Shown here in pieces: positions 1-64,000 of a stretch of DNA of 64,000 nucleotides. This DNA is from Alphaproteobacteria bacterium (GTDB taxonomy: Bacteria > Pseudomonadota > Alphaproteobacteria > UBA11222), in contig SHWM01000001.1 in assembly GCA_009693835.1 (NCBI GenBank), forward strand, positions 9,571 to 73,570, read 5' to 3'. The notes under the pieces were generated by a model. It did not search any database and had not been told where the DNA came from. It worked only from the letters and a program-made list of their open reading frames with translations. The position numbers were made by a program, and so were the translations under genes. The first letter of the stretch is position 1; each line of letters begins with the position of its first letter.

Positions 1-269
1 GACTGGGCGCGCGGGCCTTCGCTGCCATCCATGTTCATGGGCAGGCCGATGACAAGGCCGCCCACATTCTGTTCCGCAATAATGGCGGCAAGCTTTTGCA
101 GATCGGCGGTGAATTTCCCCCGGCGCAGGGTCTGCATCGGGGTGGCGATCATCAGGCCGACATCCGACAAGGCTAGCCCAACCGTCTTTTCGCCCGCGTC
201 CAGGCCCAGCAGGCGCCGGGCGGGTTCAAGTCCGGCCTTGAATGCAGTGATGTCAGGGGAAAGGGGCAT
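1..269 (-). CDS. ruvX: Holliday junction resolvase-like RuvX/YqgF (partial, C-terminus runs off the window)
   Basis: Reverse-strand translation from the ATG at 269 gives MPLSPDITAFKAGLEPARRLLGLDAGEKTVGLALSDVGLMIATPMQTLRRGKF..NVGGLVIGLPMNMDGSEG, which matches the LGLDxGxKxxGxAxSD motif of the YqgF family. There is no stop inside the window. The gene is divergent from gatC. Confidence 0.7.
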   Translation of the reverse strand, partial: MPLSPDITAFKAGLEPARRLLGLDAGEKTVGLALSDVGLMIATPMQTLRRGKFTADLQKLAAIIAEQNVGGLVIGLPMNMDGSEGPRAQ

Positions 270-373
270 CCCCGCAGTATGGGTAAGGATCGCGGGCTGT
301 CAAACCTACTTTCACGCATCTGGCGGTCATGATAGGTTCCGCCCGGAGTTAATAGAACCAGATCAGGGCAGAT

Positions 374-661
374 ATGAGTGTTGATACAGATACCGTCCGG
401 CGCATCGCAAAACTGGCGCGGCTGGCCATCGCGGATGAAATGCTGGAGCCAATGGCGAAAGAACTGAATATTATTCTCGGATGGGCCGAACAATTGAACG
501 AAGTCGACACCGGTTCGGTTGAACCCATGACCAGTGCGGCGCAAACGGCCCTGAAAAAACGATCCGACATTGTGACCGATGGCCATATGCAGGAGGCGGT
601 GCTGCGCAACGCGCCCCTGACCGAGCATGGTTTTTTCGTCGTTCCCAAAGTCGTCGAATAG
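374..661 (+). CDS. gatC: Asp/Glu-tRNA(Asn/Gln) amidotransferase subunit C
   Basis: A 95-aa ORF with typical GatC sequence (RIAKLARLAIADEMLEPMAKELNIILGWAEQL), immediately upstream of gatA. Confidence 0.9.
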   Translation: MSVDTDTVRRIAKLARLAIADEMLEPMAKELNIILGWAEQLNEVDTGSVEPMTSAAQTALKKRSDIVTDGHMQEAVLRNAPLTEHGFFVVPKVVE

Positions 662-670
662 GAACGCCGC

Positions 671-2149
671 ATGACGGATATGACGGATCTCAGCCTGGCC
701 GAGGCGCGCGATGGGCTGCGCGCAAGGCGGTTCAGCGCGCTGGAACTGACCGACGCCTATCTGGCCGCAATGACGGCCGGCCAGCCGTTGAACTGTTTCA
801 TCACCGAAACTCCGGACCGGGCGCGGGACATGGCGCGGGCCTCGGACACGCGTCTTGCGGCAGGAACGGCCGGGCCGCTGGAAGGCATACCCCTGGGCGT
901 CAAGGATCTGTTCTGCACGAAAGATGTGCTCAGCACGGCCGCCAGCCACATTCTGGACGGCTTTATCCCGGCCTATGAATCTACCGTCACCGCCAATCTG
1001 TGGAATGCAGGCGCGGTCATGCTGGGCAAGCTTAATCTGGATGAATTCGCCATGGGTTCATCCAATGAGACCAGCTATTATGGGCCGGTGCTCAATCCCT
1101 GGCGGCGCACGGGCGATACTGCCAAACTGGTGCCGGGCGGCTCCAGCGGCGGGTCCTCCGCGGCGATTGCGGCGGGTTTGTGCCTGGCGGCGACAGGTAC
1201 GGATACTGGCGGCTCGATCCGCCAGCCAGCGGCGTTCACCGGCATTGTCGGGCTGAAGCCCACCTATGGCCGCTGTTCGCGATGGGGTATCGTCGCGTTT
1301 GCCTCCTCGCTCGATCAGGCGGGTCCGATGGCGCGCAATGTGCGGGATACGGCCATCCTTCTGGCTGTCATGGCGGGGCATGATCCCAAAGATTCAACCA
1401 GTGTGGATCGTGCGGTGCCCGATTATGAGGCGGCCCTGACGGGGAATATAAAAGGCCTGCGTGTTGGCATACCGGCCGAGTACCGGGTGGATGGCATGCC
1501 GCAGGGCATCGAAGCGATGTGGCGCCAGGGTGCAAGATGGCTGCAGGACGCAGGGGCCGAGATCATTGAAATCAGCCTGCCGCATACCAGATATGCCTTG
1601 CCCGCCTATTATATTGTGGCCCCGGCGGAAGCCTCTTCCAATCTGGCGCGCTATGATGGCATGCGCTATGGCCTGCGGGTCACCGGAAAGGATTTAACGG
1701 AGACCTATGAACGCTCGCGCGGCGCCGGTTTCGGGGCCGAGGTGAAACGCCGGATTCTGATCGGGACCTATGTGTTGTCGGCGGGCTATTATGATGCTTA
1801 TTATTTGCGCGCCCAGCGGGTGCGAACCCTGATCGCCAATGATTTTAAGGCTGCATTTGAAATAGTGGATGTGATTTTAACCCCGTCAACGCCCACGCCT
1901 GCATTTGCCCTGGGCGAACGCAATGATGATCCGATCGGCATGTTCCTGAACGATGTTTTTACGGTGCCCGCCAATCTGGCGGGGATTCCGGGAATTTCCG
2001 TTCCGGCCGGATTGTCGGAGGATGGCCTGCCGCTGGGACTGCAACTGCTGGGCAAGGCGTTTGATGAAGAAACCGTATTGCGCACGGCGGGCGTCCTGGA
2101 AGGGGCGGCGGCCTTCACCGCGCGGCCGGCACAATGGTGGAGAACCTAA
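671..2149 (+). CDS. gatA: Glutamyl-tRNA(Gln) amidotransferase subunit A (amidase family)
   Basis: A 492-aa ORF carrying the amidase signature [14 protein letters not shown] and the catalytic Ser-cisSer-Lys context. It lies in the gatC-gatA-gatB order. Confidence 0.93.
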
Positions 2150-2151
2150 TC

Positions 2152-3645
2152 ATGTCCGTTCAGGAAATATACGACGCCAGGCACGGTGAAAAGGGGGGGT
2201 ACCTCACTGGCGCCACGGGTGAATGGGAACTGATCATCGGCATGGAAGTGCACGCGCAGATTTCCTCAAAGGCCAAACTGTTTTCCGGGTCGCCCGCCGA
2301 TTTTGGCGGCGAGCCCAACGAACATGTCAGCCTCGTCGATGCGGCCATGCCTGGCATGCTGCCGGTGATTAACGAATTCTGTGTGGCGCAGGCGGTGCGG
2401 ACAGGGCTTGGACTGAACGCCCAGATCAATTTGCGTTCTGTGTTTGATCGCAAGAATTATTTTTACCCGGATCTGCCGCAGGGCTATCAGATTTCGCAGT
2501 TTACCTATCCGGTGGTCGGGCGGGGTGAGGTGCGGGTGGATTTACCGGATGGCGGCGTGCGCGTGGTGCGCATAGAGCGGCTGCATCTGGAACAGGACGC
2601 GGGCAAAAGCCTGCACGACCAGCATCCCAGCATGTCCTATGTGGATTTGAACCGGTCTGGCGTGGCGCTGATGGAGATTGTCTCGCAGCCCGACATACGT
2701 TCGGCTGAGGAGGCGACTCTGTATCTGGAAAAACTGCGCACCATTTTGCGTTACCTCGGCACCTGTGACGGTAACATGCAGGAAGGCTCAATGCGGGCGG
2801 ACATCAACGTGTCGGTTCGCAAGCCGGGCCGGCCACTGGGCACGCGGTGCGAGATCAAAAACATCAATTCCATGCGCTTTATCCGCCAGGCTATTGAATA
2901 TGAGGCGCGCAGGCAGATCGAAATACTTGAAGAAGGCGGTTCGATTCATCAGGAAACCCGGCTCTATGATCAGGTTAAAGGTGAAACCCGGTCAATGAGA
3001 TCCAAAGAAGAATCTCACGATTACCGGTATTTTCCGGATCCCGATCTGCTGCCGCTGGAATTTACTCAGGCCTGGGTGGATGACATCGCGAAAGGCTTGC
3101 CCGAACTGCCCGACGCCAAGAAAGCGCGCTTCATGTCGGCTTACGGGCTGTCGGCCTATGACGCCAGCATATTGGTGGCCGACCGCGAAACAGCGGAATA
3201 TTTCGAGCAGGTGGCAAAGGGCAGGGACGCCAAAATGGCGGCTAACTGGGTGATCACCAATTTGTACGGCGCGCTCAACGAAGCGGGCCTGACCATCCAA
3301 ACATCGCTGGTTTCGGCTGCGGCGCTTGGCCGCCTGCTGGATTTGCTGGCAGATCAGACCTTGTCAGGCCGTCTGGCCAAGGATGTGTTCGAGATTATGT
3401 TTTCTTCTGGCGGCGATCCCGAAGCCATTGTTTTGGAGCGCGGTTTGAAGCAGGTGACCGATACAGGCGCCATCGACGCGGCCATTGATGCGGTGATGGC
3501 GGCGAACCCGGACAAGGTGGCAGAGGTAAAGGGCGGCAAGGATAGACTGCTGGGCTGGTTCGTTGGCCAGGTAATGAAATCGACGGGCGGAAAAGCCAAT
3601 CCGCAGATGCTGAATGATGCTCTACGGCAAAAGTTTGGTCTCTGA
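2152..3645 (+). CDS. gatB: Asp/Glu-tRNA amidotransferase subunit B
   Basis: The ORF runs 2134..3645. The likely start is the second ATG ([26 protein letters not shown]), which gives a GatB-typical N-terminus. The C-terminal GatB/YqeY domain is present. The start overlaps the gatA stop. Confidence 0.9.
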
Positions 3646-4772
3646 GGCGTTTATTTTCCTCGGCGCACAGCGCCTGCGGAGCCTTTGGAAGACGTCACCC
3701 GACTCGGCGGAGCGTGACACGCGCTGTCTTATCGGGACGAATCAGACGATCTAAAAGTGCATGCAATCAGCATTTTTATTAGGCGTGCGAAAATATCTTT
3801 GGAGGTGTTGCCTGTAAACCGCACCTGCCTGTTTCGCTGGCTCTGGCAGTCTAACGCGAGTCCCCGTTTATACTATTGATCAGTGATCCGTCTGCCTCCA
3901 TTGGGGCTGCCGATTCTGGCAGAATGAACCTGTGAAGCGCAATAAATGCGCGGGATTCCCTGATTTTTCAAGCCATGACCTGGCGCGGATTTCATTTGGC
4001 CGGGCTTTCTCGATGCGGCGATCAATCGTTCAGGACGGCGGGCGGCCAGTGTTCTGAAGCGGGGACCGGTGCGGTCCGGAAATTTCTTGAACACTCTGAG
4101 AAGCGCTAAAATCCTCACTTATTGGCTGTCTTGTTAAGAGTTTATTGGTAAATAACGCCGTTAATGTTCGTGTCTATAGTAATGCGTGTATCAAGTTTGT
4201 GCAGATATGTGCAGTACGCAGATGATTATCTGTATGAAGAAAATTGCGGGATGGTGGCTTGGGTGGATAAATTGAAGTCCTGTTCACCGGACATAAAAGG
4301 ACAGGGGTATCCGCCAGCCACAGGAAGCAGAAGGGCCATTCGGACATGCAAACGTCTGGCTGGCACGGCGCGCAAGGTGGAAATTGGGCCGGAAGAGTCG
4401 TTCTCTGACCGGGTTAAAGTAATAGGCAAGTAATAAGTGAACATTTTTATTGACGGAAGGTTTTATTAATTAGATTACGAATCATTGGTTGAATCGTTGA
4501 CCCGCGCCGGTTAGGCAAAAAGAAGACGGATAGACCGGTCTTCGGAATGTGCCAGGCGCGGGGACTAATACAGCTTCGGAGGCGGAAGCTGTTGAGGCAG
4601 GAACATCGATTCCGGATTTTGGTTCTACTCGATGGCCAAAATAGAGGGATTGGGTCGGTGGATGCTTCGATCGGCGATGGCGGGCCCTGACAGGCCTGCT
4701 AGTAAGAGTGCAGCGCATTGTTTTCACCGGGACATTGGTTAGCTATGTCCCAAACACTAGAGAGGACTGAAC

Positions 4773-5069
4773 ATGGCTATGACTAAAGTTAAAAAGGCGG
4801 TTAAAAAGAAATCAACCGTCCGTAAGACGACCAAAGCCGCCGTGGCGAAGAAGCCTGCGGCAAAAAAAGCCGCAGTGAAGAAGCCTGCGGCGAAAAAGGC
4901 TGCGGCCAAGAAGCCTGCGGCGAAAAAAGCTGCCGTAAAAAAGCCTGCGGCGAAAAAGGCTGCGGCTAAGAAGCCAGCAGCGAAAAAGAAGCCGGCGGCG
5001 AAAAAGGCTTCCATGAAGCGCCCTGCGATGAAAAGAGCAGCGGTGAAGAGGCCCGCCAGCAAGAAGTAA
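4773..5069 (+). CDS. Histone H1-like / AlgP-like lysine-alanine-rich nucleoid protein with KKPAAKKAA(V/A) tandem repeats
   Basis: A 98-aa ORF that is highly basic with low-complexity KKPAAKKAA repeats (about five 10-aa units encoded by 30-bp tandem DNA repeats). An SD-like sequence, agagagga, lies upstream. Confidence 0.75.
   Translation: MAMTKVKKAVKKKSTVRKTTKAAVAKKPAAKKAAVKKPAAKKAAAKKPAAKKAAVKKPAAKKAAAKKPAAKKKPAAKKASMKRPAMKRAAVKRPASKK
4838..4990 (+). repeat. About 5 tandem 30-bp repeats (aagcctgcggcgaaaaaggctgcggccaag-like) inside the histone-like gene
   Basis: Direct inspection shows near-identical 30-bp units in tandem encoding KPAAKKAAXK. Confidence 0.8.
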
Positions 5070-5398
5070 TCAGTCACTAACCGTGACGTCAGCCGCTTCC
5101 ATTTAATCGGCTGGATCTAATACGGGTATCAAGGCCAGTAGTGAAGGTTCGCAGGTGACAACAAACCTGCCGGTCTTTGCCACTGGCCTCCCTTTGTCAC
5201 CGGCAGGTTGAGACTGGCTGTACTTGCGCCGTTTCCCTGAAGCAAAATGTTTTTAGGTTGAACCGGGGGTTCAAACAAAAAGCACAAAATTGCTCCAGAC
5301 CCTGTTGCCGGTGCTTCGTCTGACATGATGATGGTTGCGCTCCGGTACATCTGGATATTTCCCAGAGCAGAATGATTTTAGGTTTGTCCATGCCAGAA

Positions 5399-5507
5399 CT
5401 TCAGCCTGTCACCCCGGATTTACTCGCCACGGCGAAGCAGGAGCTCTCGCCGCGCTGGCGCAGCGGGTCGCTCGGGCGTAGCCGGGTTCCGGGGTGACAG
5501 GCCGAAG
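5399..5507. mobile_element. MITE-like element with ~19-bp terminal inverted repeats (CTTCAGCCTGTCACCCCGG ... CCGGGGTGACAGGCCGAAG)
   Basis: Perfect or near-perfect inverted termini are seen directly. A related copy lies at 56744-56873. The element is intergenic between the histone-like gene and the ATPase pseudogene. Confidence 0.6.
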
Positions 5508-5608
5508 ATTTCTCACACTTCAAATTAGGTGAAACAGACTCTAGTGCTGGGATTTCTTCGCTCGCTCCTGCAGGTGTCTGTGACACAGGATGCATCGAAG
5601 AAACGGCC

Positions 5609-8327
5609 TCAGATAGTTTTGCCGCGCCCCAGCCGGGCCACCAGAAGTTTCCGCGCCTCTTCGATCAAAACAATGGATAGGGCAATCGAAGAGGCAAACA
5701 GCCAGTCCAGCGCACTGAGCGGGCGCATATGGAAAATCTGCTGTGCAACCGGCCAGTTTATGATCAACACTAGAAAACCAACCACAGCCGCCAGCGCAGC
5801 CCATAATTTCCAGTTGCTGGTGAAATTGTGCCCAAAGACGGAACCTGTTTCCGAACGGACATTGAAGGCGTTACAGAACTGGAACAGCACAAACGTGGTG
5901 AACGCCAGGGTCGTGGCGCGCTGGTTCCCCCCCCCGTCGCCTCGCCATAAGCCAGCATCAGCAATGTCCCGGCCGCCATGATGGCCCCGTAAAAACCGAT
6001 CACCGCCAGACGCCTCCAAGACAGGACCCGTTCATCCGGATGGCGCGGTGGCGCATCCTGCAGGTTTGGATTGGCGGGATCAAGCCCCAGCGCCATCGCG
6101 GGCGGGCCATCCATGATGATGTTGACGAGCAGAATTTGCAGCGCGGTGAATAGCGCCGGGAGCCCGAGAAGCGGCGCAAGCAACAGTGTGAAAATCGCAC
6201 CCGCATTGGTGGAGACCTGGAAACGCAGAAATTTGACAATATTGTCGTAGATGCGCCGCCCTTCGATCACGGCGTCCACAATGGTGGCGAAATTATCATT
6301 GGTCAGCACCATATTTGCCGCCTCCTTGGCGACATCGGTGCCTGTGATACCCATGGCGATGCCAATATCTGCGGCCTTGAGCGAGGGCGCGTCATTGACG
6401 CCATCACCCGTCATCGCCACGACGTGGTTATTACGTTTCAGGGCTTGCACAATCTTAACCTTGGCTCCGGCGCCACCCGGGCAAAAATTCCAACCTGCTC
6501 CACACGCTCGGCCAAATGCTCCAGGCTCATGCTTTCCAGCTCCGCGCCGGTCAGGATATCACCTTCTATACCCAGTTCGGCGGCAACAGCCGCGGCAGTC
6601 AGCTTGTGATCGCCGGTAATCATCTTCACCTGAACGCCCGCGCGATGGCATAGGGCGATCGCCTCGCGGGCTTCCTTGCGCGGCGGGTCCATCAGGCCAA
6701 CGATGCCCAGAAAAGTCAGTCCCTGCACCAGCGCAACGTGATCGCCACACATATCAAATTCTTCCAGGGGCACGTCACGGCTGGCCACCGCCAGAACGCG
6801 CGAAGCCTGGGCCGCCATGCGTTCCACTTCCGTCATGATGGCTTGAGGAGCCAGCGCCGCGACGCCGTTGTTGGTCAGGGCCATACTGCACAGCGGAAGC
6901 AGGACCTCTGGCGCGCCCTTCACGTACAGCCGCACCACATTCCCCTGACGGTGAAAGGTCGCCATGAATTTGTGTGTGGAATCAAAAGGAATCTCGGCGG
7001 TACGGGGGAGCTGTACGTGCAGTTCCATGCAATTGACGCCACCCTTGGCAGCGATTACCAGCAGTGCGCCCTCCATCGGGTCGCCGGACACCTTGCCATC
7101 CGTTACGGCGCAATCCGTGCACAGCGCTGCCGGCTTCAGCAGCGCCATAAGGTCGGGCAGGGGGCCGCCGTCATCAGTGATGATCGTTCCCGCCATTTCA
7201 TAACCGACACCGCTTACGGAAAAGCGGCGGCCGAGAAAATGGAAGGATCGCACCATCATCTGGTTCAGCGTCAGTGTGCCGGTTTTGTCGGAACATATTA
7301 CCGTCGTACAGCCCAGGGTTTCTACCGAGGCAAGCTGCTTCACGATTGCCTGACGGCGCGCCATAAAATGCATGCCCATTGCCAGCGTAACCGTTACCAC
7401 CGCAGGCAGCCCCTCGGGAATGGCCGCCACCGCCAGCGCCACCGCCGTCAGCAGCGTGTCCATCAAGGGTTCGCCCCGCGCCAGCCCCCACACGAGAAGC
7501 AGAACTGCGACTGCACCCGCCAGTAACGCCAGCCGCCTTCCCACCGAGTCCAGCTGCACCTGCAGGGGCGTCATTTCGGTTTCGGCCGACGCCATCATCT
7601 GTGCGATATGGCCGGTCTGTGTTTGCATGCCAGTGGCAATGACCACGCATTCGCCGCGCCCGCGGGTAATTCAGGTGTTCATGAAAGCCATATTGGCGCG
7701 CTCGGCCAGAGGGATTTTGACGTCGCAGACCATTTCGGCGGTCTTGGTGACCGGAACGGATTCACCGGTAAAGAGCGATTCGTCGATTTCCAGTGTTGTC
7801 GCCTGTACCAGACGGCCATCGGCGGGAACGCGGCTTCCCGCGTCCAGCAGAACGATGTCGCCCGGCACCAGTTCGTCTGCGGGGATCTCCATGGCGACGC
7901 CGCCGCGCCGCACCCGGCAGGAGGTGGCGAGCATTTTCTTCAAAACGGAAAGGCTTTGTTCGGCGCGCTGCTCCTGTTGAAAGCCAAGAAACGCATTCAG
8001 CAGGATGACAAACAGAATGACCAGGGCGTCGGTAAAGTCGCCCACAATGCCGGCCAGCACGGCGGCAAACATCAGCACAACGATCAGATAGCTTTTGAAC
8101 TGGTCGACAAACAGCAGCCAGCTTGCCCTGCGTGGTTTTTCGGTCAACCGGTTCCAGCCAAACTGGTTGAGTCGCTGGGCAGCCTCAAGGCTGTTGAGGC
8201 CCGCTGCGGCGGTCACATCCAATTCACTTAAAATTTCGTTAGCGGGCCGCAAGTGGGCGGCGGCCGACAAGTCCAGGCCGGTTTCCATCTCATCATGGGG
8301 GCGCTGCGATGCGCTCGTTAAATTCAT
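5609..8327 (-). pseudogene. P-type cation-transporting ATPase (type II, Ca/Mg-like) split by at least 3 frameshifts
   Basis: Four consecutive minus-strand ORFs cover one ~900-aa protein. 7671..8327 holds the N-terminal Cation_ATPase_N, TM1-2 and actuator regions. 6438..7646 holds ICSDKTGTLT (phosphorylation site) and MITGDHKLTAAAVA. 5770..6450 holds VAMTGDGVNDAPSLKAADIGIAMG. 5609..6019 holds the C-terminal TM region FTTFVLFQFCNAFNVRSE. Frame switches fall near 7646-7671, 6438-6450 and a C9/G9 homopolymer at 5927-5935. Confidence 0.8.
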
Positions 8328-8414
8328 GCCATGTCGCGCCCCTGAAAATTACTCAATCCTTAAACCGTGGGCTAGCCAGCAGTTATGAGGATATGGTGCG
8401 CAAGGCGGGATCAC

Positions 8415-8929
8415 TCAAGGGTTTCCGTTCATGTGCTTGGGATTTAGGCGGTCCATAAGGGCGAACAGCACGCCGGAGGCTACAAAGGTCAGATGAATGC
8501 CCACCTTCCAGCTAAGCTGTGTATCGCTCAATCTTTCTGAATACATAAACGCTTTCAGCAGTTCGATGCGGATATGGCGGCGATTGAACCGATGACCTTG
8601 ATCTTCAGGTCGGAAAAGTCCACTTGCCCCATCCAGTCCGGGCGGTCCACATGATCTCCCGCATGCAGTTTGGAGACAAAATTTTCATAACCCGCATAGA
8701 CGATGATGATCAGCAGATTGGCGATCAGGGTAATGTTGATGAGGGACAGGATGCCGATTATGACCTCATCGCCGCTCGCGGTCATGATCCCGCCCGCCAG
8801 CGAGGAAAACTCATTGGCGAATTTGATTAGCAGCAGGACGATCGAAAGAACCAGACCAATATACAGGGGCGTCGGCAACCAGCGGCTGCCGAACAGCAGC
8901 CGCTCCAGTACATTCTCAATAATATTCAC
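8415..8929 (-). pseudogene. yqhA: UPF0114/YqhA family inner-membrane protein, frameshifted near 8565
   Basis: ORF 8555..8929 gives MNIIENVLERLLFGSRWLPTPLYIGLVLS...KIKVIGSIAAISAS. The -1 frame then continues IRIELLKAFMYSERLSD..GIHLTFVASGVLFALMDRL to a stop at ~8415. This tracks E. coli YqhA (ASIVAISSIHLLRVFMD...IIHLTFVLSAFVMGYLDRL) along its whole length. Confidence 0.65.
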
Positions 8930-8968
8930 AGCAAAAGATCCATATCAAACGGGATCGTTACACTGCCC

Positions 8969-10009
8969 TTATAGAACCGATTCGGCCAATAGCCGCATGC
9001 TGGCGGCGTTGGGCGCCCCGGCGAGCAGCGAGGAGATGTGGTTCTTCTTTCCAGCGGCAATATAGGCCTGCAAACGGTCCTTTACCCGGTCAGCCGGTCC
9101 CAGCAGCGCCACCTCATCGCAGAGCTTGTCCGGCACCTTGGCTGTGGCCTCGGCTTTCTTGCCGTCAAGATAGAGGTCCTGGATCTGTTTGGCTTCGGCT
9201 TCATAGCCAAGCCGTTTGGCGTAATCATTGTAAAAATTCTTGTCCCGCGCGCCCATGCCGCCAATGTATAACGCCAGCATATTCTTTACGGGGATGCGGC
9301 ACTTTTCCAGATCATCGCCGATGATCACATTCACGAACGGCATGATGGAAAAACTATCGAGGCTCTTTTTGGTAGCCGCCTTGGCAAAACCTTCCTTGAT
9401 GGCGCCATCGAACACGTCGAACCGGTCCGGGTTCATAAAGACCGGGATAAAGCCATCCGCCACCTCTGCGGCGACGGCCACGCCAGCAGGCGAAATCGCC
9501 CCGGTGACAATTTTCAGAGTCGGATCGCCGTGCAGAATGCTTTTCAGCGGCTTGCCCAGCCCGGTCGATCCCGGCCCGGTAAAGGGAATATGATAATGAT
9601 AGCCGTCATGCACCAGCGCTTCCTTGCGCTCCAGAATCTTGCGGATGATCTCGATATATTCGCGGGTGCGGGTCAGCGGGCGTCCATACGCCTCGCCGTG
9701 CCAGCCCTCGATCACCTGCGGGCCGGAAGGGCCAATGCCCATGATAAAACGGCCGCCGGACATTGCTGTCATGGTCATGGCGGTCATCGCCGCCATGGCA
9801 GGCGTGCGGGCCGACAGCTGCATGATGGCGGTGCCCACATTGATCTTGGTGGTGCTGGCCAGCAGCCAGGCGGCGGGAGAAACGGCGTCTGACCCCCAGG
9901 CTTCGGCTGTCCAGACGCTGTCAAAGCCGAGGCTTTCCCCTTGCCGCACCAGCTCGACCTGATTTTCAAATTTTCCGCCGGAATAACCAAGCGTCATGCC
10001 TAATTTCAT
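8969..10009 (-). CDS. LLM-class (luciferase-like) flavin/F420-dependent oxidoreductase
   Basis: A 346-aa ORF with bacterial luciferase-like TIM-barrel family features (GRFIMGIGPSGPQVIEGWHG; C-terminal region). It is a tandem paralog of the next gene. Confidence 0.8.
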   Translation of the reverse strand: MKLGMTLGYSGGKFENQVELVRQGESLGFDSVWTAEAWGSDAVSPAAWLLASTTKINVGTAIMQLSARTPAMAAMTAMTMTAMSGGRFIMGIGPSGPQVIEGWHGEAYGRPLTRTREYIEIIRKILERKEALVHDGYHYHIPFTGPGSTGLGKPLKSILHGDPTLKIVTGAISPAGVAVAAEVADGFIPVFMNPDRFDVFDGAIKEGFAKAATKKSLDSFSIMPFVNVIIGDDLEKCRIPVKNMLALYIGGMGARDKNFYNDYAKRLGYEAEAKQIQDLYLDGKKAEATAKVPDKLCDEVALLGPADRVKDRLQAYIAAGKKNHISSLLAGAPNAASMRLLAESVL

Positions 10010-10033
10010 ATGCTTTCTCCTTGATGAATGAGT

Positions 10034-11038
10034 TTACGCCGCCAGTTCCCTGATCAGCGCCGGGCGCTTTTCGGGGGGTACGAAGCCGAAGCTGAGGCTG
10101 AACCGGTCTACCAGTCCCGAATAGCGGCTTTTGAGCATCGGCACGATTTCATACGGCTCGCCTACCACGGCAAAAATGTCCAGCATCTCGTCATCGATCA
10201 GGTCGCCCATTTCGACCCATTTGCCCTGTTTGGACATCAGGTTCAGTTGAGGCTGTAATGTGCTCCAGCCATGCATATCGAGAACACCGCGATAGGCGGG
10301 CGTCGATCCGTAAAAGGCGATGCGCTGTTTGACGGCCTTCTTGCTTTCAGCAAATTCCTTTTCGTTCTGTCCTGAAACGATGAACACCGGATAAGACAGC
10401 TCGAACGTGTTGCGCGCACGGCCGCGTTTTTTCAGGCCCGCGTCGACGATGGGCAACGTCATCTGTTTGAGATATTTTACGGAAGTCATCGGATGCACCA
10501 TAATGCCGTCAGCGACATCCGCCGCCACCTCGGTCATCATCGGACCAACCGCCGCCAGGAAAACGCGCGGTGCGCCAAATTTACTGGGGGTTGGTGTAAA
10601 CACCGGCGTCATCAGGGTGTGCGAATAGAACTCGCCCCGGAAATTCAGCGGCACGCCGTCATACCAGTTGGCCCAGATGGCCCGCATCGCCAGGATCATT
10701 TCACGCATGCGCGGGGCAGGGTGCGACCATGGCATGGAAAAGCGCTTTTCGATATGCGCTTTGATCTGCGAGCCGATGCCCATGATGAAACGGCCCTGTG
10801 AAAAATCGTTCAGATCATTGCCAACGGCGGCCATGTTCATCGGATTACGGGCAAAAGCGACGGCGATAGCCGTGATCAGTTCTATCTTCTTGCTATGCTC
10901 GGCAGCCAGCATCAGGGGAAGAAACGGGTCATGCCCGGTTTCCACCGATTGCGCCCCGTTAAAGCCTGCTGCCTCGAGCTGGACAATACGTTCCGTGATT
11001 TTTCCCATTCCCATGGGCAGTTCGCCGTCTACTTTCAT
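10034..11038 (-). CDS. LLM-class (luciferase-like) oxidoreductase, second copy
   Basis: The ORF runs 10034..11107. The probable start is the internal Met (MKVDGELPMGMG...). The GRFIMGIGSQIKAHIEKRF motif is shared with the neighbouring LLM gene. Confidence 0.8.
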   Translation of the reverse strand: MKVDGELPMGMGKITERIVQLEAAGFNGAQSVETGHDPFLPLMLAAEHSKKIELITAIAVAFARNPMNMAAVGNDLNDFSQGRFIMGIGSQIKAHIEKRFSMPWSHPAPRMREMILAMRAIWANWYDGVPLNFRGEFYSHTLMTPVFTPTPSKFGAPRVFLAAVGPMMTEVAADVADGIMVHPMTSVKYLKQMTLPIVDAGLKKRGRARNTFELSYPVFIVSGQNEKEFAESKKAVKQRIAFYGSTPAYRGVLDMHGWSTLQPQLNLMSKQGKWVEMGDLIDDEMLDIFAVVGEPYEIVPMLKSRYSGLVDRFSLSFGFVPPEKRPALIRELAA

Positions 11039-11174
11039 TATTACCTCCTGAACCGTGAACTGGGGGCGCTCGTATGACCCCGTTCCATTGATTGATTTGC
11101 CCCACAATACTGCTTTGGGATCGCCTTCCGCACCTTATTATGGCATTGCAGGGACGTAAGTAACAGATCAACGG

Positions 11175-23271: not shown

Positions 23272-25140
23272 TTGACGAATAGTATGGTCGATCAAACACC
23301 GGTCCTGCCCGTGACTTTCTGGCGGCGCGCCGCAGCTCCTGCCGCAGCTCCTAAAGAACCGGCCAGGGAAGCTATCTATGCCGTTGACGCTGACGAAAAT
23401 GTTTCGGCATTTCCCGGCCCTGCCATTCTGTTTGGGTCAGACGGCGCACTCCTATCCGCCAATGGCGGGGCGGAGCGGCTGGTCAGGGCGATAGCGGTGG
23501 GGGAAGCGGCGGATGTCAGGACACTGCTCGCCAGCGTGGCCGCGACCGACCGGCCCGCAATGGGCCAGATATTTTTGCCAGCGGACCCGGCGGCCGGTGA
23601 AGAGCAGGCGCTGTTTTATTTAACGGCTCTCGCAATCGAACAAAAAGGTTTGCCAAAGGACTTTCCCCAGTCTGGCGCGCGCCGTGTGATGCTGCTGGGG
23701 CGCGATGGCAGTGCGGAATACGCCATGCGGAACGCCCTCATTGCCTCGCGTGAACTGTATCGTGACCTGTCGCGCTGCTCATCGGATTTCCGGTGGCAGA
23801 CAGATGAGAACGGCGCCTTTACTTTTGTCAGCCCAAAAGGTGCGCTGAGCTACAGCGCTCAGGCGCTAAACGGCCGCCGCAGTCACGACCTGTTTGATAA
23901 AGGCGTAAAATCACCGCAGGAAAATCCGTTCGTCAGCAGAGCGTCAGTAGAGGCCGTGGAAATCATTCTGCGAGACGCGAATGGCGAGGTCCGTCATTGC
24001 CGTGTCGATGCGCTGCCGGTGTACGACAAACTGAATCAGTGGCGCGGAGCGCGTGGCGTCAGCACGGACATCACCGATGCCCGGCGGCAGCAACAGGCGC
24101 TGGAGTTCCTGCAAAAGCGCGAGATGCAGGCACGGGAGATTGTGGAAGCGGCCAATAAAAGTCTTGATCCGGTTCAGGCCTTCAATGAGGCAGCCATACT
24201 TCTGGCGCACGCCACCGGGGCAGCGCGCTGTAAAATTCTGAGTCTGGACAACAAGAAAAGACTGCGGATTCTGGGTGTCTCAGAAACGGCGGGCCACCAG
24301 GACTATCAGCCTGTCCTGACACGCATTGAGCTAGAGCTTCACGAGATGCAATACGGTCAGGATTGCGACCCCATAATTTTCCAGGAAGATGGGCAAACGC
24401 ACCAGATTACCATCACCATGCATGCCGGCGCGCCCAATGCCGTCATCTGGCTGCAAAACCCGGAAACCGAAAATACGCCGCCGCCAGAGGACGCTCCCTC
24501 ACAGGCTGGCCAGCGTTCGCTCGCGCAGACGGTGGCCGGAAATATTGGCGTAGCCATCGCGCATGACAATCAGATGCGCCGCCTTGCGGAACTCTCCCGG
24601 ACGGATGAGTTGACCGGGCTGATGAACCGGCGGGCCTTCATGGAGGACCTGCACCATCGGCACGGGCATCTGTATCGCATCTCGCGTACGGGCGCGCTGC
24701 TTTACATTGACCTGGATAATTTCAAACCCGTCAATGACCAGTACGGCCATGAGGCGGGGGACAGGGTCCTGAAAGCGTTCGCCAATATCCTCATGGGGCA
24801 GAGCCGGATTGGGGATCTTTGCGCGCGGCTGGGCGGCGATGAATTCGCCATCTGGCTGGAGGATACCGACGCGGGCGGGGCAGAGGTAAAAGCGCGCCAT
24901 TTGATAAATGAATCCAGAGATCTGTGCCGGCTGGCGGGCATAGCGCCCCGGCCGGATGCGCCAATCCTGGGGCTTTCCGTGGGCGTCGCCGTCGCCGACC
25001 CGGGTTTCCCGGAACAGTTGCAGCAGCTTATCAAACGGGCGGACGAAGTGATGTATCAGGTCAAGCGGAGCGGAAAGGGATCCATGATCGTCTCTCAGGG
25101 GCCGCTTGAAGCTGGCGCTGCGGGACACGGACGGGAATGA
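23272..25140 (+). CDS. Sensor diguanylate cyclase (PAS/GAF-like N-terminal region plus GGDEF)
   Basis: The C-terminal GGDEF domain contains RLGGDEF (an intact A-site), DELTGLMNRRAF and LYIDLDNFKPVNDQYGHEAGD. Confidence 0.85.
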   Translation: MTNSMVDQTPVLPVTFWRRAAAPAAAPKEPAREAIYAVDADENVSAFPGPAILFGSDGALLSANGGAERLVRAIAVGEAADVRTLLASVAATDRPAMGQIFLPADPAAGEEQALFYLTALAIEQKGLPKDFPQSGARRVMLLGRDGSAEYAMRNALIASRELYRDLSRCSSDFRWQTDENGAFTFVSPKGALSYSAQALNGRRSHDLFDKGVKSPQENPFVSRASVEAVEIILRDANGEVRHCRVDALPVYDKLNQWRGARGVSTDITDARRQQQALEFLQKREMQAREIVEAANKSLDPVQAFNEAAILLAHATGAARCKILSLDNKKRLRILGVSETAGHQDYQPVLTRIELELHEMQYGQDCDPIIFQEDGQTHQITITMHAGAPNAVIWLQNPETENTPPPEDAPSQAGQRSLAQTVAGNIGVAIAHDNQMRRLAELSRTDELTGLMNRRAFMEDLHHRHGHLYRISRTGALLYIDLDNFKPVNDQYGHEAGDRVLKAFANILMGQSRIGDLCARLGGDEFAIWLEDTDAGGAEVKARHLINESRDLCRLAGIAPRPDAPILGLSVGVAVADPGFPEQLQQLIKRADEVMYQVKRSGKGSMIVSQGPLEAGAAGHGRE

Positions 25141-25144
25141 TGCG

Positions 25145-26263
25145 ATGCTGAAAAAATTACTGAGCCGGCTTCCGTTTAGCAGGAAACTGCCGCAAAATCT
25201 TGAATATGAAACCGCGCGCGCGGCGCTGGAGAAAAATCATCTGGCGCAACGCACGGAGCTTGCGGGCCGGGCCGATTCCCCTCCTGAGATGCTTTACTAT
25301 CTGGCTGGTGATGAGTCGCCGAAAGTGCGCCGGAAGGTGGCGATAAATCCGCGAACGCCGATCCACGCGGATGAACTGCTTACCGGGGACCGGGACGATG
25401 AGGTGCGCTGCGAACTGGCGCGCAAAATCGCCCGCCTTATTCCGGGGCTTCCCGATGACGCCCAGGTAAAGCTTCGCGAACGGATGGAAACGATACTGGA
25501 AAAGCTGGCGGCGGATCACCTGCCCCGGGTGCGCCAGATCGTGGCCGAGGAAATTAGACATTCGGATAATGTTCCAAAGAGAATTGCGCTGCGCCTGGCG
25601 AAAGATCTGGAAGCGGTGGTGCGCGCGCCCATTCTGGAATACTCGCCGCTATTGTCCGATGATGATCTTTTACAGATCATCGCCAGCGGAATTGTCGATG
25701 GGGCGACGGCGCCGATCGCCAGACGCCGCGAGGTCAGCGAGCCCGTGTCCGACGCCATTGTCGCCACATTGGACGTATCGGCAGTGGCGGCGCTGCTCGC
25801 AAACCGAAACGCCCAGATCCGCGAAGAAACGCTCGATACCATTATCGAGCAGGCCGAAGACATTCACCAATGGCACAGGCCCATCGTGATGCGTCCTGAA
25901 CTGCCGTTGCGCGCCGTGCGCCGGGTGGCTGGGTTTGTCGCCTCCTCGCTGTTGACAATTCTGCTTGAGCGAAAGGATATTGATCTCGATGCGGAGACAT
26001 CCGACATGCTGAGAAAAGCCATCCGGGAGCGCATTAATGTTGAAGATAGTTTTGGGCAGCCGGATGAACTGGCGTTGGGGCTCAACGCGCGCCAGGCTCA
26101 CGAGCAGGGTCAACTAAACGACGCCAGCATTTCGGCTGCGGCGACGGCCCATCGCAGCGACTATGTTATTGAAGGGCTGGGCCTGAGAGCCGGAATTCCG
26201 GAGCGGATCGTCCGGCGCATCATAGACGCAAGAAGCGGCAAGGCGATCACCGCTCTGGTATGA
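25145..26263 (+). CDS. DUF2336 domain-containing protein
   Basis: A ~370-aa alpha-helical repeat protein. The ORF runs from 25106 with a probable start at MLKKLLSRLP. It is adjacent to and co-directional with the GGDEF gene. Confidence 0.65.
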   Translation: MLKKLLSRLPFSRKLPQNLEYETARAALEKNHLAQRTELAGRADSPPEMLYYLAGDESPKVRRKVAINPRTPIHADELLTGDRDDEVRCELARKIARLIPGLPDDAQVKLRERMETILEKLAADHLPRVRQIVAEEIRHSDNVPKRIALRLAKDLEAVVRAPILEYSPLLSDDDLLQIIASGIVDGATAPIARRREVSEPVSDAIVATLDVSAVAALLANRNAQIREETLDTIIEQAEDIHQWHRPIVMRPELPLRAVRRVAGFVASSLLTILLERKDIDLDAETSDMLRKAIRERINVEDSFGQPDELALGLNARQAHEQGQLNDASISAAATAHRSDYVIEGLGLRAGIPERIVRRIIDARSGKAITALV

Positions 26264-26552
26264 AAGGCGGGATTATCGATGCGCACGGCGCTTGAGGTGC
26301 AGAAAACCATTGGCCGGGTGGCTCGCCCCGATCTGGTGCTCGCCCGTAACGGGGTGGACTATCCCATGGATGAGGACGAGCTGCGCTGGCACCTGCAATA
26401 TTTTGACGTGCCCTTATAGATTTCCAGCGTCCGGAGCGGTCCATCAGGCGGTTTGACCGTCCTGAACAAGCGATCTCGTCAATCGCGTGATAGCAATTGA
26501 TTGAATGTGGCACTTGACGCATCATCGCTTCATAACTGCTCAAAATGAGGCG

Positions 26553-27350
26553 ATGGAAAATATGGATATCAGGGGCAAGGTTGCCATTATTACGGGTTCT
26601 GCAATGGGGCTTGGCGCGGCTGTGGCTGTCAAGCTGGCGGAGCGGGGCGTCAATGTGGTGATAAATTATTCCAAAAGTGAAAAAGAGGCGCGTGAAACAG
26701 CCGCGGAATGCGCGGCGCTGGGTGTCGAAACCCTGCTAGTCAAAGCCAATATTGCGGAAGATAGCGATTGCCGCCGTCTGGCCAGGGAAACGCTGGATAA
26801 ATGGGGCCGCATTGACATGCTGGTGAACAATGCGGGCACTTCGGTGTTTGCCGACCACCGTGATCTGGAGGCGCTGACGGGGGATGATTTTCATTATATC
26901 TATGGGCTGAACGTCATTGGCCCATATCAGATGACGCGGGCGGTCGCACCCGCGATGAAAGCGGCGGGGAAGGGCGCCATCGTGAACGTCTCCTCGATTG
27001 CGGCCGTAATGGGCATAGGCAGCTCCATCGCCTATGCGGCCTCAAAAGGCGCGCTGAACACCATGACCCTGTCGCTCGCGCGCGCGCTGGCGCCCGAAAT
27101 TCGTGTCAATGCGGTGTGCCCGGGCTTTATCGGCACACGCTGGTTTTCCGATCGTCTCGATGCGGATTCCTATCAGGGCATGGTGGAGTCGCAACGCAAG
27201 ATCACACCGCTGAAGCGGGCCGGGACACCCGAGGATATTGCGGATTCCGTCGTGTTCTTCTGCGCGGAGGGTGCGGAACATATTACCGGCGAAACCCTTA
27301 TTACGGACGCCGGCATGCATCTGAACATGGCGCCGCTAACCGCACGCTAA
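26553..27350 (+). CDS. SDR-family oxidoreductase (3-oxoacyl-ACP reductase-like)
   Basis: The Rossmann motif GKVAIITGSAMGLGAAVA, NNAG and the catalytic YxxxK (YAASKGAL) are present. The ORF runs 26505..27350 with a probable start at MENMDIRGK. Confidence 0.85.
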   Translation: MENMDIRGKVAIITGSAMGLGAAVAVKLAERGVNVVINYSKSEKEARETAAECAALGVETLLVKANIAEDSDCRRLARETLDKWGRIDMLVNNAGTSVFADHRDLEALTGDDFHYIYGLNVIGPYQMTRAVAPAMKAAGKGAIVNVSSIAAVMGIGSSIAYAASKGALNTMTLSLARALAPEIRVNAVCPGFIGTRWFSDRLDADSYQGMVESQRKITPLKRAGTPEDIADSVVFFCAEGAEHITGETLITDAGMHLNMAPLTAR

Positions 27351-27363
27351 CGGAGGTAATCCC

Positions 27364-28599
27364 ATGAGGCTAGAGACGCTGAAGGCGGAAGTTTCCAGGG
27401 GCATAGACGCCATGCGCGGGCAGCTTCTTGAAATATCGCACAGCATCCATGCCCATCCGGAACTGGCTTTCAAGGAACATCACGCGCATGCGTTGTTGAC
27501 CGGGGCCGTCCGCGAGGCGGGACTAAAGGTCACGCCGGGCGCCTATGATCTGGAGACCGCGTTCGAGGCGGAGTTTGGCGCGGACACGGGTCCTCGAGTG
27601 GCCTTGCTGGCGGAATATGACGCGCTGCCGGGCATCGGCCATTCGTGCGGGCATAATCTGATTGCGACGTCCGCGCTGGGGGCGGCGCTGGCGCTGCATG
27701 GCGTTTCGGCCAGGCTGCCGGGGCGGGTGAGACTACTCGGGACGCCGGCCGAGGAAAGCGGCGGCGGCAAGGAACTGATGGCGCGCCGGGGCGCGTTCGG
27801 GGATGTGGATGCGGCTATGATGATGCATCCTGCTGGCGTCAATCTCGCCACCATGCCGTCCATTGCATGGTCGGAAGTGAGGGTTTCCTATCGTGGCGTT
27901 TCCTCGCACGCCTCGGCCATGCCGGAACGCGGCGTCAATGCGCTTGACGCCCTGATCACAGCCTATAATTCCATTGCGATGTTGCGCCAGCACATCCGTT
28001 CAAGCGAACGCATTCATGGCATTATCCTGAATGGCGGGGATGCGCCGAATATCGTGCCGGAATTCGCCAGCGGCCATTTTTATGTACGGGCCAGGGACAT
28101 GAAGGATCTGGCTGTGCTGCGGCCCCGCGTCCTGGCCTGTTTCGAGGCTGGCGCACGCGCAGCCGGCGCCGCATTGACCGTTGAGTGGAGCGACGTGGAT
28201 TATCTGGAACTGCGGACCAACTGGCCGATTGCGACCCGTTTCCAGAAGAACGCGGAGGCGCTGGGACGGATTTTCACGCCTATCGAAAAAATACCGCCCA
28301 GCGTGAGAGGCAGTACGGATATGGGCAATGTCAGCCATCTGACGCCATCCATTCATCCCATGCTGGCCTGCGCGCCCCCGCATGTGTCGATCCATAATCC
28401 GGAATTCGCCAGATATGCGGGCAGCGCGAGCGGTGATGATGCGGCCATTGACGGGGCCAAGGCCCTGGCGTTGACGGCGCTGGATTACCTGTTTGACGCC
28501 AGCCTCCGGGATGAGGCGCGGCAGGCGTTTGAAAAAGCCAAACACATCAGCGCCATTGAGAACAGCCAGGCCGAAGGCACCCGGGCAGCCTGGCAATAA
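27364..28599 (+). CDS. M20D-family amidohydrolase (N-acyl-amino-acid amidohydrolase/hippuricase-like)
   Basis: A 411-aa ORF with the HSCGHN metal-binding motif, GTPAEE and the ISHSIHAHPELAFKE N-terminus typical of M20D. Confidence 0.85.
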   Translation: MRLETLKAEVSRGIDAMRGQLLEISHSIHAHPELAFKEHHAHALLTGAVREAGLKVTPGAYDLETAFEAEFGADTGPRVALLAEYDALPGIGHSCGHNLIATSALGAALALHGVSARLPGRVRLLGTPAEESGGGKELMARRGAFGDVDAAMMMHPAGVNLATMPSIAWSEVRVSYRGVSSHASAMPERGVNALDALITAYNSIAMLRQHIRSSERIHGIILNGGDAPNIVPEFASGHFYVRARDMKDLAVLRPRVLACFEAGARAAGAALTVEWSDVDYLELRTNWPIATRFQKNAEALGRIFTPIEKIPPSVRGSTDMGNVSHLTPSIHPMLACAPPHVSIHNPEFARYAGSASGDDAAIDGAKALALTALDYLFDASLRDEARQAFEKAKHISAIENSQAEGTRAAWQ

Positions 28600-28643
28600 A
28601 GCGTGTACCATTTAATCATCTGTCTATTGATTTTAACCGTTTT

Positions 28644-30021
28644 CAACTTCCCGGTTTTGGCATTGATTCAATAGTACCGTCATATTTGCGCAGCCGCGCC
28701 TCTTCGCGATTTTCGTATTCCTTGTTAAGGCGCATATCGACAGAACCGAAGATTGGGTCAATCCGCCCCACGAATTTATTATTGCGCACATCAATTTTGC
28801 CGAGAATGTTGCTATTTTTGCTGAACAGTCAACGGCAGCAGCGATTGGCGTCGTCATAGATGATCCAGTTGTTTTCAACTGTAATCTCATGCGCCCCGCC
28901 GGGCACGATGCGGCTGGACTCGCCGGCATAGGCTATAAAATTATGGTTCTGCGTATTGGGTCCAAGTTGCAGCACGCTGCTTTTGACTGTAAGTTTTCCA
29001 CCTCCATAGGCGTCGATGGCTGTACCGCCATTGCCTTCCAGTGCGGCAAGAACACTATTCTCGACTAGGATGGATCTGGCGCCGGTCTTCAATAGATGGC
29101 CATCATTTGAAGCCAGAATTTTTACGTTGCGCAGGATTGCATTGGTGCCGCCATTTATATACATGCCGTGCGCCCTGCCCCCTTGCCATGACCCGAAAAC
29201 AGCGAATCCTCGATGGTCATCACGCCGTCTTCCTTGGCCACGCCACCCAATAGCCCATTCTCGCTGTTGAGGCAGATAACGTCCCTGATCAAAATTTTCC
29301 GGCTAGGAGGCTCTATGCGCAAACAGGCCCCATTGTGGTCCGGCACCGTTATCTCACTGATTTACAGTCCTGTGATGGTGACATCCGGGGCGGCTACAAC
29401 GACAGCCCCCTTGCCCTTGCAGGCAATTTTTTTCAGATGGGCGCGGCTTCCATCCGCACCAATCTTTCCCACCAGTTTCATCGACTTCTTTATCAATGCG
29501 CAGTCAAAATAATCGCCCGGTTCGACAGTGAGAGTGCCCCCTTCGGCAACCAGCGCAATGGCGTCGGCTAATTTACTGGCATCGCATCCGGCCGCACACA
29601 TGGATACATTCATGCTGAGGCTGCCGGAGGCGCGGCCCCGCGATTTGGGCTCCGGCTTATTGGGTTCTGACTCAACGGGCTCCGAATCGGCAGAGGAGGA
29701 AACAGGTCCGGTAATTTTTCCGGACGGCGCCGTACGCGCCTCCAGAACCCGGATGCGGGACTTCGTGTCGACCATGTCTTTTTCCAGTGCGCCAATGCGC
29801 GACACGATCATCTCCAGCGCCTTGTTGAGATTGTTCCGCAATTCGGTGAGGTCGGCTTCGCTGGCCATCCTGGCGCTATTCATGCCCATCTGTTCTTTTA
29901 TCCGCGCCGAACGGTCCTGGCCGTCTGACTGCGCGAGGGCCATGCCGCAAGACACGTGCATCAACCAGACGGAAAATAAAACTGTGATGGCGAATAGCGG
30001 CCGGCGTCGCAACAATTTCAC
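28644..30021 (-). pseudogene. Secreted right-handed parallel beta-helix (pectin-lyase-fold) protein, interrupted by 2 frameshifts and an in-frame TGA
   Basis: Three pieces cover the gene. 29362..30021 holds a signal peptide, a coiled-coil and the start of the beta-helix. 29155..29346 and 28829..29164 hold beta-helix repeats (NGLLGGVAKEDG; ILVENSVLAALEGNGGTAIDAY). After a TGA at ~28829 the same frame stays open for 61 further protein-like codons (LFSKNSNILGKIDVRNNKFVGRID...). Coordinates are good to about 1 nt. Confidence 0.55.
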
Positions 30022-30038
30022 AATAATATTCCTGTCTG

Positions 30039-31211
30039 TTATGCGGTCTCTTCAAACAATTCGCGCCCGATCAGCCAGCGGCGTATTTCGCTGGTGCCTG
30101 CGCCGATCTCGTACAGTTTCGCGTCCCGCAAAAGCCGTCCTGTTGGATAGTCGTTGATGTATCCATTGCCGCCAAGAATCTGGATTGCCTCCAGCGCCAT
30201 CCAGGTGGCCTTTTCGGCCGCATAGAGAATGGCGCCCGCCGCATCCTTGCGTGTTGGGCCGCCACGGTCACAGGCTTTGGCGACGGCGTACACATAGGCG
30301 CGGGTGGCGTTCATGGTGGTGTACATGTCCGCCAGTTTGCCCTGCATCAGCTGGAAGGTGCCAATGGGCTGGCCGAACTGCTTGCGTTCGTGCACATAAG
30401 GGATGGCTACATCCATGCAGGCCTGCATGATGCCAAGCGAACCGGCCGCCAGCACGGTGCGTTCATAATCCAGACCGCTCATCAGAATATTGACGCCCTT
30501 GCCCTCGCCGCCCATGACATTTTCCTCCGGGACCTCGCAATCCTGAAAGATCAGCTCACAGGTGCCGGAGCCGCGCATCCCCAGCTTGTCGAGCTTGGGC
30601 CCAGTGGAAAAACCCTTGAAGCCGCGCTCAATGAGAAAGGCCGTGATGCCGCGCGGGCCGGCCTTGGGATCGGTCTTGGCGTACACTACGAGCACGTCTG
30701 CGTTGGGCGCATTGGTGATCCAGAATTTGTTGCCATTGAGAACATAGCGGTCGCCGCGTTTGTCGGCGCGCAGTTTCATCGACACCACATCCGACCCGGC
30801 TTCGGTTTCGCTCATGGCCAGTGAGCCGACATGCGCCCCGCTGATCAGCGCGGGAAGATATTTGCGTTTTTGTTCATCGCTGCCCATACGGCGTATCTGG
30901 TTAACGCAGAGATTTGAATGCGCCCCGTAGGACAGGCCCACGCTAGCCGAACCCCGGCTGATTTCTTCCATCGCCACGACATGATGCAGATAGCCCATGC
31001 CCGTGCCGCCATATTCTTCCTCGACTGTAATGCCCAGCAGCCCCATCTCGCCGAGACGCGGCCATAGATCACGCGGGAATTCATTGCTGCGGTCTATTTC
31101 TGCGGCGCGCGGGGTGATGGCGCTGGCGGTGAAGGCTGATACGCTGTCGCGCAGCATGTCAGCGGTTTCGCCAAGATCGAAATCAAACGGCGGCAGGCGG
31201 TTCAAGAGCAT
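30039..31211 (-). CDS. ivd: Isovaleryl-CoA dehydrogenase (acyl-CoA dehydrogenase family)
   Basis: A 390-aa ORF with conserved ACAD N, M and C domains ([52 protein letters not shown]) and the closest pattern to IVD. Confidence 0.88.
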
Positions 31212-31241
31212 GGGGTCATCCTGTGCGGCTTATGGCGCGGG

Positions 31242-32651
31242 CTACAGCAATAATATGCTCGCCAGCCCGAGAAACGAAAAAAAGCCTACCACATCGGTGA
31301 CTGTGGTGACCATAACCCCCGACGCCATGGCCGGATCGATCTTCAGCCGCTCCAGCGCCAGGGGCGTCAGCACGCCCGCGATGCCCGCGGCCAGCAGATT
31401 GATCAGCATCGCCGCCGCCAGAACCAGCCCTATCGCGGTGCTATGAAACCAGTAGCCTCCTATAGCCCCCATGATCAGCGAGAATAATACCCCGTTAAAG
31501 CCCGCTACAAAGACCTCGCGGAAGACGATCTGGACTGCATTTGTGGGGTTCATCTCCCTGGTGGCGATGGCGCGCACGGCAACGGTCAGGGTTTGTGTGC
31601 CCGCATTGCCGCCCATGCTGGCGACGATGGGCATCAGCACAGCCAGAGCAACGATTTTTTCAATCGCGGCCTCGAACTGGGCGATGACCAGTGACGCCAG
31701 TATGGCCGTGAGCAGATTGACCAACAGCCAGGGAAACCGGCGGCCGGTGGTGACAATCACGGAATCGGTGGGATCAGTTTCCGACACGCCGCCCAGCCGC
31801 AGAATGTCCTCCTCGGCTTCCTCGCCGATCACATCCACCACGTCGTCTACCGTTATGACACCGACCAGACGTTCGTCCTCGTCCACTACGGCAGCCGAAA
31901 TCAAGCCATATTGATTAAACAGGTAAGCGACTTCTTCCTGGTCCATCGTCACTGGGATCAGCGTCTGCTCGCGTTCCATGATGTCGCCCATGGCGACGTG
32001 GCGGCGCGTGCGGGCAACCCGGCTCAGGGACACCGTGCCGACGATATGAAAGGACGGGTCGACGATAAATATTTCATAAAAATCGTCCGGCAGATCGTCA
32101 ACCGAGCGCATATAGTCGATGGTGTGCCCGACCGTCCAGTAATGGGGGACCGCCACCAGCTCGGAACGCATCAGGCGTCCCGCGGTATCCTCCGGGTAGC
32201 TGAGGCCCTTTTCAACGGGCGAGCGTTCCATGCGGGGCAGAAGGTTGAGCACCTCGGCTTTGCGGGTTTCGCTGAGATTTTCCAGAAGATATACGGAATC
32301 GTCTGTTTCCAGCGCCGCCACGGCTGCGGCCAGCGCCTCGCTGGACATGGCCGCGACAACCTTGTCGCGCAGATGCTCGTCCAGTTCCGGCAGCACTTCG
32401 GGGTCTAGCTGGGGACCAATCAGGTCCAGCAGTTTGCGCCGTTGCTTGCTGCGCAAGAGGCCCAGCAGATCACCCATATCGGCCGCATGCAAGGGTTCAA
32501 CCAGATCCAGTATTGCGCTTTTGTCGCCCGCCTTAATGGCGTCCAGAAGGGCCTCGATGAGGGCTGGAGTCAGCGCATGATGCGGCTCGCCGCCAAGAGG
32601 GGCGGGCGTTTCATGATCCGTTTTCTGTTCCGCTGAGGCCGTTTCCTGCAC
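31242..32651 (-). CDS. mgtE: Magnesium transporter MgtE
   Basis: The MgtE N-domain, a CBS pair and the C-terminal MgtE TM domain (GNAGTQTLTVAVRAIATRE) are all present. Confidence 0.9.
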   Translation of the reverse strand: MQETASAEQKTDHETPAPLGGEPHHALTPALIEALLDAIKAGDKSAILDLVEPLHAADMGDLLGLLRSKQRRKLLDLIGPQLDPEVLPELDEHLRDKVVAAMSSEALAAAVAALETDDSVYLLENLSETRKAEVLNLLPRMERSPVEKGLSYPEDTAGRLMRSELVAVPHYWTVGHTIDYMRSVDDLPDDFYEIFIVDPSFHIVGTVSLSRVARTRRHVAMGDIMEREQTLIPVTMDQEEVAYLFNQYGLISAAVVDEDERLVGVITVDDVVDVIGEEAEEDILRLGGVSETDPTDSVIVTTGRRFPWLLVNLLTAILASLVIAQFEAAIEKIVALAVLMPIVASMGGNAGTQTLTVAVRAIATREMNPTNAVQIVFREVFVAGFNGVLFSLIMGAIGGYWFHSTAIGLVLAAAMLINLLAAGIAGVLTPLALERLKIDPAMASGVMVTTVTDVVGFFSFLGLASILLL

Positions 32652-32903
32652 CAGCCGCTCTCCAAAAAAATTAACTGTTTACGGTCATCCCTGTCAGCCA
32701 TTCGACGCGCATTGCTAGCGCGCGTCAATCCCACCCGCTTGTATACCCTTAGGGTTAAAGCTTTGAGGACAGCCGTTGAGACAAGGCAGGCCAATGCAGG
32801 GCGGACTATTTTTTGGCGCTGCGTTCCCCCGTGCTCAAAAGGCATGATGCCCCCCAATTCACTTCCGTCTGGCAATTTCAGACAAAGGGTGAAGAACGTA
32901 GCC

Positions 32904-32990
32904 TGGTGCGGTCGAGAAGACTCGAACTTCCACGGGTTTTACCCCACAGCGACCTCAACGCTGCGCGTCTACCAATTCCGCCACGACCGC
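32904..32990 (-). tRNA. tRNA-Leu (anticodon GAG), 87 nt with long variable arm and encoded CCA
   Basis: The reverse complement reads GCGGTCGTGGCGGAATTGGTAGACGCGCAGCGTTGAGGTCGCTGTGGGGTAAAACCCGTGGAAGTTCGAGTCTTCTCGACCGCACCA. It folds as a cloverleaf with anticodon loop TTGAGGT, a GTTCGAGTC T-loop and a 7-bp acceptor stem. Confidence 0.85.
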
Positions 32991-33051
32991 ATTGCGGGGG
33001 GAGTAGCAAATCGCAGCCCGTTTAACAAGCCGCATCTGTTATGGCTCTTGT

Positions 33052-33780
33052 TTAGATGCCGCCGCCGTCTATGAAGCTGTCCACATGGATGCCACATTCG
33101 GTTTTATCCTGGCCGCGCCACCGGCCGGCGCGGGGGTCTTCACCCGCCTGAACGCGTGACGTGCAGGACATGCATCCGATCGATAGATACCCATCCCGCA
33201 CCAATGGATGGGCGGGCAGATGATGCTCAATCATGTAGCTATCCAGATCGGCCTGTGTCCAGTCCGCAAGGGGATTGATGCGGTATCGCGTTCCCACCAA
33301 TTCTACGGCGTCCATTTCCGCCCGGCTATCGGTCTGGAAACGCTTGCGGCCCGTGATCCAGGCGTCAAACCCCTCCATGGCGCGGGACAGCGGGATAGTC
33401 TTGCGAAAATTGCAGCAGGCGTCAGGGTCCTTTGACCATAAGACGCCCTCCGGGTCGAGCGCGCCCCGATCGCCTGGATGGGGGCCAATGGCGCGTAAAT
33501 CCGTCAGGCCAAGCATTTCCTGTAACCGGTCGCGATAACGCAGGGTTTCTCCAAACAGTTTCCCGGTATTCAGAAACAGGACGGGCGTCGAAGGATCTAT
33601 CATCGCCACAAGATGCAGCAAGACAGCAGATTCCGCGCCAAAGGACGAAACAACCGCAATCCGGCCTTGAAAGTCATGCTGGATCATTGCGCGCAGCAAT
33701 TCGGGCGCTTTTGACTGGGCATAATCTTGCTGGAGCAAACCGAGGCGTGGGTTTTCTTTCAAGACAGCAGATTGGACCAT
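33052..33780 (-). CDS. cysH: Phosphoadenylyl-sulfate (PAPS/APS) reductase, thioredoxin-dependent
   Basis: The PAPS_reduct fold is present with the ECGIH catalytic Cys motif. The CC...CxxC cysteines (CCNFRK; SIGCMSCTS) are typical of Fe-S-containing assimilatory APS/PAPS reductases. Confidence 0.88.
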   Translation of the reverse strand: MVQSAVLKENPRLGLLQQDYAQSKAPELLRAMIQHDFQGRIAVVSSFGAESAVLLHLVAMIDPSTPVLFLNTGKLFGETLRYRDRLQEMLGLTDLRAIGPHPGDRGALDPEGVLWSKDPDACCNFRKTIPLSRAMEGFDAWITGRKRFQTDSRAEMDAVELVGTRYRINPLADWTQADLDSYMIEHHLPAHPLVRDGYLSIGCMSCTSRVQAGEDPRAGRWRGQDKTECGIHVDSFIDGGGI

Positions 33781-33978
33781 GATTATTATACACTTTATTA
33801 AGTGTTATAAATTATATCTCATATTTATATAGTGTAATATAAATTAATGTCAATTTTTTTGCGTTAAATAATGTAATATCCGAAACAATTGGTGAAATTT
33901 GCCGGGCAAGCAAACTGTTCGCGGGTATATCAAAATGGCTACCAGCCGGGACGCTGCCTAAGCCGGAATTGACAGGAT

Positions 33979-34215
33979 CTATTGCGCCTGGATTAGGTCG
34001 CGGATGGAAACAGCGATGGTTTCTCCCTGGATCATGATCTCGCCTCTCGCCACGAGGCGCTTGTTGGCAAAGATCAGCACCGGGTCGGTCTGCAGGGGTT
34101 CAAGTTCGATCACCGCGCCGCGCCCCATTTTCAATAATTGATGAATCGGCATGGTGGCTTGTCCCAGCACTACCGAAACTTCAATTTTAACGCTATCTAT
34201 TGCTTTAGCTGGCAC
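33979..34215 (-). CDS. FliN/YscQ-type SpoA-domain protein (orphan, 78 aa)
   Basis: It matches the C-terminal surface-presentation-of-antigens domain of FliN (VVLGQATMPIHQLLKMGRGAVIELEPLQTDPVLIFANKRLVARGEIMIQGETIAVSI). No other flagellar or T3SS genes are present in the window. Confidence 0.6.
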   Translation of the reverse strand: MPAKAIDSVKIEVSVVLGQATMPIHQLLKMGRGAVIELEPLQTDPVLIFANKRLVARGEIMIQGETIAVSIRDLIQAQ

Positions 34216-34348
34216 GTTAAACGGATCCCCAATTCCCTGTACTGATGGGGCCTATTATTCTCTAAATGGGGTTAGGGAACAGTTAAGTAGATGGCAGTAA
34301 TTCGCGAATTACTGTCTGGTATTTCCAGATTTGTTATAAGGCCGGAAA

Positions 34349-35038
34349 TTGATGGATAACTGCCCGCTAGAAGAACCGTTTAATACAATCAAAGTCGTCA
34401 TGCCCCCGGTAATGTGGCGCGTGGAGGATAGGCCCATCGGCTATCTGGAGGCTGTTCATTCCATGGAAACCCGGGTTGCCGCCATTCGTGCGGGAAGCGC
34501 CGGCGAGATGGTCTGGCTTCTGGAACATCCGCCCATCTATACGGCAGGCACCAGCGCCAAACCTCGGGATCTACTGCAATCAGACCGGTTTCCCGTCCAT
34601 GAAACCGGGCGCGGCGGGCAATATACCTATCACGGGCCTGGGCAACGGGTTGCCTATGTGATGCTGGATCTGAACAGGCGAGGGCCGGATATCCGCCAAT
34701 ATGTCTGTAATCTGGAAAAGTGGCTGATCAGTATACTTGCCTCCTTCAATGTCACGGGTGAGCACAGGGAAGGACGGGTGGGCATATGGGTCAGGCGCCC
34801 GGATGGCGGTGAAGACAAGATTGCCGCCATTGGCGTTCGTGTCCGCCGCTGGGTCAGCTATCATGGCGTGAGTATTAATCTGGATCCGGATCTGTCTCAC
34901 TATGACGGCATCGTGCCCTGCGGCGTTCAGGAATTTGGTGTGACCAGTCTGGCAAGACTGGGTGTGAAAGTCACCATGAACGAACTGGACAGGGCCATGA
35001 AAGAATGTTTTGTGCCCATTTTCGGACCGGTGGCTTAG
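34349..35038 (+). CDS. lipB: Octanoyltransferase (lipoyl(octanoyl) transferase)
   Basis: The LipB family is recognised from [21 protein letters not shown], the catalytic Cys/Lys region and [26 protein letters not shown]. Confidence 0.88.
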
Positions 35039-35199
35039 GGTCAATAGTATATCAGGCCGTGCCCGGGCTGATGTGGATATGGCATTTAGTAACGTCGGCG
35101 TTGGCGTCGGATACCGCTTTTGATCTTAATCATTCTTACATCCGGAACATGTTGCCTGGCTTAATCCTGCCATAGCAGCCAAGAAGAGAGATATCATCA

Positions 35200-35674
35200 G
35201 TGTTGAGCGCGCAGACCAAGGCCGTCATCAAATCCACAGCTCCGGTTTTACAGGAGCACGGCAAGGCGATCACCGCCCGCATGTATCAGATCGCATTCGC
35301 GGCGCGCCCTGAATTTAAGCGATTTTTTGAAAATACCTGGATGAAGTTTCCCGCCAGGCGGGCCGCAACCGGCGCGGCTGGCCGAAGCTGTGTGCGCCTA
35401 TGCGCAGAATATTGATAATCTGGATGCGTTGAAAGCGCCTCTGGAGCATATCGCCCGCAAACATGCCGGCACACGAGTTACTGCCGAGCAGTATCCGGTC
35501 GTTGGGACGTGTCTGTTGCAGGCGATCAAGGATGTCCTGGGGGATGCGGCAACGGCCGAAGTCATGACCGCCTGGGGGCTGGCCTATAATTTTCTGGCCG
35601 ATACGCTGATTAATCTGGAAAAACAGATTTATCGCGAGGAAGACGCGAAAATGACGGCTGGCGTTAAAAAATAA
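35200..35674 (+). pseudogene. Single-domain bacterial haemoglobin (Vgb/Hmp-N-terminal-like), frameshifted near 35350
   Basis: ORF1 (MLSAQTKAVIKSTAPVLQEHGKAITARMYQIAFAARPEFKRFFEN) matches the Vgb N-terminus. ORF2 in another frame (AYAQNIDNLDALKAPLEHIARKHA...VVGTCLLQAIKDVLGDAATAEVMTAWGLAY) matches helices E to H. The join falls at a CCC run around 35350-35356. Confidence 0.65.
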
Positions 35675-35772
35675 CAACATGATTAATAATTACTGCAAAA
35701 AATGGGGCTGCAGCCCCATTTTTTATCTCAGCCCAATATAGCATTCTCGTCCTGTGGCAGGTCCTTACCGCT

Positions 35773-36189
35773 CTACATGGCGGCGGCGGGCACCGCCGTC
35801 AGCACCGCATAGGCGATCATGATCGTGCCGGTCAGACCCACAAAAAAGGCGAGCGTTCGAGAAGCCAGGGCGCTGACGCCAGCGATATACAACACCGCAT
35901 AGATGATCCGGGCGCCAAGAAACAGTTGCGCGCCAAGAACGGTCAGACTGGTGTGCACATTACCCAGATGCGCCACAATCACCAGTAAACCAAAAACCAG
36001 AAGACTTTCCAGATGATTGAGATAGGTGCGGCGCGCCCGCGCTCCCCAGCCAGAGACATTGGCAGGCGTATCCCGGTTGCCGATAGCCCACTCCAGCCCC
36101 ATCGCCATGATATTGGCGTTGGCCGAAATCAAAATCAGCACGATCAGCAGCACGGTACTCCATGCGAGGATGGTCAATTCTACGGTCAT
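35773..36189 (-). CDS. MAPEG-family membrane protein
   Basis: A 138-aa protein with four TM segments and a bacterial MAPEG family pattern (ANANIMAMGLEWAIGNRD...HLESLLVFGLLVIVAHL). Confidence 0.6.
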   Translation of the reverse strand: MTVELTILAWSTVLLIVLILISANANIMAMGLEWAIGNRDTPANVSGWGARARRTYLNHLESLLVFGLLVIVAHLGNVHTSLTVLGAQLFLGARIIYAVLYIAGVSALASRTLAFFVGLTGTIMIAYAVLTAVPAAAM

Positions 36190-36257
36190 TGGTTTCCCCC
36201 ATTTTTTCCATCGGAATTATTCCCTAAACACCATGCCCAAAAAGCGGGCATCCGTAA

Positions 36258-38303
<2,046 letters not shown>

Positions 38304-38309
38304 TCCCGG

Positions 38310-39138
38310 ATGCCAGGAGTGTTGCGGGGCGCGGGAGCGGTTGTAGCGCTGTGTGCTGGCTTTTATTCCATGCAGGCGCAGGCGGCATGGCTGCAGACAA
38401 AGGGCGAGGGGCTGATCATCGGCTCCGTCAGCACCTATCATTCCCATGTACGTTTTGACCGCCAGGGATTGAGATCGGCCGGCAGGAAGTACAACAAACA
38501 GAAATTATCCGTTTACGGAGTTTATGAGCTGACCGGCAGACTGACGGTGGGCGCGCAGCCGAGTTTCTTTCAGGTGCGCACCGAAAACGGCATTTCGTCC
38601 GGCCGTGAGAGCATGCAGGGCCTCTCGCAGATCGATCTGTTCGCCAGGACAAGAATTGCTGCGGCCGATTACTGGATTTTGTCTGGCCAGGCCCTGCTTA
38701 AATTTCCCGGCCCAAGGGCCGTGGACCGGGAGCCACTACTTGAAAATGCGAGCCGCGACGCCGAGGCCCGCCTGCTGTTGGGGCGAAGCGGGCGGGCGGC
38801 TGGTCAGGCAATTATTGAATATTGAATTTTTTTCTTCCATAGAGGCTGGCTACCGGGTCAGGGACGGCGGCGCCGCAGACCAGTGGCGGGCGGATGCGGC
38901 CTTTGGGGTGCGGCCCCTGCAGAATTATCAGATCATTGTGCAGAGTTTTAATATTGTTTCCTCTCGAACGCCTGAGGATTCTGATCCCACGGCCTATGAT
39001 TTATTCAAGGCGCAGATTTCTGTCGTGCGGGATCTTCCGCATGGCATGGCCTTGCAGGCTGGCGCGTCCAGTGAATATGCAGGGCGCAATATTGGGGCCG
39101 GCAATGGCCTGTTCATGGCCGTCTGGTCACGCTTTTGA
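38310..39138 (+). pseudogene. Hypothetical outer-membrane beta-barrel protein (C-terminal Phe), frameshifted at a T7 run (~38828-38834)
   Basis: ORF1 38310..38825 has a signal peptide (AVVALCAGFYSMQAQA) and beta-strand-like segments. ORF2 from ~38810 continues in another frame (FFSSIEAGYRVRDGG...GNGLFMAVWSRF) and ends in the aromatic C-terminal residue typical of OMPs. Confidence 0.5.
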
Positions 39139-39153
39139 GAGGGGATTACCGGA

Positions 39154-40125
39154 ATGACGGATAGTAAAACCCGGCAGCTAGTTGTCGATATACCTGTATC
39201 GATGTTCGCCGCCGTACTGGGGGTTGCAGGGCTGGGAATCGCCTGGCGCAAAGCGGCCCCGGTTACGGGCGCGGCGCCCTGGATAGGTGAAGTGCTTATT
39301 TTTACCGGTGTCCTGCTGTTCGCATGGATCGCTGCGGCCTACGGCCTGAAGATCGCCCGCGCCCCTGCGGCCATGCGGGAGGAGGCCAATGATCTGAAGC
39401 GGGTGGCTTTCTTCGCCACAGTTCCGATGAGCCTGCAACTTTTTGCAGCGGGCGCCCTGCCGCTGGATCCGGTGATTGCCATGCTTCTGTGGATCATCGG
39501 CACTGCGGCGCAAATATGTCTCCTGGTGATCATCCTTATGCTCTGGATGCAGGGTGGGCATACGCGGCGGATGTTCCAGCCCTCGTTATTTTTGCCCACG
39601 GCGGGCGTGCTGCTGGGTCCGGCTACGGGGTACTATCTGGGTTTTATAGAAATTAGCTGGATGATGTTCTCTCTTGGGCTGCTGGTGTGGCTGTTTTTTC
39701 TTGCGATGCTCTTTGACCGGTTATTTTTCGATATGCCCCTTGCCGATGAGGAGCTTCCGCAACTGGCGATTTCGGCGTCGCCCCCAGCGCTCGCGTTCAT
39801 GTCGTATATCGCCCTGAACCAGCACATGATTGATGGTTTTGCGCGCTTCCTGTTCTACGCCACCATGTTGTTTGTGATGTTAACGCTTGCCCATGCCAGC
39901 CGGCTGGCGCGTCTTCGGTTCAGCCTCGCCTGGTGGTCATTTACGTTTCCATCGGTCGCCGTAGCGGGCGCGGCCATGGACTATGGCGGCGCGACCGGAT
40001 CGGGTTTTCCCGCAATTCTGTGTATGGTGCTGTTGGCTATGGCGACGGCGATTGTGAGCTATTGCAGCGCCTGCACCCTGAAAAGACTTTATGACGGCAG
40101 CCTGTTCAGAAAAATCAGCGAATAA
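39154..40125 (+). CDS. TDT-family (TehA/SLAC1-like) tellurite-resistance/dicarboxylate-type anion channel
   Basis: A 323-aa protein with ten TM segments and a TehA-like pattern (FAAVLGVAGLGIAW; WWSFTFPSVAVAGAAM). Confidence 0.7.
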   Translation: MTDSKTRQLVVDIPVSMFAAVLGVAGLGIAWRKAAPVTGAAPWIGEVLIFTGVLLFAWIAAAYGLKIARAPAAMREEANDLKRVAFFATVPMSLQLFAAGALPLDPVIAMLLWIIGTAAQICLLVIILMLWMQGGHTRRMFQPSLFLPTAGVLLGPATGYYLGFIEISWMMFSLGLLVWLFFLAMLFDRLFFDMPLADEELPQLAISASPPALAFMSYIALNQHMIDGFARFLFYATMLFVMLTLAHASRLARLRFSLAWWSFTFPSVAVAGAAMDYGGATGSGFPAILCMVLLAMATAIVSYCSACTLKRLYDGSLFRKISE

Positions 40126-40141
40126 TTTTGAGGAGTTCCCC

Positions 40142-40627
40142 TCAGGCCGGGGTCAAATCTGCCCAGTCATCGGCGGCGCAATCAAATATGGCCAGTGCGC
40201 CCAGGGGCAGATCATTTGCAAACGGATCGGGCGCTCCGGCGGCTGGACGATTGATCAGCCGGGCCAGGTCGCAAATGCCGGGCGCAATGCTGAGCATCAG
40301 CAGGCTCTGTTGTCCGGCATCCGTCTCCTGCAACCGCTGCAGCAGCGCATCGCCACGTGCTAAATGGATGTGAAAGTCATAGGCCAGCTCAGGCATTTTG
40401 CCGGTGGTATGCGCCAGATAAGGCCAGATATGGGCGAGCGTCTGACGGGTGCGGGTGGCGGTCGAACAGATTACATTTTCAGGCAGGTACCCATTGGCCT
40501 GCATGCGCTTGCCGGCCGCCATGGCGGCGATTTCTCCGCGCCGGGTGAGAGGGCGATGATAGTCCTTGAGGGTGGAGGCCGTTACGCTTCTATGCCGCAT
40601 ACTGCGTAAAAGATAGAGCCGTTTCAT
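40142..40627 (-). CDS. Histidine phosphatase family protein (SixA-like)
   Basis: A 161-aa protein with the N-terminal LYLLRxxxxS-like RHG-motif region and SixA-like length. Confidence is moderate because the RHG motif is degenerate (LLRSMRHRS). Confidence 0.5.
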   Translation of the reverse strand: MKRLYLLRSMRHRSVTASTLKDYHRPLTRRGEIAAMAAGKRMQANGYLPENVICSTATRTRQTLAHIWPYLAHTTGKMPELAYDFHIHLARGDALLQRLQETDAGQQSLLMLSIAPGICDLARLINRPAAGAPDPFANDLPLGALAIFDCAADDWADLTPA

Positions 40628-42216
40628 CCCGGCGCACCGGAACGCCTGTCCGCCGCGAGCGCCGCTGTGATCAGACTGCAGGTTTCATCCACGCCATAAA
40701 GCGCGACGAATGACCCCATGCGGGGGCCCTGGCTTTGCCCGAGAAGCACTTCATAGAGCGCGCGGAACCAGTCGCGCAGATTGTCAAATCCGTGGGCTTT
40801 TCCGGTTTCAAACACCAGGTTTTGCAACTGTTCGGCGCTGGCGCCCGCGTCGAGGGCGGCAAGACGGCCCTTCAGATCATTCATCGCCGCCTTTTCCTGA
40901 TCCGTGGGCGGACGATAATTCTTGGATGGCAGGACGAAGTCGTGATAATAGGCGACGGCATAGTGCACCATCCGGTCAAGAATGGGGTGATCCGCAGACA
41001 TGACACCCGGCAGATAGCGGGCGATAAACCCCCACAGCACGGCGCTGTCGCTGCTGTTGCTGGCGCTCGCCAGATTAAGCAGCATGGAAAAGGAAACCGG
41101 CACTTCTTCACGCGGTGGCGACCCGCGGTGAATATGCCAGACCGGGTTGGACAACTGTTCGGCGGGCGGTTTCCCGGCAAAACTGTCGAGATGCGCAATA
41201 TATTCATCCACGGCCTTGGGAATCACGTCGAAATGCAGCCGCTTGGCCGTGCGCGGCTTTTGAAACATGTAGAGCTGCAGGCTTTCCGGCGAGGCATAGT
41301 GCAGCCACTCATCAATGGTCAGGCCATTGCCGCGCGATTTGGAAATGCGTTCGCCATTCTCATCCAGGAATAGCTCATATGTCAGCACCTCCGGCGGCTT
41401 TCCGCCGATGGCCTTGCAGATGCGGCTGCCCATCTGTACGGAACTGATCAGATCCTTGCCGGACATTTCATAATCCACTTCCAATGCTGCCCAGCGCATC
41501 GCCCAGTCCGCCCGCCACTGCAATTTGCAGCGCCCGCCGGTGACAAGTGTTTCCACCAGCGATCCGTCTTCGCCGCGGTACACAATGCTGTCCGACGCCG
41601 GGCGCAGCTCGACCACCGGCACTTCCAGAACCCGGCCGGTTTTGGCGCAGACCGGCAGAAACGGGCTATAGGTTTTGCGCCGCTCCTCGCCCAACTCGGG
41701 AAGAACGACATTGATCACCGCGTCATAATTTTTCAGGACATTGCGCAAGGCATTATCGAATTTTCCTGACCGGTACATCTCCGTGGCGCTGAAAAATTCA
41801 TACTCGAATCCAAACGCATCCAGAAACGCGCGCAGCCGCGCATTATTATGTGCGCCAAAGCTGGAGAATTTGCCGAAGGGGTCCGGCACATCGGTGAGCG
41901 GTTTTTTCAGGTGCGGCAGCATGATGGCGCCGTTGGGAATATTGTCCGGCACACGGCGCAGCCCGTCCATATCATCGGAGAAACAGACCAGGCGGGTAGG
42001 CACATCGCTGATTTGCTCGAAGGCAAAGCGCACCATGCTGGTGCGCGCCACTTCGCCGAACGTGCCGATATGCGGAAGTCCGCTGGGCCCATAGCCGGTC
42101 TCGAATAGCACATGTCCCTTGGCGGGCATCTTACCGCCGATTCTGGAGAGAACCTTGCGCGCCTCTTCAAAGGGCCAGGCCTTGCTGGCAAGACATATAT
42201 CGCGCGAAATGGCCAT
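40624..42216 (-). CDS. lysK: Lysine--tRNA ligase, class I
   Basis: A 530-aa ORF with the class-I HIGH (PSGLPHIGTFGE) and KMSKS-like (SGKDLISS/KISKSRGN) motifs. Archaeal-type class-I LysRS is typical of many alphaproteobacteria. Confidence 0.88.
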   Translation of the reverse strand: MAISRDICLASKAWPFEEARKVLSRIGGKMPAKGHVLFETGYGPSGLPHIGTFGEVARTSMVRFAFEQISDVPTRLVCFSDDMDGLRRVPDNIPNGAIMLPHLKKPLTDVPDPFGKFSSFGAHNNARLRAFLDAFGFEYEFFSATEMYRSGKFDNALRNVLKNYDAVINVVLPELGEERRKTYSPFLPVCAKTGRVLEVPVVELRPASDSIVYRGEDGSLVETLVTGGRCKLQWRADWAMRWAALEVDYEMSGKDLISSVQMGSRICKAIGGKPPEVLTYELFLDENGERISKSRGNGLTIDEWLHYASPESLQLYMFQKPRTAKRLHFDVIPKAVDEYIAHLDSFAGKPPAEQLSNPVWHIHRGSPPREEVPVSFSMLLNLASASNSSDSAVLWGFIARYLPGVMSADHPILDRMVHYAVAYYHDFVLPSKNYRPPTDQEKAAMNDLKGRLAALDAGASAEQLQNLVFETGKAHGFDNLRDWFRALYEVLLGQSQGPRMGSFVALYGVDETCSLITAALAADRRSGAPG

Positions 42217-42503
42217 GAAACTTACTCAAATGGAATTGGCAGATGAGGTATGTATCTGATCAACCAGCGCAATGGGCAAGAATAAAAGTGGAATTGCCGG
42301 AAACCCGATATCCGCCAGATGGCGCGACGCCCGCATCACAGTGCCCAGCAAAGAGAAACCCCCGCCATAAGCGAGATGGCGGGGGCCTTCAGACATGTGT
42401 ACGGGGGAGTACAAAATTGATACTGGCCTCCCATAAAGGCGGAGGCGGGGCGGGAATAAGGCCATTTTGTGTCAAAACGTGACCGGGATCACCTTCCTGT
42501 CAT

Positions 42504-43139
42504 TTGGAAGTTAGCCATCCCTTGGCGACGCCGGGGTTCCATGCTTATTTATTGGGTATGAACGCCCGCATGCCCTATTCCCTGTTTGCCGCCATATATG
42601 GCGCGCTGTTGGCGTGGCTGCTGATTTATGCCCCGCCTGCACAGGCGGACCAGCGTAACCCCAAGCTTTCTCCATTGTTCGAGAGACTGATGAACAAGGA
42701 GCTTTCGGCGCCCGAGGCGCGCGAAATTGAAGCACAGATATGGCTGCTCTGGCAGCCTTCCGGAAGCGAGACTACGGATCTGTTGCTTGCGCGCGCGGAT
42801 GGTCTATTGCGGGAGGAAGACCCTGAGTCGGCACTCAGCGTACTGGATGAAGTCGTCAGCCTGGCGCCGGATTATGCGGAAGGATGGAATAAACGGGCGA
42901 CCGCCCATTTCCTTCAGGATGACTACAGGGCGGCGCTAAATGATGTCGAACGCACCTTGAGGCTGGAGCCCCGGCACTTTGGCGCATGGTCAGGGTTGGG
43001 CACCATTCTTCTTACGATGGGCGAGGACGCCAGGGCGCTGCGGGCTTATGATCATGCGTTGCAGATCAACCCCCACCTTGAGGAGATCGCCCGGGAGGCC
43101 AAGCGGCTGGAATTAGTCGTAAGAGGCCGCGGCATTTAG
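42504..43139 (+). CDS. Periplasmic TPR-repeat protein
   Basis: A signal peptide (LLAWLLIYAPPAQA) is followed by 3-4 TPR units (AEGWNKRATAHFLQDDYRAALNDVERTLRLEP...). The start may be MNARMPY at 42558. Confidence 0.7.
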   Translation: MEVSHPLATPGFHAYLLGMNARMPYSLFAAIYGALLAWLLIYAPPAQADQRNPKLSPLFERLMNKELSAPEAREIEAQIWLLWQPSGSETTDLLLARADGLLREEDPESALSVLDEVVSLAPDYAEGWNKRATAHFLQDDYRAALNDVERTLRLEPRHFGAWSGLGTILLTMGEDARALRAYDHALQINPHLEEIAREAKRLELVVRGRGI

Positions 43140-43184
43140 GCAGCGGTGTCGGGGACGTCGGCGAGGGTTAGCCAGTCGCCTGGA

Positions 43185-44627
43185 TTAGGGGATTTCCGGC
43201 CGCAGACCGCCGCTGCCCACCATGGCGATATGCAGCACATTGGTGGCCCCCGGAGTACCGAATGGCACTCCCGCGGTAATAACGATGCGCTGGCCGCTGC
43301 GGGCAAACTGTTCGCTGAAGACCAGACGCGACGCCTTGTCCACCATTTCATGAAAATCGCCCACATCCACCGTGCAGACACAATGCAGGCCCCAGGCCAG
43401 GGACAAACGCCGGGCCGTCCCCATGCGGCTGGTAAGGACCATGATGGGCACCAGCGGCCGGGTGCGGGCGACCCGCAGGCCGGTCGACCCTGAATTGGTA
43501 TAGCTGACAATCGCAACGGCATGCACCGTATCCGCTACCGCATGCGCGGCTTCGGCAATGGCATCGGCGGGGGTGGCCTGCGGCGGCGTGCGTAAACCCG
43601 CCAGGGCAGCCGCATAATTCGCGTCATTTTCAACCCGGCAGGCGATGCGGTTCATCATCGTCACCGCCTCGACCGGATATTTACCGGAGGCGGACTCCGC
43701 TGACAGCATAATGGCGTCGGCCCCATCATACACAGCGGTTGCGACGTCGGAAACTTCCGCCCGGGTGGGAATCGGCGCTTCGATCATCGATTCCAGCATC
43801 TGGGTGGCGATCACCACGGGCTTGCCTGCCGCGCGGGCGGCGCGCGTGATCTGCTTCTGCCAGCCGGGAACATGTTCGACCGGCAGTTCCACGCCGAGAT
43901 CGCCGCGCGCGACCATGACCGCATCACTGGCCTCGATAATGCGGGCCAAGTCCTCCAGCGCGGAGGGTTTTTCGATTTTCGCCAGCACGGCCGCACGGCC
44001 GGAAATCAGCCGGCGCGCCTCCACCACATCTTCAAAGCGCTGCACGAAGGAAAGGGCAATCCAGTCGACGCCAAGCGTGGCGACATGCTCCAGATCCGCC
44101 CGGTCTTTGGGGGACAACGCCGTTAGGGGCAGCACGACGTCTGGTACATTGACACCCTTGCGTGAAAGCAGGGTCCCGCCAACCGAGACGGTGGTTTCGG
44201 CGCGGTCCGGCCAGCAGCTGACCACCGTCAGGCGAATCCGGCCATCATCTATCAGCACGGACGATCCGGGCTTGAGCGCCGCGAATATTTCCGGGTGGGG
44301 CAAGGGTGCGCGCCTGGCATTGCCCGCCTGTGGCTCCAGATCGAGTACAAAACTTTGCCCGGCGGTCAGGATGGCGGCGTTTTCACTGATTTCACCGATT
44401 CGCAGTTTTGGTCCCTGCAAATCCGCCAGTATGCCAATGGGGCGATCCAGCTCGGCTTCCACCGCGCGAATCATTTCATACATCCGCGTGGCCGCGTCAT
44501 GGCTGGTATGGCTCATATTGATACGAAACACGTCCGCCCCGGCCAGGAACAATTCGCGGATCATTTGCGGCGAAGCGGTGGCCGGCCCCAGAGTGGCGAG
44601 GACTTTTACTTTTCGATCACGGTGCAT
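43185..44627 (-). CDS. pyk: Pyruvate kinase
   Basis: The ORF runs 43185..44657 with a probable start at MHRDRKVKVLATLGPAT. Conserved MVARGDLGVE and GKPVVIATQMLESM are present. Confidence 0.92.
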   Translation of the reverse strand: MHRDRKVKVLATLGPATASPQMIRELFLAGADVFRINMSHTSHDAATRMYEMIRAVEAELDRPIGILADLQGPKLRIGEISENAAILTAGQSFVLDLEPQAGNARRAPLPHPEIFAALKPGSSVLIDDGRIRLTVVSCWPDRAETTVSVGGTLLSRKGVNVPDVVLPLTALSPKDRADLEHVATLGVDWIALSFVQRFEDVVEARRLISGRAAVLAKIEKPSALEDLARIIEASDAVMVARGDLGVELPVEHVPGWQKQITRAARAAGKPVVIATQMLESMIEAPIPTRAEVSDVATAVYDGADAIMLSAESASGKYPVEAVTMMNRIACRVENDANYAAALAGLRTPPQATPADAIAEAAHAVADTVHAVAIVSYTNSGSTGLRVARTRPLVPIMVLTSRMGTARRLSLAWGLHCVCTVDVGDFHEMVDKASRLVFSEQFARSGQRIVITAGVPFGTPGATNVLHIAMVGSGGLRPEIP

Positions 44628-44736
44628 GGATACGACAACTCCAGATAAACGCCGCACTATATCCCACAGTATGGTTAATAAGTGTTACTCTTAAGCATTG
44701 GACGAGTTCAAAAAGCGAATCGTGTAAATTATTACC

Positions 44737-45495
44737 ATGTCTGGAACATCTCCCGCGCATCCGGCGTTTTCCCTGATCAATCCGGGGGGAGATGCGTCCG
44801 TGCTGCTGGTATGCGATCACGCCAGCAATACCGTGCCTGGGGAATATGAAGTGCTTGGCCTGCCCGACGCGGCCTTTCAGCGCCATATCGCCTATGACAT
44901 CGGGGCGGAGCAGGTCACACGGGCGGTCTCCCGGCTGTTGAATGCGCCCGCCGTGCTGGCGGGATTTTCGCGCCTTCTGATTGACCCGAACCGCGGAGAC
45001 GATGACCCGACCCTGGTGATGAAGCTTTCGGATGGCGCCATCATTCCCGGCAACCGTCACGCCGGGGCGGCGGAGGTGGCGGACCGCATTGCCCGTTTCC
45101 ACAGGCCCTACCACCAGGCAATCGCCGAGCGCATAGCCGCCGCCAGGGCACAGGGCATCACGCCCGCTATCCTCTCTCTGCACAGTTTCACGCCTGTATT
45201 TCAAGGTTTTGTCCGGCCATGGCAGGTTGGCATATTGTGGGACAAGGATGGCCGCATCGCACTGCCCTTGCTGGCTTCTCTCGCGGCGGACGCTGATCTG
45301 TGCGTGGGGGATAATCTGCCTTATTCTGGCGAACTTGTTGGCGACTGCATGTATCAGCACGGCACGCGCAACGCACTGCCCCATGCGCTGATTGAATTGC
45401 GGCAGGATTTGATTGTGGATAAATCAGGCGCACAGCAGTGGGCGGAATTGCTGGCGCGGCATTTGCGTCCTATATTGAAGGAACTGAAGAGGTAA
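44737..45495 (+). CDS. N-formylglutamate amidohydrolase family protein
   Basis: A 252-aa protein with the FGase family pattern (LLVCDHASNTVP; GFSRLLIDPNR; SLHSFTPVF). Confidence 0.8.
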   Translation: MSGTSPAHPAFSLINPGGDASVLLVCDHASNTVPGEYEVLGLPDAAFQRHIAYDIGAEQVTRAVSRLLNAPAVLAGFSRLLIDPNRGDDDPTLVMKLSDGAIIPGNRHAGAAEVADRIARFHRPYHQAIAERIAAARAQGITPAILSLHSFTPVFQGFVRPWQVGILWDKDGRIALPLLASLAADADLCVGDNLPYSGELVGDCMYQHGTRNALPHALIELRQDLIVDKSGAQQWAELLARHLRPILKELKR

Positions 45496-45499
45496 AGAG

Positions 45500-45796
45500 A
45501 TGGACAAGCAAACCCAAATCGAACTCGAGGCAGCCGCCTTCCGCCGCCTGACGCGCCATCTGGCTTCGCGCACCGATGTGCAGAATATCGATCTGATGAT
45601 TCTTGCAGGCTTCTGCCGCAACTGCCTGTCGGACTGGTATAAGGAGGCGGGCGATGAAAAGGGCCTGACCATAGCGCGCGATCAGGCGCGTGAAATTGTT
45701 TATGGCATGCCGTTTGCGGAATGGAAGGCGAAACATCAGACCGAGGCGACGCCCGAACAGCTTGCGGCCATGGCTTCGGCTAAAAAACATGACTGA
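45500..45796 (+). CDS. DUF1244 domain protein
   Basis: A 98-aa protein with conserved FRRLTRHL...GFCRNCLSDWY, in the conserved pyk-DUF1244-DUF2312 neighbourhood. Confidence 0.8.
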   Translation: MDKQTQIELEAAAFRRLTRHLASRTDVQNIDLMILAGFCRNCLSDWYKEAGDEKGLTIARDQAREIVYGMPFAEWKAKHQTEATPEQLAAMASAKKHD

Positions 45797-45819
45797 GATT
45801 CTTGAGGGGAGAGAGAATA

Positions 45820-46071
45820 ATGTCTGACGGAGGCGTTATCGCAGCCGATCAACTGAAAGCCTTTATTGCCCGTGTCGAGCGCTTGGAGGAAGAAAAGGCC
45901 GCCATTGCGGGCGACATCAAGGAGGTTTATTCCGAGGCCAAGGGCAACGGGTTTGACCCTAAAATCATGCGCCATATTGTGTGCCTGCGGAAAATGGACC
46001 GGGATGATTACAGTGAACAGCAGGCGCTGATAGAGCTCTATGCGGCGGCTGTCGGGTTGCCGGGGACGTGA
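45820..46071 (+). CDS. DUF2312 (UPF0335) domain protein
   Basis: The ORF runs 45802..46071 with a start at MSDGGV. The conserved pattern is LKAFIARVERLEEEKAAIAGDIKEVYSEAKGNGFDPKIMR. Confidence 0.8.
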   Translation: MSDGGVIAADQLKAFIARVERLEEEKAAIAGDIKEVYSEAKGNGFDPKIMRHIVCLRKMDRDDYSEQQALIELYAAAVGLPGT

Positions 46072-46200
46072 CCGGATACTTCCGGCTCTGGCGGGTGACG
46101 CGCGCCATATCCTCTGCACGATCGCCTTTGCAAATGTGCTGTAGCCAGGCCAGGCAGGCAAGCCTGAGCGATATTCCATTTCCTGAACCGGAGGGATTGC

Positions 46201-47988
46201 GTGAGTGTGAATGAGGCCAGTGAATTGGGCGACCTTCCGGTATGGGATCTGGGCGCGCTGTATTCGGGCACGGATGATCCGCAATTTGCTGCTGATTTTT
46301 CTTCCGTAGAGGAGGAGGCCCAGGCATTCGCGACGGACTGGCAGGGCAGGCTCGGCAGCCTGGACGGGGCGGCGTTTGGCAACGCCATTCGAGCCTATGA
46401 GGCGATTGAGGAGCGGCTTGGACGCATACTGTCCTTCGCCTCGCTGGTTTATGTCACGCGCATGGACGATCCGGATCTGGCCCGTTTTCATGCCGATGCA
46501 CAGGCGCGGGCGAGTGAAATTTCCTCATTGCTGGTGTTCTTTACGCTTGAAATCAATCGCATTGAGGATGCGCGGGTCGCAGAATTGTTGCAACATCCGC
46601 AGGCGGCGCGCTACCGGCCATGGATAGAGGACTTGCGCATTTACCGGCCGCATCAGCTTTCCGACGATCTGGAAAAACTGCTGGTGGAGAAAAGCGTGAC
46701 GGGACGCGCGGCCTGGAGCCGTTTGTTCGATGAGACCCTGGCAGGGTTGCGCTTCAATGTGCGCGGCAAGGAATTGACCGAAGAAGAAACATTACACCTC
46801 TTGGGCGAACCCGACGAAACCCTGCGCGCCGATGCCGCAGTTGCCCTGTCGGATGTATTCCGGAAAAACATCAAATTGCTGGCGCTGATCACCAATACGC
46901 TGGCCAAGGACAAGGATGTTGAGGACCGCTGGCGGCATTATCCAGAACCGGCCACCTCGCGGCACCTGTCGAACCAGGTGGAGCCGGAGGTTGTGGCGGC
47001 GCTGGTCCAGGCCGTGCGGGGCGCGTATCCGCAATTATCGCATCGCTATTATGCGCTGAAAGCGCGCTGGCTGGGCAAGCCGCGTCTTGCGTTCTGGGAC
47101 CGGAATGCGCCCGTGCCCAACCAATCCGATCGGTGTATCGGATGGGATGAGGCGCGCGGGACGGTGCTGTCGGCCTATGCCGATTTCGCACCGCAAATGG
47201 CCGAAATCGGGAAGCAGTTTTTTGACAGGCGCTGGATTCATGCGCCCGCAACGCCGGGTAAAATCAGCGGCGCTTTTTCACACCCGACAGTCCCCAGCGC
47301 GCATCCTTTTGTGCTGATGAATTATCAGGGCAGGCTGCGCGATGTGATGACGCTGGCGCATGAACTGGGCCACGGGGTGCATCAGGTGCTGGCGGCGGAG
47401 CAGGGGGCGCTGCTCGCGGACACGCCCTTGACGATGGCCGAAACCGCCAGCGTGTTTGGTGAAATGGTGACATTTCAGGCGCTGCTGAAAACCGCGAAAA
47501 CCAAGGTGGAGCGTCACGCCATGCTGGCTGCCAAGGTTGAGGACATGCTCAATACGGTGGTGCGGCAGATAGCCTTTTACGAATTCGAGCGCCGGGTGCA
47601 TGATGCGCGCAAACAGGGCGAGCTAACTCAGGACCGGCTGGGCGAAATCTGGCTGGCGGTGCAGGGCGAAAGCCTGGGGCCGTCGATTGAGCTGTCTGCG
47701 GGATATGAAAATTACTGGTGCTATATTCCGCACTTCATTCATTCGCCGTTTTATGTCTATGCCTATGCCTTCGGCGATTGTCTGGTGAATTCCCTGTTCG
47801 CGGTTTACCAGAATTCCGCGCCGGGATTTCAGGAAAAATATTTCGCCATGCTGCGCGCGGGCGGCTCCAAACGCTATCGTGAACTGCTGGCCCCGTTCGG
47901 CCTGGACCCCAGCGATCCTGTTTTCTGGCAGGGAGGGCTTTCGATGATCAGCGGATTCATTGATGAACTGGAGGCGGGCCCGGGTTAG
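46201..47988 (+). CDS. pepF: M3B oligoendopeptidase F family
   Basis: A 595-aa ORF with a GTG start, the zinc motif HELGHGVH and a downstream E (GEMVTFQ..). It has the pepF-like size and pattern. Confidence 0.85.
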   Translation: MSVNEASELGDLPVWDLGALYSGTDDPQFAADFSSVEEEAQAFATDWQGRLGSLDGAAFGNAIRAYEAIEERLGRILSFASLVYVTRMDDPDLARFHADAQARASEISSLLVFFTLEINRIEDARVAELLQHPQAARYRPWIEDLRIYRPHQLSDDLEKLLVEKSVTGRAAWSRLFDETLAGLRFNVRGKELTEEETLHLLGEPDETLRADAAVALSDVFRKNIKLLALITNTLAKDKDVEDRWRHYPEPATSRHLSNQVEPEVVAALVQAVRGAYPQLSHRYYALKARWLGKPRLAFWDRNAPVPNQSDRCIGWDEARGTVLSAYADFAPQMAEIGKQFFDRRWIHAPATPGKISGAFSHPTVPSAHPFVLMNYQGRLRDVMTLAHELGHGVHQVLAAEQGALLADTPLTMAETASVFGEMVTFQALLKTAKTKVERHAMLAAKVEDMLNTVVRQIAFYEFERRVHDARKQGELTQDRLGEIWLAVQGESLGPSIELSAGYENYWCYIPHFIHSPFYVYAYAFGDCLVNSLFAVYQNSAPGFQEKYFAMLRAGGSKRYRELLAPFGLDPSDPVFWQGGLSMISGFIDELEAGPG

Positions 47989-48044
47989 GACAATTGTCGA
48001 TCAGATGGACATCTGCCCTGACTGAACCAATCAGGGGTAATTTC

Positions 48045-48135
48045 TCACCCCACCCCAACCCCTCCCCATCAAGGGGAGGGGCTTTCCCTCAGAATTTCAT
48101 CATATTCTTCCCCTCCCCCTCGTGGGGAGGGGGCA
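48045..48135. repeat. GC-rich double-hairpin intergenic repeat (REP-like), copy 2
   Basis: caccccaccccaacccctccccatcaaggggaggggc ... cccctccccctcgtggggagggggc contains two perfect 9-10 bp GC stems. It is homologous to 17561-17660 and lies between the convergent 3' ends of pepF and the MaoC gene. Confidence 0.7.
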
Positions 48136-48189
48136 AAGGAGCAACCTGGCCGTAACTGAGTCAAAATGCGTGAATTTGACCACAAACGC

Positions 48190-48612
48190 TCAGGGATCAA
48201 CGCGCGCCGAAGCGTAGCCGTTGATGACTTCCTGGCCTTTCTGATTTTTGGTGCTGACGGCAAAATCGGCATAATGCTTGCCGCCTTCCTCGCGGATCGC
48301 CTCAACCGTTGCCGTTGCGGTCAGATCGTCGCCCGGCCACACCTGGGTTGAAAAGCGCACGCCATATTTGGTCAGGCGGCCATCGCCCACATAATTGGTC
48401 AGCATTTTTCCGGTCAGTCCCATCGACAGCATGCCATGGGCGAACACGCTTGGATAACCTGCCACCTGTGTGGCGAAGACTTCATCCGAGTGCAGAGGAT
48501 TATAGTCCCCGGATGCGCCCGAATACATGACCAGTTGCGTACGGTGCAGATTTTCAACCACCTTCTCGCTATGGCTGTCGCCTACTTTTAATTTTTTTGC
48601 GCTTAATGGCAT
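48190..48612 (-). CDS. MaoC-like (R)-specific enoyl-CoA hydratase/dehydratase (hot-dog fold)
   Basis: The ORF runs 48190..48762 with a probable start at MPLSAKK. It carries the MaoC_dehydratas motif (YSGASGDYNPLHSDEVFA). Confidence 0.8.
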   Translation of the reverse strand: MPLSAKKLKVGDSHSEKVVENLHRTQLVMYSGASGDYNPLHSDEVFATQVAGYPSVFAHGMLSMGLTGKMLTNYVGDGRLTKYGVRFSTQVWPGDDLTATATVEAIREEGGKHYADFAVSTKNQKGQEVINGYASARVDP

Positions 48613-48623
48613 TTTAGCCTCCC

Positions 48624-49136
48624 TTATTTCTGTTCCACGACGCGTTCGGTGACCACGCCGACGCCGCGCGCGGTGATCACCAGCTCGCCCTTTTGATCGC
48701 GATATTCGCTGATGGTTTCGCTGAATTTCAGCTTGCCGGATCGCTTGCCCTCCTTTTCCCATTTCTTGCCGGGAAGGATGGTGACGCTCAGTACATCGCC
48801 GGGCCGCAGCGGCCGGTGATATTCAAAATGCTGCTCGGCGTGCAGGCCCCCGCCGCCCCCGCCGCCTTCCTTCTTCTCGCCTTCGGTTTTGGGCTTGGGG
48901 GGTGTGCCAGTCGGTGTTTTGCCCGATCCCATCCAGGGCTTGCCAACCTGCGGGCGCAGGACAAAGTTAGGTTCGAACTGTGCGCTGGCCTGCGCGAAAG
49001 TGGGCGGCGCGATGATGCCGCCGCTTTCGGTCTTTTTGGCGTAATCTTCATCATAATAAACCGGGTTTTCGTCGCCGACCGAGCGCGCGAACATCATGAT
49101 ATGGGTCGCCTCCACGGGAAATTTCTTCTCCGCCAT
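48624..49136 (-). CDS. MaoC_dehydrat_N / FAS1-like hot-dog dehydratase subunit
   Basis: A 170-aa protein (FARSVGDENPVYYDEDYAK) with an internal Pro/Gly-rich linker including a G7 run. It pairs with the downstream MaoC gene like HadA/HadB two-subunit dehydratases. Confidence 0.7.
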   Translation of the reverse strand: MAEKKFPVEATHIMMFARSVGDENPVYYDEDYAKKTESGGIIAPPTFAQASAQFEPNFVLRPQVGKPWMGSGKTPTGTPPKPKTEGEKKEGGGGGGGLHAEQHFEYHRPLRPGDVLSVTILPGKKWEKEGKRSGKLKFSETISEYRDQKGELVITARGVGVVTERVVEQK

Positions 49137-49197
49137 CTGGATATCCTCTCTGCTTGTGTTTTACTCGGGGCAGTGTAAGCGATGCGGGGCGGGCGGC

Positions 49198-50033
49198 TCA
49201 AGCAATGCTTTTGGCCAGCCTGTCGAACGCCATCAGCGTGGCCAGAAGCGCCGACATGTCTTTCAGATGCACCATGTTGGGACCGTCGGAAGGCGCGTGG
49301 TCCGGATCCTGATGGGTTTCCATGAACACACCGGCGACGCCAACGGCAACTGCCGCCCGCGCCAGCACGGGCACAAATTCGCGCTGGCCGCCGCTAGTAG
49401 ATCCCTGGCCTCCTGGCTGCTGCACCGAATGCGTGGCGTCAAAAATCACCGGACAGCCGGTCTGCGCGGCCATGATCGGCAGGGCACGCATATCCGATAC
49501 CAGCGTATTATAGCCAAAGCTGGCGCCCCTTTCGCACAACAGGACATTCGGGTTTCCAGCGCCGAGGATTTTATCGGCCACATGGCGCATGTCCCAGGGC
49601 GCCAGAAACTGGCCTTTTTTGACATTCACGGCTTTGCCGGTGGCCGCTGCCGCCAGCAGCAAATCCGTCTGCCTGCAGAGGAAGGCCGGAATTTGCAGCA
49701 CATCCACCGCCTGTGCCGTGCGGACGCATTGTTCAGGCAGATGCACATCCGTCAGAACCGGCAAACCATATTTTTCGCGCACGTCGGACAGAATGGGCAG
49801 CGCCGCATCAAGGCCAAGGCCGCGAGGCGTGGCTGCGCTGGTCCGGTTGGCCTTGTCAAACGAGCTTTTGTAAATCAGCCCGAGGCCAATTTTGACGGTA
49901 ATTTCTTTTAGCGCGTGCGCCATTTCAAGCGCATGCTCGCGGCTTTCAATCTGGCAGGGTCCGGCAATCAGGATCATCGGCAGTCGGTTACTGATGCGCA
50001 GCCGGCCAACCGCCACTTCACGCTGGACGGTCA

Positions 50034-50034
<1 letters not shown>
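49198..50034 (-). CDS. kdsA: 2-dehydro-3-deoxyphosphooctonate aldolase (KDO-8-P synthase)
   Basis: A 278-aa ORF with the KdsA pattern ([37 protein letters not shown]). It is adjacent to pyrG as in many Proteobacteria. Confidence 0.92.
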
Positions 50035-51707
<1,673 letters not shown>

Positions 51708-51741
51708 TTACAGAATTGTGAAAAGCTGAAGATTTCAGCCG

Positions 51742-52056
51742 CTATTGCGAGGACGGAACAGCCGGCGGCAGGGGGGCGGGAGCAGGTTTTTCCGCAGCCG
51801 GGGTCGAATCGAGAATGGAGGGCGCCGTGACCGTGTTGCGCGCAACGATGGTCAACACAATGGAAGTGGCAAAAAAACCCGCCGCCAGAATGGCCGTGAC
51901 CCGTGTCAGCAGGTTGGCGGCGCCGCGTCCTGTCATGAACCCGCCCATCGGGCTGCCGCCTATACCCAGTGCGCCGCCCTCGGAACGCTGCAACAGCACG
52001 GTGGCGACGAGCGCGATGGCGAGAATCAGATGAATGACGATGACAACGGTTTCCAT
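51742..52056 (-). CDS. secG: Preprotein translocase subunit SecG
   Basis: Only the C-terminal 104 codons of the long spurious ORF 51742..52881 are SecG-like. The sequence METVVIVIHLILAIALVATVLLQRSEGGALGIGG...FMTGRGAANLLTRVTAILAAGFFATSIVL gives the two TM helices plus a Gly-rich loop. Confidence 0.8.
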   Translation of the reverse strand: METVVIVIHLILAIALVATVLLQRSEGGALGIGGSPMGGFMTGRGAANLLTRVTAILAAGFFATSIVLTIVARNTVTAPSILDSTPAAEKPAPAPLPPAVPSSQ

Positions 52057-52218
52057 GTGCGAAAGCGGGTCCTTGAGTGACGGACGGGAGAAACAGGCTC
52101 GGCCCATCCCCGGGCGCGTATACATACACAACTCGCCCTTTGGGCGCAATATCTGCCCGGAATGAGTGAAATCCGTGTTATTATTTGCCCATTTATCCAT
52201 CATTCGGGGAACCATGTC

Positions 52219-54522
52219 ATGGGCGTTTTTGCTGTGGGACAGCCTTACCGGCGCAAAGAGGATGACCGGTTTATCATCGGCAAAGGCCGCTATGGCGACG
52301 ATGTCAATATTCCAGGTCAGACCTATGCCTGTTTTGTGCGCTCGCCCCATGCTCATGCCCGGATTCTGGGTATTGATGGGGCTGATGCGCTGGCCGCACC
52401 CGGGGTAATTGCCGTGCTGACCGGAAGTGACATGGCGGCGTCGGATCTTGGCGGCATGCCCTGCATTGCGGAACTGCCGGGCCGCAATGGCGGACGGGCC
52501 AATATCAAGCCTTACCGTTCGGCGCTGTGCATGGGTGTCGCCCGTCATGTGGGCGATCCGGTGGCGATGGTAATCGCAGCGACATGGGCGCAGGCGCGGG
52601 ACGCTGCCGAGATGGTGATGGTGGAGTATGAGGAATTGCCGGCGGTGACGGAAGCGATCGAGGCGCTGAAACCGGGCGCGCCGCAGATCTGGCCCGAGGC
52701 GCCTGGCAATCTGGTGGTCGACTGGGAACTGGGCGACCGGGCGGGCACAGAGGCGGCGTTTGCCGGGGCGCATCATGTGACGCGGCTGCGGCTCGTGAAT
52801 AACCGGCTGGTCGCCAACGCCATGGAGCCGCGCATGGTGATCGCCGAATATGATGCGGCCTCGGATCACTATACCGTCCACACCTCAACCCAGGGCGTGT
52901 TCCGCTGGCGCGGACTGGTGGCCGAGGCGGTGTTCCGCATTCCGCAGGAAAAGATGCGGGTGCGCACCTATGATGTGGGCGGCAGTTTCGGCATGAAGGC
53001 GTTTTTGTACCCGGAACAGATTGCGGCCATCTGGGCGGCGAAACATATTGGCCGGACGGTGAAGTGGACGGGGGAACGCTCCGAAAGCTTTCTGAGCGAC
53101 AATCAGGGCCGCGATCAGATCAATGACGCAGAAATGGCGCTGGACAGAGACGGGCGCATGCTGGCCGTGCGCGTAAAAACCACCAGCAATGTCGGCGCCT
53201 ATGTTTCGGTGATGGGGCCGGGCGTGTCCACCATCGGCGCGGGCGGGTTGCAGGTCGGGGTCTATGCTATCCCGGTAATGTATCTGAATGTGACGCCGGC
53301 TTTCACCAACACGACGCCGACGGACGCCTATCGCGGCGCCGGGCGGCCCGAGGCCGCCTATATCATCGAACGCCTGGTGGACGCCGCCGCCCGAGAAATG
53401 GGCATCGCCCCGGATGAATTGCGGGCGCGCAATTTTATCCGGCCAGACCAGATGCCCTATGCCAATGCGGGCGGATATACCTATGACAGCGGCAATTTTC
53501 TGGAAGTTATGAACGAGGCCAAACGGCTGGCGGACTGGGACGGGTTCGCGGCGCGCAAACGCCAACGCAGGGCGCGCGGCGAACTATCCGGCATCGGCAT
53601 GGCCTATTATGTGGAACGGGCGGGCGGCCCGCCGATGGAAACGGCGCGGGTGGATGTGCTGCCAGATGAAACCATCCGGGTGTTCATGGGCAATCAATCC
53701 AACGGCATGGGCCATGAAACCGTCTATGCGCAGATCATGGCGGATGCGCTGGGCGTGCCGTTCGAGCGCATCAGCGTGACCAGCGGCGACACCAGCGAGC
53801 TTCCGGCAGGCGGGCTGTCGGGCGGCTCCGGTTCCGGTTTGATGGGGGGCGGCGCGGCCACGCTGGCCGCCGAGGCCACCATTGCAAAAGGCCGGCTGAT
53901 CGCCGCCGAGCAACTGGAGGCGGCCCCCGCCGATATTGAATTTGAAGCCGGGCATTTCAGGATTGCGGGCACCGACCGTTCCATCAGCCTGTGGGACACG
54001 GCGCGCGCCGCCGGCCCGCAAGGGCTGGGCGCAAACGGCGAATATCACAATACGCCGTTTCAGTTTCCCAATGGGTGCCATATCATCGAGCTGGGCATCG
54101 AGCCTGAAACGGGGATCATCCGCATCCACAAATATACGGCGGTGGATGATTTCGGCCATGTCCTCAATCCGATGATCGTGGAGGGCCAGGTGCAGGGCGG
54201 CATCGTGCAGGGCCTCGGCCAGGCGATGGGCGAGCACGCGGTCTATGACCCGGGAACCGGACAGATGCTAAGCGGCTCGTTTCTGGATTACTGGATGCCG
54301 CGCGCCGACGACATGCCGGACTTTGACATCGCCTATCTGAACACGCCCTGCACGACCAACGAGATGGGCATCAAGGGCTGCGGCGAGGCCGGATCAACCG
54401 GCGCGCCGCCAGCCTTCATCAACGCGGTGCTGGACGCGGTCGCGCATCTGGGCATCCGGCACCTGGACATGCCCCTGACGCCGTTTGCCATGTGGCAGGC
54501 GCTGCAGGGGGCGCACATCTGA
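52219..54522 (+). CDS. Xanthine dehydrogenase/aldehyde oxidase/CO-dehydrogenase-family molybdopterin-binding large subunit (CoxL-like)
   Basis: The ORF runs 52162..54522 with a probable start at [19 protein letters not shown]. It carries Ald_Xan_dh_C and Ald_Xan_dh_C2 domains with the GGGFG-type motif (GGSFGMK). No [2Fe-2S] (CoxS) or FAD (CoxM) subunit genes are adjacent. Confidence 0.85.
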
Positions 54523-54609
54523 TTATGTGACCGTATCGCGGGAGCATAATCTGAGATACATTCAGGCTAAATTACTAAGCTATAATATTCTATTTGCTGA
54601 GGAATACGG

Positions 54610-55971
54610 ATGCTGAGTCGTCTGCGCTTTACTAATTTTAAGGCTTGGGGGAAGGTTGACTTGGGGTGTGCGCGGGTGACCGGGTTGTTTGGGACAAATT
54701 CCTCGGGAAAAACCAGCATTCTCCAGTTTCTATTGATGTTGAAACAAACCAAGGAAGCGACCGACCGGGCCATATCTGTGGAGTTGAACGGGGAATATGT
54801 GCAGCTCGGCACGTTCCGTGACACAATCCATCTTCATGACGAAAAAGGTCCATTGAAATTAATGTCGAGTTTGTGCGTGATAATAATCTTGTATTGAACG
54901 ATCCAACGCGTGGGCCAAAAGCGGTCCTCGTTAGCGCGAAGTCATTTACCCTTGAGGCGAATGTCGCATCAGTAAAGGGGGCGCCGCGCACGAAGCTGCT
55001 GAAGTATGGCATTGGTGATTTTAAATTCTCGTTACAGCCGCGAAATGGAGATGATAAGCAGTTCGAGTTGAAGCTGGATGGGGCAAGTCAACAATCAGTT
55101 TTCAAATTTATCCGCACTCAAGGGCGAGCCTGGCAGTTGCCGGGCCCGGTTAAAATTTATGCCTTTCCAGATCAGACTCGCGCCTATTTCCAGAATGCCG
55201 CATTTCTTTCTGATCTTGAGGTAGCGTTCAAGGAAGAGATGGATCGTATTTTCTATCTGGGGCCTCTTCGCGAATATCCGAAGCGGGACTATCTTTGGGC
55301 GCGATCCCGCCCTAGCGATGTAGGCCAACGCGGAGAAAAGGTAATCGACGCCATTCTTGCGGCTACCGGGGCTAAGGAAACTAGGAACCTTAGCCCTAAG
55401 TCACGTCATAAGCCATTTCAGGATATGATTGCCCACTGGCTGCGCGAAATGGGTTTGATACATGAGTTCAAGGTAGCGGAAATCGCGGCGGGCACTAACC
55501 GGTGGCAGGCGCGTGTTCAGACGAAGCCCGGATCTGCGGAGGTGCTGCTCACTGATGTCGGATTTGGTGTTTCACAAGTGCTGCCCGTCATTACTCTACT
55601 CTATTATGTGCCGGAAGGATCAACAGTCATTCTGGAGCAACCAGAGATTCATCCGCATCCGCTGGCTCAGGCTCATCTTGCCGATCTGATTCTAAACGTG
55701 GCGCAGCACAGAAAGATACAGGTAATCTTGGAAAGTCATAGCGAGCACCTGCTCCTCCGGCTGCAGAGACGCATTGCAGAAAAAAGCTATATGCGAGGAC
55801 GTCAAATTATATTTCTGCGAGACTCATCGTGGTGAATCCAGCCTTGTTCCGCTGAACCTTGACATGTTTGGCAGCATAGATAACTGGCCAAAAAACTTCA
55901 TGGGCGATGCCTTTGGTGAAACATTAGCGGCTGAAAAAGCACGCCTCAAGCGGATGCAAGCAAATAGATAA
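54610..55971 (+). pseudogene. DUF3696-type ABC/AAA_21-like ATPase (candidate defence ATPase), interrupted by two homopolymer frameshifts
   Basis: Piece 54610..54897 has the Walker A LFGTNSSGKTSILQ after a LRFTNFKAWG N-terminus. Piece 54873..55835 has Walker B and the H-loop region (VILEQPEIHPHPLAQ; ILESHSEHLL). Piece 55774..55971 continues the DUF3696-like C-terminus (VKLYFCETHRGESSLVPLNLDMFGSIDNWPKNFMGD). The frame changes at an A5 run (~54842-54846) and an A6 run (~55780-55785). GC is about 47% against about 60% for the flanks. Confidence 0.65.
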
Positions 55972-56471
55972 TGCGTTATGTCGTGGATACGAATGTGGCT
56001 ATTGTCGCCAATGGTTATTCGAACCCGTCTAAAGGCGAGAAGCCTCCGTCGATTGAATGCCGTCTCGAAACTTTGAACTTTCTTGAGAGATTGCTAAGCA
56101 ACGGCAAGATCGTCCTTGACGATGGCGGTGCCATTCAGGCGGAGTATCATAGATATCTCAACCCTCGTGGTCAGCCGGGGATGGGTGACCGCTTCTATCA
56201 GGAAGTATTAAACAGTGCTCCTGAGCGCATAGAACGGGTCGACTTGCCAATGAACGCTAACGGCGAATACGAGCACTTTCCAAGTCACATAGACCTTCGG
56301 AGTTTTGATAGGGATGACCGTAAATTCACGGCTTTAAGTTGTAAGGAACGTATCCCAGTCGCAAATGCGACCGATTCAGATTGGCTGAACTATCGTGACA
56401 TTCTTGCACAGCATCATATTTCGGTTAAATTTGTCTGTGGGTGCGATCAGCGAAAGTGGTTTTTAAAATAA
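55971..56471 (+). CDS. Hypothetical 166-aa protein with N-terminal PIN-like motif (MRYVVDTNVAIVANG); candidate nuclease effector partnered with the upstream ATPase
   Basis: Its ATG overlaps the TAA of the ATPase gene (tAATG), which indicates translational coupling. An hhhhDTNV first strand and several downstream acidic residues are compatible with a PIN/PIN-like fold. GC is low. Confidence 0.5.
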   Translation: MRYVVDTNVAIVANGYSNPSKGEKPPSIECRLETLNFLERLLSNGKIVLDDGGAIQAEYHRYLNPRGQPGMGDRFYQEVLNSAPERIERVDLPMNANGEYEHFPSHIDLRSFDRDDRKFTALSCKERIPVANATDSDWLNYRDILAQHHISVKFVCGCDQRKWFLK

Positions 56472-56478
56472 AAAATTA

Positions 56479-56700
56479 TTATAGGGATATGCACCGTTTA
56501 TCGGGCTGTAAGCTTAATGTTGAATGTCCCTCAACCCCCGCCTTCGCCACAAACGTAACCCCCGGCGGCCCGTCAAAATGCGCGTCGCAGGTCAGCAGCT
56601 CGGCGCCGTGTTCCAGGGCCGTGGCGTAGACAATCGCATCGGCAGTGGCGAATTTATGCAGGCGGCAGAGTTCCGCCGCCGCCAGCGAGATTTTGGTGTC
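56479..56700 (-). pseudogene. Truncated VapC-family PIN toxin remnant (C-terminal ~60 aa only)
   Basis: Reverse-strand translation gives LDTKISLAAAELCRLHKFATADAIVYATALEHGAELLTCDAHFDGPPGVTFVAKAG, a typical VapC C-terminus. The N-terminal half is missing and the ORF ends at the CTAG-flanked element at ~56700. Confidence 0.55.
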
Positions 56701-56743
56701 TAGAGCGGTATGATTTTATATTGAATCACCCCGATCACTGTGT

Positions 56744-56873
56744 CACCTGAGCCTGTCCCCGGGCTGGCCAAAGGCCAGTCCCGGGGACACTTGTTGCGGG
56801 GTCCAGGGTACAATACGCAGGCTTACCCTTGTGGCCCTGGACCCCGGAACACAAGCGGGGTGACAGGCTGAAG
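56744..56873. mobile_element. MITE-like element with nested palindromes, related to the 5399-5507 copy
   Basis: Its termini are cacctgagcctgtccccggg ... ccggggtgacaggctgaag, and the right end is near-identical to the right end of the 5.4-kb copy. An internal perfect hairpin gtccccgggctggcc-aaa-ggccagtcccggggac and a second ggggtccaggg/ccctggacccc stem are present. TCTAGA-like sequences lie at 56698 and 56906. Confidence 0.55.
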
Positions 56874-56984
56874 TTCTGGCATTTGCAAACTTAATATCAT
56901 CATGATCTAGACTTCCATCCAGCCAGATTGCGTCATTCAGGGGGCATATCCAGTCCGGTTCATTCGGGCGGCCGCCTGCGGAAA

Positions 56985-58172
56985 TTATTTTCCCTGAATG
57001 ACCTTGGCGTCGCGCAGGCGCTGGATTTCCGCATCGGACAATCCAATCAACTCGCCAAAGATTTCCTGATTATGTTGGCCATATTCGGAAATCAGCGGCC
57101 GCGCCCGGCTGTCGCCATAGTGGGTGCGAAGCGGCGTATTGGGCATCTTGAAGGTGCCCGCGCCATCGTCCGGGGTGACCTGCGATCCGCGCGCCGCAAC
57201 CTGCGGCAGGTTCATCGATTCCTCCATGGTCAGGAAACGCGTCACCGGACAGCCACCCGCACTGATGATCCGTTCCACCTCGGCGGCCGTATAATCCTGC
57301 GCCCATTCTTCAATCGCCGTCATCAGCCCTTCCCACGCAATAAAATGCTCCTTGGTGTTGAGCGGATATTTTTCCTTCCATTCCGGTTTGCCAAGTGCGC
57401 TCAGCAGATCGGCGTAATTTTTATTGGTCATGGGCATGACGATGAAAAATCCCTCTTTCGCCTTCAGGGGGATGATTACCGGGCGGCCATATTTCGAGGG
57501 AAACTGCGATTCATGATATTCATAGGACAGCACATTGTGCATGACATCGAGCATGGAAATGTCGATGCGCTCGCCCTCGCCCGTGCGCTCGCGGCGGAAC
57601 AGGGCGGCGGTGATGGCGGCCATGGCATGCGTGGCGCTCATAAAATCGGCCGTGGCGTCATTGCCGCGCTGCGGCTTTTTCAGCATCGGCTCAAACGACA
57701 TTTTGGACAGCTCCCATCCGGCTGCCGCGTGGATGATCGGCGCATAGGCCGACAATTCCGAGGCAGGCCCGGACTGGCCAAATCCGGACACCGAGCAATA
57801 GATTATGCCCGGCTTGCGGGCGCGCATGGAATCATAATCCAGCCCGTATTTTTTCATCACGCCGGGGCGGTTGTTTTCCAGCACCACGTCGCATTTGTCG
57901 AGCAGGCGGTACACGAGATCAATGGCTTCAGGCTTGCCCAGATCCAGTGAAATGCTTTTTTTGCCCGCATTTACATGCGCAAAATTGGTGCTCTTGCCCT
58001 TGCGGCGCGGAACGCCGGTACGCATATAATCTCCCCCTGGGGCTTCCAGCTTGATAATTTCTGCGCCCAGGTCCGCCATCAGGCGGGTCGCGTAAGGTCC
58101 TGCAATATAGGCCGAAAAATCCAGCACCCGCACACCTGCAAGCGCGCCCTTTTCTGTTGTTGTTCCTGACAT
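56985..58172 (-). CDS. CoA-transferase family III (CaiB/BaiF-like)
   Basis: The ORF runs 56985..58256 with a probable start at MSGTTTEKGALAGVRVLDFS. The family signature is VRVLDFSAYIAGPYATRLMADLGAEIIKLE, and the conserved Asp region is present. Confidence 0.85.
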   Translation of the reverse strand: MSGTTTEKGALAGVRVLDFSAYIAGPYATRLMADLGAEIIKLEAPGGDYMRTGVPRRKGKSTNFAHVNAGKKSISLDLGKPEAIDLVYRLLDKCDVVLENNRPGVMKKYGLDYDSMRARKPGIIYCSVSGFGQSGPASELSAYAPIIHAAAGWELSKMSFEPMLKKPQRGNDATADFMSATHAMAAITAALFRRERTGEGERIDISMLDVMHNVLSYEYHESQFPSKYGRPVIIPLKAKEGFFIVMPMTNKNYADLLSALGKPEWKEKYPLNTKEHFIAWEGLMTAIEEWAQDYTAAEVERIISAGGCPVTRFLTMEESMNLPQVAARGSQVTPDDGAGTFKMPNTPLRTHYGDSRARPLISEYGQHNQEIFGELIGLSDAEIQRLRDAKVIQGK

Positions 58173-58385
58173 CTGATTTTCTCCCTTGAGTGCGGTTTCA
58201 CAATGAATGGGGACCTTTTTTAGGGCCAGTCTATCCGTTGCCCTGATTGTAGCCACAGGGGACAGGCTGGGGCAAGGCCTGCTGGCGGGGCATTCATTTT
58301 GTGGCGTCTTGATTTACATCAAATTATCGTCGCCAATAAGGAATATTATCCGTTCCGCTAGCGGTTCACCCTAAGGAGAAAGCAC

Positions 58386-59234
58386 ATGAACCTTGGAAAA
58401 ATTTTGGTTCCCCTGACCGGAGCTGATTCGGACCAGCGCGTGCTTCGTGTCGGGCTGAATACCGCAAAACGCTATATGACCCATGTGGAATGTCTGTTTG
58501 TGAACCGTAACCCGACCGATGCGCTGCCCATCGCCGGCGAGGCGCTGACCGGCCAGATCGCCACGGAACTGGTGAATGCGGTCACCGAGGCCAACAGGCG
58601 CCAGTGCGGCCGCGCCAAGGAGGCCTTTTTGAGTGCTCTTAAGGAAGCGGATGTACAGGAATCGGTAGTTCAGCCGGGTAAAAGCAAACCGACCGCGACT
58701 TTTATCGAAACCATGGGGGATCCGTCGGAACGCACTGCCGTGGCGGCGCGGCTGGCCGACATGACGATATTTCCCGTCTCGGATTTTGCCTATGAAATTG
58801 AACCGACCCTGATGGAGGCGCAGCGCCCGTGCCTGCTGATTCCGGCCACCAGCAACCTGCAAATTGGAAAAAAAGTGATGGTCGCCTGGGATAGCGGTCC
58901 CGAGGCGGCGCGGGCATTATCCGGAGCATTACCCCTGCTCGAAGAGGCGGCGGAGGTCACCGTTGTCACGGCCCAGAATCGTGAAATGGACACATTTGCC
59001 ATGGATGCGCTGCAGTCCTATCTTAGCTGCCACGGCATTTCGGTCCGGGCCAAGCAGGTACCGCTCGGGCGCGCGCCGGTCGGTCAGGTCATTCTGTCCA
59101 CGGCGGCCGATCTCGGGGCGGATTTGCTGGTGATGGGGGCCTACGGCCACAGCCGCATACGCGAACTTATCCTGGGCGGCGCGACGCGTTATGTCATCTA
59201 CAACACGCAACTGGCTGTCATGATGGTGCATTAG
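58386..59234 (+). CDS. Tandem-domain universal stress protein (UspA family)
   Basis: A 282-aa protein with two Usp domains, the second carrying the ATP-binding-type motif (GAYGHSRIRELILGGATRYV). Confidence 0.8.
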   Translation: MNLGKILVPLTGADSDQRVLRVGLNTAKRYMTHVECLFVNRNPTDALPIAGEALTGQIATELVNAVTEANRRQCGRAKEAFLSALKEADVQESVVQPGKSKPTATFIETMGDPSERTAVAARLADMTIFPVSDFAYEIEPTLMEAQRPCLLIPATSNLQIGKKVMVAWDSGPEAARALSGALPLLEEAAEVTVVTAQNREMDTFAMDALQSYLSCHGISVRAKQVPLGRAPVGQVILSTAADLGADLLVMGAYGHSRIRELILGGATRYVIYNTQLAVMMVH

Positions 59235-59300
59235 AGCGGTTTATTTTGACGCAAACCCACCGGCCTGAAACTTGATCGCTTCATGCTGTCTCGGCGCATT

Positions 59301-59756
59301 TTAGACCTTGAGAATATCCTCAAGATGTTCCGCGAGCTGATGCGGCGTCAGGTGGGTGAGATCCTTGTTCAGTTCGGCCTTTATCAGCTTGGCCGCCTGT
59401 GGGTCGAGTTCGGTGCGAAGCTCCCCCAGGGCTTTCGGCGGCGCCACAATCACCAGCTGCTCAAACGCATGTGTATTCAGCCCCTGCCTGACCTCCGTCG
59501 CCACCTGACGGATGAATTCATGCTCGGCATGCACATGCGGGTCAGTGTGCGGCGCTACGGCGCGGCGGCCGGGCCCCGCGCTGCTGAAACTGACGCCAGA
59601 CCGGTCGCTGCCCATTTCATGACTGGGCAGCCTGTTGCCGATCAGGTCATGATCCATGGCGGGAACCAGCCCCGTGCCCGGCCCTTCAATCAGAAAGATG
59701 CGCGCACGCGCGCCATCGGCCACAACAACCCATGTCTTTTTATGTTTTATCTTCAT
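59301..59756 (-). CDS. Host-attachment protein family (Host_attach, PF10116-like)
   Basis: A 151-aa protein with a conserved N-terminus (TWVVVADGARARIF), mid region (HAFEQLVIVAPPKALGELR) and C-terminus. Confidence 0.65.
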   Translation of the reverse strand: MKIKHKKTWVVVADGARARIFLIEGPGTGLVPAMDHDLIGNRLPSHEMGSDRSGVSFSSAGPGRRAVAPHTDPHVHAEHEFIRQVATEVRQGLNTHAFEQLVIVAPPKALGELRTELDPQAAKLIKAELNKDLTHLTPHQLAEHLEDILKV

Positions 59757-60231
59757 CTGCGTACTCCGGCGTTTCCAGATCCATTTTAAGCGCCAGCAGC
59801 CGCAAAATATCCTTTAACGCCACGACGCCGGTCAGGCGGTCCTCCGTAAGGACGATCAGGCGGCTGTTGCCGGAACGTTGCATCATGGCTATTGCGGCCA
59901 CGGCGTCGGCATTCGCGTCAATCATATTCCCCGTGGAACAGGGCAGCATGATTTCGCGAACCGGCCTATCTTGCCATTGAGACTGTGGCACATGTTTGAT
60001 CTGGCTCAAACCCACACTGCCCAGCACGCGATTTCCGTCAACGACGGGATACATATCATGACCATAGACATAGATATAATTTTCCACCAGTTCGCGAAGA
60101 CTCAGATGTGGCGGCACGATAACCGGATCACGTGTCATGAAGCGGTGCACGGGCTGGCCCTCAAGGGTCTGCCGGGTGCGCAGCTGGGTATAGGACGAAC
60201 CCGCGGCGCGGTTCAGGAACAGTCCGATCAC
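59740..60231 (-). CDS. CBS-domain pair protein (possibly the C-terminal half of an M50-CBS protease separated by an in-frame TAG)
   Basis: Two CBS motifs are present (PVHRFMTRDPVIV...; VREIMLPCSTGNMIDANADAVAAIAMM...). The upstream reading frame is continuous with the M50 ORF except for one TAG at 60265-60267. Confidence 0.6.
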   Translation of the reverse strand: MIGLFLNRAAGSSYTQLRTRQTLEGQPVHRFMTRDPVIVPPHLSLRELVENYIYVYGHDMYPVVDGNRVLGSVGLSQIKHVPQSQWQDRPVREIMLPCSTGNMIDANADAVAAIAMMQRSGNSRLIVLTEDRLTGVVALKDILRLLALKMDLETPEYADEDKT

Positions 60232-60264
60232 GGCAATCCAGACACCACCAACCAGATCGCCGCG

Positions 60265-60894
60265 CTATACGTTCAGCAGCCCCAGCGCCATAAAGCCAAA
60301 GCCAAAGGCCGATCCAATCCTTGAGGCATGCTTCGTCGCCCAGCGCATATTACCCTTCCAGCGCCACAGGGCGGCGCGCAGCACCCGGCCGCCATCCAAC
60401 GGGAAAGCGGGGATCAGGTTGAAGGTTGCCAGCATGGCGTTGATCATGGCGAGATAACCCAGCAGCGCCCCGAAAGGCGTCAGATCGCCGCCCGGCCCGG
60501 TAACGGACGCGATGGTCAGAAACGCCAGCGCCAGCGCGTAACTGGAGATGGGTCCCGCAATCGCCATCAGAAACTCGACCTTGGGATTTTGAGGTTCACC
60601 CTCCATCTCGGCCACGCCGCCAAAAATGAAAAGCGTAATGCCATTAATCGGCAAACCATGCAGCCGCGCCACCAGGGAATGACACATCTCATGGAAGATG
60701 ATCGAGCCAAACAGTCCCAGCGCCCCCAGCGCCCCGATGCTCCAGTATGTCTCGGGAGCCAGGCCGGGTATGACGGCGGGAAAATAGCTGGTGGACAGGG
60801 ACCAGGTGACAAGCGTGGCGAGCAGAACCCAACTGGCGTCGAGTTTCACCTCAAAGCCAAACAGACGGAAGAGTGTGATATGCTTGCCGAACAT
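60265..60894 (-). CDS. M50 (site-2 protease) family zinc metallopeptidase domain protein
   Basis: The HEMCHSL (HExxH) motif, the LDGG motif (NLIPAFPLDGGRVL) and multiple TM segments are present. The ORF ends at a TAG that is in-frame with the downstream CBS ORF. Confidence 0.75.
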   Translation of the reverse strand: MFGKHITLFRLFGFEVKLDASWVLLATLVTWSLSTSYFPAVIPGLAPETYWSIGALGALGLFGSIIFHEMCHSLVARLHGLPINGITLFIFGGVAEMEGEPQNPKVEFLMAIAGPISSYALALAFLTIASVTGPGGDLTPFGALLGYLAMINAMLATFNLIPAFPLDGGRVLRAALWRWKGNMRWATKHASRIGSAFGFGFMALGLLNV

Positions 60895-60956
60895 AGTGTT
60901 CCCTTAATATGGGATACTCTCTGATTTATATCTATTATCCTGCGTGGGCGAGTTAA

Positions 60957-61745
60957 ATGACAGAAGTCAGGGATACTGGCGTGCTGATATGCGGTCATGG
61001 CAGCCGGGAACCCGAAGCAGTGCGCGAGTTTACGAACCTGGTGGGGGAGCTGGTGGCGCGGCTGCCGCAATTCAGGATGGAAAGCGGATTTCTGGAATTT
61101 GCCGCTCCGGACATCAGCGAGGGGCTTGAAAAGCTGCGGCTGGCCGGATGCAGGCAAATTCTGGCCATTCCGGGGACTTTGTTTAGCGGCGGGCACGCCC
61201 GGCATGACGTTCCCGGCATTCTGCAGACGTTTGCCGGTCAATTTCCAGGGATTCGGCTCCGCTACGGACGGGCGTTTGACATCCACCCGGATGTTGTGGG
61301 AGCAGCCTGCGCACGGGTGCGGCAGACCCTCAAGGAGGCCTCCCCCCGTGCGGTGCGGGAAAATACTGCACTCGTGATCGTAGGGCGGGGGGCAACGGAC
61401 CCCGAGGTGCTTGTCAGCATGCAATCCATCGCGCAACTCATTCAGGCGGAATTGAATTTATCCAGCGTTTCAATCGCCTATGCCGGTCTGGCGAAACCGT
61501 CTTTTGCGCAGGCATTGGAAAAGTTAACCGGGACGGCGCAAGAATACGTGGCCGTGCTGCCGTATTTTCTATTCACCGGAAAACTGGTTAAACGCATCTA
61601 TGACGAGGTGGATGCCGCCGCCATCCGCTATCCAGAAAAGCATTTCCTGAAATGCCCCTGTCTGAACAATCATCCCTCTGTTATTGACGGTTTCATCGCC
61701 CGTATCATCGAAACCAGCCAGTCGGGAACAGAGATGCATGGATGA
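60957..61745 (+). CDS. cbiX: Sirohydrochlorin chelatase, CbiX/SirB family
   Basis: Two CbiX repeats are present, each with the conserved His context (VLICGHGSREPEA...; LVIVGRGATDPEV). Confidence 0.75.
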   Translation: MTEVRDTGVLICGHGSREPEAVREFTNLVGELVARLPQFRMESGFLEFAAPDISEGLEKLRLAGCRQILAIPGTLFSGGHARHDVPGILQTFAGQFPGIRLRYGRAFDIHPDVVGAACARVRQTLKEASPRAVRENTALVIVGRGATDPEVLVSMQSIAQLIQAELNLSSVSIAYAGLAKPSFAQALEKLTGTAQEYVAVLPYFLFTGKLVKRIYDEVDAAAIRYPEKHFLKCPCLNNHPSVIDGFIARIIETSQSGTEMHG

Positions 61746-62550
61746 GTCTGGTGAATTTGCCCTGCCGGAATTTATTCCGGGCACGGTGTGGCTGGTGGGC
61801 GCGGGGCCTGGGGATCCTGGCCTGCTGACCCTTCTGGCGCATCATGCCCTGCGTCACGCGGACGCTATCGTGTATGATGCGCTGGTCAATGTCGAAATCC
61901 TTAAGCTGGCGCGTCCGGACGCTGATCTGATTTACGCAGGCAAACGCGGCGGCCGGCCGTCCATCAGCCAGCCGGATATTTCCGACAGGCTGGTGGCGCT
62001 CGCAAGGTCCGGCAAGCGCGTCCTGCGCCTGAAGGGGGGCGATCCGTTTGTGTTCGGCCGGGGCGGCGAGGAGGCGCTGAGTCTGGCGCAGCACGGGATC
62101 GTGTTTCGAATCGTACCAGGAATTTCTGCCGGTATTGGCGGCCTGGCCTATGCCGGCATACCCGTGACACACCGCAGCATTAATTCAGCGGTGATTTTCC
62201 TGACGGGCCATGATTCAGAAGGCGGCGTGCCGCCGGGGCTGGACTGGCCAGCGATCGCGAAAGCCGCGCCGGTGATTGTGATCTATATGGCGCTTCGGCA
62301 ATTGAGCGCCATCTGCAGTCATTTAATCGCGGCTGGCCGCCCAGGCGATGAGGCCGTCGCACTGGTCTCTCAGGCGACAACCCCGCAACAGCAGGTGATC
62401 CTGACCGACCTGCAAAATTGCGCCGTCCGGGCGCTGGAGGCGAACCTGCAGCCCCCCACCATGATGGTGGTGGGGGCGGCGGCCGAGATGCACCGGAAAC
62501 TGAACTGGTTTGGTGAGCAGATCCAGTTGGATCTAATGCATGGTCGGTAA
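61738..62550 (+). CDS. cobA: Uroporphyrinogen-III C-methyltransferase (SUMT; CobA/CysG-C)
   Basis: The ORF runs 61684..62550 with a probable start at MDESGEF. VWLVGAGPGDPGLLT, VVRLKGGDPFVFGRGGEE and TAHRSINSAVIF-like TP_methylase motifs are present. Confidence 0.88.
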   Translation: MDESGEFALPEFIPGTVWLVGAGPGDPGLLTLLAHHALRHADAIVYDALVNVEILKLARPDADLIYAGKRGGRPSISQPDISDRLVALARSGKRVLRLKGGDPFVFGRGGEEALSLAQHGIVFRIVPGISAGIGGLAYAGIPVTHRSINSAVIFLTGHDSEGGVPPGLDWPAIAKAAPVIVIYMALRQLSAICSHLIAAGRPGDEAVALVSQATTPQQQVILTDLQNCAVRALEANLQPPTMMVVGAAAEMHRKLNWFGEQIQLDLMHGR

Positions 62551-62946
62551 ATTTAATTCCAAGACCGACAGCAGCAGCCGCAGATCGTGGGTCTGGCGCA
62601 GCACATGCCCGGCGCGGTCAGTCAGGACATAGGAGCCGTCCAGCCAGCGGAGCAGATTGAAATAGGGCTGACTGGTTCCAAACGTGAATAGAACGACGCG
62701 CGACGCCCGCAAGGGTTCGCCGGTAACGGCGTCGCGATGTTCTCCCAGAAGGGTAAATCCACACCACAGGCCATGCGATTTTTGCTGTTCAAACACTTGG
62801 CGCAAAATCGCTATATCGTTTGGTGAAAGACTGACGGGCAGATCATAGGGCAGCATGAAAACGATAACATTTTCATTTGACGCTCTGGGCACACGCCGCG
62901 CGATCAGTGATTTGTTGCGTGTTTCCGCGAGATCAACCGGTGTCGC
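62533..62946 (-). CDS. Conserved hypothetical protein (137 aa)
   Basis: The ORF runs 62533..63006 with a probable start at MATPVDLAETRNK. No confident family assignment. It shows codon usage typical of the genome. Confidence 0.45.
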   Translation of the reverse strand, partial: ATPVDLAETRNKSLIARRVPRASNENVIVFMLPYDLPVSLSPNDIAILRQVFEQQKSHGLWCGFTLLGEHRDAVTGEPLRASRVVLFTFGTSQPYFNLLRWLDGSYVLTDRAGHVLRQTHDLRLLLSVLELNLPTMH

Positions 62947-63150
62947 CATTCGCAAACCCCTTTTCGAATTTCCATGCCAGTGTGGCCCGAAGACTCTTAA
63001 CGCCACGTATTCAAGCTAGGTTTATTCGGGGTTATCACCAGTGATCGGGGTCACAGACGAACCCTATTGTTTGCGATTTGTTAACTGGATGGCAATGCGT
63101 CACTGTTAGGGTTTGCGGGCATTTCCCAAACGCCACGATGATCAGCGAAT

Positions 63151-64000
63151 ATGACCACGCTCATGGAAAAAAATGTGCAGGCGGCCTTATTTATGCCGCT
63201 TACCGAATTCTGGTTAGGGCGCACCGCGATGGTGCGCAGCGTGGTATGGGTTTTGTTATCGGCGCTTTTGTTCAGCCTGATGGGCGCATTGGCGAAATCA
63301 CTGGGCAGCCGGATCGATTCAATGCAGGTCGCCTTTTTCCGCGCCCTGTTCGGGTTTATTTTTATTCTGCCGGTGGTGCTGCGCACCGGATTCAGGGGGT
63401 TGCGGACGCGCCAGCCGCTGTTGCATCTGTGGCGGGGCCTGGTCGGCGGGGCGGCCATTATGTGCAGCTTTTATTCCATGATCCATCTGCCCCTGGCGGA
63501 CGCCGCCGCGCTAAGCTTTACGCGGGTGGTCTTTCTTGCGCCTCTGGCCGTGTTTTTCCTGAATGAGAAATTCGACATGCGCCGTCTGCTGACGGTTTCC
63601 GCTGGGCTCGCGGGCGTCATCCTGATGACGTCCCCGGAAGGCGGATTTCAGTTTGCAACCCTGGTAGCCCTGCTGAGCGCGGCGCTTGTCGCGGGTGTGG
63701 TGATCTTCGTCAAACGGCTGTCCGCAGAGGATAGCCCCGCGACGCTGATTTTTTATTCTTCGGCCATCGCCGCGCTGATGACTGCGGGACCGTGCCTCTG
63801 GGTATGGACCCCGCCAACCATATTCGAGTGGCTGATGCTGAGTGTCATGGCGTTGCTGGGCGTTCTGGCGCAAAGCTGCTTTATCAGGGGGTATGCAGTG
63901 GGCGAGGCAACGGTTCTTGCGCCGCTGGAATATACCAGGCTGCTGTTTGCAGCCCTGGCTGGCTATTTGATGTTTGGCGATGTGCCAGGGGTCTGGGCGG
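63151..64000 (+). CDS. DMT-superfamily (EamA-like) transporter, 3'-partial at the window end
   Basis: The ATG at 63151 opens a frame to the window end with no stop. It encodes two EamA repeats (LGSRIDSMQVAFFRALFGFIFILPVV...; LAPLEYTRLLFAALAGYLMFGD). It is absent from the ORF track because no stop occurs in the window. Confidence 0.75.
   Translation, partial: MTTLMEKNVQAALFMPLTEFWLGRTAMVRSVVWVLLSALLFSLMGALAKSLGSRIDSMQVAFFRALFGFIFILPVVLRTGFRGLRTRQPLLHLWRGLVGGAAIMCSFYSMIHLPLADAAALSFTRVVFLAPLAVFFLNEKFDMRRLLTVSAGLAGVILMTSPEGGFQFATLVALLSAALVAGVVIFVKRLSAEDSPATLIFYSSAIAALMTAGPCLWVWTPPTIFEWLMLSVMALLGVLAQSCFIRGYAVGEATVLAPLEYTRLLFAALAGYLMFGDVPGVWA

Follow-up and report, generated by a model that had tools for sequence, protein, structure and literature searches.

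The main REP class in alphaproteobacteria is the CGTC class, which is chiefly extragenic and has no associated transposase (Di Nocera, De Gregorio & Rocco 2013, BMC Genomics 14:522; PMC3733652). Its units carry the tag CGTC, which is "changed to TGTC" in many repeats and also occurs as the variant CCTC, together with stems of 8 to 9 bp, loops of 4 to 5 nt, and a 3-nt CCA tail, and A-T/T-A is found "almost invariably" at stem positions 1-2. The units mostly form head-to-head dimers with the tags outside, frequently heterodimers, with spacers of 20 to 100 bp whose ends are often complementary, and in some species these dimers are nested within longer palindromes (PMC3733652). Rickettsia palindromic elements and intragenic REPs are short modules located in frame in essential genes (PMC3733652). 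A second type of REP, tagged GTAG, forms the REPINs, which consist of two inverted REPs and a spacer and are tied to a RAYT gene flanked by REPs; GTAG REPs and REPINs are mobilised by the RAYT tyrosine (HUH) transposases (Bertels & Rainey 2011; PMC3116915, PMC3337134).

Here, we analysed a 64-kb stretch of DNA (64,000 nucleotides, referred to as the window) in which the original prediction had placed two copies of a MITE-like family with 19-bp terminal inverted repeats (TIRs). We find that this family is REPIN-like, apparently undescribed, and located inside the CGTC/TGTC-tagged REP superfamily; it is probably not a classic transposon-derived MITE. Both window sequences are probably decayed copies of a composite palindromic repeat, whose core is a head-to-head heterodimer of TGTC-tagged REPs.

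The terminal sequence said to be common to both copies is real. With up to 3 mismatches allowed, the 19-mer CCGGGGTGACAGGCYGAAG matched the 64-kb window at positions 5399-5417 (minus strand), 5489-5507 (plus), and 56855-56873 (plus), against 0.03 matches expected, and none of 100 shuffles reached three. A reverse complement had also been placed at the other end of each copy. In the first locus (copy 1) it is present, as 20-nt arms (5399-5418 and 5488-5507) that are 95% complementary and have 69 nt between them. In the second locus (copy 2), however, the proposed left TIR (56745-56765) is 76% complementary and represents one arm of a separate nested hairpin (GCCTGTCCCCGGG...CCCGGGGACA), and the supposedly perfect 15-bp stem of this copy is actually a stem of 10 plus 6 bp with a one-base bulge (56754-56789). 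Both copies are non-coding and highly structured, as had been proposed; when folded as ssDNA and compared with shuffles, copy 1 reached -44.5 kcal/mol (z -5.45) and copy 2 reached -53.7 kcal/mol (z -7.52). Conservation past the 19-mer was wider than claimed, covering about 45 to 50 nt on each side in both copies. The 19-bp repeat itself is not a TIR but an internal REP tag plus stem, and the true ends lie about 45 nt farther out, which shifts the limits of the elements from 5399-5507 and 56744-56873 to approximately 5365-5541 and 56703-56907. A family profile (nhmmer) made from 12 full-length copies matched two loci in the window, 5354-5425 (plus, E 3.7e-18) and 56673-56931 (minus, E 5e-58), so that copies 1 and 2 are oppositely oriented; further profile matches were weak (5488-5512) or limited to a marginal fragment (5234-5262, E 0.67).

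Copies elsewhere were sought in metagenomes with a pattern of two arms, GCCTGTCACCCCG-N50-80-CGGGGTGACA. The scan yielded 51 loci, and about 28 distinct copies belong to the family, with several per genome, which indicates a dispersed family rather than a two-copy coincidence. Because the pattern demanded both tag-plus-stem arms, the apparent conservation of those 23 bases is inflated in the metagenome copies. A scan of genome contigs with the 17-mer GGGGTGACAGGCYGAAG was unspecific, since about 110 of its 114 loci were chance matches; the useful ones (L007, L075, and L112, from alphaproteobacterial MAGs) displayed similarity exceeding the 19-mer. The hosts of the copies are alphaproteobacterial MAGs, and at least 9 copies are found on large contigs of one sample, Ga0209851, which represents a related population genome and includes a contig encoding a ValRS 85% identical to that of the window. 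Every one of the 27 copies examined is intergenic, in most cases where convergent or tandem genes end, and the majority are at gene 3' ends, with a stop codon no more than tens of bases away. The genes on either side are unrelated from one site to the next, and the element is found in either orientation.

The alignment of these copies reveals a discrete element of about 175 to 190 nt. Its core of 91 nt harbors two REP units, unit A (TGTC-ACCCCGGA-TTTAT-TCCGGGGT-CCA) and unit B (TGTC-ACCCCGCA-CTTGT-TGCGGGGT-CCA), each exhibiting a TGTC tag, an 8-bp stem (ACCCCGGA/TCCGGGGT in A and ACCCCGCA/TGCGGGGT in B), a 5-nt loop, and a CCA tail. The units are placed head-to-head with the tags outermost and a hairpin spacer of about 30 nt between them, and most copies combine A with B. 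The core thus reads GCC-TGTC-ACCCCGGA-TTTAT-TCCGGGGT-CCA-GG, then the spacer, and then CC-TGG-ACCCCGCA-ACAAG-TGCGGGGT-GACA. In nearly all copies the CCA tail is followed by GG (TCCGGGGT-CCA-GG and, on the opposite strand, TGCGGGGT-CCA-GG), and the ends of the spacer pair with each other (CCAGG.GCCACAA/TTGTG.CCCTGG). TGTC stands directly 5' of the stem in 25 of 25 aligned copies (columns T58-C61) as well as in both window copies.

This core is nested inside a longer imperfect palindrome, GAGCGGTATGATTTTAGGTT...AACCTAAAATCATNCCGCTC. The left outer arm, GAGCGGTATGATTTTAGGTTTGTCCATTCCACAATTTCG, is preceded by TA, and the right arm is its imperfect reverse complement, C(C/T)GAGTTTGGGGCGATTCAACCTAAAATCAT.C.GCTC, followed by TA; these outer arms (GAGC.G.ATGATTTTAGGTT / AACCTAAAATCAT.C.GCTC) represent the imperfect terminal inverted repeats at the true ends. 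A further match to ATGATTTTAGGTT at position 45956 of the window is inside a short coding ORF that is DUF2312/GapR-like by eye, and was attributed to chance. In 9 full-length copies (7 distinct loci) the spacing of the outer arms is constant at 140 to 141 nt, and we therefore consider the composite a discrete unit. The consensus fold of 25 copies (RNAalifold) is a single long hairpin of 23 pairs, and single copies fold with z values of -5.2 to -7.5. Covariation is almost nil, with double changes at 2 of the 23 pairs, suggesting that the sequence is conserved and not just the pairing; since the core is nearly invariant, the covariation analysis is uninformative.

Conservation was expressed as pairwise identity, both for all 25 aligned copies and for the 11 full-length ones (given second). 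The REP units had an identity of 0.92 (0.95-0.97), the spacer 0.62 (0.72), the mid arms 0.46-0.48 (0.64-0.68), the outer arms 0.38-0.40 (0.58-0.63), and the flanks 0.24-0.26 (0.23-0.24). The parts of the REP units outside the 23 bases imposed by the search pattern reached 0.87-0.90. The internal hairpins share 87 to 97% pairwise identity versus 40 to 63% for the termini, whereas a MITE that spreads through its TIRs would be expected to show the opposite. We also observed that the element is kept at orthologous sites of diverged relatives (L122/L145 and L126/L163/L164/L136); in L136, unit A is now of type B, a conversion. In many copies the core is present and the outer arm is scarcely or not recognisable. 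Related genomes also contain canonical CGTC-tagged dimers (CGTC-ATTGCGAGCG.../CGTC-ATCGCGAGCG..., at L112:448-541 and L117:8712-8892), with stems ATTGC/ATCGC and with the CCA tail and spacer of this family (GAG(C/T)CAC...GCCT...GTG...CTGGA).

The features of the two window copies and their surroundings are collected in Table 1.

Table 1. Positions of the repeat copies, their parts, and the adjoining genes in the window.
Feature	Positions	Strand	Evidence or remarks
Orphan palindrome ATGTTTTTAGGTTGAACC-ggg-GGTTCAAACAAAAAGCA	5247-5284		Inverted repeat; 1-mismatch match to ATGATTTTAGGTT; marginal profile match (E 0.67); fold z -4.0
Copy 1, degenerate, about 177 nt	5365-5541	+	Profile match, sequence, fold z -5.45
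Copy 1 left outer and mid arm, GAGCAGAATGATTTTAGGTTTGTCCATGCCAGAACTTCAGCC	5365-5406	+	Aligns with left arms of full-length copies
Copy 1 REP hairpin	5407-5499	+	Tag TGTC 5407-5410, stem ACCCCGGA 5411-5418
64-nt module in the loop of unit A, ends CTCGCCACGGCGAAGC...GGCGTAGCCGGG	5423-5486	+	Same insertion in L112
P-type cation ATPase pseudogene, at least 4 ORFs	5609-8327	-	Internal frameshifts; adjoins copy 1, uninterrupted by copy 1
PIN-domain (VapC-like) remnant	56485-56703	-	Pfam PIN E 1.4e-7, profile positions 73-115 of 120
Copy 2, full length, 205 nt	56703-56907	-	Profile E 5e-58; alignment to 11 full-length copies
Nested hairpin module GCC-TGTC-CCCGGGCTGGCC-AAA-GGCCAGTCCCGGG-GA, 41 nt	56747-56787	+	Insertion relative to all other aligned copies
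Copy 2 remainder of unit B (CA-CTTGT-TGCGGGGT-CCA, 56788-56805) and spacer	56788-56837	+	Alignment
Copy 2 A-like unit GCC-TGTC-ACCCCGCT-TGTGT-TCCGGGGT-CCA, degenerate	56838-56868	-	Alignment; overlaps the 19-mer match 56855-56873

Copy 1 consists, in order, of the left outer and mid arm, a unit A with an insertion in its loop, the outer tag GACA, and a diverged right arm that ends in ...GACTC and is followed by TA. Its left arm has an exact ATGATTTTAGGTT at 5372, and the two bases in front of this arm are CA instead of the TA of other copies. In the REP hairpin, the loop is split into TTTA (5419-5422) and T (5487), and the second stem arm TCCGGGGT (5488-5495) leads directly into GACA (5496-5499), with no CCA tail, spacer, or unit B present. 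The insertion in the loop of L112 is 86% identical to that of copy 1, and L112:221-413 is an undeleted element with that insertion. Copy 1 is therefore best read as an L112-like copy in which a deletion of about 94 nt would have occurred between CGGGGT in unit A and its direct repeat in unit B. About 100 nt upstream of copy 1 lies the orphan palindrome, which looks like outer arms joined without a core and could be an "empty" outer module or a deletion derivative.

Copy 2 is bordered by TA at both sides (56701-56702 and 56908-56909). The nested 41-nt module takes the place of the 5' stem arm of unit B, and it holds both the sequence originally taken for the left TIR and the hairpin described as 15 bp. 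A hairpin similar to this module was also observed in an intergenic position of a Pararhizobium plasmid. The arms of the spacer hairpin (56792-56808 and 56835-56851, 17 nt) are 94% complementary, and the 3' arm reaches into the next unit, the A-like one, whose loop and inner stem mix features of type A with those of type B.

The end motifs of the 64-nt module of copy 1 occur elsewhere in the window only in two insertions of valS. In copy 1 and L112, a module with the fixed ends CTCGCCACGGCG.AGC...GGCGTAGCCGGG interrupts the 5-nt loop of unit A, and the valS of the window carries two in-frame insertions of a 33-nt version of this module; one of these insertions is unique to the window's valS among the 11 orthologues compared. 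The valS module is non-palindromic (fold z -0.19) and not a REP unit, and three copies of it were seen. Other hairpin modules recur directly after the CCA tail and within unit B. The family might record an uncharacterised insertion process that targets very short modules with precision to the loops and tails of hairpins and, from time to time, to genes, where they enter in frame, although we rate this as quite unlikely. If these are true single-mechanism insertions, the lineage could reveal the missing mobilisation machinery of CGTC-type REPs.

Regarding the neighboring genes, the original prediction had proposed that insertion of the elements disrupted them; of this, only the contact between copy 2 and the vapC remnant was confirmed. 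Internal frameshifts divide the P-type ATPase gene among four ORFs (7671-8327, 6438-7646, 5770-6450, and 5609-6019, in which Pfam identified Cation_ATPase_N, E1-E2_ATPase, Cation_ATPase, Hydrolase, and Cation_ATPase_C), and copy 1 is about 70 nt away from the 3' end of this gene, which rules out copy 1 as the cause of its disruption. The VapC remnant comprises the C-terminal third alone, and its reading frame begins in the terminal CTAG of copy 2. Since only 72 nt separate the other end of copy 2 from the stop codon of a CoA-transferase gene, the missing two-thirds of vapC is not located there, and a simple insertion does not explain the remnant; it is a truncation or rearrangement at the border of copy 2.

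Relatives lose synteny near the same place. In L117 (78% nucleotide identity) and L177 (84.5%), synteny extends about 10 nt beyond the stop codon of the CoA-transferase gene and ends before the position of copy 2 is reached; neither relative therefore offered an empty site for this copy. In L163 and L136, homology is likewise lost at the left end of the element. Taken together, these losses indicate that the elements mark rearrangement borders. Exact-protein look-ups around both copies also yielded no empty site, and the Logan contigs that they found stop in the repeat. Four independent Logan contigs, 99.96 to 100% identical to the window, break off at positions 5419 (two contigs), 56739, and 56882, each within an element or at its margin, as expected when a de Bruijn assembly meets a multi-copy repeat.

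Several explanations for the two loci were weighed against the REP heterodimer. A chance similarity between two GC-rich hairpins might be suspected, given that the window has only two loci and that the left arm of copy 2 is weak; the excess of the 19-mer (3 matches versus 0.03 expected), the profile E-values of 5e-58 and 4e-18, and the dozens of homologous copies elsewhere refute it, leaving a negligible probability. A more serious candidate is a classical MITE, that is, an internally deleted derivative of an IS with a DDE transposase (IS630-like, or of the IS5 family with GAG... ends), with imperfect TIRs of about 45 nt and mobilised in trans by the parent IS, in which the REP-like hairpins would be merely internal. 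The element is indeed small, non-coding, palindromic, and dispersed, its size is constant as measured by the outer arms, and it has long imperfect terminal inverted repeats starting with GAGC(G/A)G.ATGATTTTAGG. IS630 duplicates TA within CTAG, and TA is located directly outside both inferred ends in copy 2 of the window, L140, L149, L151/L171, and L128. TA adjoins both ends in about half of the full-length copies; however, the TA...TA belongs to the palindrome (CTAGAGC/GCTCTAG) and hence is no evidence of duplication, and several other copies have CA, TG, or TC instead. The gradient of conservation also opposes a MITE, since the termini are the least conserved parts (0.38-0.63) and the internal REP units the most (0.87-0.97), and in many copies hardly any recognisable outer arm, or none, accompanies the core. 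Moreover, no IS with such ends was found in the window, the retrieved loci, or the PLSDB plasmids, and spacer and tail are shared with the different, CGTC-tagged REP units of L112 and L117. Because the same spacer and tail occur with CGTC units, we argue that the REP dimer, and not the outer TIR, is the heritable scaffold. Overall, a classical MITE appears unlikely. The original prediction had named a short REP as the alternative to a MITE, and this was half right: the repeat is a REP, but in the form of a dimer within a longer palindrome.

The elements might instead be structured sequences selected by the host and not mobile, for instance a hairpin at transcript 3' ends that terminates transcription or stabilises mRNA, or a binding site for a protein, duplicated and then kept by selection. 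The location of the copies at gene 3' ends, often between convergent genes, the very stable hairpins, and the strong conservation of the REP hairpins including their loops, retained at orthologous sites in diverged relatives, are consistent with this. On the other hand, flanking genes differ from site to site and both orientations occur, covariation is nearly absent (sequence rather than pairing is conserved), and Rfam gave no match. Decay and rearrangement, as in the window copies, and mosaic insertions are what selfish repeats typically show, and a function at the RNA level leaves unexplained how near-identical 175-nt units spread to dozens of unrelated loci. We thus judge a purely host-selected element very unlikely and favor the composite repeat built around a REP heterodimer.

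Searches for associated machinery or described relatives were negative. Pfam analysis of the ORFs and the gene lists revealed no transposase in the 64-kb window, as originally stated, and no RAYT (Y1 HUH) either. Among 2,946 ORFs of the retrieved loci, phmmer with approximate query sequences, a weak test, detected no RAYT/IS200 protein. Searching PLSDB by blastn with copy 2 and a canonical copy returned no IS or MITE, the sole match being the 37-nt Pararhizobium hairpin. At the gathering and E-value thresholds, Rfam assigned no family, with only sub-threshold noise from miRNA-like hairpins; REP unit A had 0 matches in IMG/VR viral contigs; and a literature search for the sequence strings retrieved primer matches only.

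By analogy with the GTAG REPs and REPINs that RAYTs mobilise, the family may have spread in trans as a single-stranded DNA hairpin; to our knowledge, HUH/RAYT-like mobilisation is the sole documented precedent for REPs. After insertion, the REP hairpins stay near invariant, which may reflect selection or repeated conversion, while the spacer and outer arms drift. Other small palindromic modules are seen in the loops and tails of copies, and internal parts are missing, perhaps through slippage between the repeated CGGGGT; insertion and loss of this kind would produce the two aberrant copies of the window. Since copies sit at gene 3' ends, a role at transcript ends can be proposed; the copies are probably at most incidental transcript-end hairpins and rearrangement breakpoints.

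For the window itself, two decayed intergenic repeats are an ordinary finding. The family nevertheless adds a well-delimited and apparently undescribed member to the CGTC/TGTC-tagged REPs, and its layered anatomy, together with its presence in several related uncultured genomes, makes it a usable case for studying how such elements copy and why, long after they have inserted, their hairpins are still conserved. In practice, short-read assemblies break at these elements, which also mark rearrangement borders, as exemplified at copy 2 by the truncation of vapC and the end of synteny with relatives.

Compared with known systems, the family resembles by description the BIMEs of E. coli and the RIMEs of Rhizobium, which are likewise intergenic mosaics of palindromic units and linkers; it is not known to share sequence similarity with either. 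MITEs that target TA, such as the Correia elements, RUP (with IS630-Spn1), and Nezha, are non-coding sequences of 100 to 200 bp with long imperfect TIRs, and they share with this family the TA at the ends of many copies, the single long hairpin, and the location at gene ends. They differ in that no parent IS was found here and that the termini of this family are less conserved than its interior. The 33-nt module present twice in valS and related to the loop insertion of copy 1 is reminiscent of the Rickettsia palindromic elements and intragenic REPs; unlike them, it is non-palindromic, is not a REP unit, and was seen in three copies.

The likeness to REPINs is closer: in both, two inverted REPs make up a hairpin together with the spacer between them, this spacer is less conserved than the REPs, and the copies are dispersed, extragenic, and vertically retained. 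In contrast to REPINs, the tag is TGTC and not GTAG, no RAYT was found in the window, and the two units are unlike each other, resulting in a heterodimer with internal mismatches in the long hairpin. The CGTC REPs match the family in most respects: the unpaired tag (here TGTC), the 8-bp stem, the 5-nt loop, and the CCA tail; the head-to-head heterodimers, the spacer with complementary ends, and the nesting in a longer palindrome; and the alphaproteobacterial hosts in which they are multi-copy and extragenic, with no transposase associated with the class or found for the family in the window. The family departs from the published class in its new stems (ACCCCGGA / ACCCCGCA), which in both unit types have A-T at position 1 and C-G at position 2 (an exception for which "almost invariably" leaves room), in the combination of the dimer with an outer palindrome of about 2 x 45 nt into a composite of constant length with nested modules in loops and tails, and in its host, an uncultured lineage whose ValRS is 68% identical to that of Parvibaculum. 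Its membership in the CGTC/TGTC class is reinforced by the canonical CGTC units of L112 and L117, because these have the same tail and spacer.

Within the window, the coding sequence of valS has received two in-frame insertions of a short module. On the coding strand, the module reads CCCGGCTACGCCT(G/A)A(T/C)GGCTACGCCGTGGCGAG and translates to PATP(D/N)GYAVAS. Comparison of the orthologues indicated that the first copy is common only to the window gene and one 90%-identical orthologue, that the second is present in the window's valS only, and that both are absent from the 9 other orthologues, Parvibaculum included. Elsewhere in the window, the end motifs of the module were found only at the 64-nt insertion in the loop of element copy 1. 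We also observed a second small repeat family with the consensus CCCACCCCAA.CCCCTCCCCATCA.G.AGAGGGGCTTT..C...GAATT and a CCCCTC/GAGGGG hairpin, one copy lying just 5' of valS and the other 3' of a peptidase M3 gene.

Coordinates of the additional features identified in the window and in related loci (prefix L)
Feature	Position	Strand	Remark
300-nt direct repeat	12866-13165 and 13835-14134		74% identity
33-nt module in valS	15256-15288 and 15424-15456	minus	two in-frame insertions
33-nt module, further copy	L176:3961-3993
Second small repeat family	17565-17613 and 48048-48096		82% identical
Two short adjacent ORFs	20065-21054		partial Pfam matches only
tRNA-Leu(GAG) gene	32904-32990	minus
TPP riboswitch	36315-36416		upstream of thiC (36342-38303)
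Genes adjoining element copy 2	54873-56471		AAA_21/AAA_15 ATPase and 166-aa protein
Hairpin module after CCA tail	L112:311-360		in TGTC-type element
Hairpin module after CCA tail	L117:8743-8770		in CGTC-type dimer

Besides the P-type ATPase gene in four pieces, two short adjacent ORFs may represent more degraded genes, given the extent of their Pfam matches (HAD-like, positions 2-44 of 75; Glyco_trans_1_4, positions 78-139 of 142). The 300-nt direct repeat has one copy in each of the adjacent ORFs 12794-13741, a sulfotransferase (Sulfotransfer_1 match), and 13778-14704, which are likely a tandem gene duplication. Next to element copy 2, the ATPase is apparently in two pieces (95-aa and 320-aa ORFs) and its 166-aa neighbor has no Pfam match. 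In the related genomes represented by L117 and L177, unrelated genes occupy this position, and the region resembles a small variable island of defence-like character. The TPP riboswitch and the tRNA gene are ordinary features.

The two-arm pattern search of metagenomes also picked up unrelated palindromic families (L127, L142, L147, L150, L168, L124/L170 and L158), GTCACCCCGAGCGCAGCGAGGGG types among them, some of which form tandem arrays. Since these families have only the GCCTGTCACCCCG...CGGGGTGACA ends in common with the element, the TGTCACCCCG tag-plus-stem start is employed by several REP-like families in other bacteria. Finally, in both a TGTC-type element and a CGTC-type dimer, the first REP unit ends in a CCA tail that is directly followed by a small module forming a hairpin, C(C/T)(A/G)GCCTTCG.CAGAAGGCTG. 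Because this nesting recurs at the same position, it suggests a mosaic organization that resembles that of BIMEs or RIMEs.

Follow-up and report, generated by a model that had tools for sequence, protein, structure and literature searches.

Broken genes in a 64-kb genome window of a planktonic alphaproteobacterium from Lake Baikal: probable recent, lineage-specific pseudogenes

INTRODUCTION

The pseudogene fraction of free-living bacteria is usually 1 to 5%. High pseudogene density, losses among surface, export, defence and stress genes, and low diversity are typical of recently host-restricted bacteria. Pseudogenes have accumulated under recently weakened selection in Mycobacterium leprae, Sodalis glossinidius, Yersinia pestis, Salmonella Typhi and Burkholderia mallei. 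Many of their pseudogenes are young and carry one to three lesions each, with nonsense changes, small indels and deletions occurring side by side; population diversity is very low, and envelope, transport, defence and stress genes have been lost while the core is intact. The 64,000-nucleotide stretch of DNA analyzed here (the window) resembles these genomes in the youth and mix of its lesions, in the kinds of function lost and in its low population diversity. It differs in that, within these 64 kb, the Baikal lineage shows no indicated host, no insertion sequence expansion and no shift in G+C content.

RESULTS AND DISCUSSION

Source and extent of damage

The window derives from the oxic deep water of Lake Baikal, from an uncultured alphaproteobacterium whose MAG proteins at NCBI include MSP41767.1 and MSP41810.1. 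Proteins of the window recur in the ENA assembly ERZ1305449 and in Logan contigs of two runs, SRR8561390 and SRR8561391, which are Illumina-sequenced Baikal metagenomes from the planktonic 0.22-µm fraction at 1250 m and 1350 m. No previous account of pseudogenes in this MAG turned up in a literature search.

Eleven of the approximately 63 protein-coding loci in the window (about one gene in six) are broken. They occupy 16% of the bases, and the intact coding density is 74%. The lesions comprise five nonsense substitutions, eight small indels and at least two larger deletions. Four of the small indels lie in runs of five or more bases (A5, A6, G5 and G9); the remainder are one 4-bp duplication, one 2-bp deletion and two 1-bp deletions outside runs. 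Homopolymers are thus involved in none of the nonsense codons and in half of the small indels. The initial annotation had listed eight broken loci, and all eight were substantiated by intact syntenic orthologues or by profile coordinates. It had counted only two in-frame nonsense codons, and a premature stop in a DUF2336 gene and the stumps of an export gene and of a VapC toxin lie beyond its list.

Two ATPases have been lost, one a Ca-type pump and one of defence type, together with yqhA, the DUF2336 gene and an exopolysaccharide locus. The other losses are of genes for a globin, a toxin, a membrane protease, a beta-helix protein and an outer-membrane protein (OMP). As first proposed, accessory, envelope and defence functions were struck, while translation and core metabolism are intact. 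No broken gene was found between 42 and 54 kb, so the damage is spread unevenly along the window. Rfam searches of the gene-poor spacers explained none of them, the sole matches in the window being a TPP riboswitch and a tRNA-Leu, and comparison of the window with itself returned two short repeat pairs and nothing more.

P-type ATPase and yqhA

5609..8327, minus strand: P-type IIA (Ca2+-type) ATPase pseudogene (tblastn and DNA alignment to intact syntenic orthologues)
8418..8929, minus strand: yqhA (UPF0114/TIGR00645) pseudogene (three-frame reading, orthologue and DNA alignment)

The ATPase gene carries three lesions. A TGC (Cys) codon has become TGA at 7671-7673, one base has been deleted at 6463/6464, away from any run, and a G9 run specific to this lineage (read as C9 on the plus strand, 5927-5935) has slipped by −1. 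Three frameshifts had been reported originally; the slip in the run is confirmed, but the third lesion is the TGA and not a shift. Intact syntenic orthologues of 905 to 908 amino acids with 76% identity are present in contigs of relatives (L092, L093, L095 and L096), and the orthologue scores as a Ca-ATPase in NCBIfam. A database search with a 402-aa piece of the ATPase gave a best identity of 57% among the matches listed. The absence of orthologues that this search had suggested proved wrong, as the 76%-identical syntenic genes were reached through their yqhA neighbours. A plasmid collection searched with the ATPase region gave no match.

The run length varies in the population. It is G9 in the window and in the SRR8561390 contig (L084), and G10, which is in frame, in the SRR8561391 contig (L085); a 192-aa product in one ENA contig implies a third length. 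A coding G run of 9 to 10 bases with in-frame and out-of-frame lengths in one population recalls the contingency loci of Neisseria, Haemophilus and Campylobacter, which switch by slipped-strand mispairing. However, the ATPase has two more fixed lesions and no functional "on" state, and alignment showed that the run is not present in relatives. As both the G9 and the G10 haplotype keep the TGA and the 1-bp deletion at 6463/6464, switching of the run cannot restore the protein. Phase variation as a working ATPase switch was therefore rejected, and the G run behaves as neutral slippage within a dead gene.

In yqhA, a 1-bp deletion at 8567/8568, close to the break first noted at about 8565, shifts the frame of the last ~50 codons, and family sequence resumes past the shift in the three-frame reading. 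The repaired protein of 171 aa matches 171-aa orthologues with up to 87% identity at 100% coverage. Across this gene, two Logan contigs match the window exactly.

Exopolysaccharide locus and VapC stumps

20617..20920, minus strand: 3' stump of a group-1 glycosyltransferase, last ~95 codons (Pfam profile coverage, frame reading)
20922..21038, minus strand: 5' stump of an XrtA/PEP-CTERM exopolysaccharide export gene (identity to the N-terminus of the L007 protein)
56482..56715, minus strand: 3' stump of a VapC-type PIN toxin (Pfam profile coverage)

A single glycosyltransferase remnant had been recorded at 20617-21054. The stump is real and covers only positions 78 to 139 of 142 in Pfam Glyco_trans_1_4, but it ends at 20920, and the following stretch is the export-gene stump, which had been missed. 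This second stump consists of the first ~40 codons, including a signal peptide and lipobox, and is 64% identical over 39 residues to the N-terminus of an intact 212-aa protein of the relative L007. The latter scores 233.8 bits against TIGR03027 (cut-off, 180). The relative L008 also has the export gene, followed by a chain-length-determinant-like gene. As the 5' stump of the export gene adjoins the 3' stump of the glycosyltransferase gene, one deletion must have fused the two. The VapC stump covers only positions 72 to 115 of 120 in Pfam PIN. Both exopolysaccharide stumps were seen in the window alone, and the VapC stump in the window and in contigs L088 and L089.

DUF2336, beta-helix, globin and outer-membrane protein genes

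25106..26416, plus strand: DUF2336 gene with a premature stop (codon alignment; six orthologues align through the stop)
28643..30021, minus strand: secreted right-handed beta-helix (NosD-like) pseudogene (six intact orthologues of 445 to 463 aa)
35200..35674, plus strand: single-domain globin pseudogene (DNA alignment to six intact orthologues)
38310..39138, plus strand: outer-membrane protein pseudogene, 272 to 276 aa in orthologues (tblastn frame switch, sequence reading, four intact orthologues)

The DUF2336 gene is interrupted by a TGG (Trp) to TGA change at 26261-26263, which removes the conserved last ~51 of 424 codons (12%, at the C-terminus). The ENA and Logan contigs contain the same split into 385 and 46 aa. 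The truncated protein might retain some function.

Two shifts and a TGA at about 28829 had been described for the beta-helix gene, whose product matches the Beta_helix and NosD profiles weakly. The TGA is present (TGG to TGA, 28829-28831); the supposed shifts are a 1-bp deletion in a G5 run (29178-29182) and an AAA to TAA change (29362-29364). One haplotype (L091, SRR8561391) equals the window, and the other (L090, SRR8561390) has an additional G5 to G4 deletion at 29537-29541.

The globin break had been placed correctly, at about 35350 near a CCC. The lesion is a 2-bp deletion at ~35350/35351 adjoining the CCC, and repair by one inserted base fails, as two are missing. The repaired globin spans positions 2 to 116 of 117 in Pfam Globin and aligns to the N-terminal domain of flavohaemoprotein. 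Logan contigs of both runs equal the window at this locus.

The OMP gene encodes a signal peptide and a C-terminal Phe. Its frameshift had been attributed to a T7 run at 38828-38834. This run, which is in fact at 38827-38833, was discarded as the lesion since it is in frame and conserved in the orthologue alignment. The gene is instead broken by a 4-bp tandem duplication (GGGC GGGC, 38790-38797), and at this locus the Logan contig matches the window letter for letter.

AAA/DUF3696 ATPase and M50/CBS protease genes

54610..55971, plus strand: pseudogene of an AAA_15/AAA_21 ATPase with C-terminal DUF3696 (three-frame reading, profile coverage)
59740..60894, minus strand: pseudogene of an M50 site-2-protease with a CBS pair (read-through against single-chain orthologues)

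The two shifts first proposed for the AAA/DUF3696 gene, in an A5 run (54842-54846) and an A6 run (55780-55785), were verified by three-frame reading and are both present in both Logan runs. The repaired protein of 453 aa matches AAA_21 positions 1 to 303 without a break and DUF3696 at residues 396 to 438, and the stop in the third frame shares bases with the start ATG of the downstream gene. The in-frame TAG of the M50/CBS gene (60265-60267) likewise held, with Leu at that position in all seven orthologues. Read through, the protein is 67 to 84% identical to 377-aa single-chain orthologues. Logan and ENA record a 209-aa product, and the split gene might retain some function.

Could the breaks be functional?

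Phase-variable repeats, programmed frameshifts or recoded stops (selenocysteine, or TGA read as Trp) could in principle make such breaks functional. The in-frame G10 haplotype would fit a phase-variable repeat, the ATPase TGA aligns with Cys, and the two other TGAs align with Trp. However, the remaining ATPase lesions persist in both haplotypes, and relatives are without the run. Conserved intact genes in the window end in TAA (18), TGA (16) and TAG (13), so the code is standard and stops are stops. No stable hairpin was found downstream of the ATPase TGA (z = +1.26). With 16 intact genes ending in TGA and no hairpin at this one, stop reassignment and selenocysteine insertion were rejected. 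TAA and TAG also occur among the premature stops, and by sequence reading the A6 site is out of register for a slippery heptamer. Functional breaks are therefore improbable in the extreme.

Reproducibility and population structure

The per-run Logan contigs cover 35.3 kb of the window and differ from it by six SNPs (four of them transitions) and two homopolymer indels; every covered lesion is present. Those of the ATPase, yqhA, beta-helix, globin and AAA/DUF3696 genes were seen in both runs, and those of the OMP and DUF2336 genes in SRR8561390 only. The population is thus nearly clonal, with lesions fixed or nearly so at two depths. A minority of cells could conceivably carry intact alleles, as the G10 variant does for one of the three ATPase lesions. 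Length polymorphism was seen at only two sites, G9/G10 in the ATPase gene and G5/G4 in the beta-helix gene. Both genes were dead beforehand, and such variation is what neutral sequence should show.

The initial annotation had left open whether the homopolymer shifts are errors of the 454, IonTorrent or nanopore type and had argued that at least part of the damage is biological. The latter view can be extended, as two Illumina samples carry the same lesions. It is true that the four indels in runs of 5 to 9 bases and the two runs that vary in length between assemblies resemble the homopolymer artefacts of long-read, 454 or IonTorrent assemblies, and miscalled runs or mixed-strain consensus errors could break intact genes. 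However, the data are Illumina short reads, and separate assemblies of two libraries reproduce the shifts at A5, A6 and G5 along with all other covered lesions. Moreover, most lesions are not changes in run length (five substitutions, a 4-bp duplication, a 2-bp deletion, two non-run 1-bp deletions and two large deletions), and relatives, which are metagenome assemblies too, are nearly free of breaks. A sequencing or assembly artefact is accordingly very improbable. Illumina reads, agreement of two samples and lesions outside homopolymers together indicate that all damage in the broken loci is biological and not sequencing error.

Comparison with relatives and timing of gene loss

Syntenic orthologues are intact in approximately 12 related genomes, and nucleotide alignments to them reveal the ancestral codon or base at the lesions. 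An intact orthologue occupies the same genomic position for the ATPase, yqhA, DUF2336, beta-helix, globin, OMP and M50/CBS genes, and the export gene has an intact full-length orthologue in relatives (L007, L008). The calls for the AAA/DUF3696, glycosyltransferase and VapC genes were based on profile coverage.

Comparison with orthologous loci in related genomes had been proposed from the outset, and it showed the relatives to be almost entirely intact. Approximately 2 of ~175 gene instances in relatives are broken, whereas 7 of the 54 window genes in the comparison are. Between 21 and 42 kb, the figures are 4 of 21 for the window genes and 1 of ~130 for gene instances from relatives (Fisher p = 0.0013). 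Greedy gene sets were used for these counts, avoiding spurious opposite-strand ORFs. The ratio of window-to-relative to relative-to-relative identity was 0.93 to 1.00 for broken genes and 0.91 to 1.07 for 14 of 15 intact genes, the outlier being LysRS (1.24). The lack of excess divergence in the broken genes indicates recent, lineage-specific inactivation.

Cause of gene loss

The broken loci are very probably genuine, recently formed pseudogenes of one lineage, produced by ordinary mutations. Stop substitutions, small indels and larger deletions have each disabled a dispensable gene. Weakened purifying selection, which we infer as the cause, could stem from a relaxed need for these functions in the habitat or from drift after a bottleneck or clonal sweep. 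Relaxed selection or drift is compatible with the data.

Relaxed selection or host restriction had both been suggested originally, and the second part finds no support. Early decay following a recent switch to symbiotic or parasitic life, as in M. leprae or Sodalis, would fit the high pseudogene density, the losses among surface, export, defence and stress genes, and the very low population diversity. However, the Pfam annotations of window genes contain no transposase family, G+C content is not lowered (57.9% versus 54.5 to 58.3% in relatives), and nearly three-quarters of the window is still intact coding sequence. Furthermore, the DNA was collected in open deep water, as part of the planktonic fraction, the relative contig L096 is labelled as a groundwater metagenome, and no feature of the window suggests a host. 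A host-restricted origin is thus unlikely.

We assign a similarly low probability to a mutator clone, in which loss of mismatch repair would have set off a burst of transitions and of slips in runs, which then became fixed by hitch-hiking during a clonal sweep. The share of small indels in short runs, the run-length polymorphism between samples, the excess of transitions among the SNPs, the near-clonal population and the recent age of the lesions would all agree with this. However, the counts are far too few to define a spectrum, and transversions account for three of the five nonsense changes. The window's essential genes are undamaged, although purifying selection would ensure that anyway, and mutS and mutL lie outside the window.

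Weakened purifying selection on dispensable genes remains the preferred explanation. More speculatively, a free-living Baikal plankter may be in an early burst of genome erosion after a recent bottleneck or sweep on entering its habitat, possibly aided by a mutator phase; we put this forward tentatively, as a possibility that is more doubtful than not.

Implications for genome reduction and annotation

Such a density of young pseudogenes is unusual for a bacterium collected from plankton (~17% of loci here versus ~1 to 3% in relatives). If it holds genome-wide, this genome would join the few on record that are rich in pseudogenes without being host-associated, and would offer a natural snapshot of the first stage of genome reduction in open water, with no known host. 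The losses are dated and interpretable, and close relatives with intact genes are at hand for comparison. As the breaks in this public MAG are biology and not error, annotation should label the loci as pseudogenes and not as short "proteins"; one ATPase fragment, for example, has been deposited under the name "HAD family hydrolase."

Gene disruption in the window

Eleven of the ~63 protein-coding loci are pseudogenes or stumps and make up 16% of the bases, a damage rate that is known for these 64 kb only, within which the 42-54 kb block holds no broken genes; intact genes occupy 74% of the bases. This confirms and extends the observation of many broken genes in the initial annotation, which had not included the DUF2336 gene.

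Dead loci (window positions)
5609-8327, minus strand: P-type ATPase pseudogene; orthologues intact (905-908 aa, 76% identical)
8567/8568: yqhA pseudogene, 1-bp deletion; once repaired, the 171-aa protein aligns with 171-aa orthologues over its full length
20617-~20920: glycosyltransferase stump; last third only of the Glyco_trans_1_4 profile
20922-21038: XrtA/PEP-CTERM exopolysaccharide export lipoprotein stump; first ~40 codons, directly upstream of the glycosyltransferase stump
26261-26263: DUF2336 gene, TGG to TGA; 51 conserved codons lost
29362-29364, 29178-29182, 28829-28831: beta-helix pseudogene; AAA to TAA, 1-bp deletion in a G5 run, TGG to TGA
~35350/35351: globin pseudogene, 2-bp deletion
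38790-38797: outer-membrane protein pseudogene, GGGC duplication
54842-54846, 55780-55785: AAA_21/DUF3696 ATPase pseudogene; shifts at A5 and A6 runs
56482-56715: VapC stump; positions 72-115 of 120 of the PIN profile only
60265-60267: M50/CBS protease pseudogene, TAG; Leu invariant there in seven orthologues

Most breaks lie where the initial annotation had put them, namely in yqhA (~8565), the globin gene (~35350), the glycosyltransferase and VapC remnants, the M50/CBS protease and the AAA_21/DUF3696 gene. Repair of the last restores a single-stretch AAA_21 match, a DUF3696 match emerges, and the native stop and the next gene's start codon overlap. The P-type ATPase gene had been read as carrying three shifts. 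Alignment with its orthologues instead reveals one nonsense codon (TGC to TGA, 7671-7673) and two shifts: a 1-bp deletion at 6463/6464 (GAACATAAG to GAGC-CAAG) and a G9 run at 5927-5935, specific to this lineage and in its -1 state, which is the run already suspected. Likewise, the TGA of the beta-helix gene stands, but one shift and an AAA to TAA change replace the two shifts proposed. The outer-membrane protein gene is indeed broken, but not at its T7 run, which lies 30 nt downstream of the GGGC duplication and is conserved and in frame.

The export lipoprotein gene is whole in two related contigs, L007 and L008 (TIGR03027). The abutment of the glycosyltransferase 3' stump and the export-gene 5' stump, with the junction at ~20920, indicates that a single deletion removed the body of the exopolysaccharide locus.

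The ATPase TGA aligns with Cys in the orthologues. Recoding is ruled out, as all three stops are in normal use (18 TAA, 16 TGA and 13 TAG end conserved intact genes), no stable structure was found after this TGA, and two further lesions disrupt the gene.

Sequencing error and strain variation

Homopolymer indel errors had been raised as the alternative to decay. Window gene products have exact matches in ERZ1305449, an ENA assembly, and in Logan contigs built per run from SRR8561390 and SRR8561391, winter Lake Baikal metagenomes from 1250 m and 1350 m (PMC7678222) based on Illumina data of ~150 nt (PMC9948471); window proteins are also deposited in an NCBI Alphaproteobacteria bacterium MAG (MSP41767.1, MSP41810.1). 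Over ~35.3 kb, Logan contigs assembled separately from the two runs differ from the window by six SNPs and two run-length indels, and every lesion that they cover is present in them. Contigs of both runs carry the A5 and A6 shifts, the yqhA and globin deletions, both fixed ATPase lesions and all three of the beta-helix gene; the GGGC duplication and the DUF2336 stop were seen in contigs read from SRR8561390 only. Logan also has a record of the 209-aa M50 product. Runs of at least 5 bases hold only four of the eight small indels, and the lesions also include five substitutions and two large deletions. As the lesions are reproduced and most are not run-length changes, platform error is rejected. 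The damage is thus biological throughout, and not just in part, as had been argued from two in-frame nonsense codons and the N-terminal deletions; both codons are confirmed, and there are five such stops in all.

Two runs vary in length. That of the ATPase has nine Gs at 1250 m (G9) and ten, which restores the frame, at 1350 m (G10); a third length is implied by an ENA contig. In the beta-helix gene, another G5 run is shortened to G4 at 1250 m, so that the contig of that depth has one more shift. Both genes are already disabled by other fixed lesions; the length changes are therefore neutral slippage within dead DNA, and phase variation is ruled out. The ATPase pseudogene also holds three of the six SNPs. 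The window is a mosaic of the haplotypes of the two samples: it agrees with the 1250 m contig at the AAA island and the ATPase, and with the 1350 m contig at the beta-helix gene. What was deposited is therefore a consensus over very close strains.

Lineage specificity and age

MgtE, used to scan species-representative genomes, yielded eight syntenic loci in related MAGs (84-88% protein identity), which span window 21-42 kb at 70-84% DNA identity. Four further loci, found via neighbours of yqhA orthologues, span 0-17 kb; comparators for 57-64 kb came from an M50 orthologue, and metagenomes scanned with the M3 peptidase supplied those for 37-54 kb. A word-indexed protein search with an ATPase piece gave nothing above 57% identity among the matches listed, although full-length orthologues at 76% are present in NCBI MAGs; as every listed match was <705 aa, this search seems to miss long proteins.

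Comparison of orthologous loci, a check suggested earlier, showed the relatives to be mostly intact: seven of 54 compared window genes are broken versus ~2 of ~175 gene instances in the reciprocal comparison (Fisher p = 0.0013 for the 21-42 kb block alone). The two are an in-frame stop in MgtE (L007, 6808-8187) and a stop in a luciferase-like gene (L096, 7619-8656). In L004 (11961-12227), an MgtE 3' fragment is duplicated and adjoins an insertion.

Age was indexed per gene as window-to-relative identity divided by relative-to-relative identity. Broken genes gave 0.93-1.00 and 14 of 15 intact genes 0.91-1.07, the outlier being LysRS (1.24). The dead genes thus show no added divergence, and on the time scale that separates these species their inactivation is recent. 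A collection of 5.8 billion proteins contains no near-identical intact allele of either M50 or yqhA.

Possible causes

Gene decay is supported, and this is a new case of a well-known process. Accessory, envelope, defence and stress genes were lost and core genes are intact, in agreement with the earlier view that non-essential functions are hit. Weakened purifying selection in a lineage that is nearly clonal fits this pattern; a mutator clone is a possible but less likely cause. Host restriction, previously proposed beside relaxed selection, is unsupported, since the Pfam annotations of window genes include no transposase family, G+C is not below that of relatives (57.9% versus 54.5-58.3%), the sample is planktonic and one relative's contig is from a groundwater metagenome. 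The density of broken genes is notable because the bacterium was collected as free plankton. The gene content (DUF2497, GapR, DUF1244, class-I LysRS) is typical of Alphaproteobacteria.

Repeats, spacers and variable loci

A palindromic, G+C-rich intergenic element occurs in two copies, 80% identical, at 17561-17644 and 48045-48131 (CACCCCACCCCAA...GGGGTGGGG); both copies form long hairpins when folded (z = -3.2 and -3.6), and the element resembles REP or MITE repeats. Of a 53-nt inverted repeat pair (85% identical), one copy (5364-5416) is immediately downstream of the dead ATPase and the other (56856-56908) is beside the VapC stump.

The ~2-kb GatB-ATPase spacer (3646-5608), without Rfam matches, has as its sole gene a 98-aa lysine/alanine-rich HC2 (histone-H1-like) gene at 4773-5069. 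Relatives have a matching gene-poor spacer (L092, 9108-10844; L093, 3390-4908), so it is not a lineage-specific gene graveyard.

At junctions 10009-10034, 12775-12794, 49136-49198, 43139-43185 and 60894-60957, the window lacks genes that relatives (L086, L092, L095, L096, L100, L101) carry: a pentapeptide-repeat protein and HTH gene between two luciferase-like genes, a PIN and PhdYeFM pair, a 138-aa and 78-aa pair, a 339-aa gene and a nitroreductase. These may be clean deletions in the window lineage or insertions in relatives. The variable island 54523-56984 comprises the AAA_21/DUF3696 gene, an intact 166-aa PIN-like gene (two SNPs between samples) and the VapC stump; L101 (19106-21757) has unrelated genes in its place, and the island's edge is where contigs L086 and L087 stop.

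A lone 78-aa FliN/FliM C-terminal-domain gene (33979-34215) has no flagellar neighbours and is kept in all relatives; it is called as 57 aa in an ENA contig from this sample, a hint of a further difference between haplotypes. A perfect 28-nt palindrome (35697-35724), probably a bidirectional terminator, is found where the globin and MAPEG genes converge.

Follow-up and report, generated by a model that had tools for sequence, protein, structure and literature searches.

The low-GC gene pair at 54610-56471 on the forward strand of the window, which is the whole 64,000-nt stretch of alphaproteobacterial DNA analyzed in this study, is on sequence grounds a copy of HEC-03, an already catalogued anti-phage system. 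The cassette is very probably a stand-alone HEC-03 whose ATPase gene was inactivated by two fixed deletions, most likely leaving a relic without function. HEC-03 (Hma-embedded candidate 03) is composed of an ABC ATPase and a VapC-like PIN protein; it confers phage defence in E. coli, for which both genes are needed, and is toxic in this host when induced (Payne, Hughes, Fineran & Jackson, bioRxiv 2024, 10.1101/2024.01.29.577857). The published requirement for both genes is the reason to regard the locus as most likely non-functional. This preprint is the sole experimental source on HEC-03. Note that the A/B naming is reversed between sources: A is the ATPase in Payne et al., while HEC-03A is the PIN profile in PADLOC. 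The features of the region are as follows.

54523-54609, forward strand: AT-rich intergenic leader of the cassette, with TATAAT at 54581-54586 and GAGGAA immediately ahead of the ATG, read from the sequence.
54610-55971, forward strand: HEC-03 ABC ATPase pseudogene, 454 codons once repaired.
54610-54897, 54873-55835 and 55774-55971, forward strand: the three pieces of the ATPase gene, from open reading frame calls.
54691-54717, forward strand: Walker A motif GTNSSGKTS, read from the sequence.
54842-54849, forward strand: frameshift 1, a 1-nt deletion at or beside an A5 run (about 54846-54849), from MAFFT alignment with the orthologues L003, L005 and L007.
55626-55646, forward strand: Walker B motif VILEQPE, read from the sequence.
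55731-55751, forward strand: H-loop/Sen1-type motif ESHSEHL, read from the sequence.
55781-55786, forward strand: frameshift 2, a 2-nt deletion at an A6 run (about 55784-55786), from MAFFT alignment and three-frame translation.
About 55795-55923, forward strand: DUF3696 C-terminal helix, from Pfam.
55971-56471, forward strand: intact gene of the 166-aa PIN-domain protein, the predicted HEC-03 effector, whose start overlaps the ATPase stop.
56530-56703, reverse strand: 3' remnant of a canonical vapC toxin gene (PIN, PF01850), codons about 70-127 only.
56698-56912, no strand assigned: non-coding, palindromic, MITE-like repeat element of 215 bp with 21-nt imperfect terminal inverted repeats (76%).

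The assignment to HEC-03 is based on the PADLOC-DB v2 profiles PDLC04147 and PDLC04148, which span both proteins end to end. In the PADLOC profile search that the preliminary description had suggested, the repaired ATPase matched PDLC04148 with 604.9 bits (E=2.6e-182, profile positions 1-452 of 458), close to the 610.9 bits of the intact ATPase orthologue in L003, and the 166-aa protein matched the PIN model PDLC04147 with E=7.7e-27. The three unrepaired ATPase pieces were also recognized separately by PDLC04148 (E=6e-32, 7.7e-122 and 7e-18). Pfam matches of these pieces comprise AAA_15/AAA_21 and DUF3696 (PF12476, E=1.6e-9), and the repaired protein is 88% identical in amino acids to the intact orthologues of L003 and L005. 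The TAA stop of the ATPase gene and the ATG of the PIN gene have one base in common (TAATG), as first described from the window and now also found in the orthologues L003, L005 and L007. The proposed architecture, a DUF3696-tailed ABC ATPase with its Walker A, Walker B and H-loop motifs followed by a coupled small PIN nuclease, is therefore borne out by Pfam, PADLOC, direct reading of the sequence and the TAATG overlap. The statement that a PIN partner of a DUF3696 ATPase fits no named system was wrong, because both genes match the models of a published ATPase plus PIN defence system.

As in HEC-03, the window has two same-strand genes, with a DUF3696-tailed ABC ATPase of about 455 aa placed first and an adjacent, overlapping VapC-like PIN protein of about 160 aa. 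It differs in that the ATPase gene carries the 1-nt and 2-nt deletions, and in that the locus is stand-alone: homologues of SNF2, DUF1156 and DUF499 were all absent when the whole window was searched for the Hma context. Hma embedding is the discovery context of HEC-03 and is not required by the PADLOC model. By sequence similarity, the window locus is thus a member of HEC-03 by descent that has been pseudogenised. A standard PADLOC run would call the pair HEC-03 with a broken ATPase, and the significance for the window itself is low.

The 166-aa partner is predicted to have a VapC-type PIN fold. The PIN-like nature claimed for it agrees with the structure model, the PADLOC model, Pfam hits to other members of the family and the conserved acidic residues D6, D50, E58, D113/D116 and D135. 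Among these, D6, D50, E58, D116 and D135 are kept across 83 representatives that are 32-51% identical to the window protein. The protein itself had zero matches in Pfam and NCBIfam, and profile searching against PDB sequences yielded noise only, e.g. dynein light chain with E=0.17. The best match in the GTDB genome scan, a set without the window's own species, is 59% identical, and no homologue is encoded in phage records. The predicted fold and acidic active-site residues are shared with VapC toxins, and the neighbouring remnant is that of a genuine vapC. However, the window PIN falls below the Pfam PIN thresholds and possesses the insertion of about 15 aa after strand 1 seen in the HEC-03 PIN family, and its upstream partner is a 454-aa ATPase, with no VapB-type antitoxin at the pair.

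The 166-aa family co-occurs with the DUF3696 ATPase in other genomes: an ATPase homologue was found directly upstream of the PIN homologue in all 79 evaluable GTDB loci. A single uninterrupted full-length ATPase match ending 6-51 nt before the PIN gene was present in 68 of 80 loci. About 8-10 of the 80 loci are Hma-embedded, between the DUF1156 methylase and DUF499 as in L008, and close relatives of the window pair lie inside Hma in L008, L018, L023 and L068. The PIN gene of one distant family branch has a conserved RNA ligase gene (PF09414) directly 3' of it. This three-gene form of HEC-03 with a dedicated RNA ligase, encoded in other genomes such as the Aeromonas plasmid NZ_AP022291, is undescribed.

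Other ATPase systems were compared with the pair. NsnB, the ABC ATPase of Menshen (NsnABC), has the same DUF3696 helix at its C-terminus and is the second-best PADLOC match of the window's ATPase (196 bits). NsnC begins with a PIN-like domain for which docking between a pair of NsnB DUF3696 tails is predicted (PMC12065111). However, the PIN-like domains of NsnC are catalytically dead adaptors, whereas the window PIN still has its catalytic acids and lacks a toxin domain fused to its C-terminus, and the NsnA (ParB/DUF262) gene is absent from the locus since coxL and the vapC remnant leave room for two genes only. Membership in Menshen was rejected on these two genes and the 166-aa PIN-only partner with its conserved acidic residues. 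PARIS (AriA/AriB) and Septu (PtuA/PtuB) also have an ABC ATPase as sensor, whose C-terminal region holds a small nuclease, but their effectors are TOPRIM/DUF4435 (AriB) or HNH (PtuB) rather than PIN and their ATPases lack DUF3696. The window ATPase matched AriA models weakly (91 bits), and both systems were rejected because the partner has a predicted PIN fold and no AriB or PtuB match in PADLOC. AbiL was rejected as well, its partner genes being missing or different.

The cassette occupies a variable slot immediately 3' of the conserved coxL-like gene, whose protein has a 100% identical counterpart in an uncultured alphaproteobacterial MAG. Relatives with the same upstream synteny hold a SIR2-like gene, an HTH_3 gene or HEC-03 at the slot, with vapBC or higB-like modules flanking it, which conforms to the island lying in a variable hotspot as initially suggested. 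The low-GC character ascribed to the whole island holds for the two-gene cassette (ATPase 0.50, PIN 0.47) and not for the vapC remnant (0.63) or the repeat element (0.54); GC is 0.46-0.50 over 54500-56600, against 0.579 in the whole window and 0.638 in the coxL-like gene. Recent horizontal acquisition in the window's lineage was rejected, as the cassette genes have diverged (dS 0.36-1.26) about as much as the adjacent coxL 3' end (dS 0.38-0.98); the cassette therefore predates the split between the lineages of the window, L003 and L005. It is still low in GC despite this ancestral presence. In the leader, a promoter at the TATAAT is only putative, since a sigma-70 consensus scan made no call on the forward strand; a scan of the forward strand for promoters and terminators found none, and Rfam gave no match over 54400-57100.

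Downstream of the pair, the neighbouring vapBC module is also destroyed, at the edge of the palindromic repeat element. The remnant matches PF01850 with E=9.6e-8 over profile positions 72-115 of 120 only, in line with the truncation reported earlier. By tblastn it is 82% and 79% identical in amino acids to residues 70-125/127 of the intact VapC of L092 and L005, respectively. Intact VapC orthologues are 126-127 aa long and intact vapCB is found at the same place in L005, L006, L092 and L093, but the window locus lacks all of vapB and the 5' part of vapC. The left end of the repeat element coincides with the vapC breakpoint. The element contains the nested inverted repeats I1, I3 and I10, has TCTAGA, itself palindromic, at both ends, and its DNA fold reaches -56.6 kcal/mol (z=-7.5 vs shuffled controls). 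Being short and non-coding with terminal inverted repeats, it is plausibly a MITE, as a structural call only. The palindrome-rich structure in the earlier MITE claim stands. As to dispersed copies, a related partial module at 5390-5507 (a 27-nt exact and an 18-nt match) is the only one in the window, and an exact 25-mer of the element is absent from JGI metagenome contigs. The Logan contigs L001 and L002 break off inside the element, at 56739.

In a rival reading, the pair is primarily an addiction or toxin-antitoxin-like module for stabilisation instead of phage defence, with the PIN protein as toxin and the ATPase as its keeper, and the locus adds to a local graveyard of toxin-antitoxin genes. 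The VapC-like PIN, the toxicity of induced HEC-03 in E. coli, the toxin-antitoxin modules beside the slot in relatives, and the Aeromonas plasmids on which the HEC-03 pair adjoins AbiEii and Hok/Gef are all in keeping with it. We nevertheless consider it improbable, since defence needing both genes was demonstrated directly by Payne et al., the pair is often inside Hma defence systems, and a viable population with an intact PIN and a dead ATPase speaks against the ATPase as an essential antitoxin.

The lesions of the ATPase gene were located against three intact 454-aa orthologues (L003, L005 and L007, about 83% DNA identity). Past frameshift 1 the original frame ends at a stop at 54897, and the two frameshifts sum to -3 nt, which returns the DUF3696 tail to the original frame according to three-frame translation. 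The intact orthologues have no A-run at either lesion site, with GAGAAAAG and GAAGGAACAG there instead, so the A-runs belong to the lesion rather than to a conserved device. The calls of 95, 320 and 166 aa recur in the Logan assemblies SRR8561390 (100% identical) and SRR8561391 (2 SNPs) and in the ENA assembly ERZ1305449, the last compared through identical gene calls and not DNA; these assemblies may derive from samples that are related and were sequenced with the same chemistry. As three other assemblies hold the same broken gene, it is a true and recent ATPase pseudogene, and an artefact private to the window's assembly is unlikely. The dN/dS of the ATPase is 0.08-0.12, and therefore inactivation was recent relative to the divergence.

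It is highly unlikely that sequencing or assembly introduced the frameshifts and that the living organism has an intact ATPase. Homopolymer-associated indels are the classic error type and the dN/dS displays no relaxation of selection; against this, the same indels occur in the Logan assemblies of two separate runs, one of them 2 SNPs apart, the ENA assembly has the identical gene calls, and the second lesion is a 2-nt loss plus substitutions, unlike a plain miscount of run length. Least probable is a still active locus in which the two A-run frameshifts serve for recoding or phase variation, by slippage (first -1, then +1) or by variable run length, and leave some cells with a working HEC-03: both indels lie at or beside A5/A6 runs and sum to -3 nt with the tail in frame, the remaining ATPase is undamaged at 604.9 bits and the PIN is intact, but at 5-6 A the runs are short for phase variation or for slippage to be efficient, one molecule would have to undergo two independent events of low efficiency, and run lengths are alike in all four assemblies. 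Of the options first offered for the two frameshifts, whose presence is confirmed by the orthologues, inactivation thus stands, while phase variation and sequencing artefact are disfavoured by runs of just 5-6 nt and the same indels in four assemblies, one of them seen through gene calls.

In an intact HEC-03, the oligomer of the OLD/ABC-type ATPase may act as the infection sensor or switch and may hold the PIN protein through its DUF3696 tails. Such DUF3696-PIN docking is proposed purely by analogy with the NsnC PIN-like domain and the NsnB tails of Menshen. Once a phage is sensed, the ATPase would license the metal-dependent RNase activity of the PIN protein on RNA, and phage production would be blocked. 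The RNA ligase neighbour in the distant branch supports RNA as the target. In the inactivated copy of the window, the PIN ORF is still intact with all conserved residues present, and its translation is probably down because ribosomes now stop 136 nt short of the coupled start. Rare slippage at the A-runs, transcriptional or ribosomal, could in principle yield traces of full-length ATPase, and a PIN left intact beside a dead ATPase could have some ATPase-independent role. There is only a slim chance that the A-run lesions are a reversible off-switch of a costly or toxic HEC-03 with the PIN ready for reactivation, or that the PIN serves such an independent role.

A pseudogenised HEC-03 in a viable population, ATPase-null and PIN-intact by nature, argues against the ATPase as a simple antitoxin of a constitutively toxic PIN. 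Within this alphaproteobacterial clade, the position 3' of the coxL-like gene is a small hotspot of cargo exchange, with toxin-antitoxin modules at its flanks. For the family, the RNA ligase neighbour and the DUF3696 tail common to NsnB provide leads on the RNA target and on effector docking, and the form of HEC-03 with an RNA ligase would suggest that defence works through RNA cleavage that can be repaired.

The gap between a coxL-like gene and a CoA-transferase gene in the window contains a two-gene cassette on the plus strand, a gene fragment on the minus strand and a palindromic element.

Features of the locus in the window
52219-54522, plus strand, coxL-like gene
54610-54897, 54873-55835 and 55774-55971, plus strand, ATPase gene as three ORFs (AAA_15/AAA_21, DUF3696)
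55971-56471, plus strand, 166-aa ORF, PIN protein
56530-56703, minus strand, vapC remnant (PF01850, E=9.6e-8)
56698-56912, 215 bp, palindromic repeat element with inverted repeats and a fold
56985-58172, minus strand, CoA-transferase gene

The GC content falls to 0.46-0.50 over 54500-56600, against a window mean of 0.579 and 0.638 in coxL. The low GC is confined to the cassette (ATPase 0.50, PIN 0.47); the vapC fragment (0.63) and the repeat element (0.54) are not GC-poor. DUF3696 (PF12476, E=1.6e-9) and AAA_15/AAA_21 were found by Pfam across the three ATPase ORFs, and the sequence contains every Walker A, Walker B and H-loop string given in the preliminary description. The last ATPase ORF and the 166-aa ORF meet in a TAATG junction, where the final A of the TAA stop is also the A of the ATG start.

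Profile searches show that the gene pair belongs to HEC-03, whose models in PADLOC-DB v2 are PDLC04147 and PDLC04148. All three pieces of the ATPase matched consecutive parts of PDLC04148 (E=6e-32, 7.7e-122 and 7e-18), and the 166-aa protein matched PDLC04147 (E=7.7e-27). With both frameshifts bridged, the ATPase covered positions 1-452 of the 458 in PDLC04148 with a score of 604.9 bits (E=2.6e-182), compared with 610.9 bits for an intact orthologue; the runner-up PADLOC models were far lower, with 196 bits for NsnB (Menshen), 173 for PDC-M55A and 91 for AriA. HEC-03 is one of the "Hma-embedded candidates" (Hma, helicase-methylase-ATPase defence system) of Payne et al. and consists of an ABC ATPase and a VapC-like PIN protein; in E. 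coli it reduced phage plaquing, with both genes needed, and was toxic upon IPTG induction (bioRxiv 10.1101/2024.01.29.577857). The A/B labels are reversed between the two sources: the ATPase is HEC-03A and the PIN protein HEC-03B in Payne et al. (bioRxiv 10.1101/2024.01.29.577857), whereas PADLOC "HEC-03A" is the 159-position PIN profile and "HEC-03B" the 458-position ATPase profile. The preliminary description could not place a PIN-like partner for a DUF3696 ATPase in a named system; since both genes match the HEC-03 models, this novelty is lost and the pair represents an already named system. No Hma genes were found within the window, and the cassette is a stand-alone, decayed member of the catalogued and already tested HEC-03 system.

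A scan of GTDB species representatives, which yielded 80 loci with a PIN homologue of 36-59% identity, shows the ATPase-PIN pairing to be obligate across genomes. An ATPase homologue lies directly upstream of the PIN gene on the same strand in all 79 evaluable loci, the remaining one having a sequence that begins within the PIN gene. In 68 loci the ATPase gave one unbroken full-length match that stops 6-51 nt short of the PIN match. Apparent damage like that in the window was seen among the 80 loci only at L025, which has a frameshift, and at L072, where 1.3 kb separates the two genes as an insertion. In about 8-10 loci the pair is located in an Hma context, with a DUF1156 methylase on one side, a DUF499 protein on the other and an SNF2 helicase adjoining, and the metagenomic locus L008 has the same context. 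Twelve plasmids from Aeromonas, Acinetobacter, Tistrella, Azotobacter and Rhodococcus also carry the pair, annotated as "DUF3696 domain-containing protein" and "hypothetical protein"; none of the phage records searched has it.

The 166-aa protein of the window found no match in Pfam and NCBIfam searches, and among 35 members of its family 13 reach PF13470 (PIN_3) and seven PF01850. From an alignment of 35 sequences, AlphaFold2 gave a confident model of it (pLDDT 92, pTM 0.87), and the top Foldseek matches are VapC2, FitB and VapC21 with probability about 1. D50 and D135 are invariant across 83 representatives (32-51% identical to the window PIN), while D6, E58, D113 and D116 are kept in at least 90% of them; these acids constitute the D-E-D-D type set expected of an active PIN protein. 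Every conserved residue of the family is present in the 166-aa protein, and the results show that it has the PIN fold and that its acidic site is intact. Clustered at 50% identity, the family comprises 1334 representatives with E<=1e-3, of which 852 reach E<=1e-10. On the architecture, a DUF3696 ABC ATPase with a PIN partner, the preliminary description was right.

Intact orthologues of the pair were found in three metagenomic loci (L003, L005 and L007), with about 83% DNA identity, the same site after coxL, a 454-aa ATPase and the same TAATG junction. Alignment to them shows that the ATPase gene of the window is disrupted by two deletions, one of 1 nt near 54846-54849 and another of 2 nt near 55784-55786; because the deletions sum to 3 nt, the DUF3696 tail returns to the first frame. 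The two frameshifts had been noticed at A5/A6 runs, with a sequencing artefact as one option. A private assembly error is unlikely, since the broken arrangement recurs in three other assemblies: the Logan assembly of SRR8561390 is 100% identical over 2575 bp, that of SRR8561391 has 2 SNPs over the same length, both in the PIN gene, and the ENA assembly ERZ1305449 matches at the level of gene calls (95, 320 and 166 aa). The SNPs, at window positions 56181 and 56264, are M71V, where SRR8561391 has the family-consensus V, and a synonymous change. A-runs are absent at both lesion sites in the three intact orthologues, which indicates that the runs are part of the lesions and not a conserved slippery signal. 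The dN/dS is 0.08-0.12 for the ATPase, equal to that between the two intact orthologues (0.085), and 0.08-0.10 for PIN; with such unrelaxed values, inactivation is recent relative to divergence, and the frameshifts are both real and recent. Reading of the ATPase now ends at 55835, and as ribosomes would stop 136 nt upstream of the coupled PIN start, PIN output is probably low too. HEC-03 in the window is probably dead. That a population carrying a dead ATPase together with an intact PIN is viable speaks against the ATPase being a simple antitoxin.

The upstream synteny of peptidase M3, MaoC, DAHP synthase, CTP synthase, SecG and coxL is common to the relatives, which diverge immediately after coxL. 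In the window, as in L003 and L005, the slot holds HEC-03; L092 and L093 have a 300-aa SIR2-like gene there (8328-9230 and 2368-3270, respectively), followed by intact vapCB, and L094-L096 an HTH_3 gene, in agreement with the hotspot suggested in the preliminary description. The site is a small variable hotspot adjoining a destroyed vapBC module. The coxL of L092 and L093 is 85% identical to that of the window, and their 300-aa protein has a GAGSS motif and weak SIR2 matches (PADLOC SIR2, E=5.5e-6; PF13289, E=0.004, under the cut-off); it may be a different defence cargo of this site. In L003 a coxL 3' end flanks the cassette on each side, at 312-523 and 2513-2724 (212 bp, 89% identical); beyond the downstream copy begins an ORF judged by eye to be HigB-toxin-like. 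This duplication suggests cassette exchange via recombination through coxL, in which the incoming cassette left the old 3' end in place. The dS of the cassette genes (0.36-1.26) is similar to that of the coxL 3' end (0.38-0.98), so the cassette is old in the clade, although its GC content has not moved closer to the genomic level. At 2243-2886 of L094, upstream of coxL, an extra vapC/FitA-like pair separates the DAHP synthase gene from the MaoC gene, and small TA modules appear scattered through the conserved coxL region in the clade.

The truncated VapC toxin noted downstream was verified: of a canonical VapC, the remnant retains only the C-terminal part (~56 residues), which is 79-82% identical to residues 70-125/127 of the intact VapC in relatives. 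An intact vapC with vapB is present at the equivalent place in L005/L006 and L092/L093. VapC homology ends at 56703, the left end of the repeat element, which has imperfect 21-nt terminal inverted repeats, nested palindromes and a DNA fold of -56.6 kcal/mol (z=-7.5); no Rfam family matches it, and Logan contigs terminate within it. Of the MITE assignment, the palindromes and terminal repeats hold and the element looks MITE-like, its mobility being putative. A second palindromic element, at window 5390-5507, has in common with it the 27-nt exact module TGCCAGAACTTCAGCCTGTCACCCCGC (or complement), carried there as an inverted pair flanking a ~70-nt core. In relatives, vapBC is followed by ParA-like, S24 peptidase, DUF952 and DHO dehydrogenase genes; these are absent from the window, so the element marks a deletion or rearrangement and not a simple insertion.

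In the intact system the ATPase would sense infection and control the PIN protein. The DUF3696 tails may dock PIN, because the NsnB ATPase of Menshen bears the same tail as the ATPase of the window, and in AlphaFold 3 models the NsnC PIN-like domain sits between two NsnB tails (PMC12065111). The PIN protein presumably cleaves RNA, which is indirectly supported by an RNA ligase gene following it: in a distant HEC-03 branch (PIN 33-40% identical to that of the window), a ~230-aa RNA ligase (PF09414, E~2e-33) is encoded directly downstream of PIN.

PF09414 RNA ligase genes
L098, Aeromonas veronii plasmid NZ_AP022291, 9535-10236
L077, 10513-11175
L082, 1143-1829
L084, 5119-5799
L087, 10525-11190
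L088, 10525-11175
L090, 10360-11022

None of the PADLOC models matches this ligase partner, and the word "ligase" is absent from the text of the HEC-03 preprint (bioRxiv 10.1101/2024.01.29.577857). PIN, ATPase and RNA ligase may form a three-gene HEC-03 variant, and the position of the ligase after PIN hints at repairable RNA cleavage.
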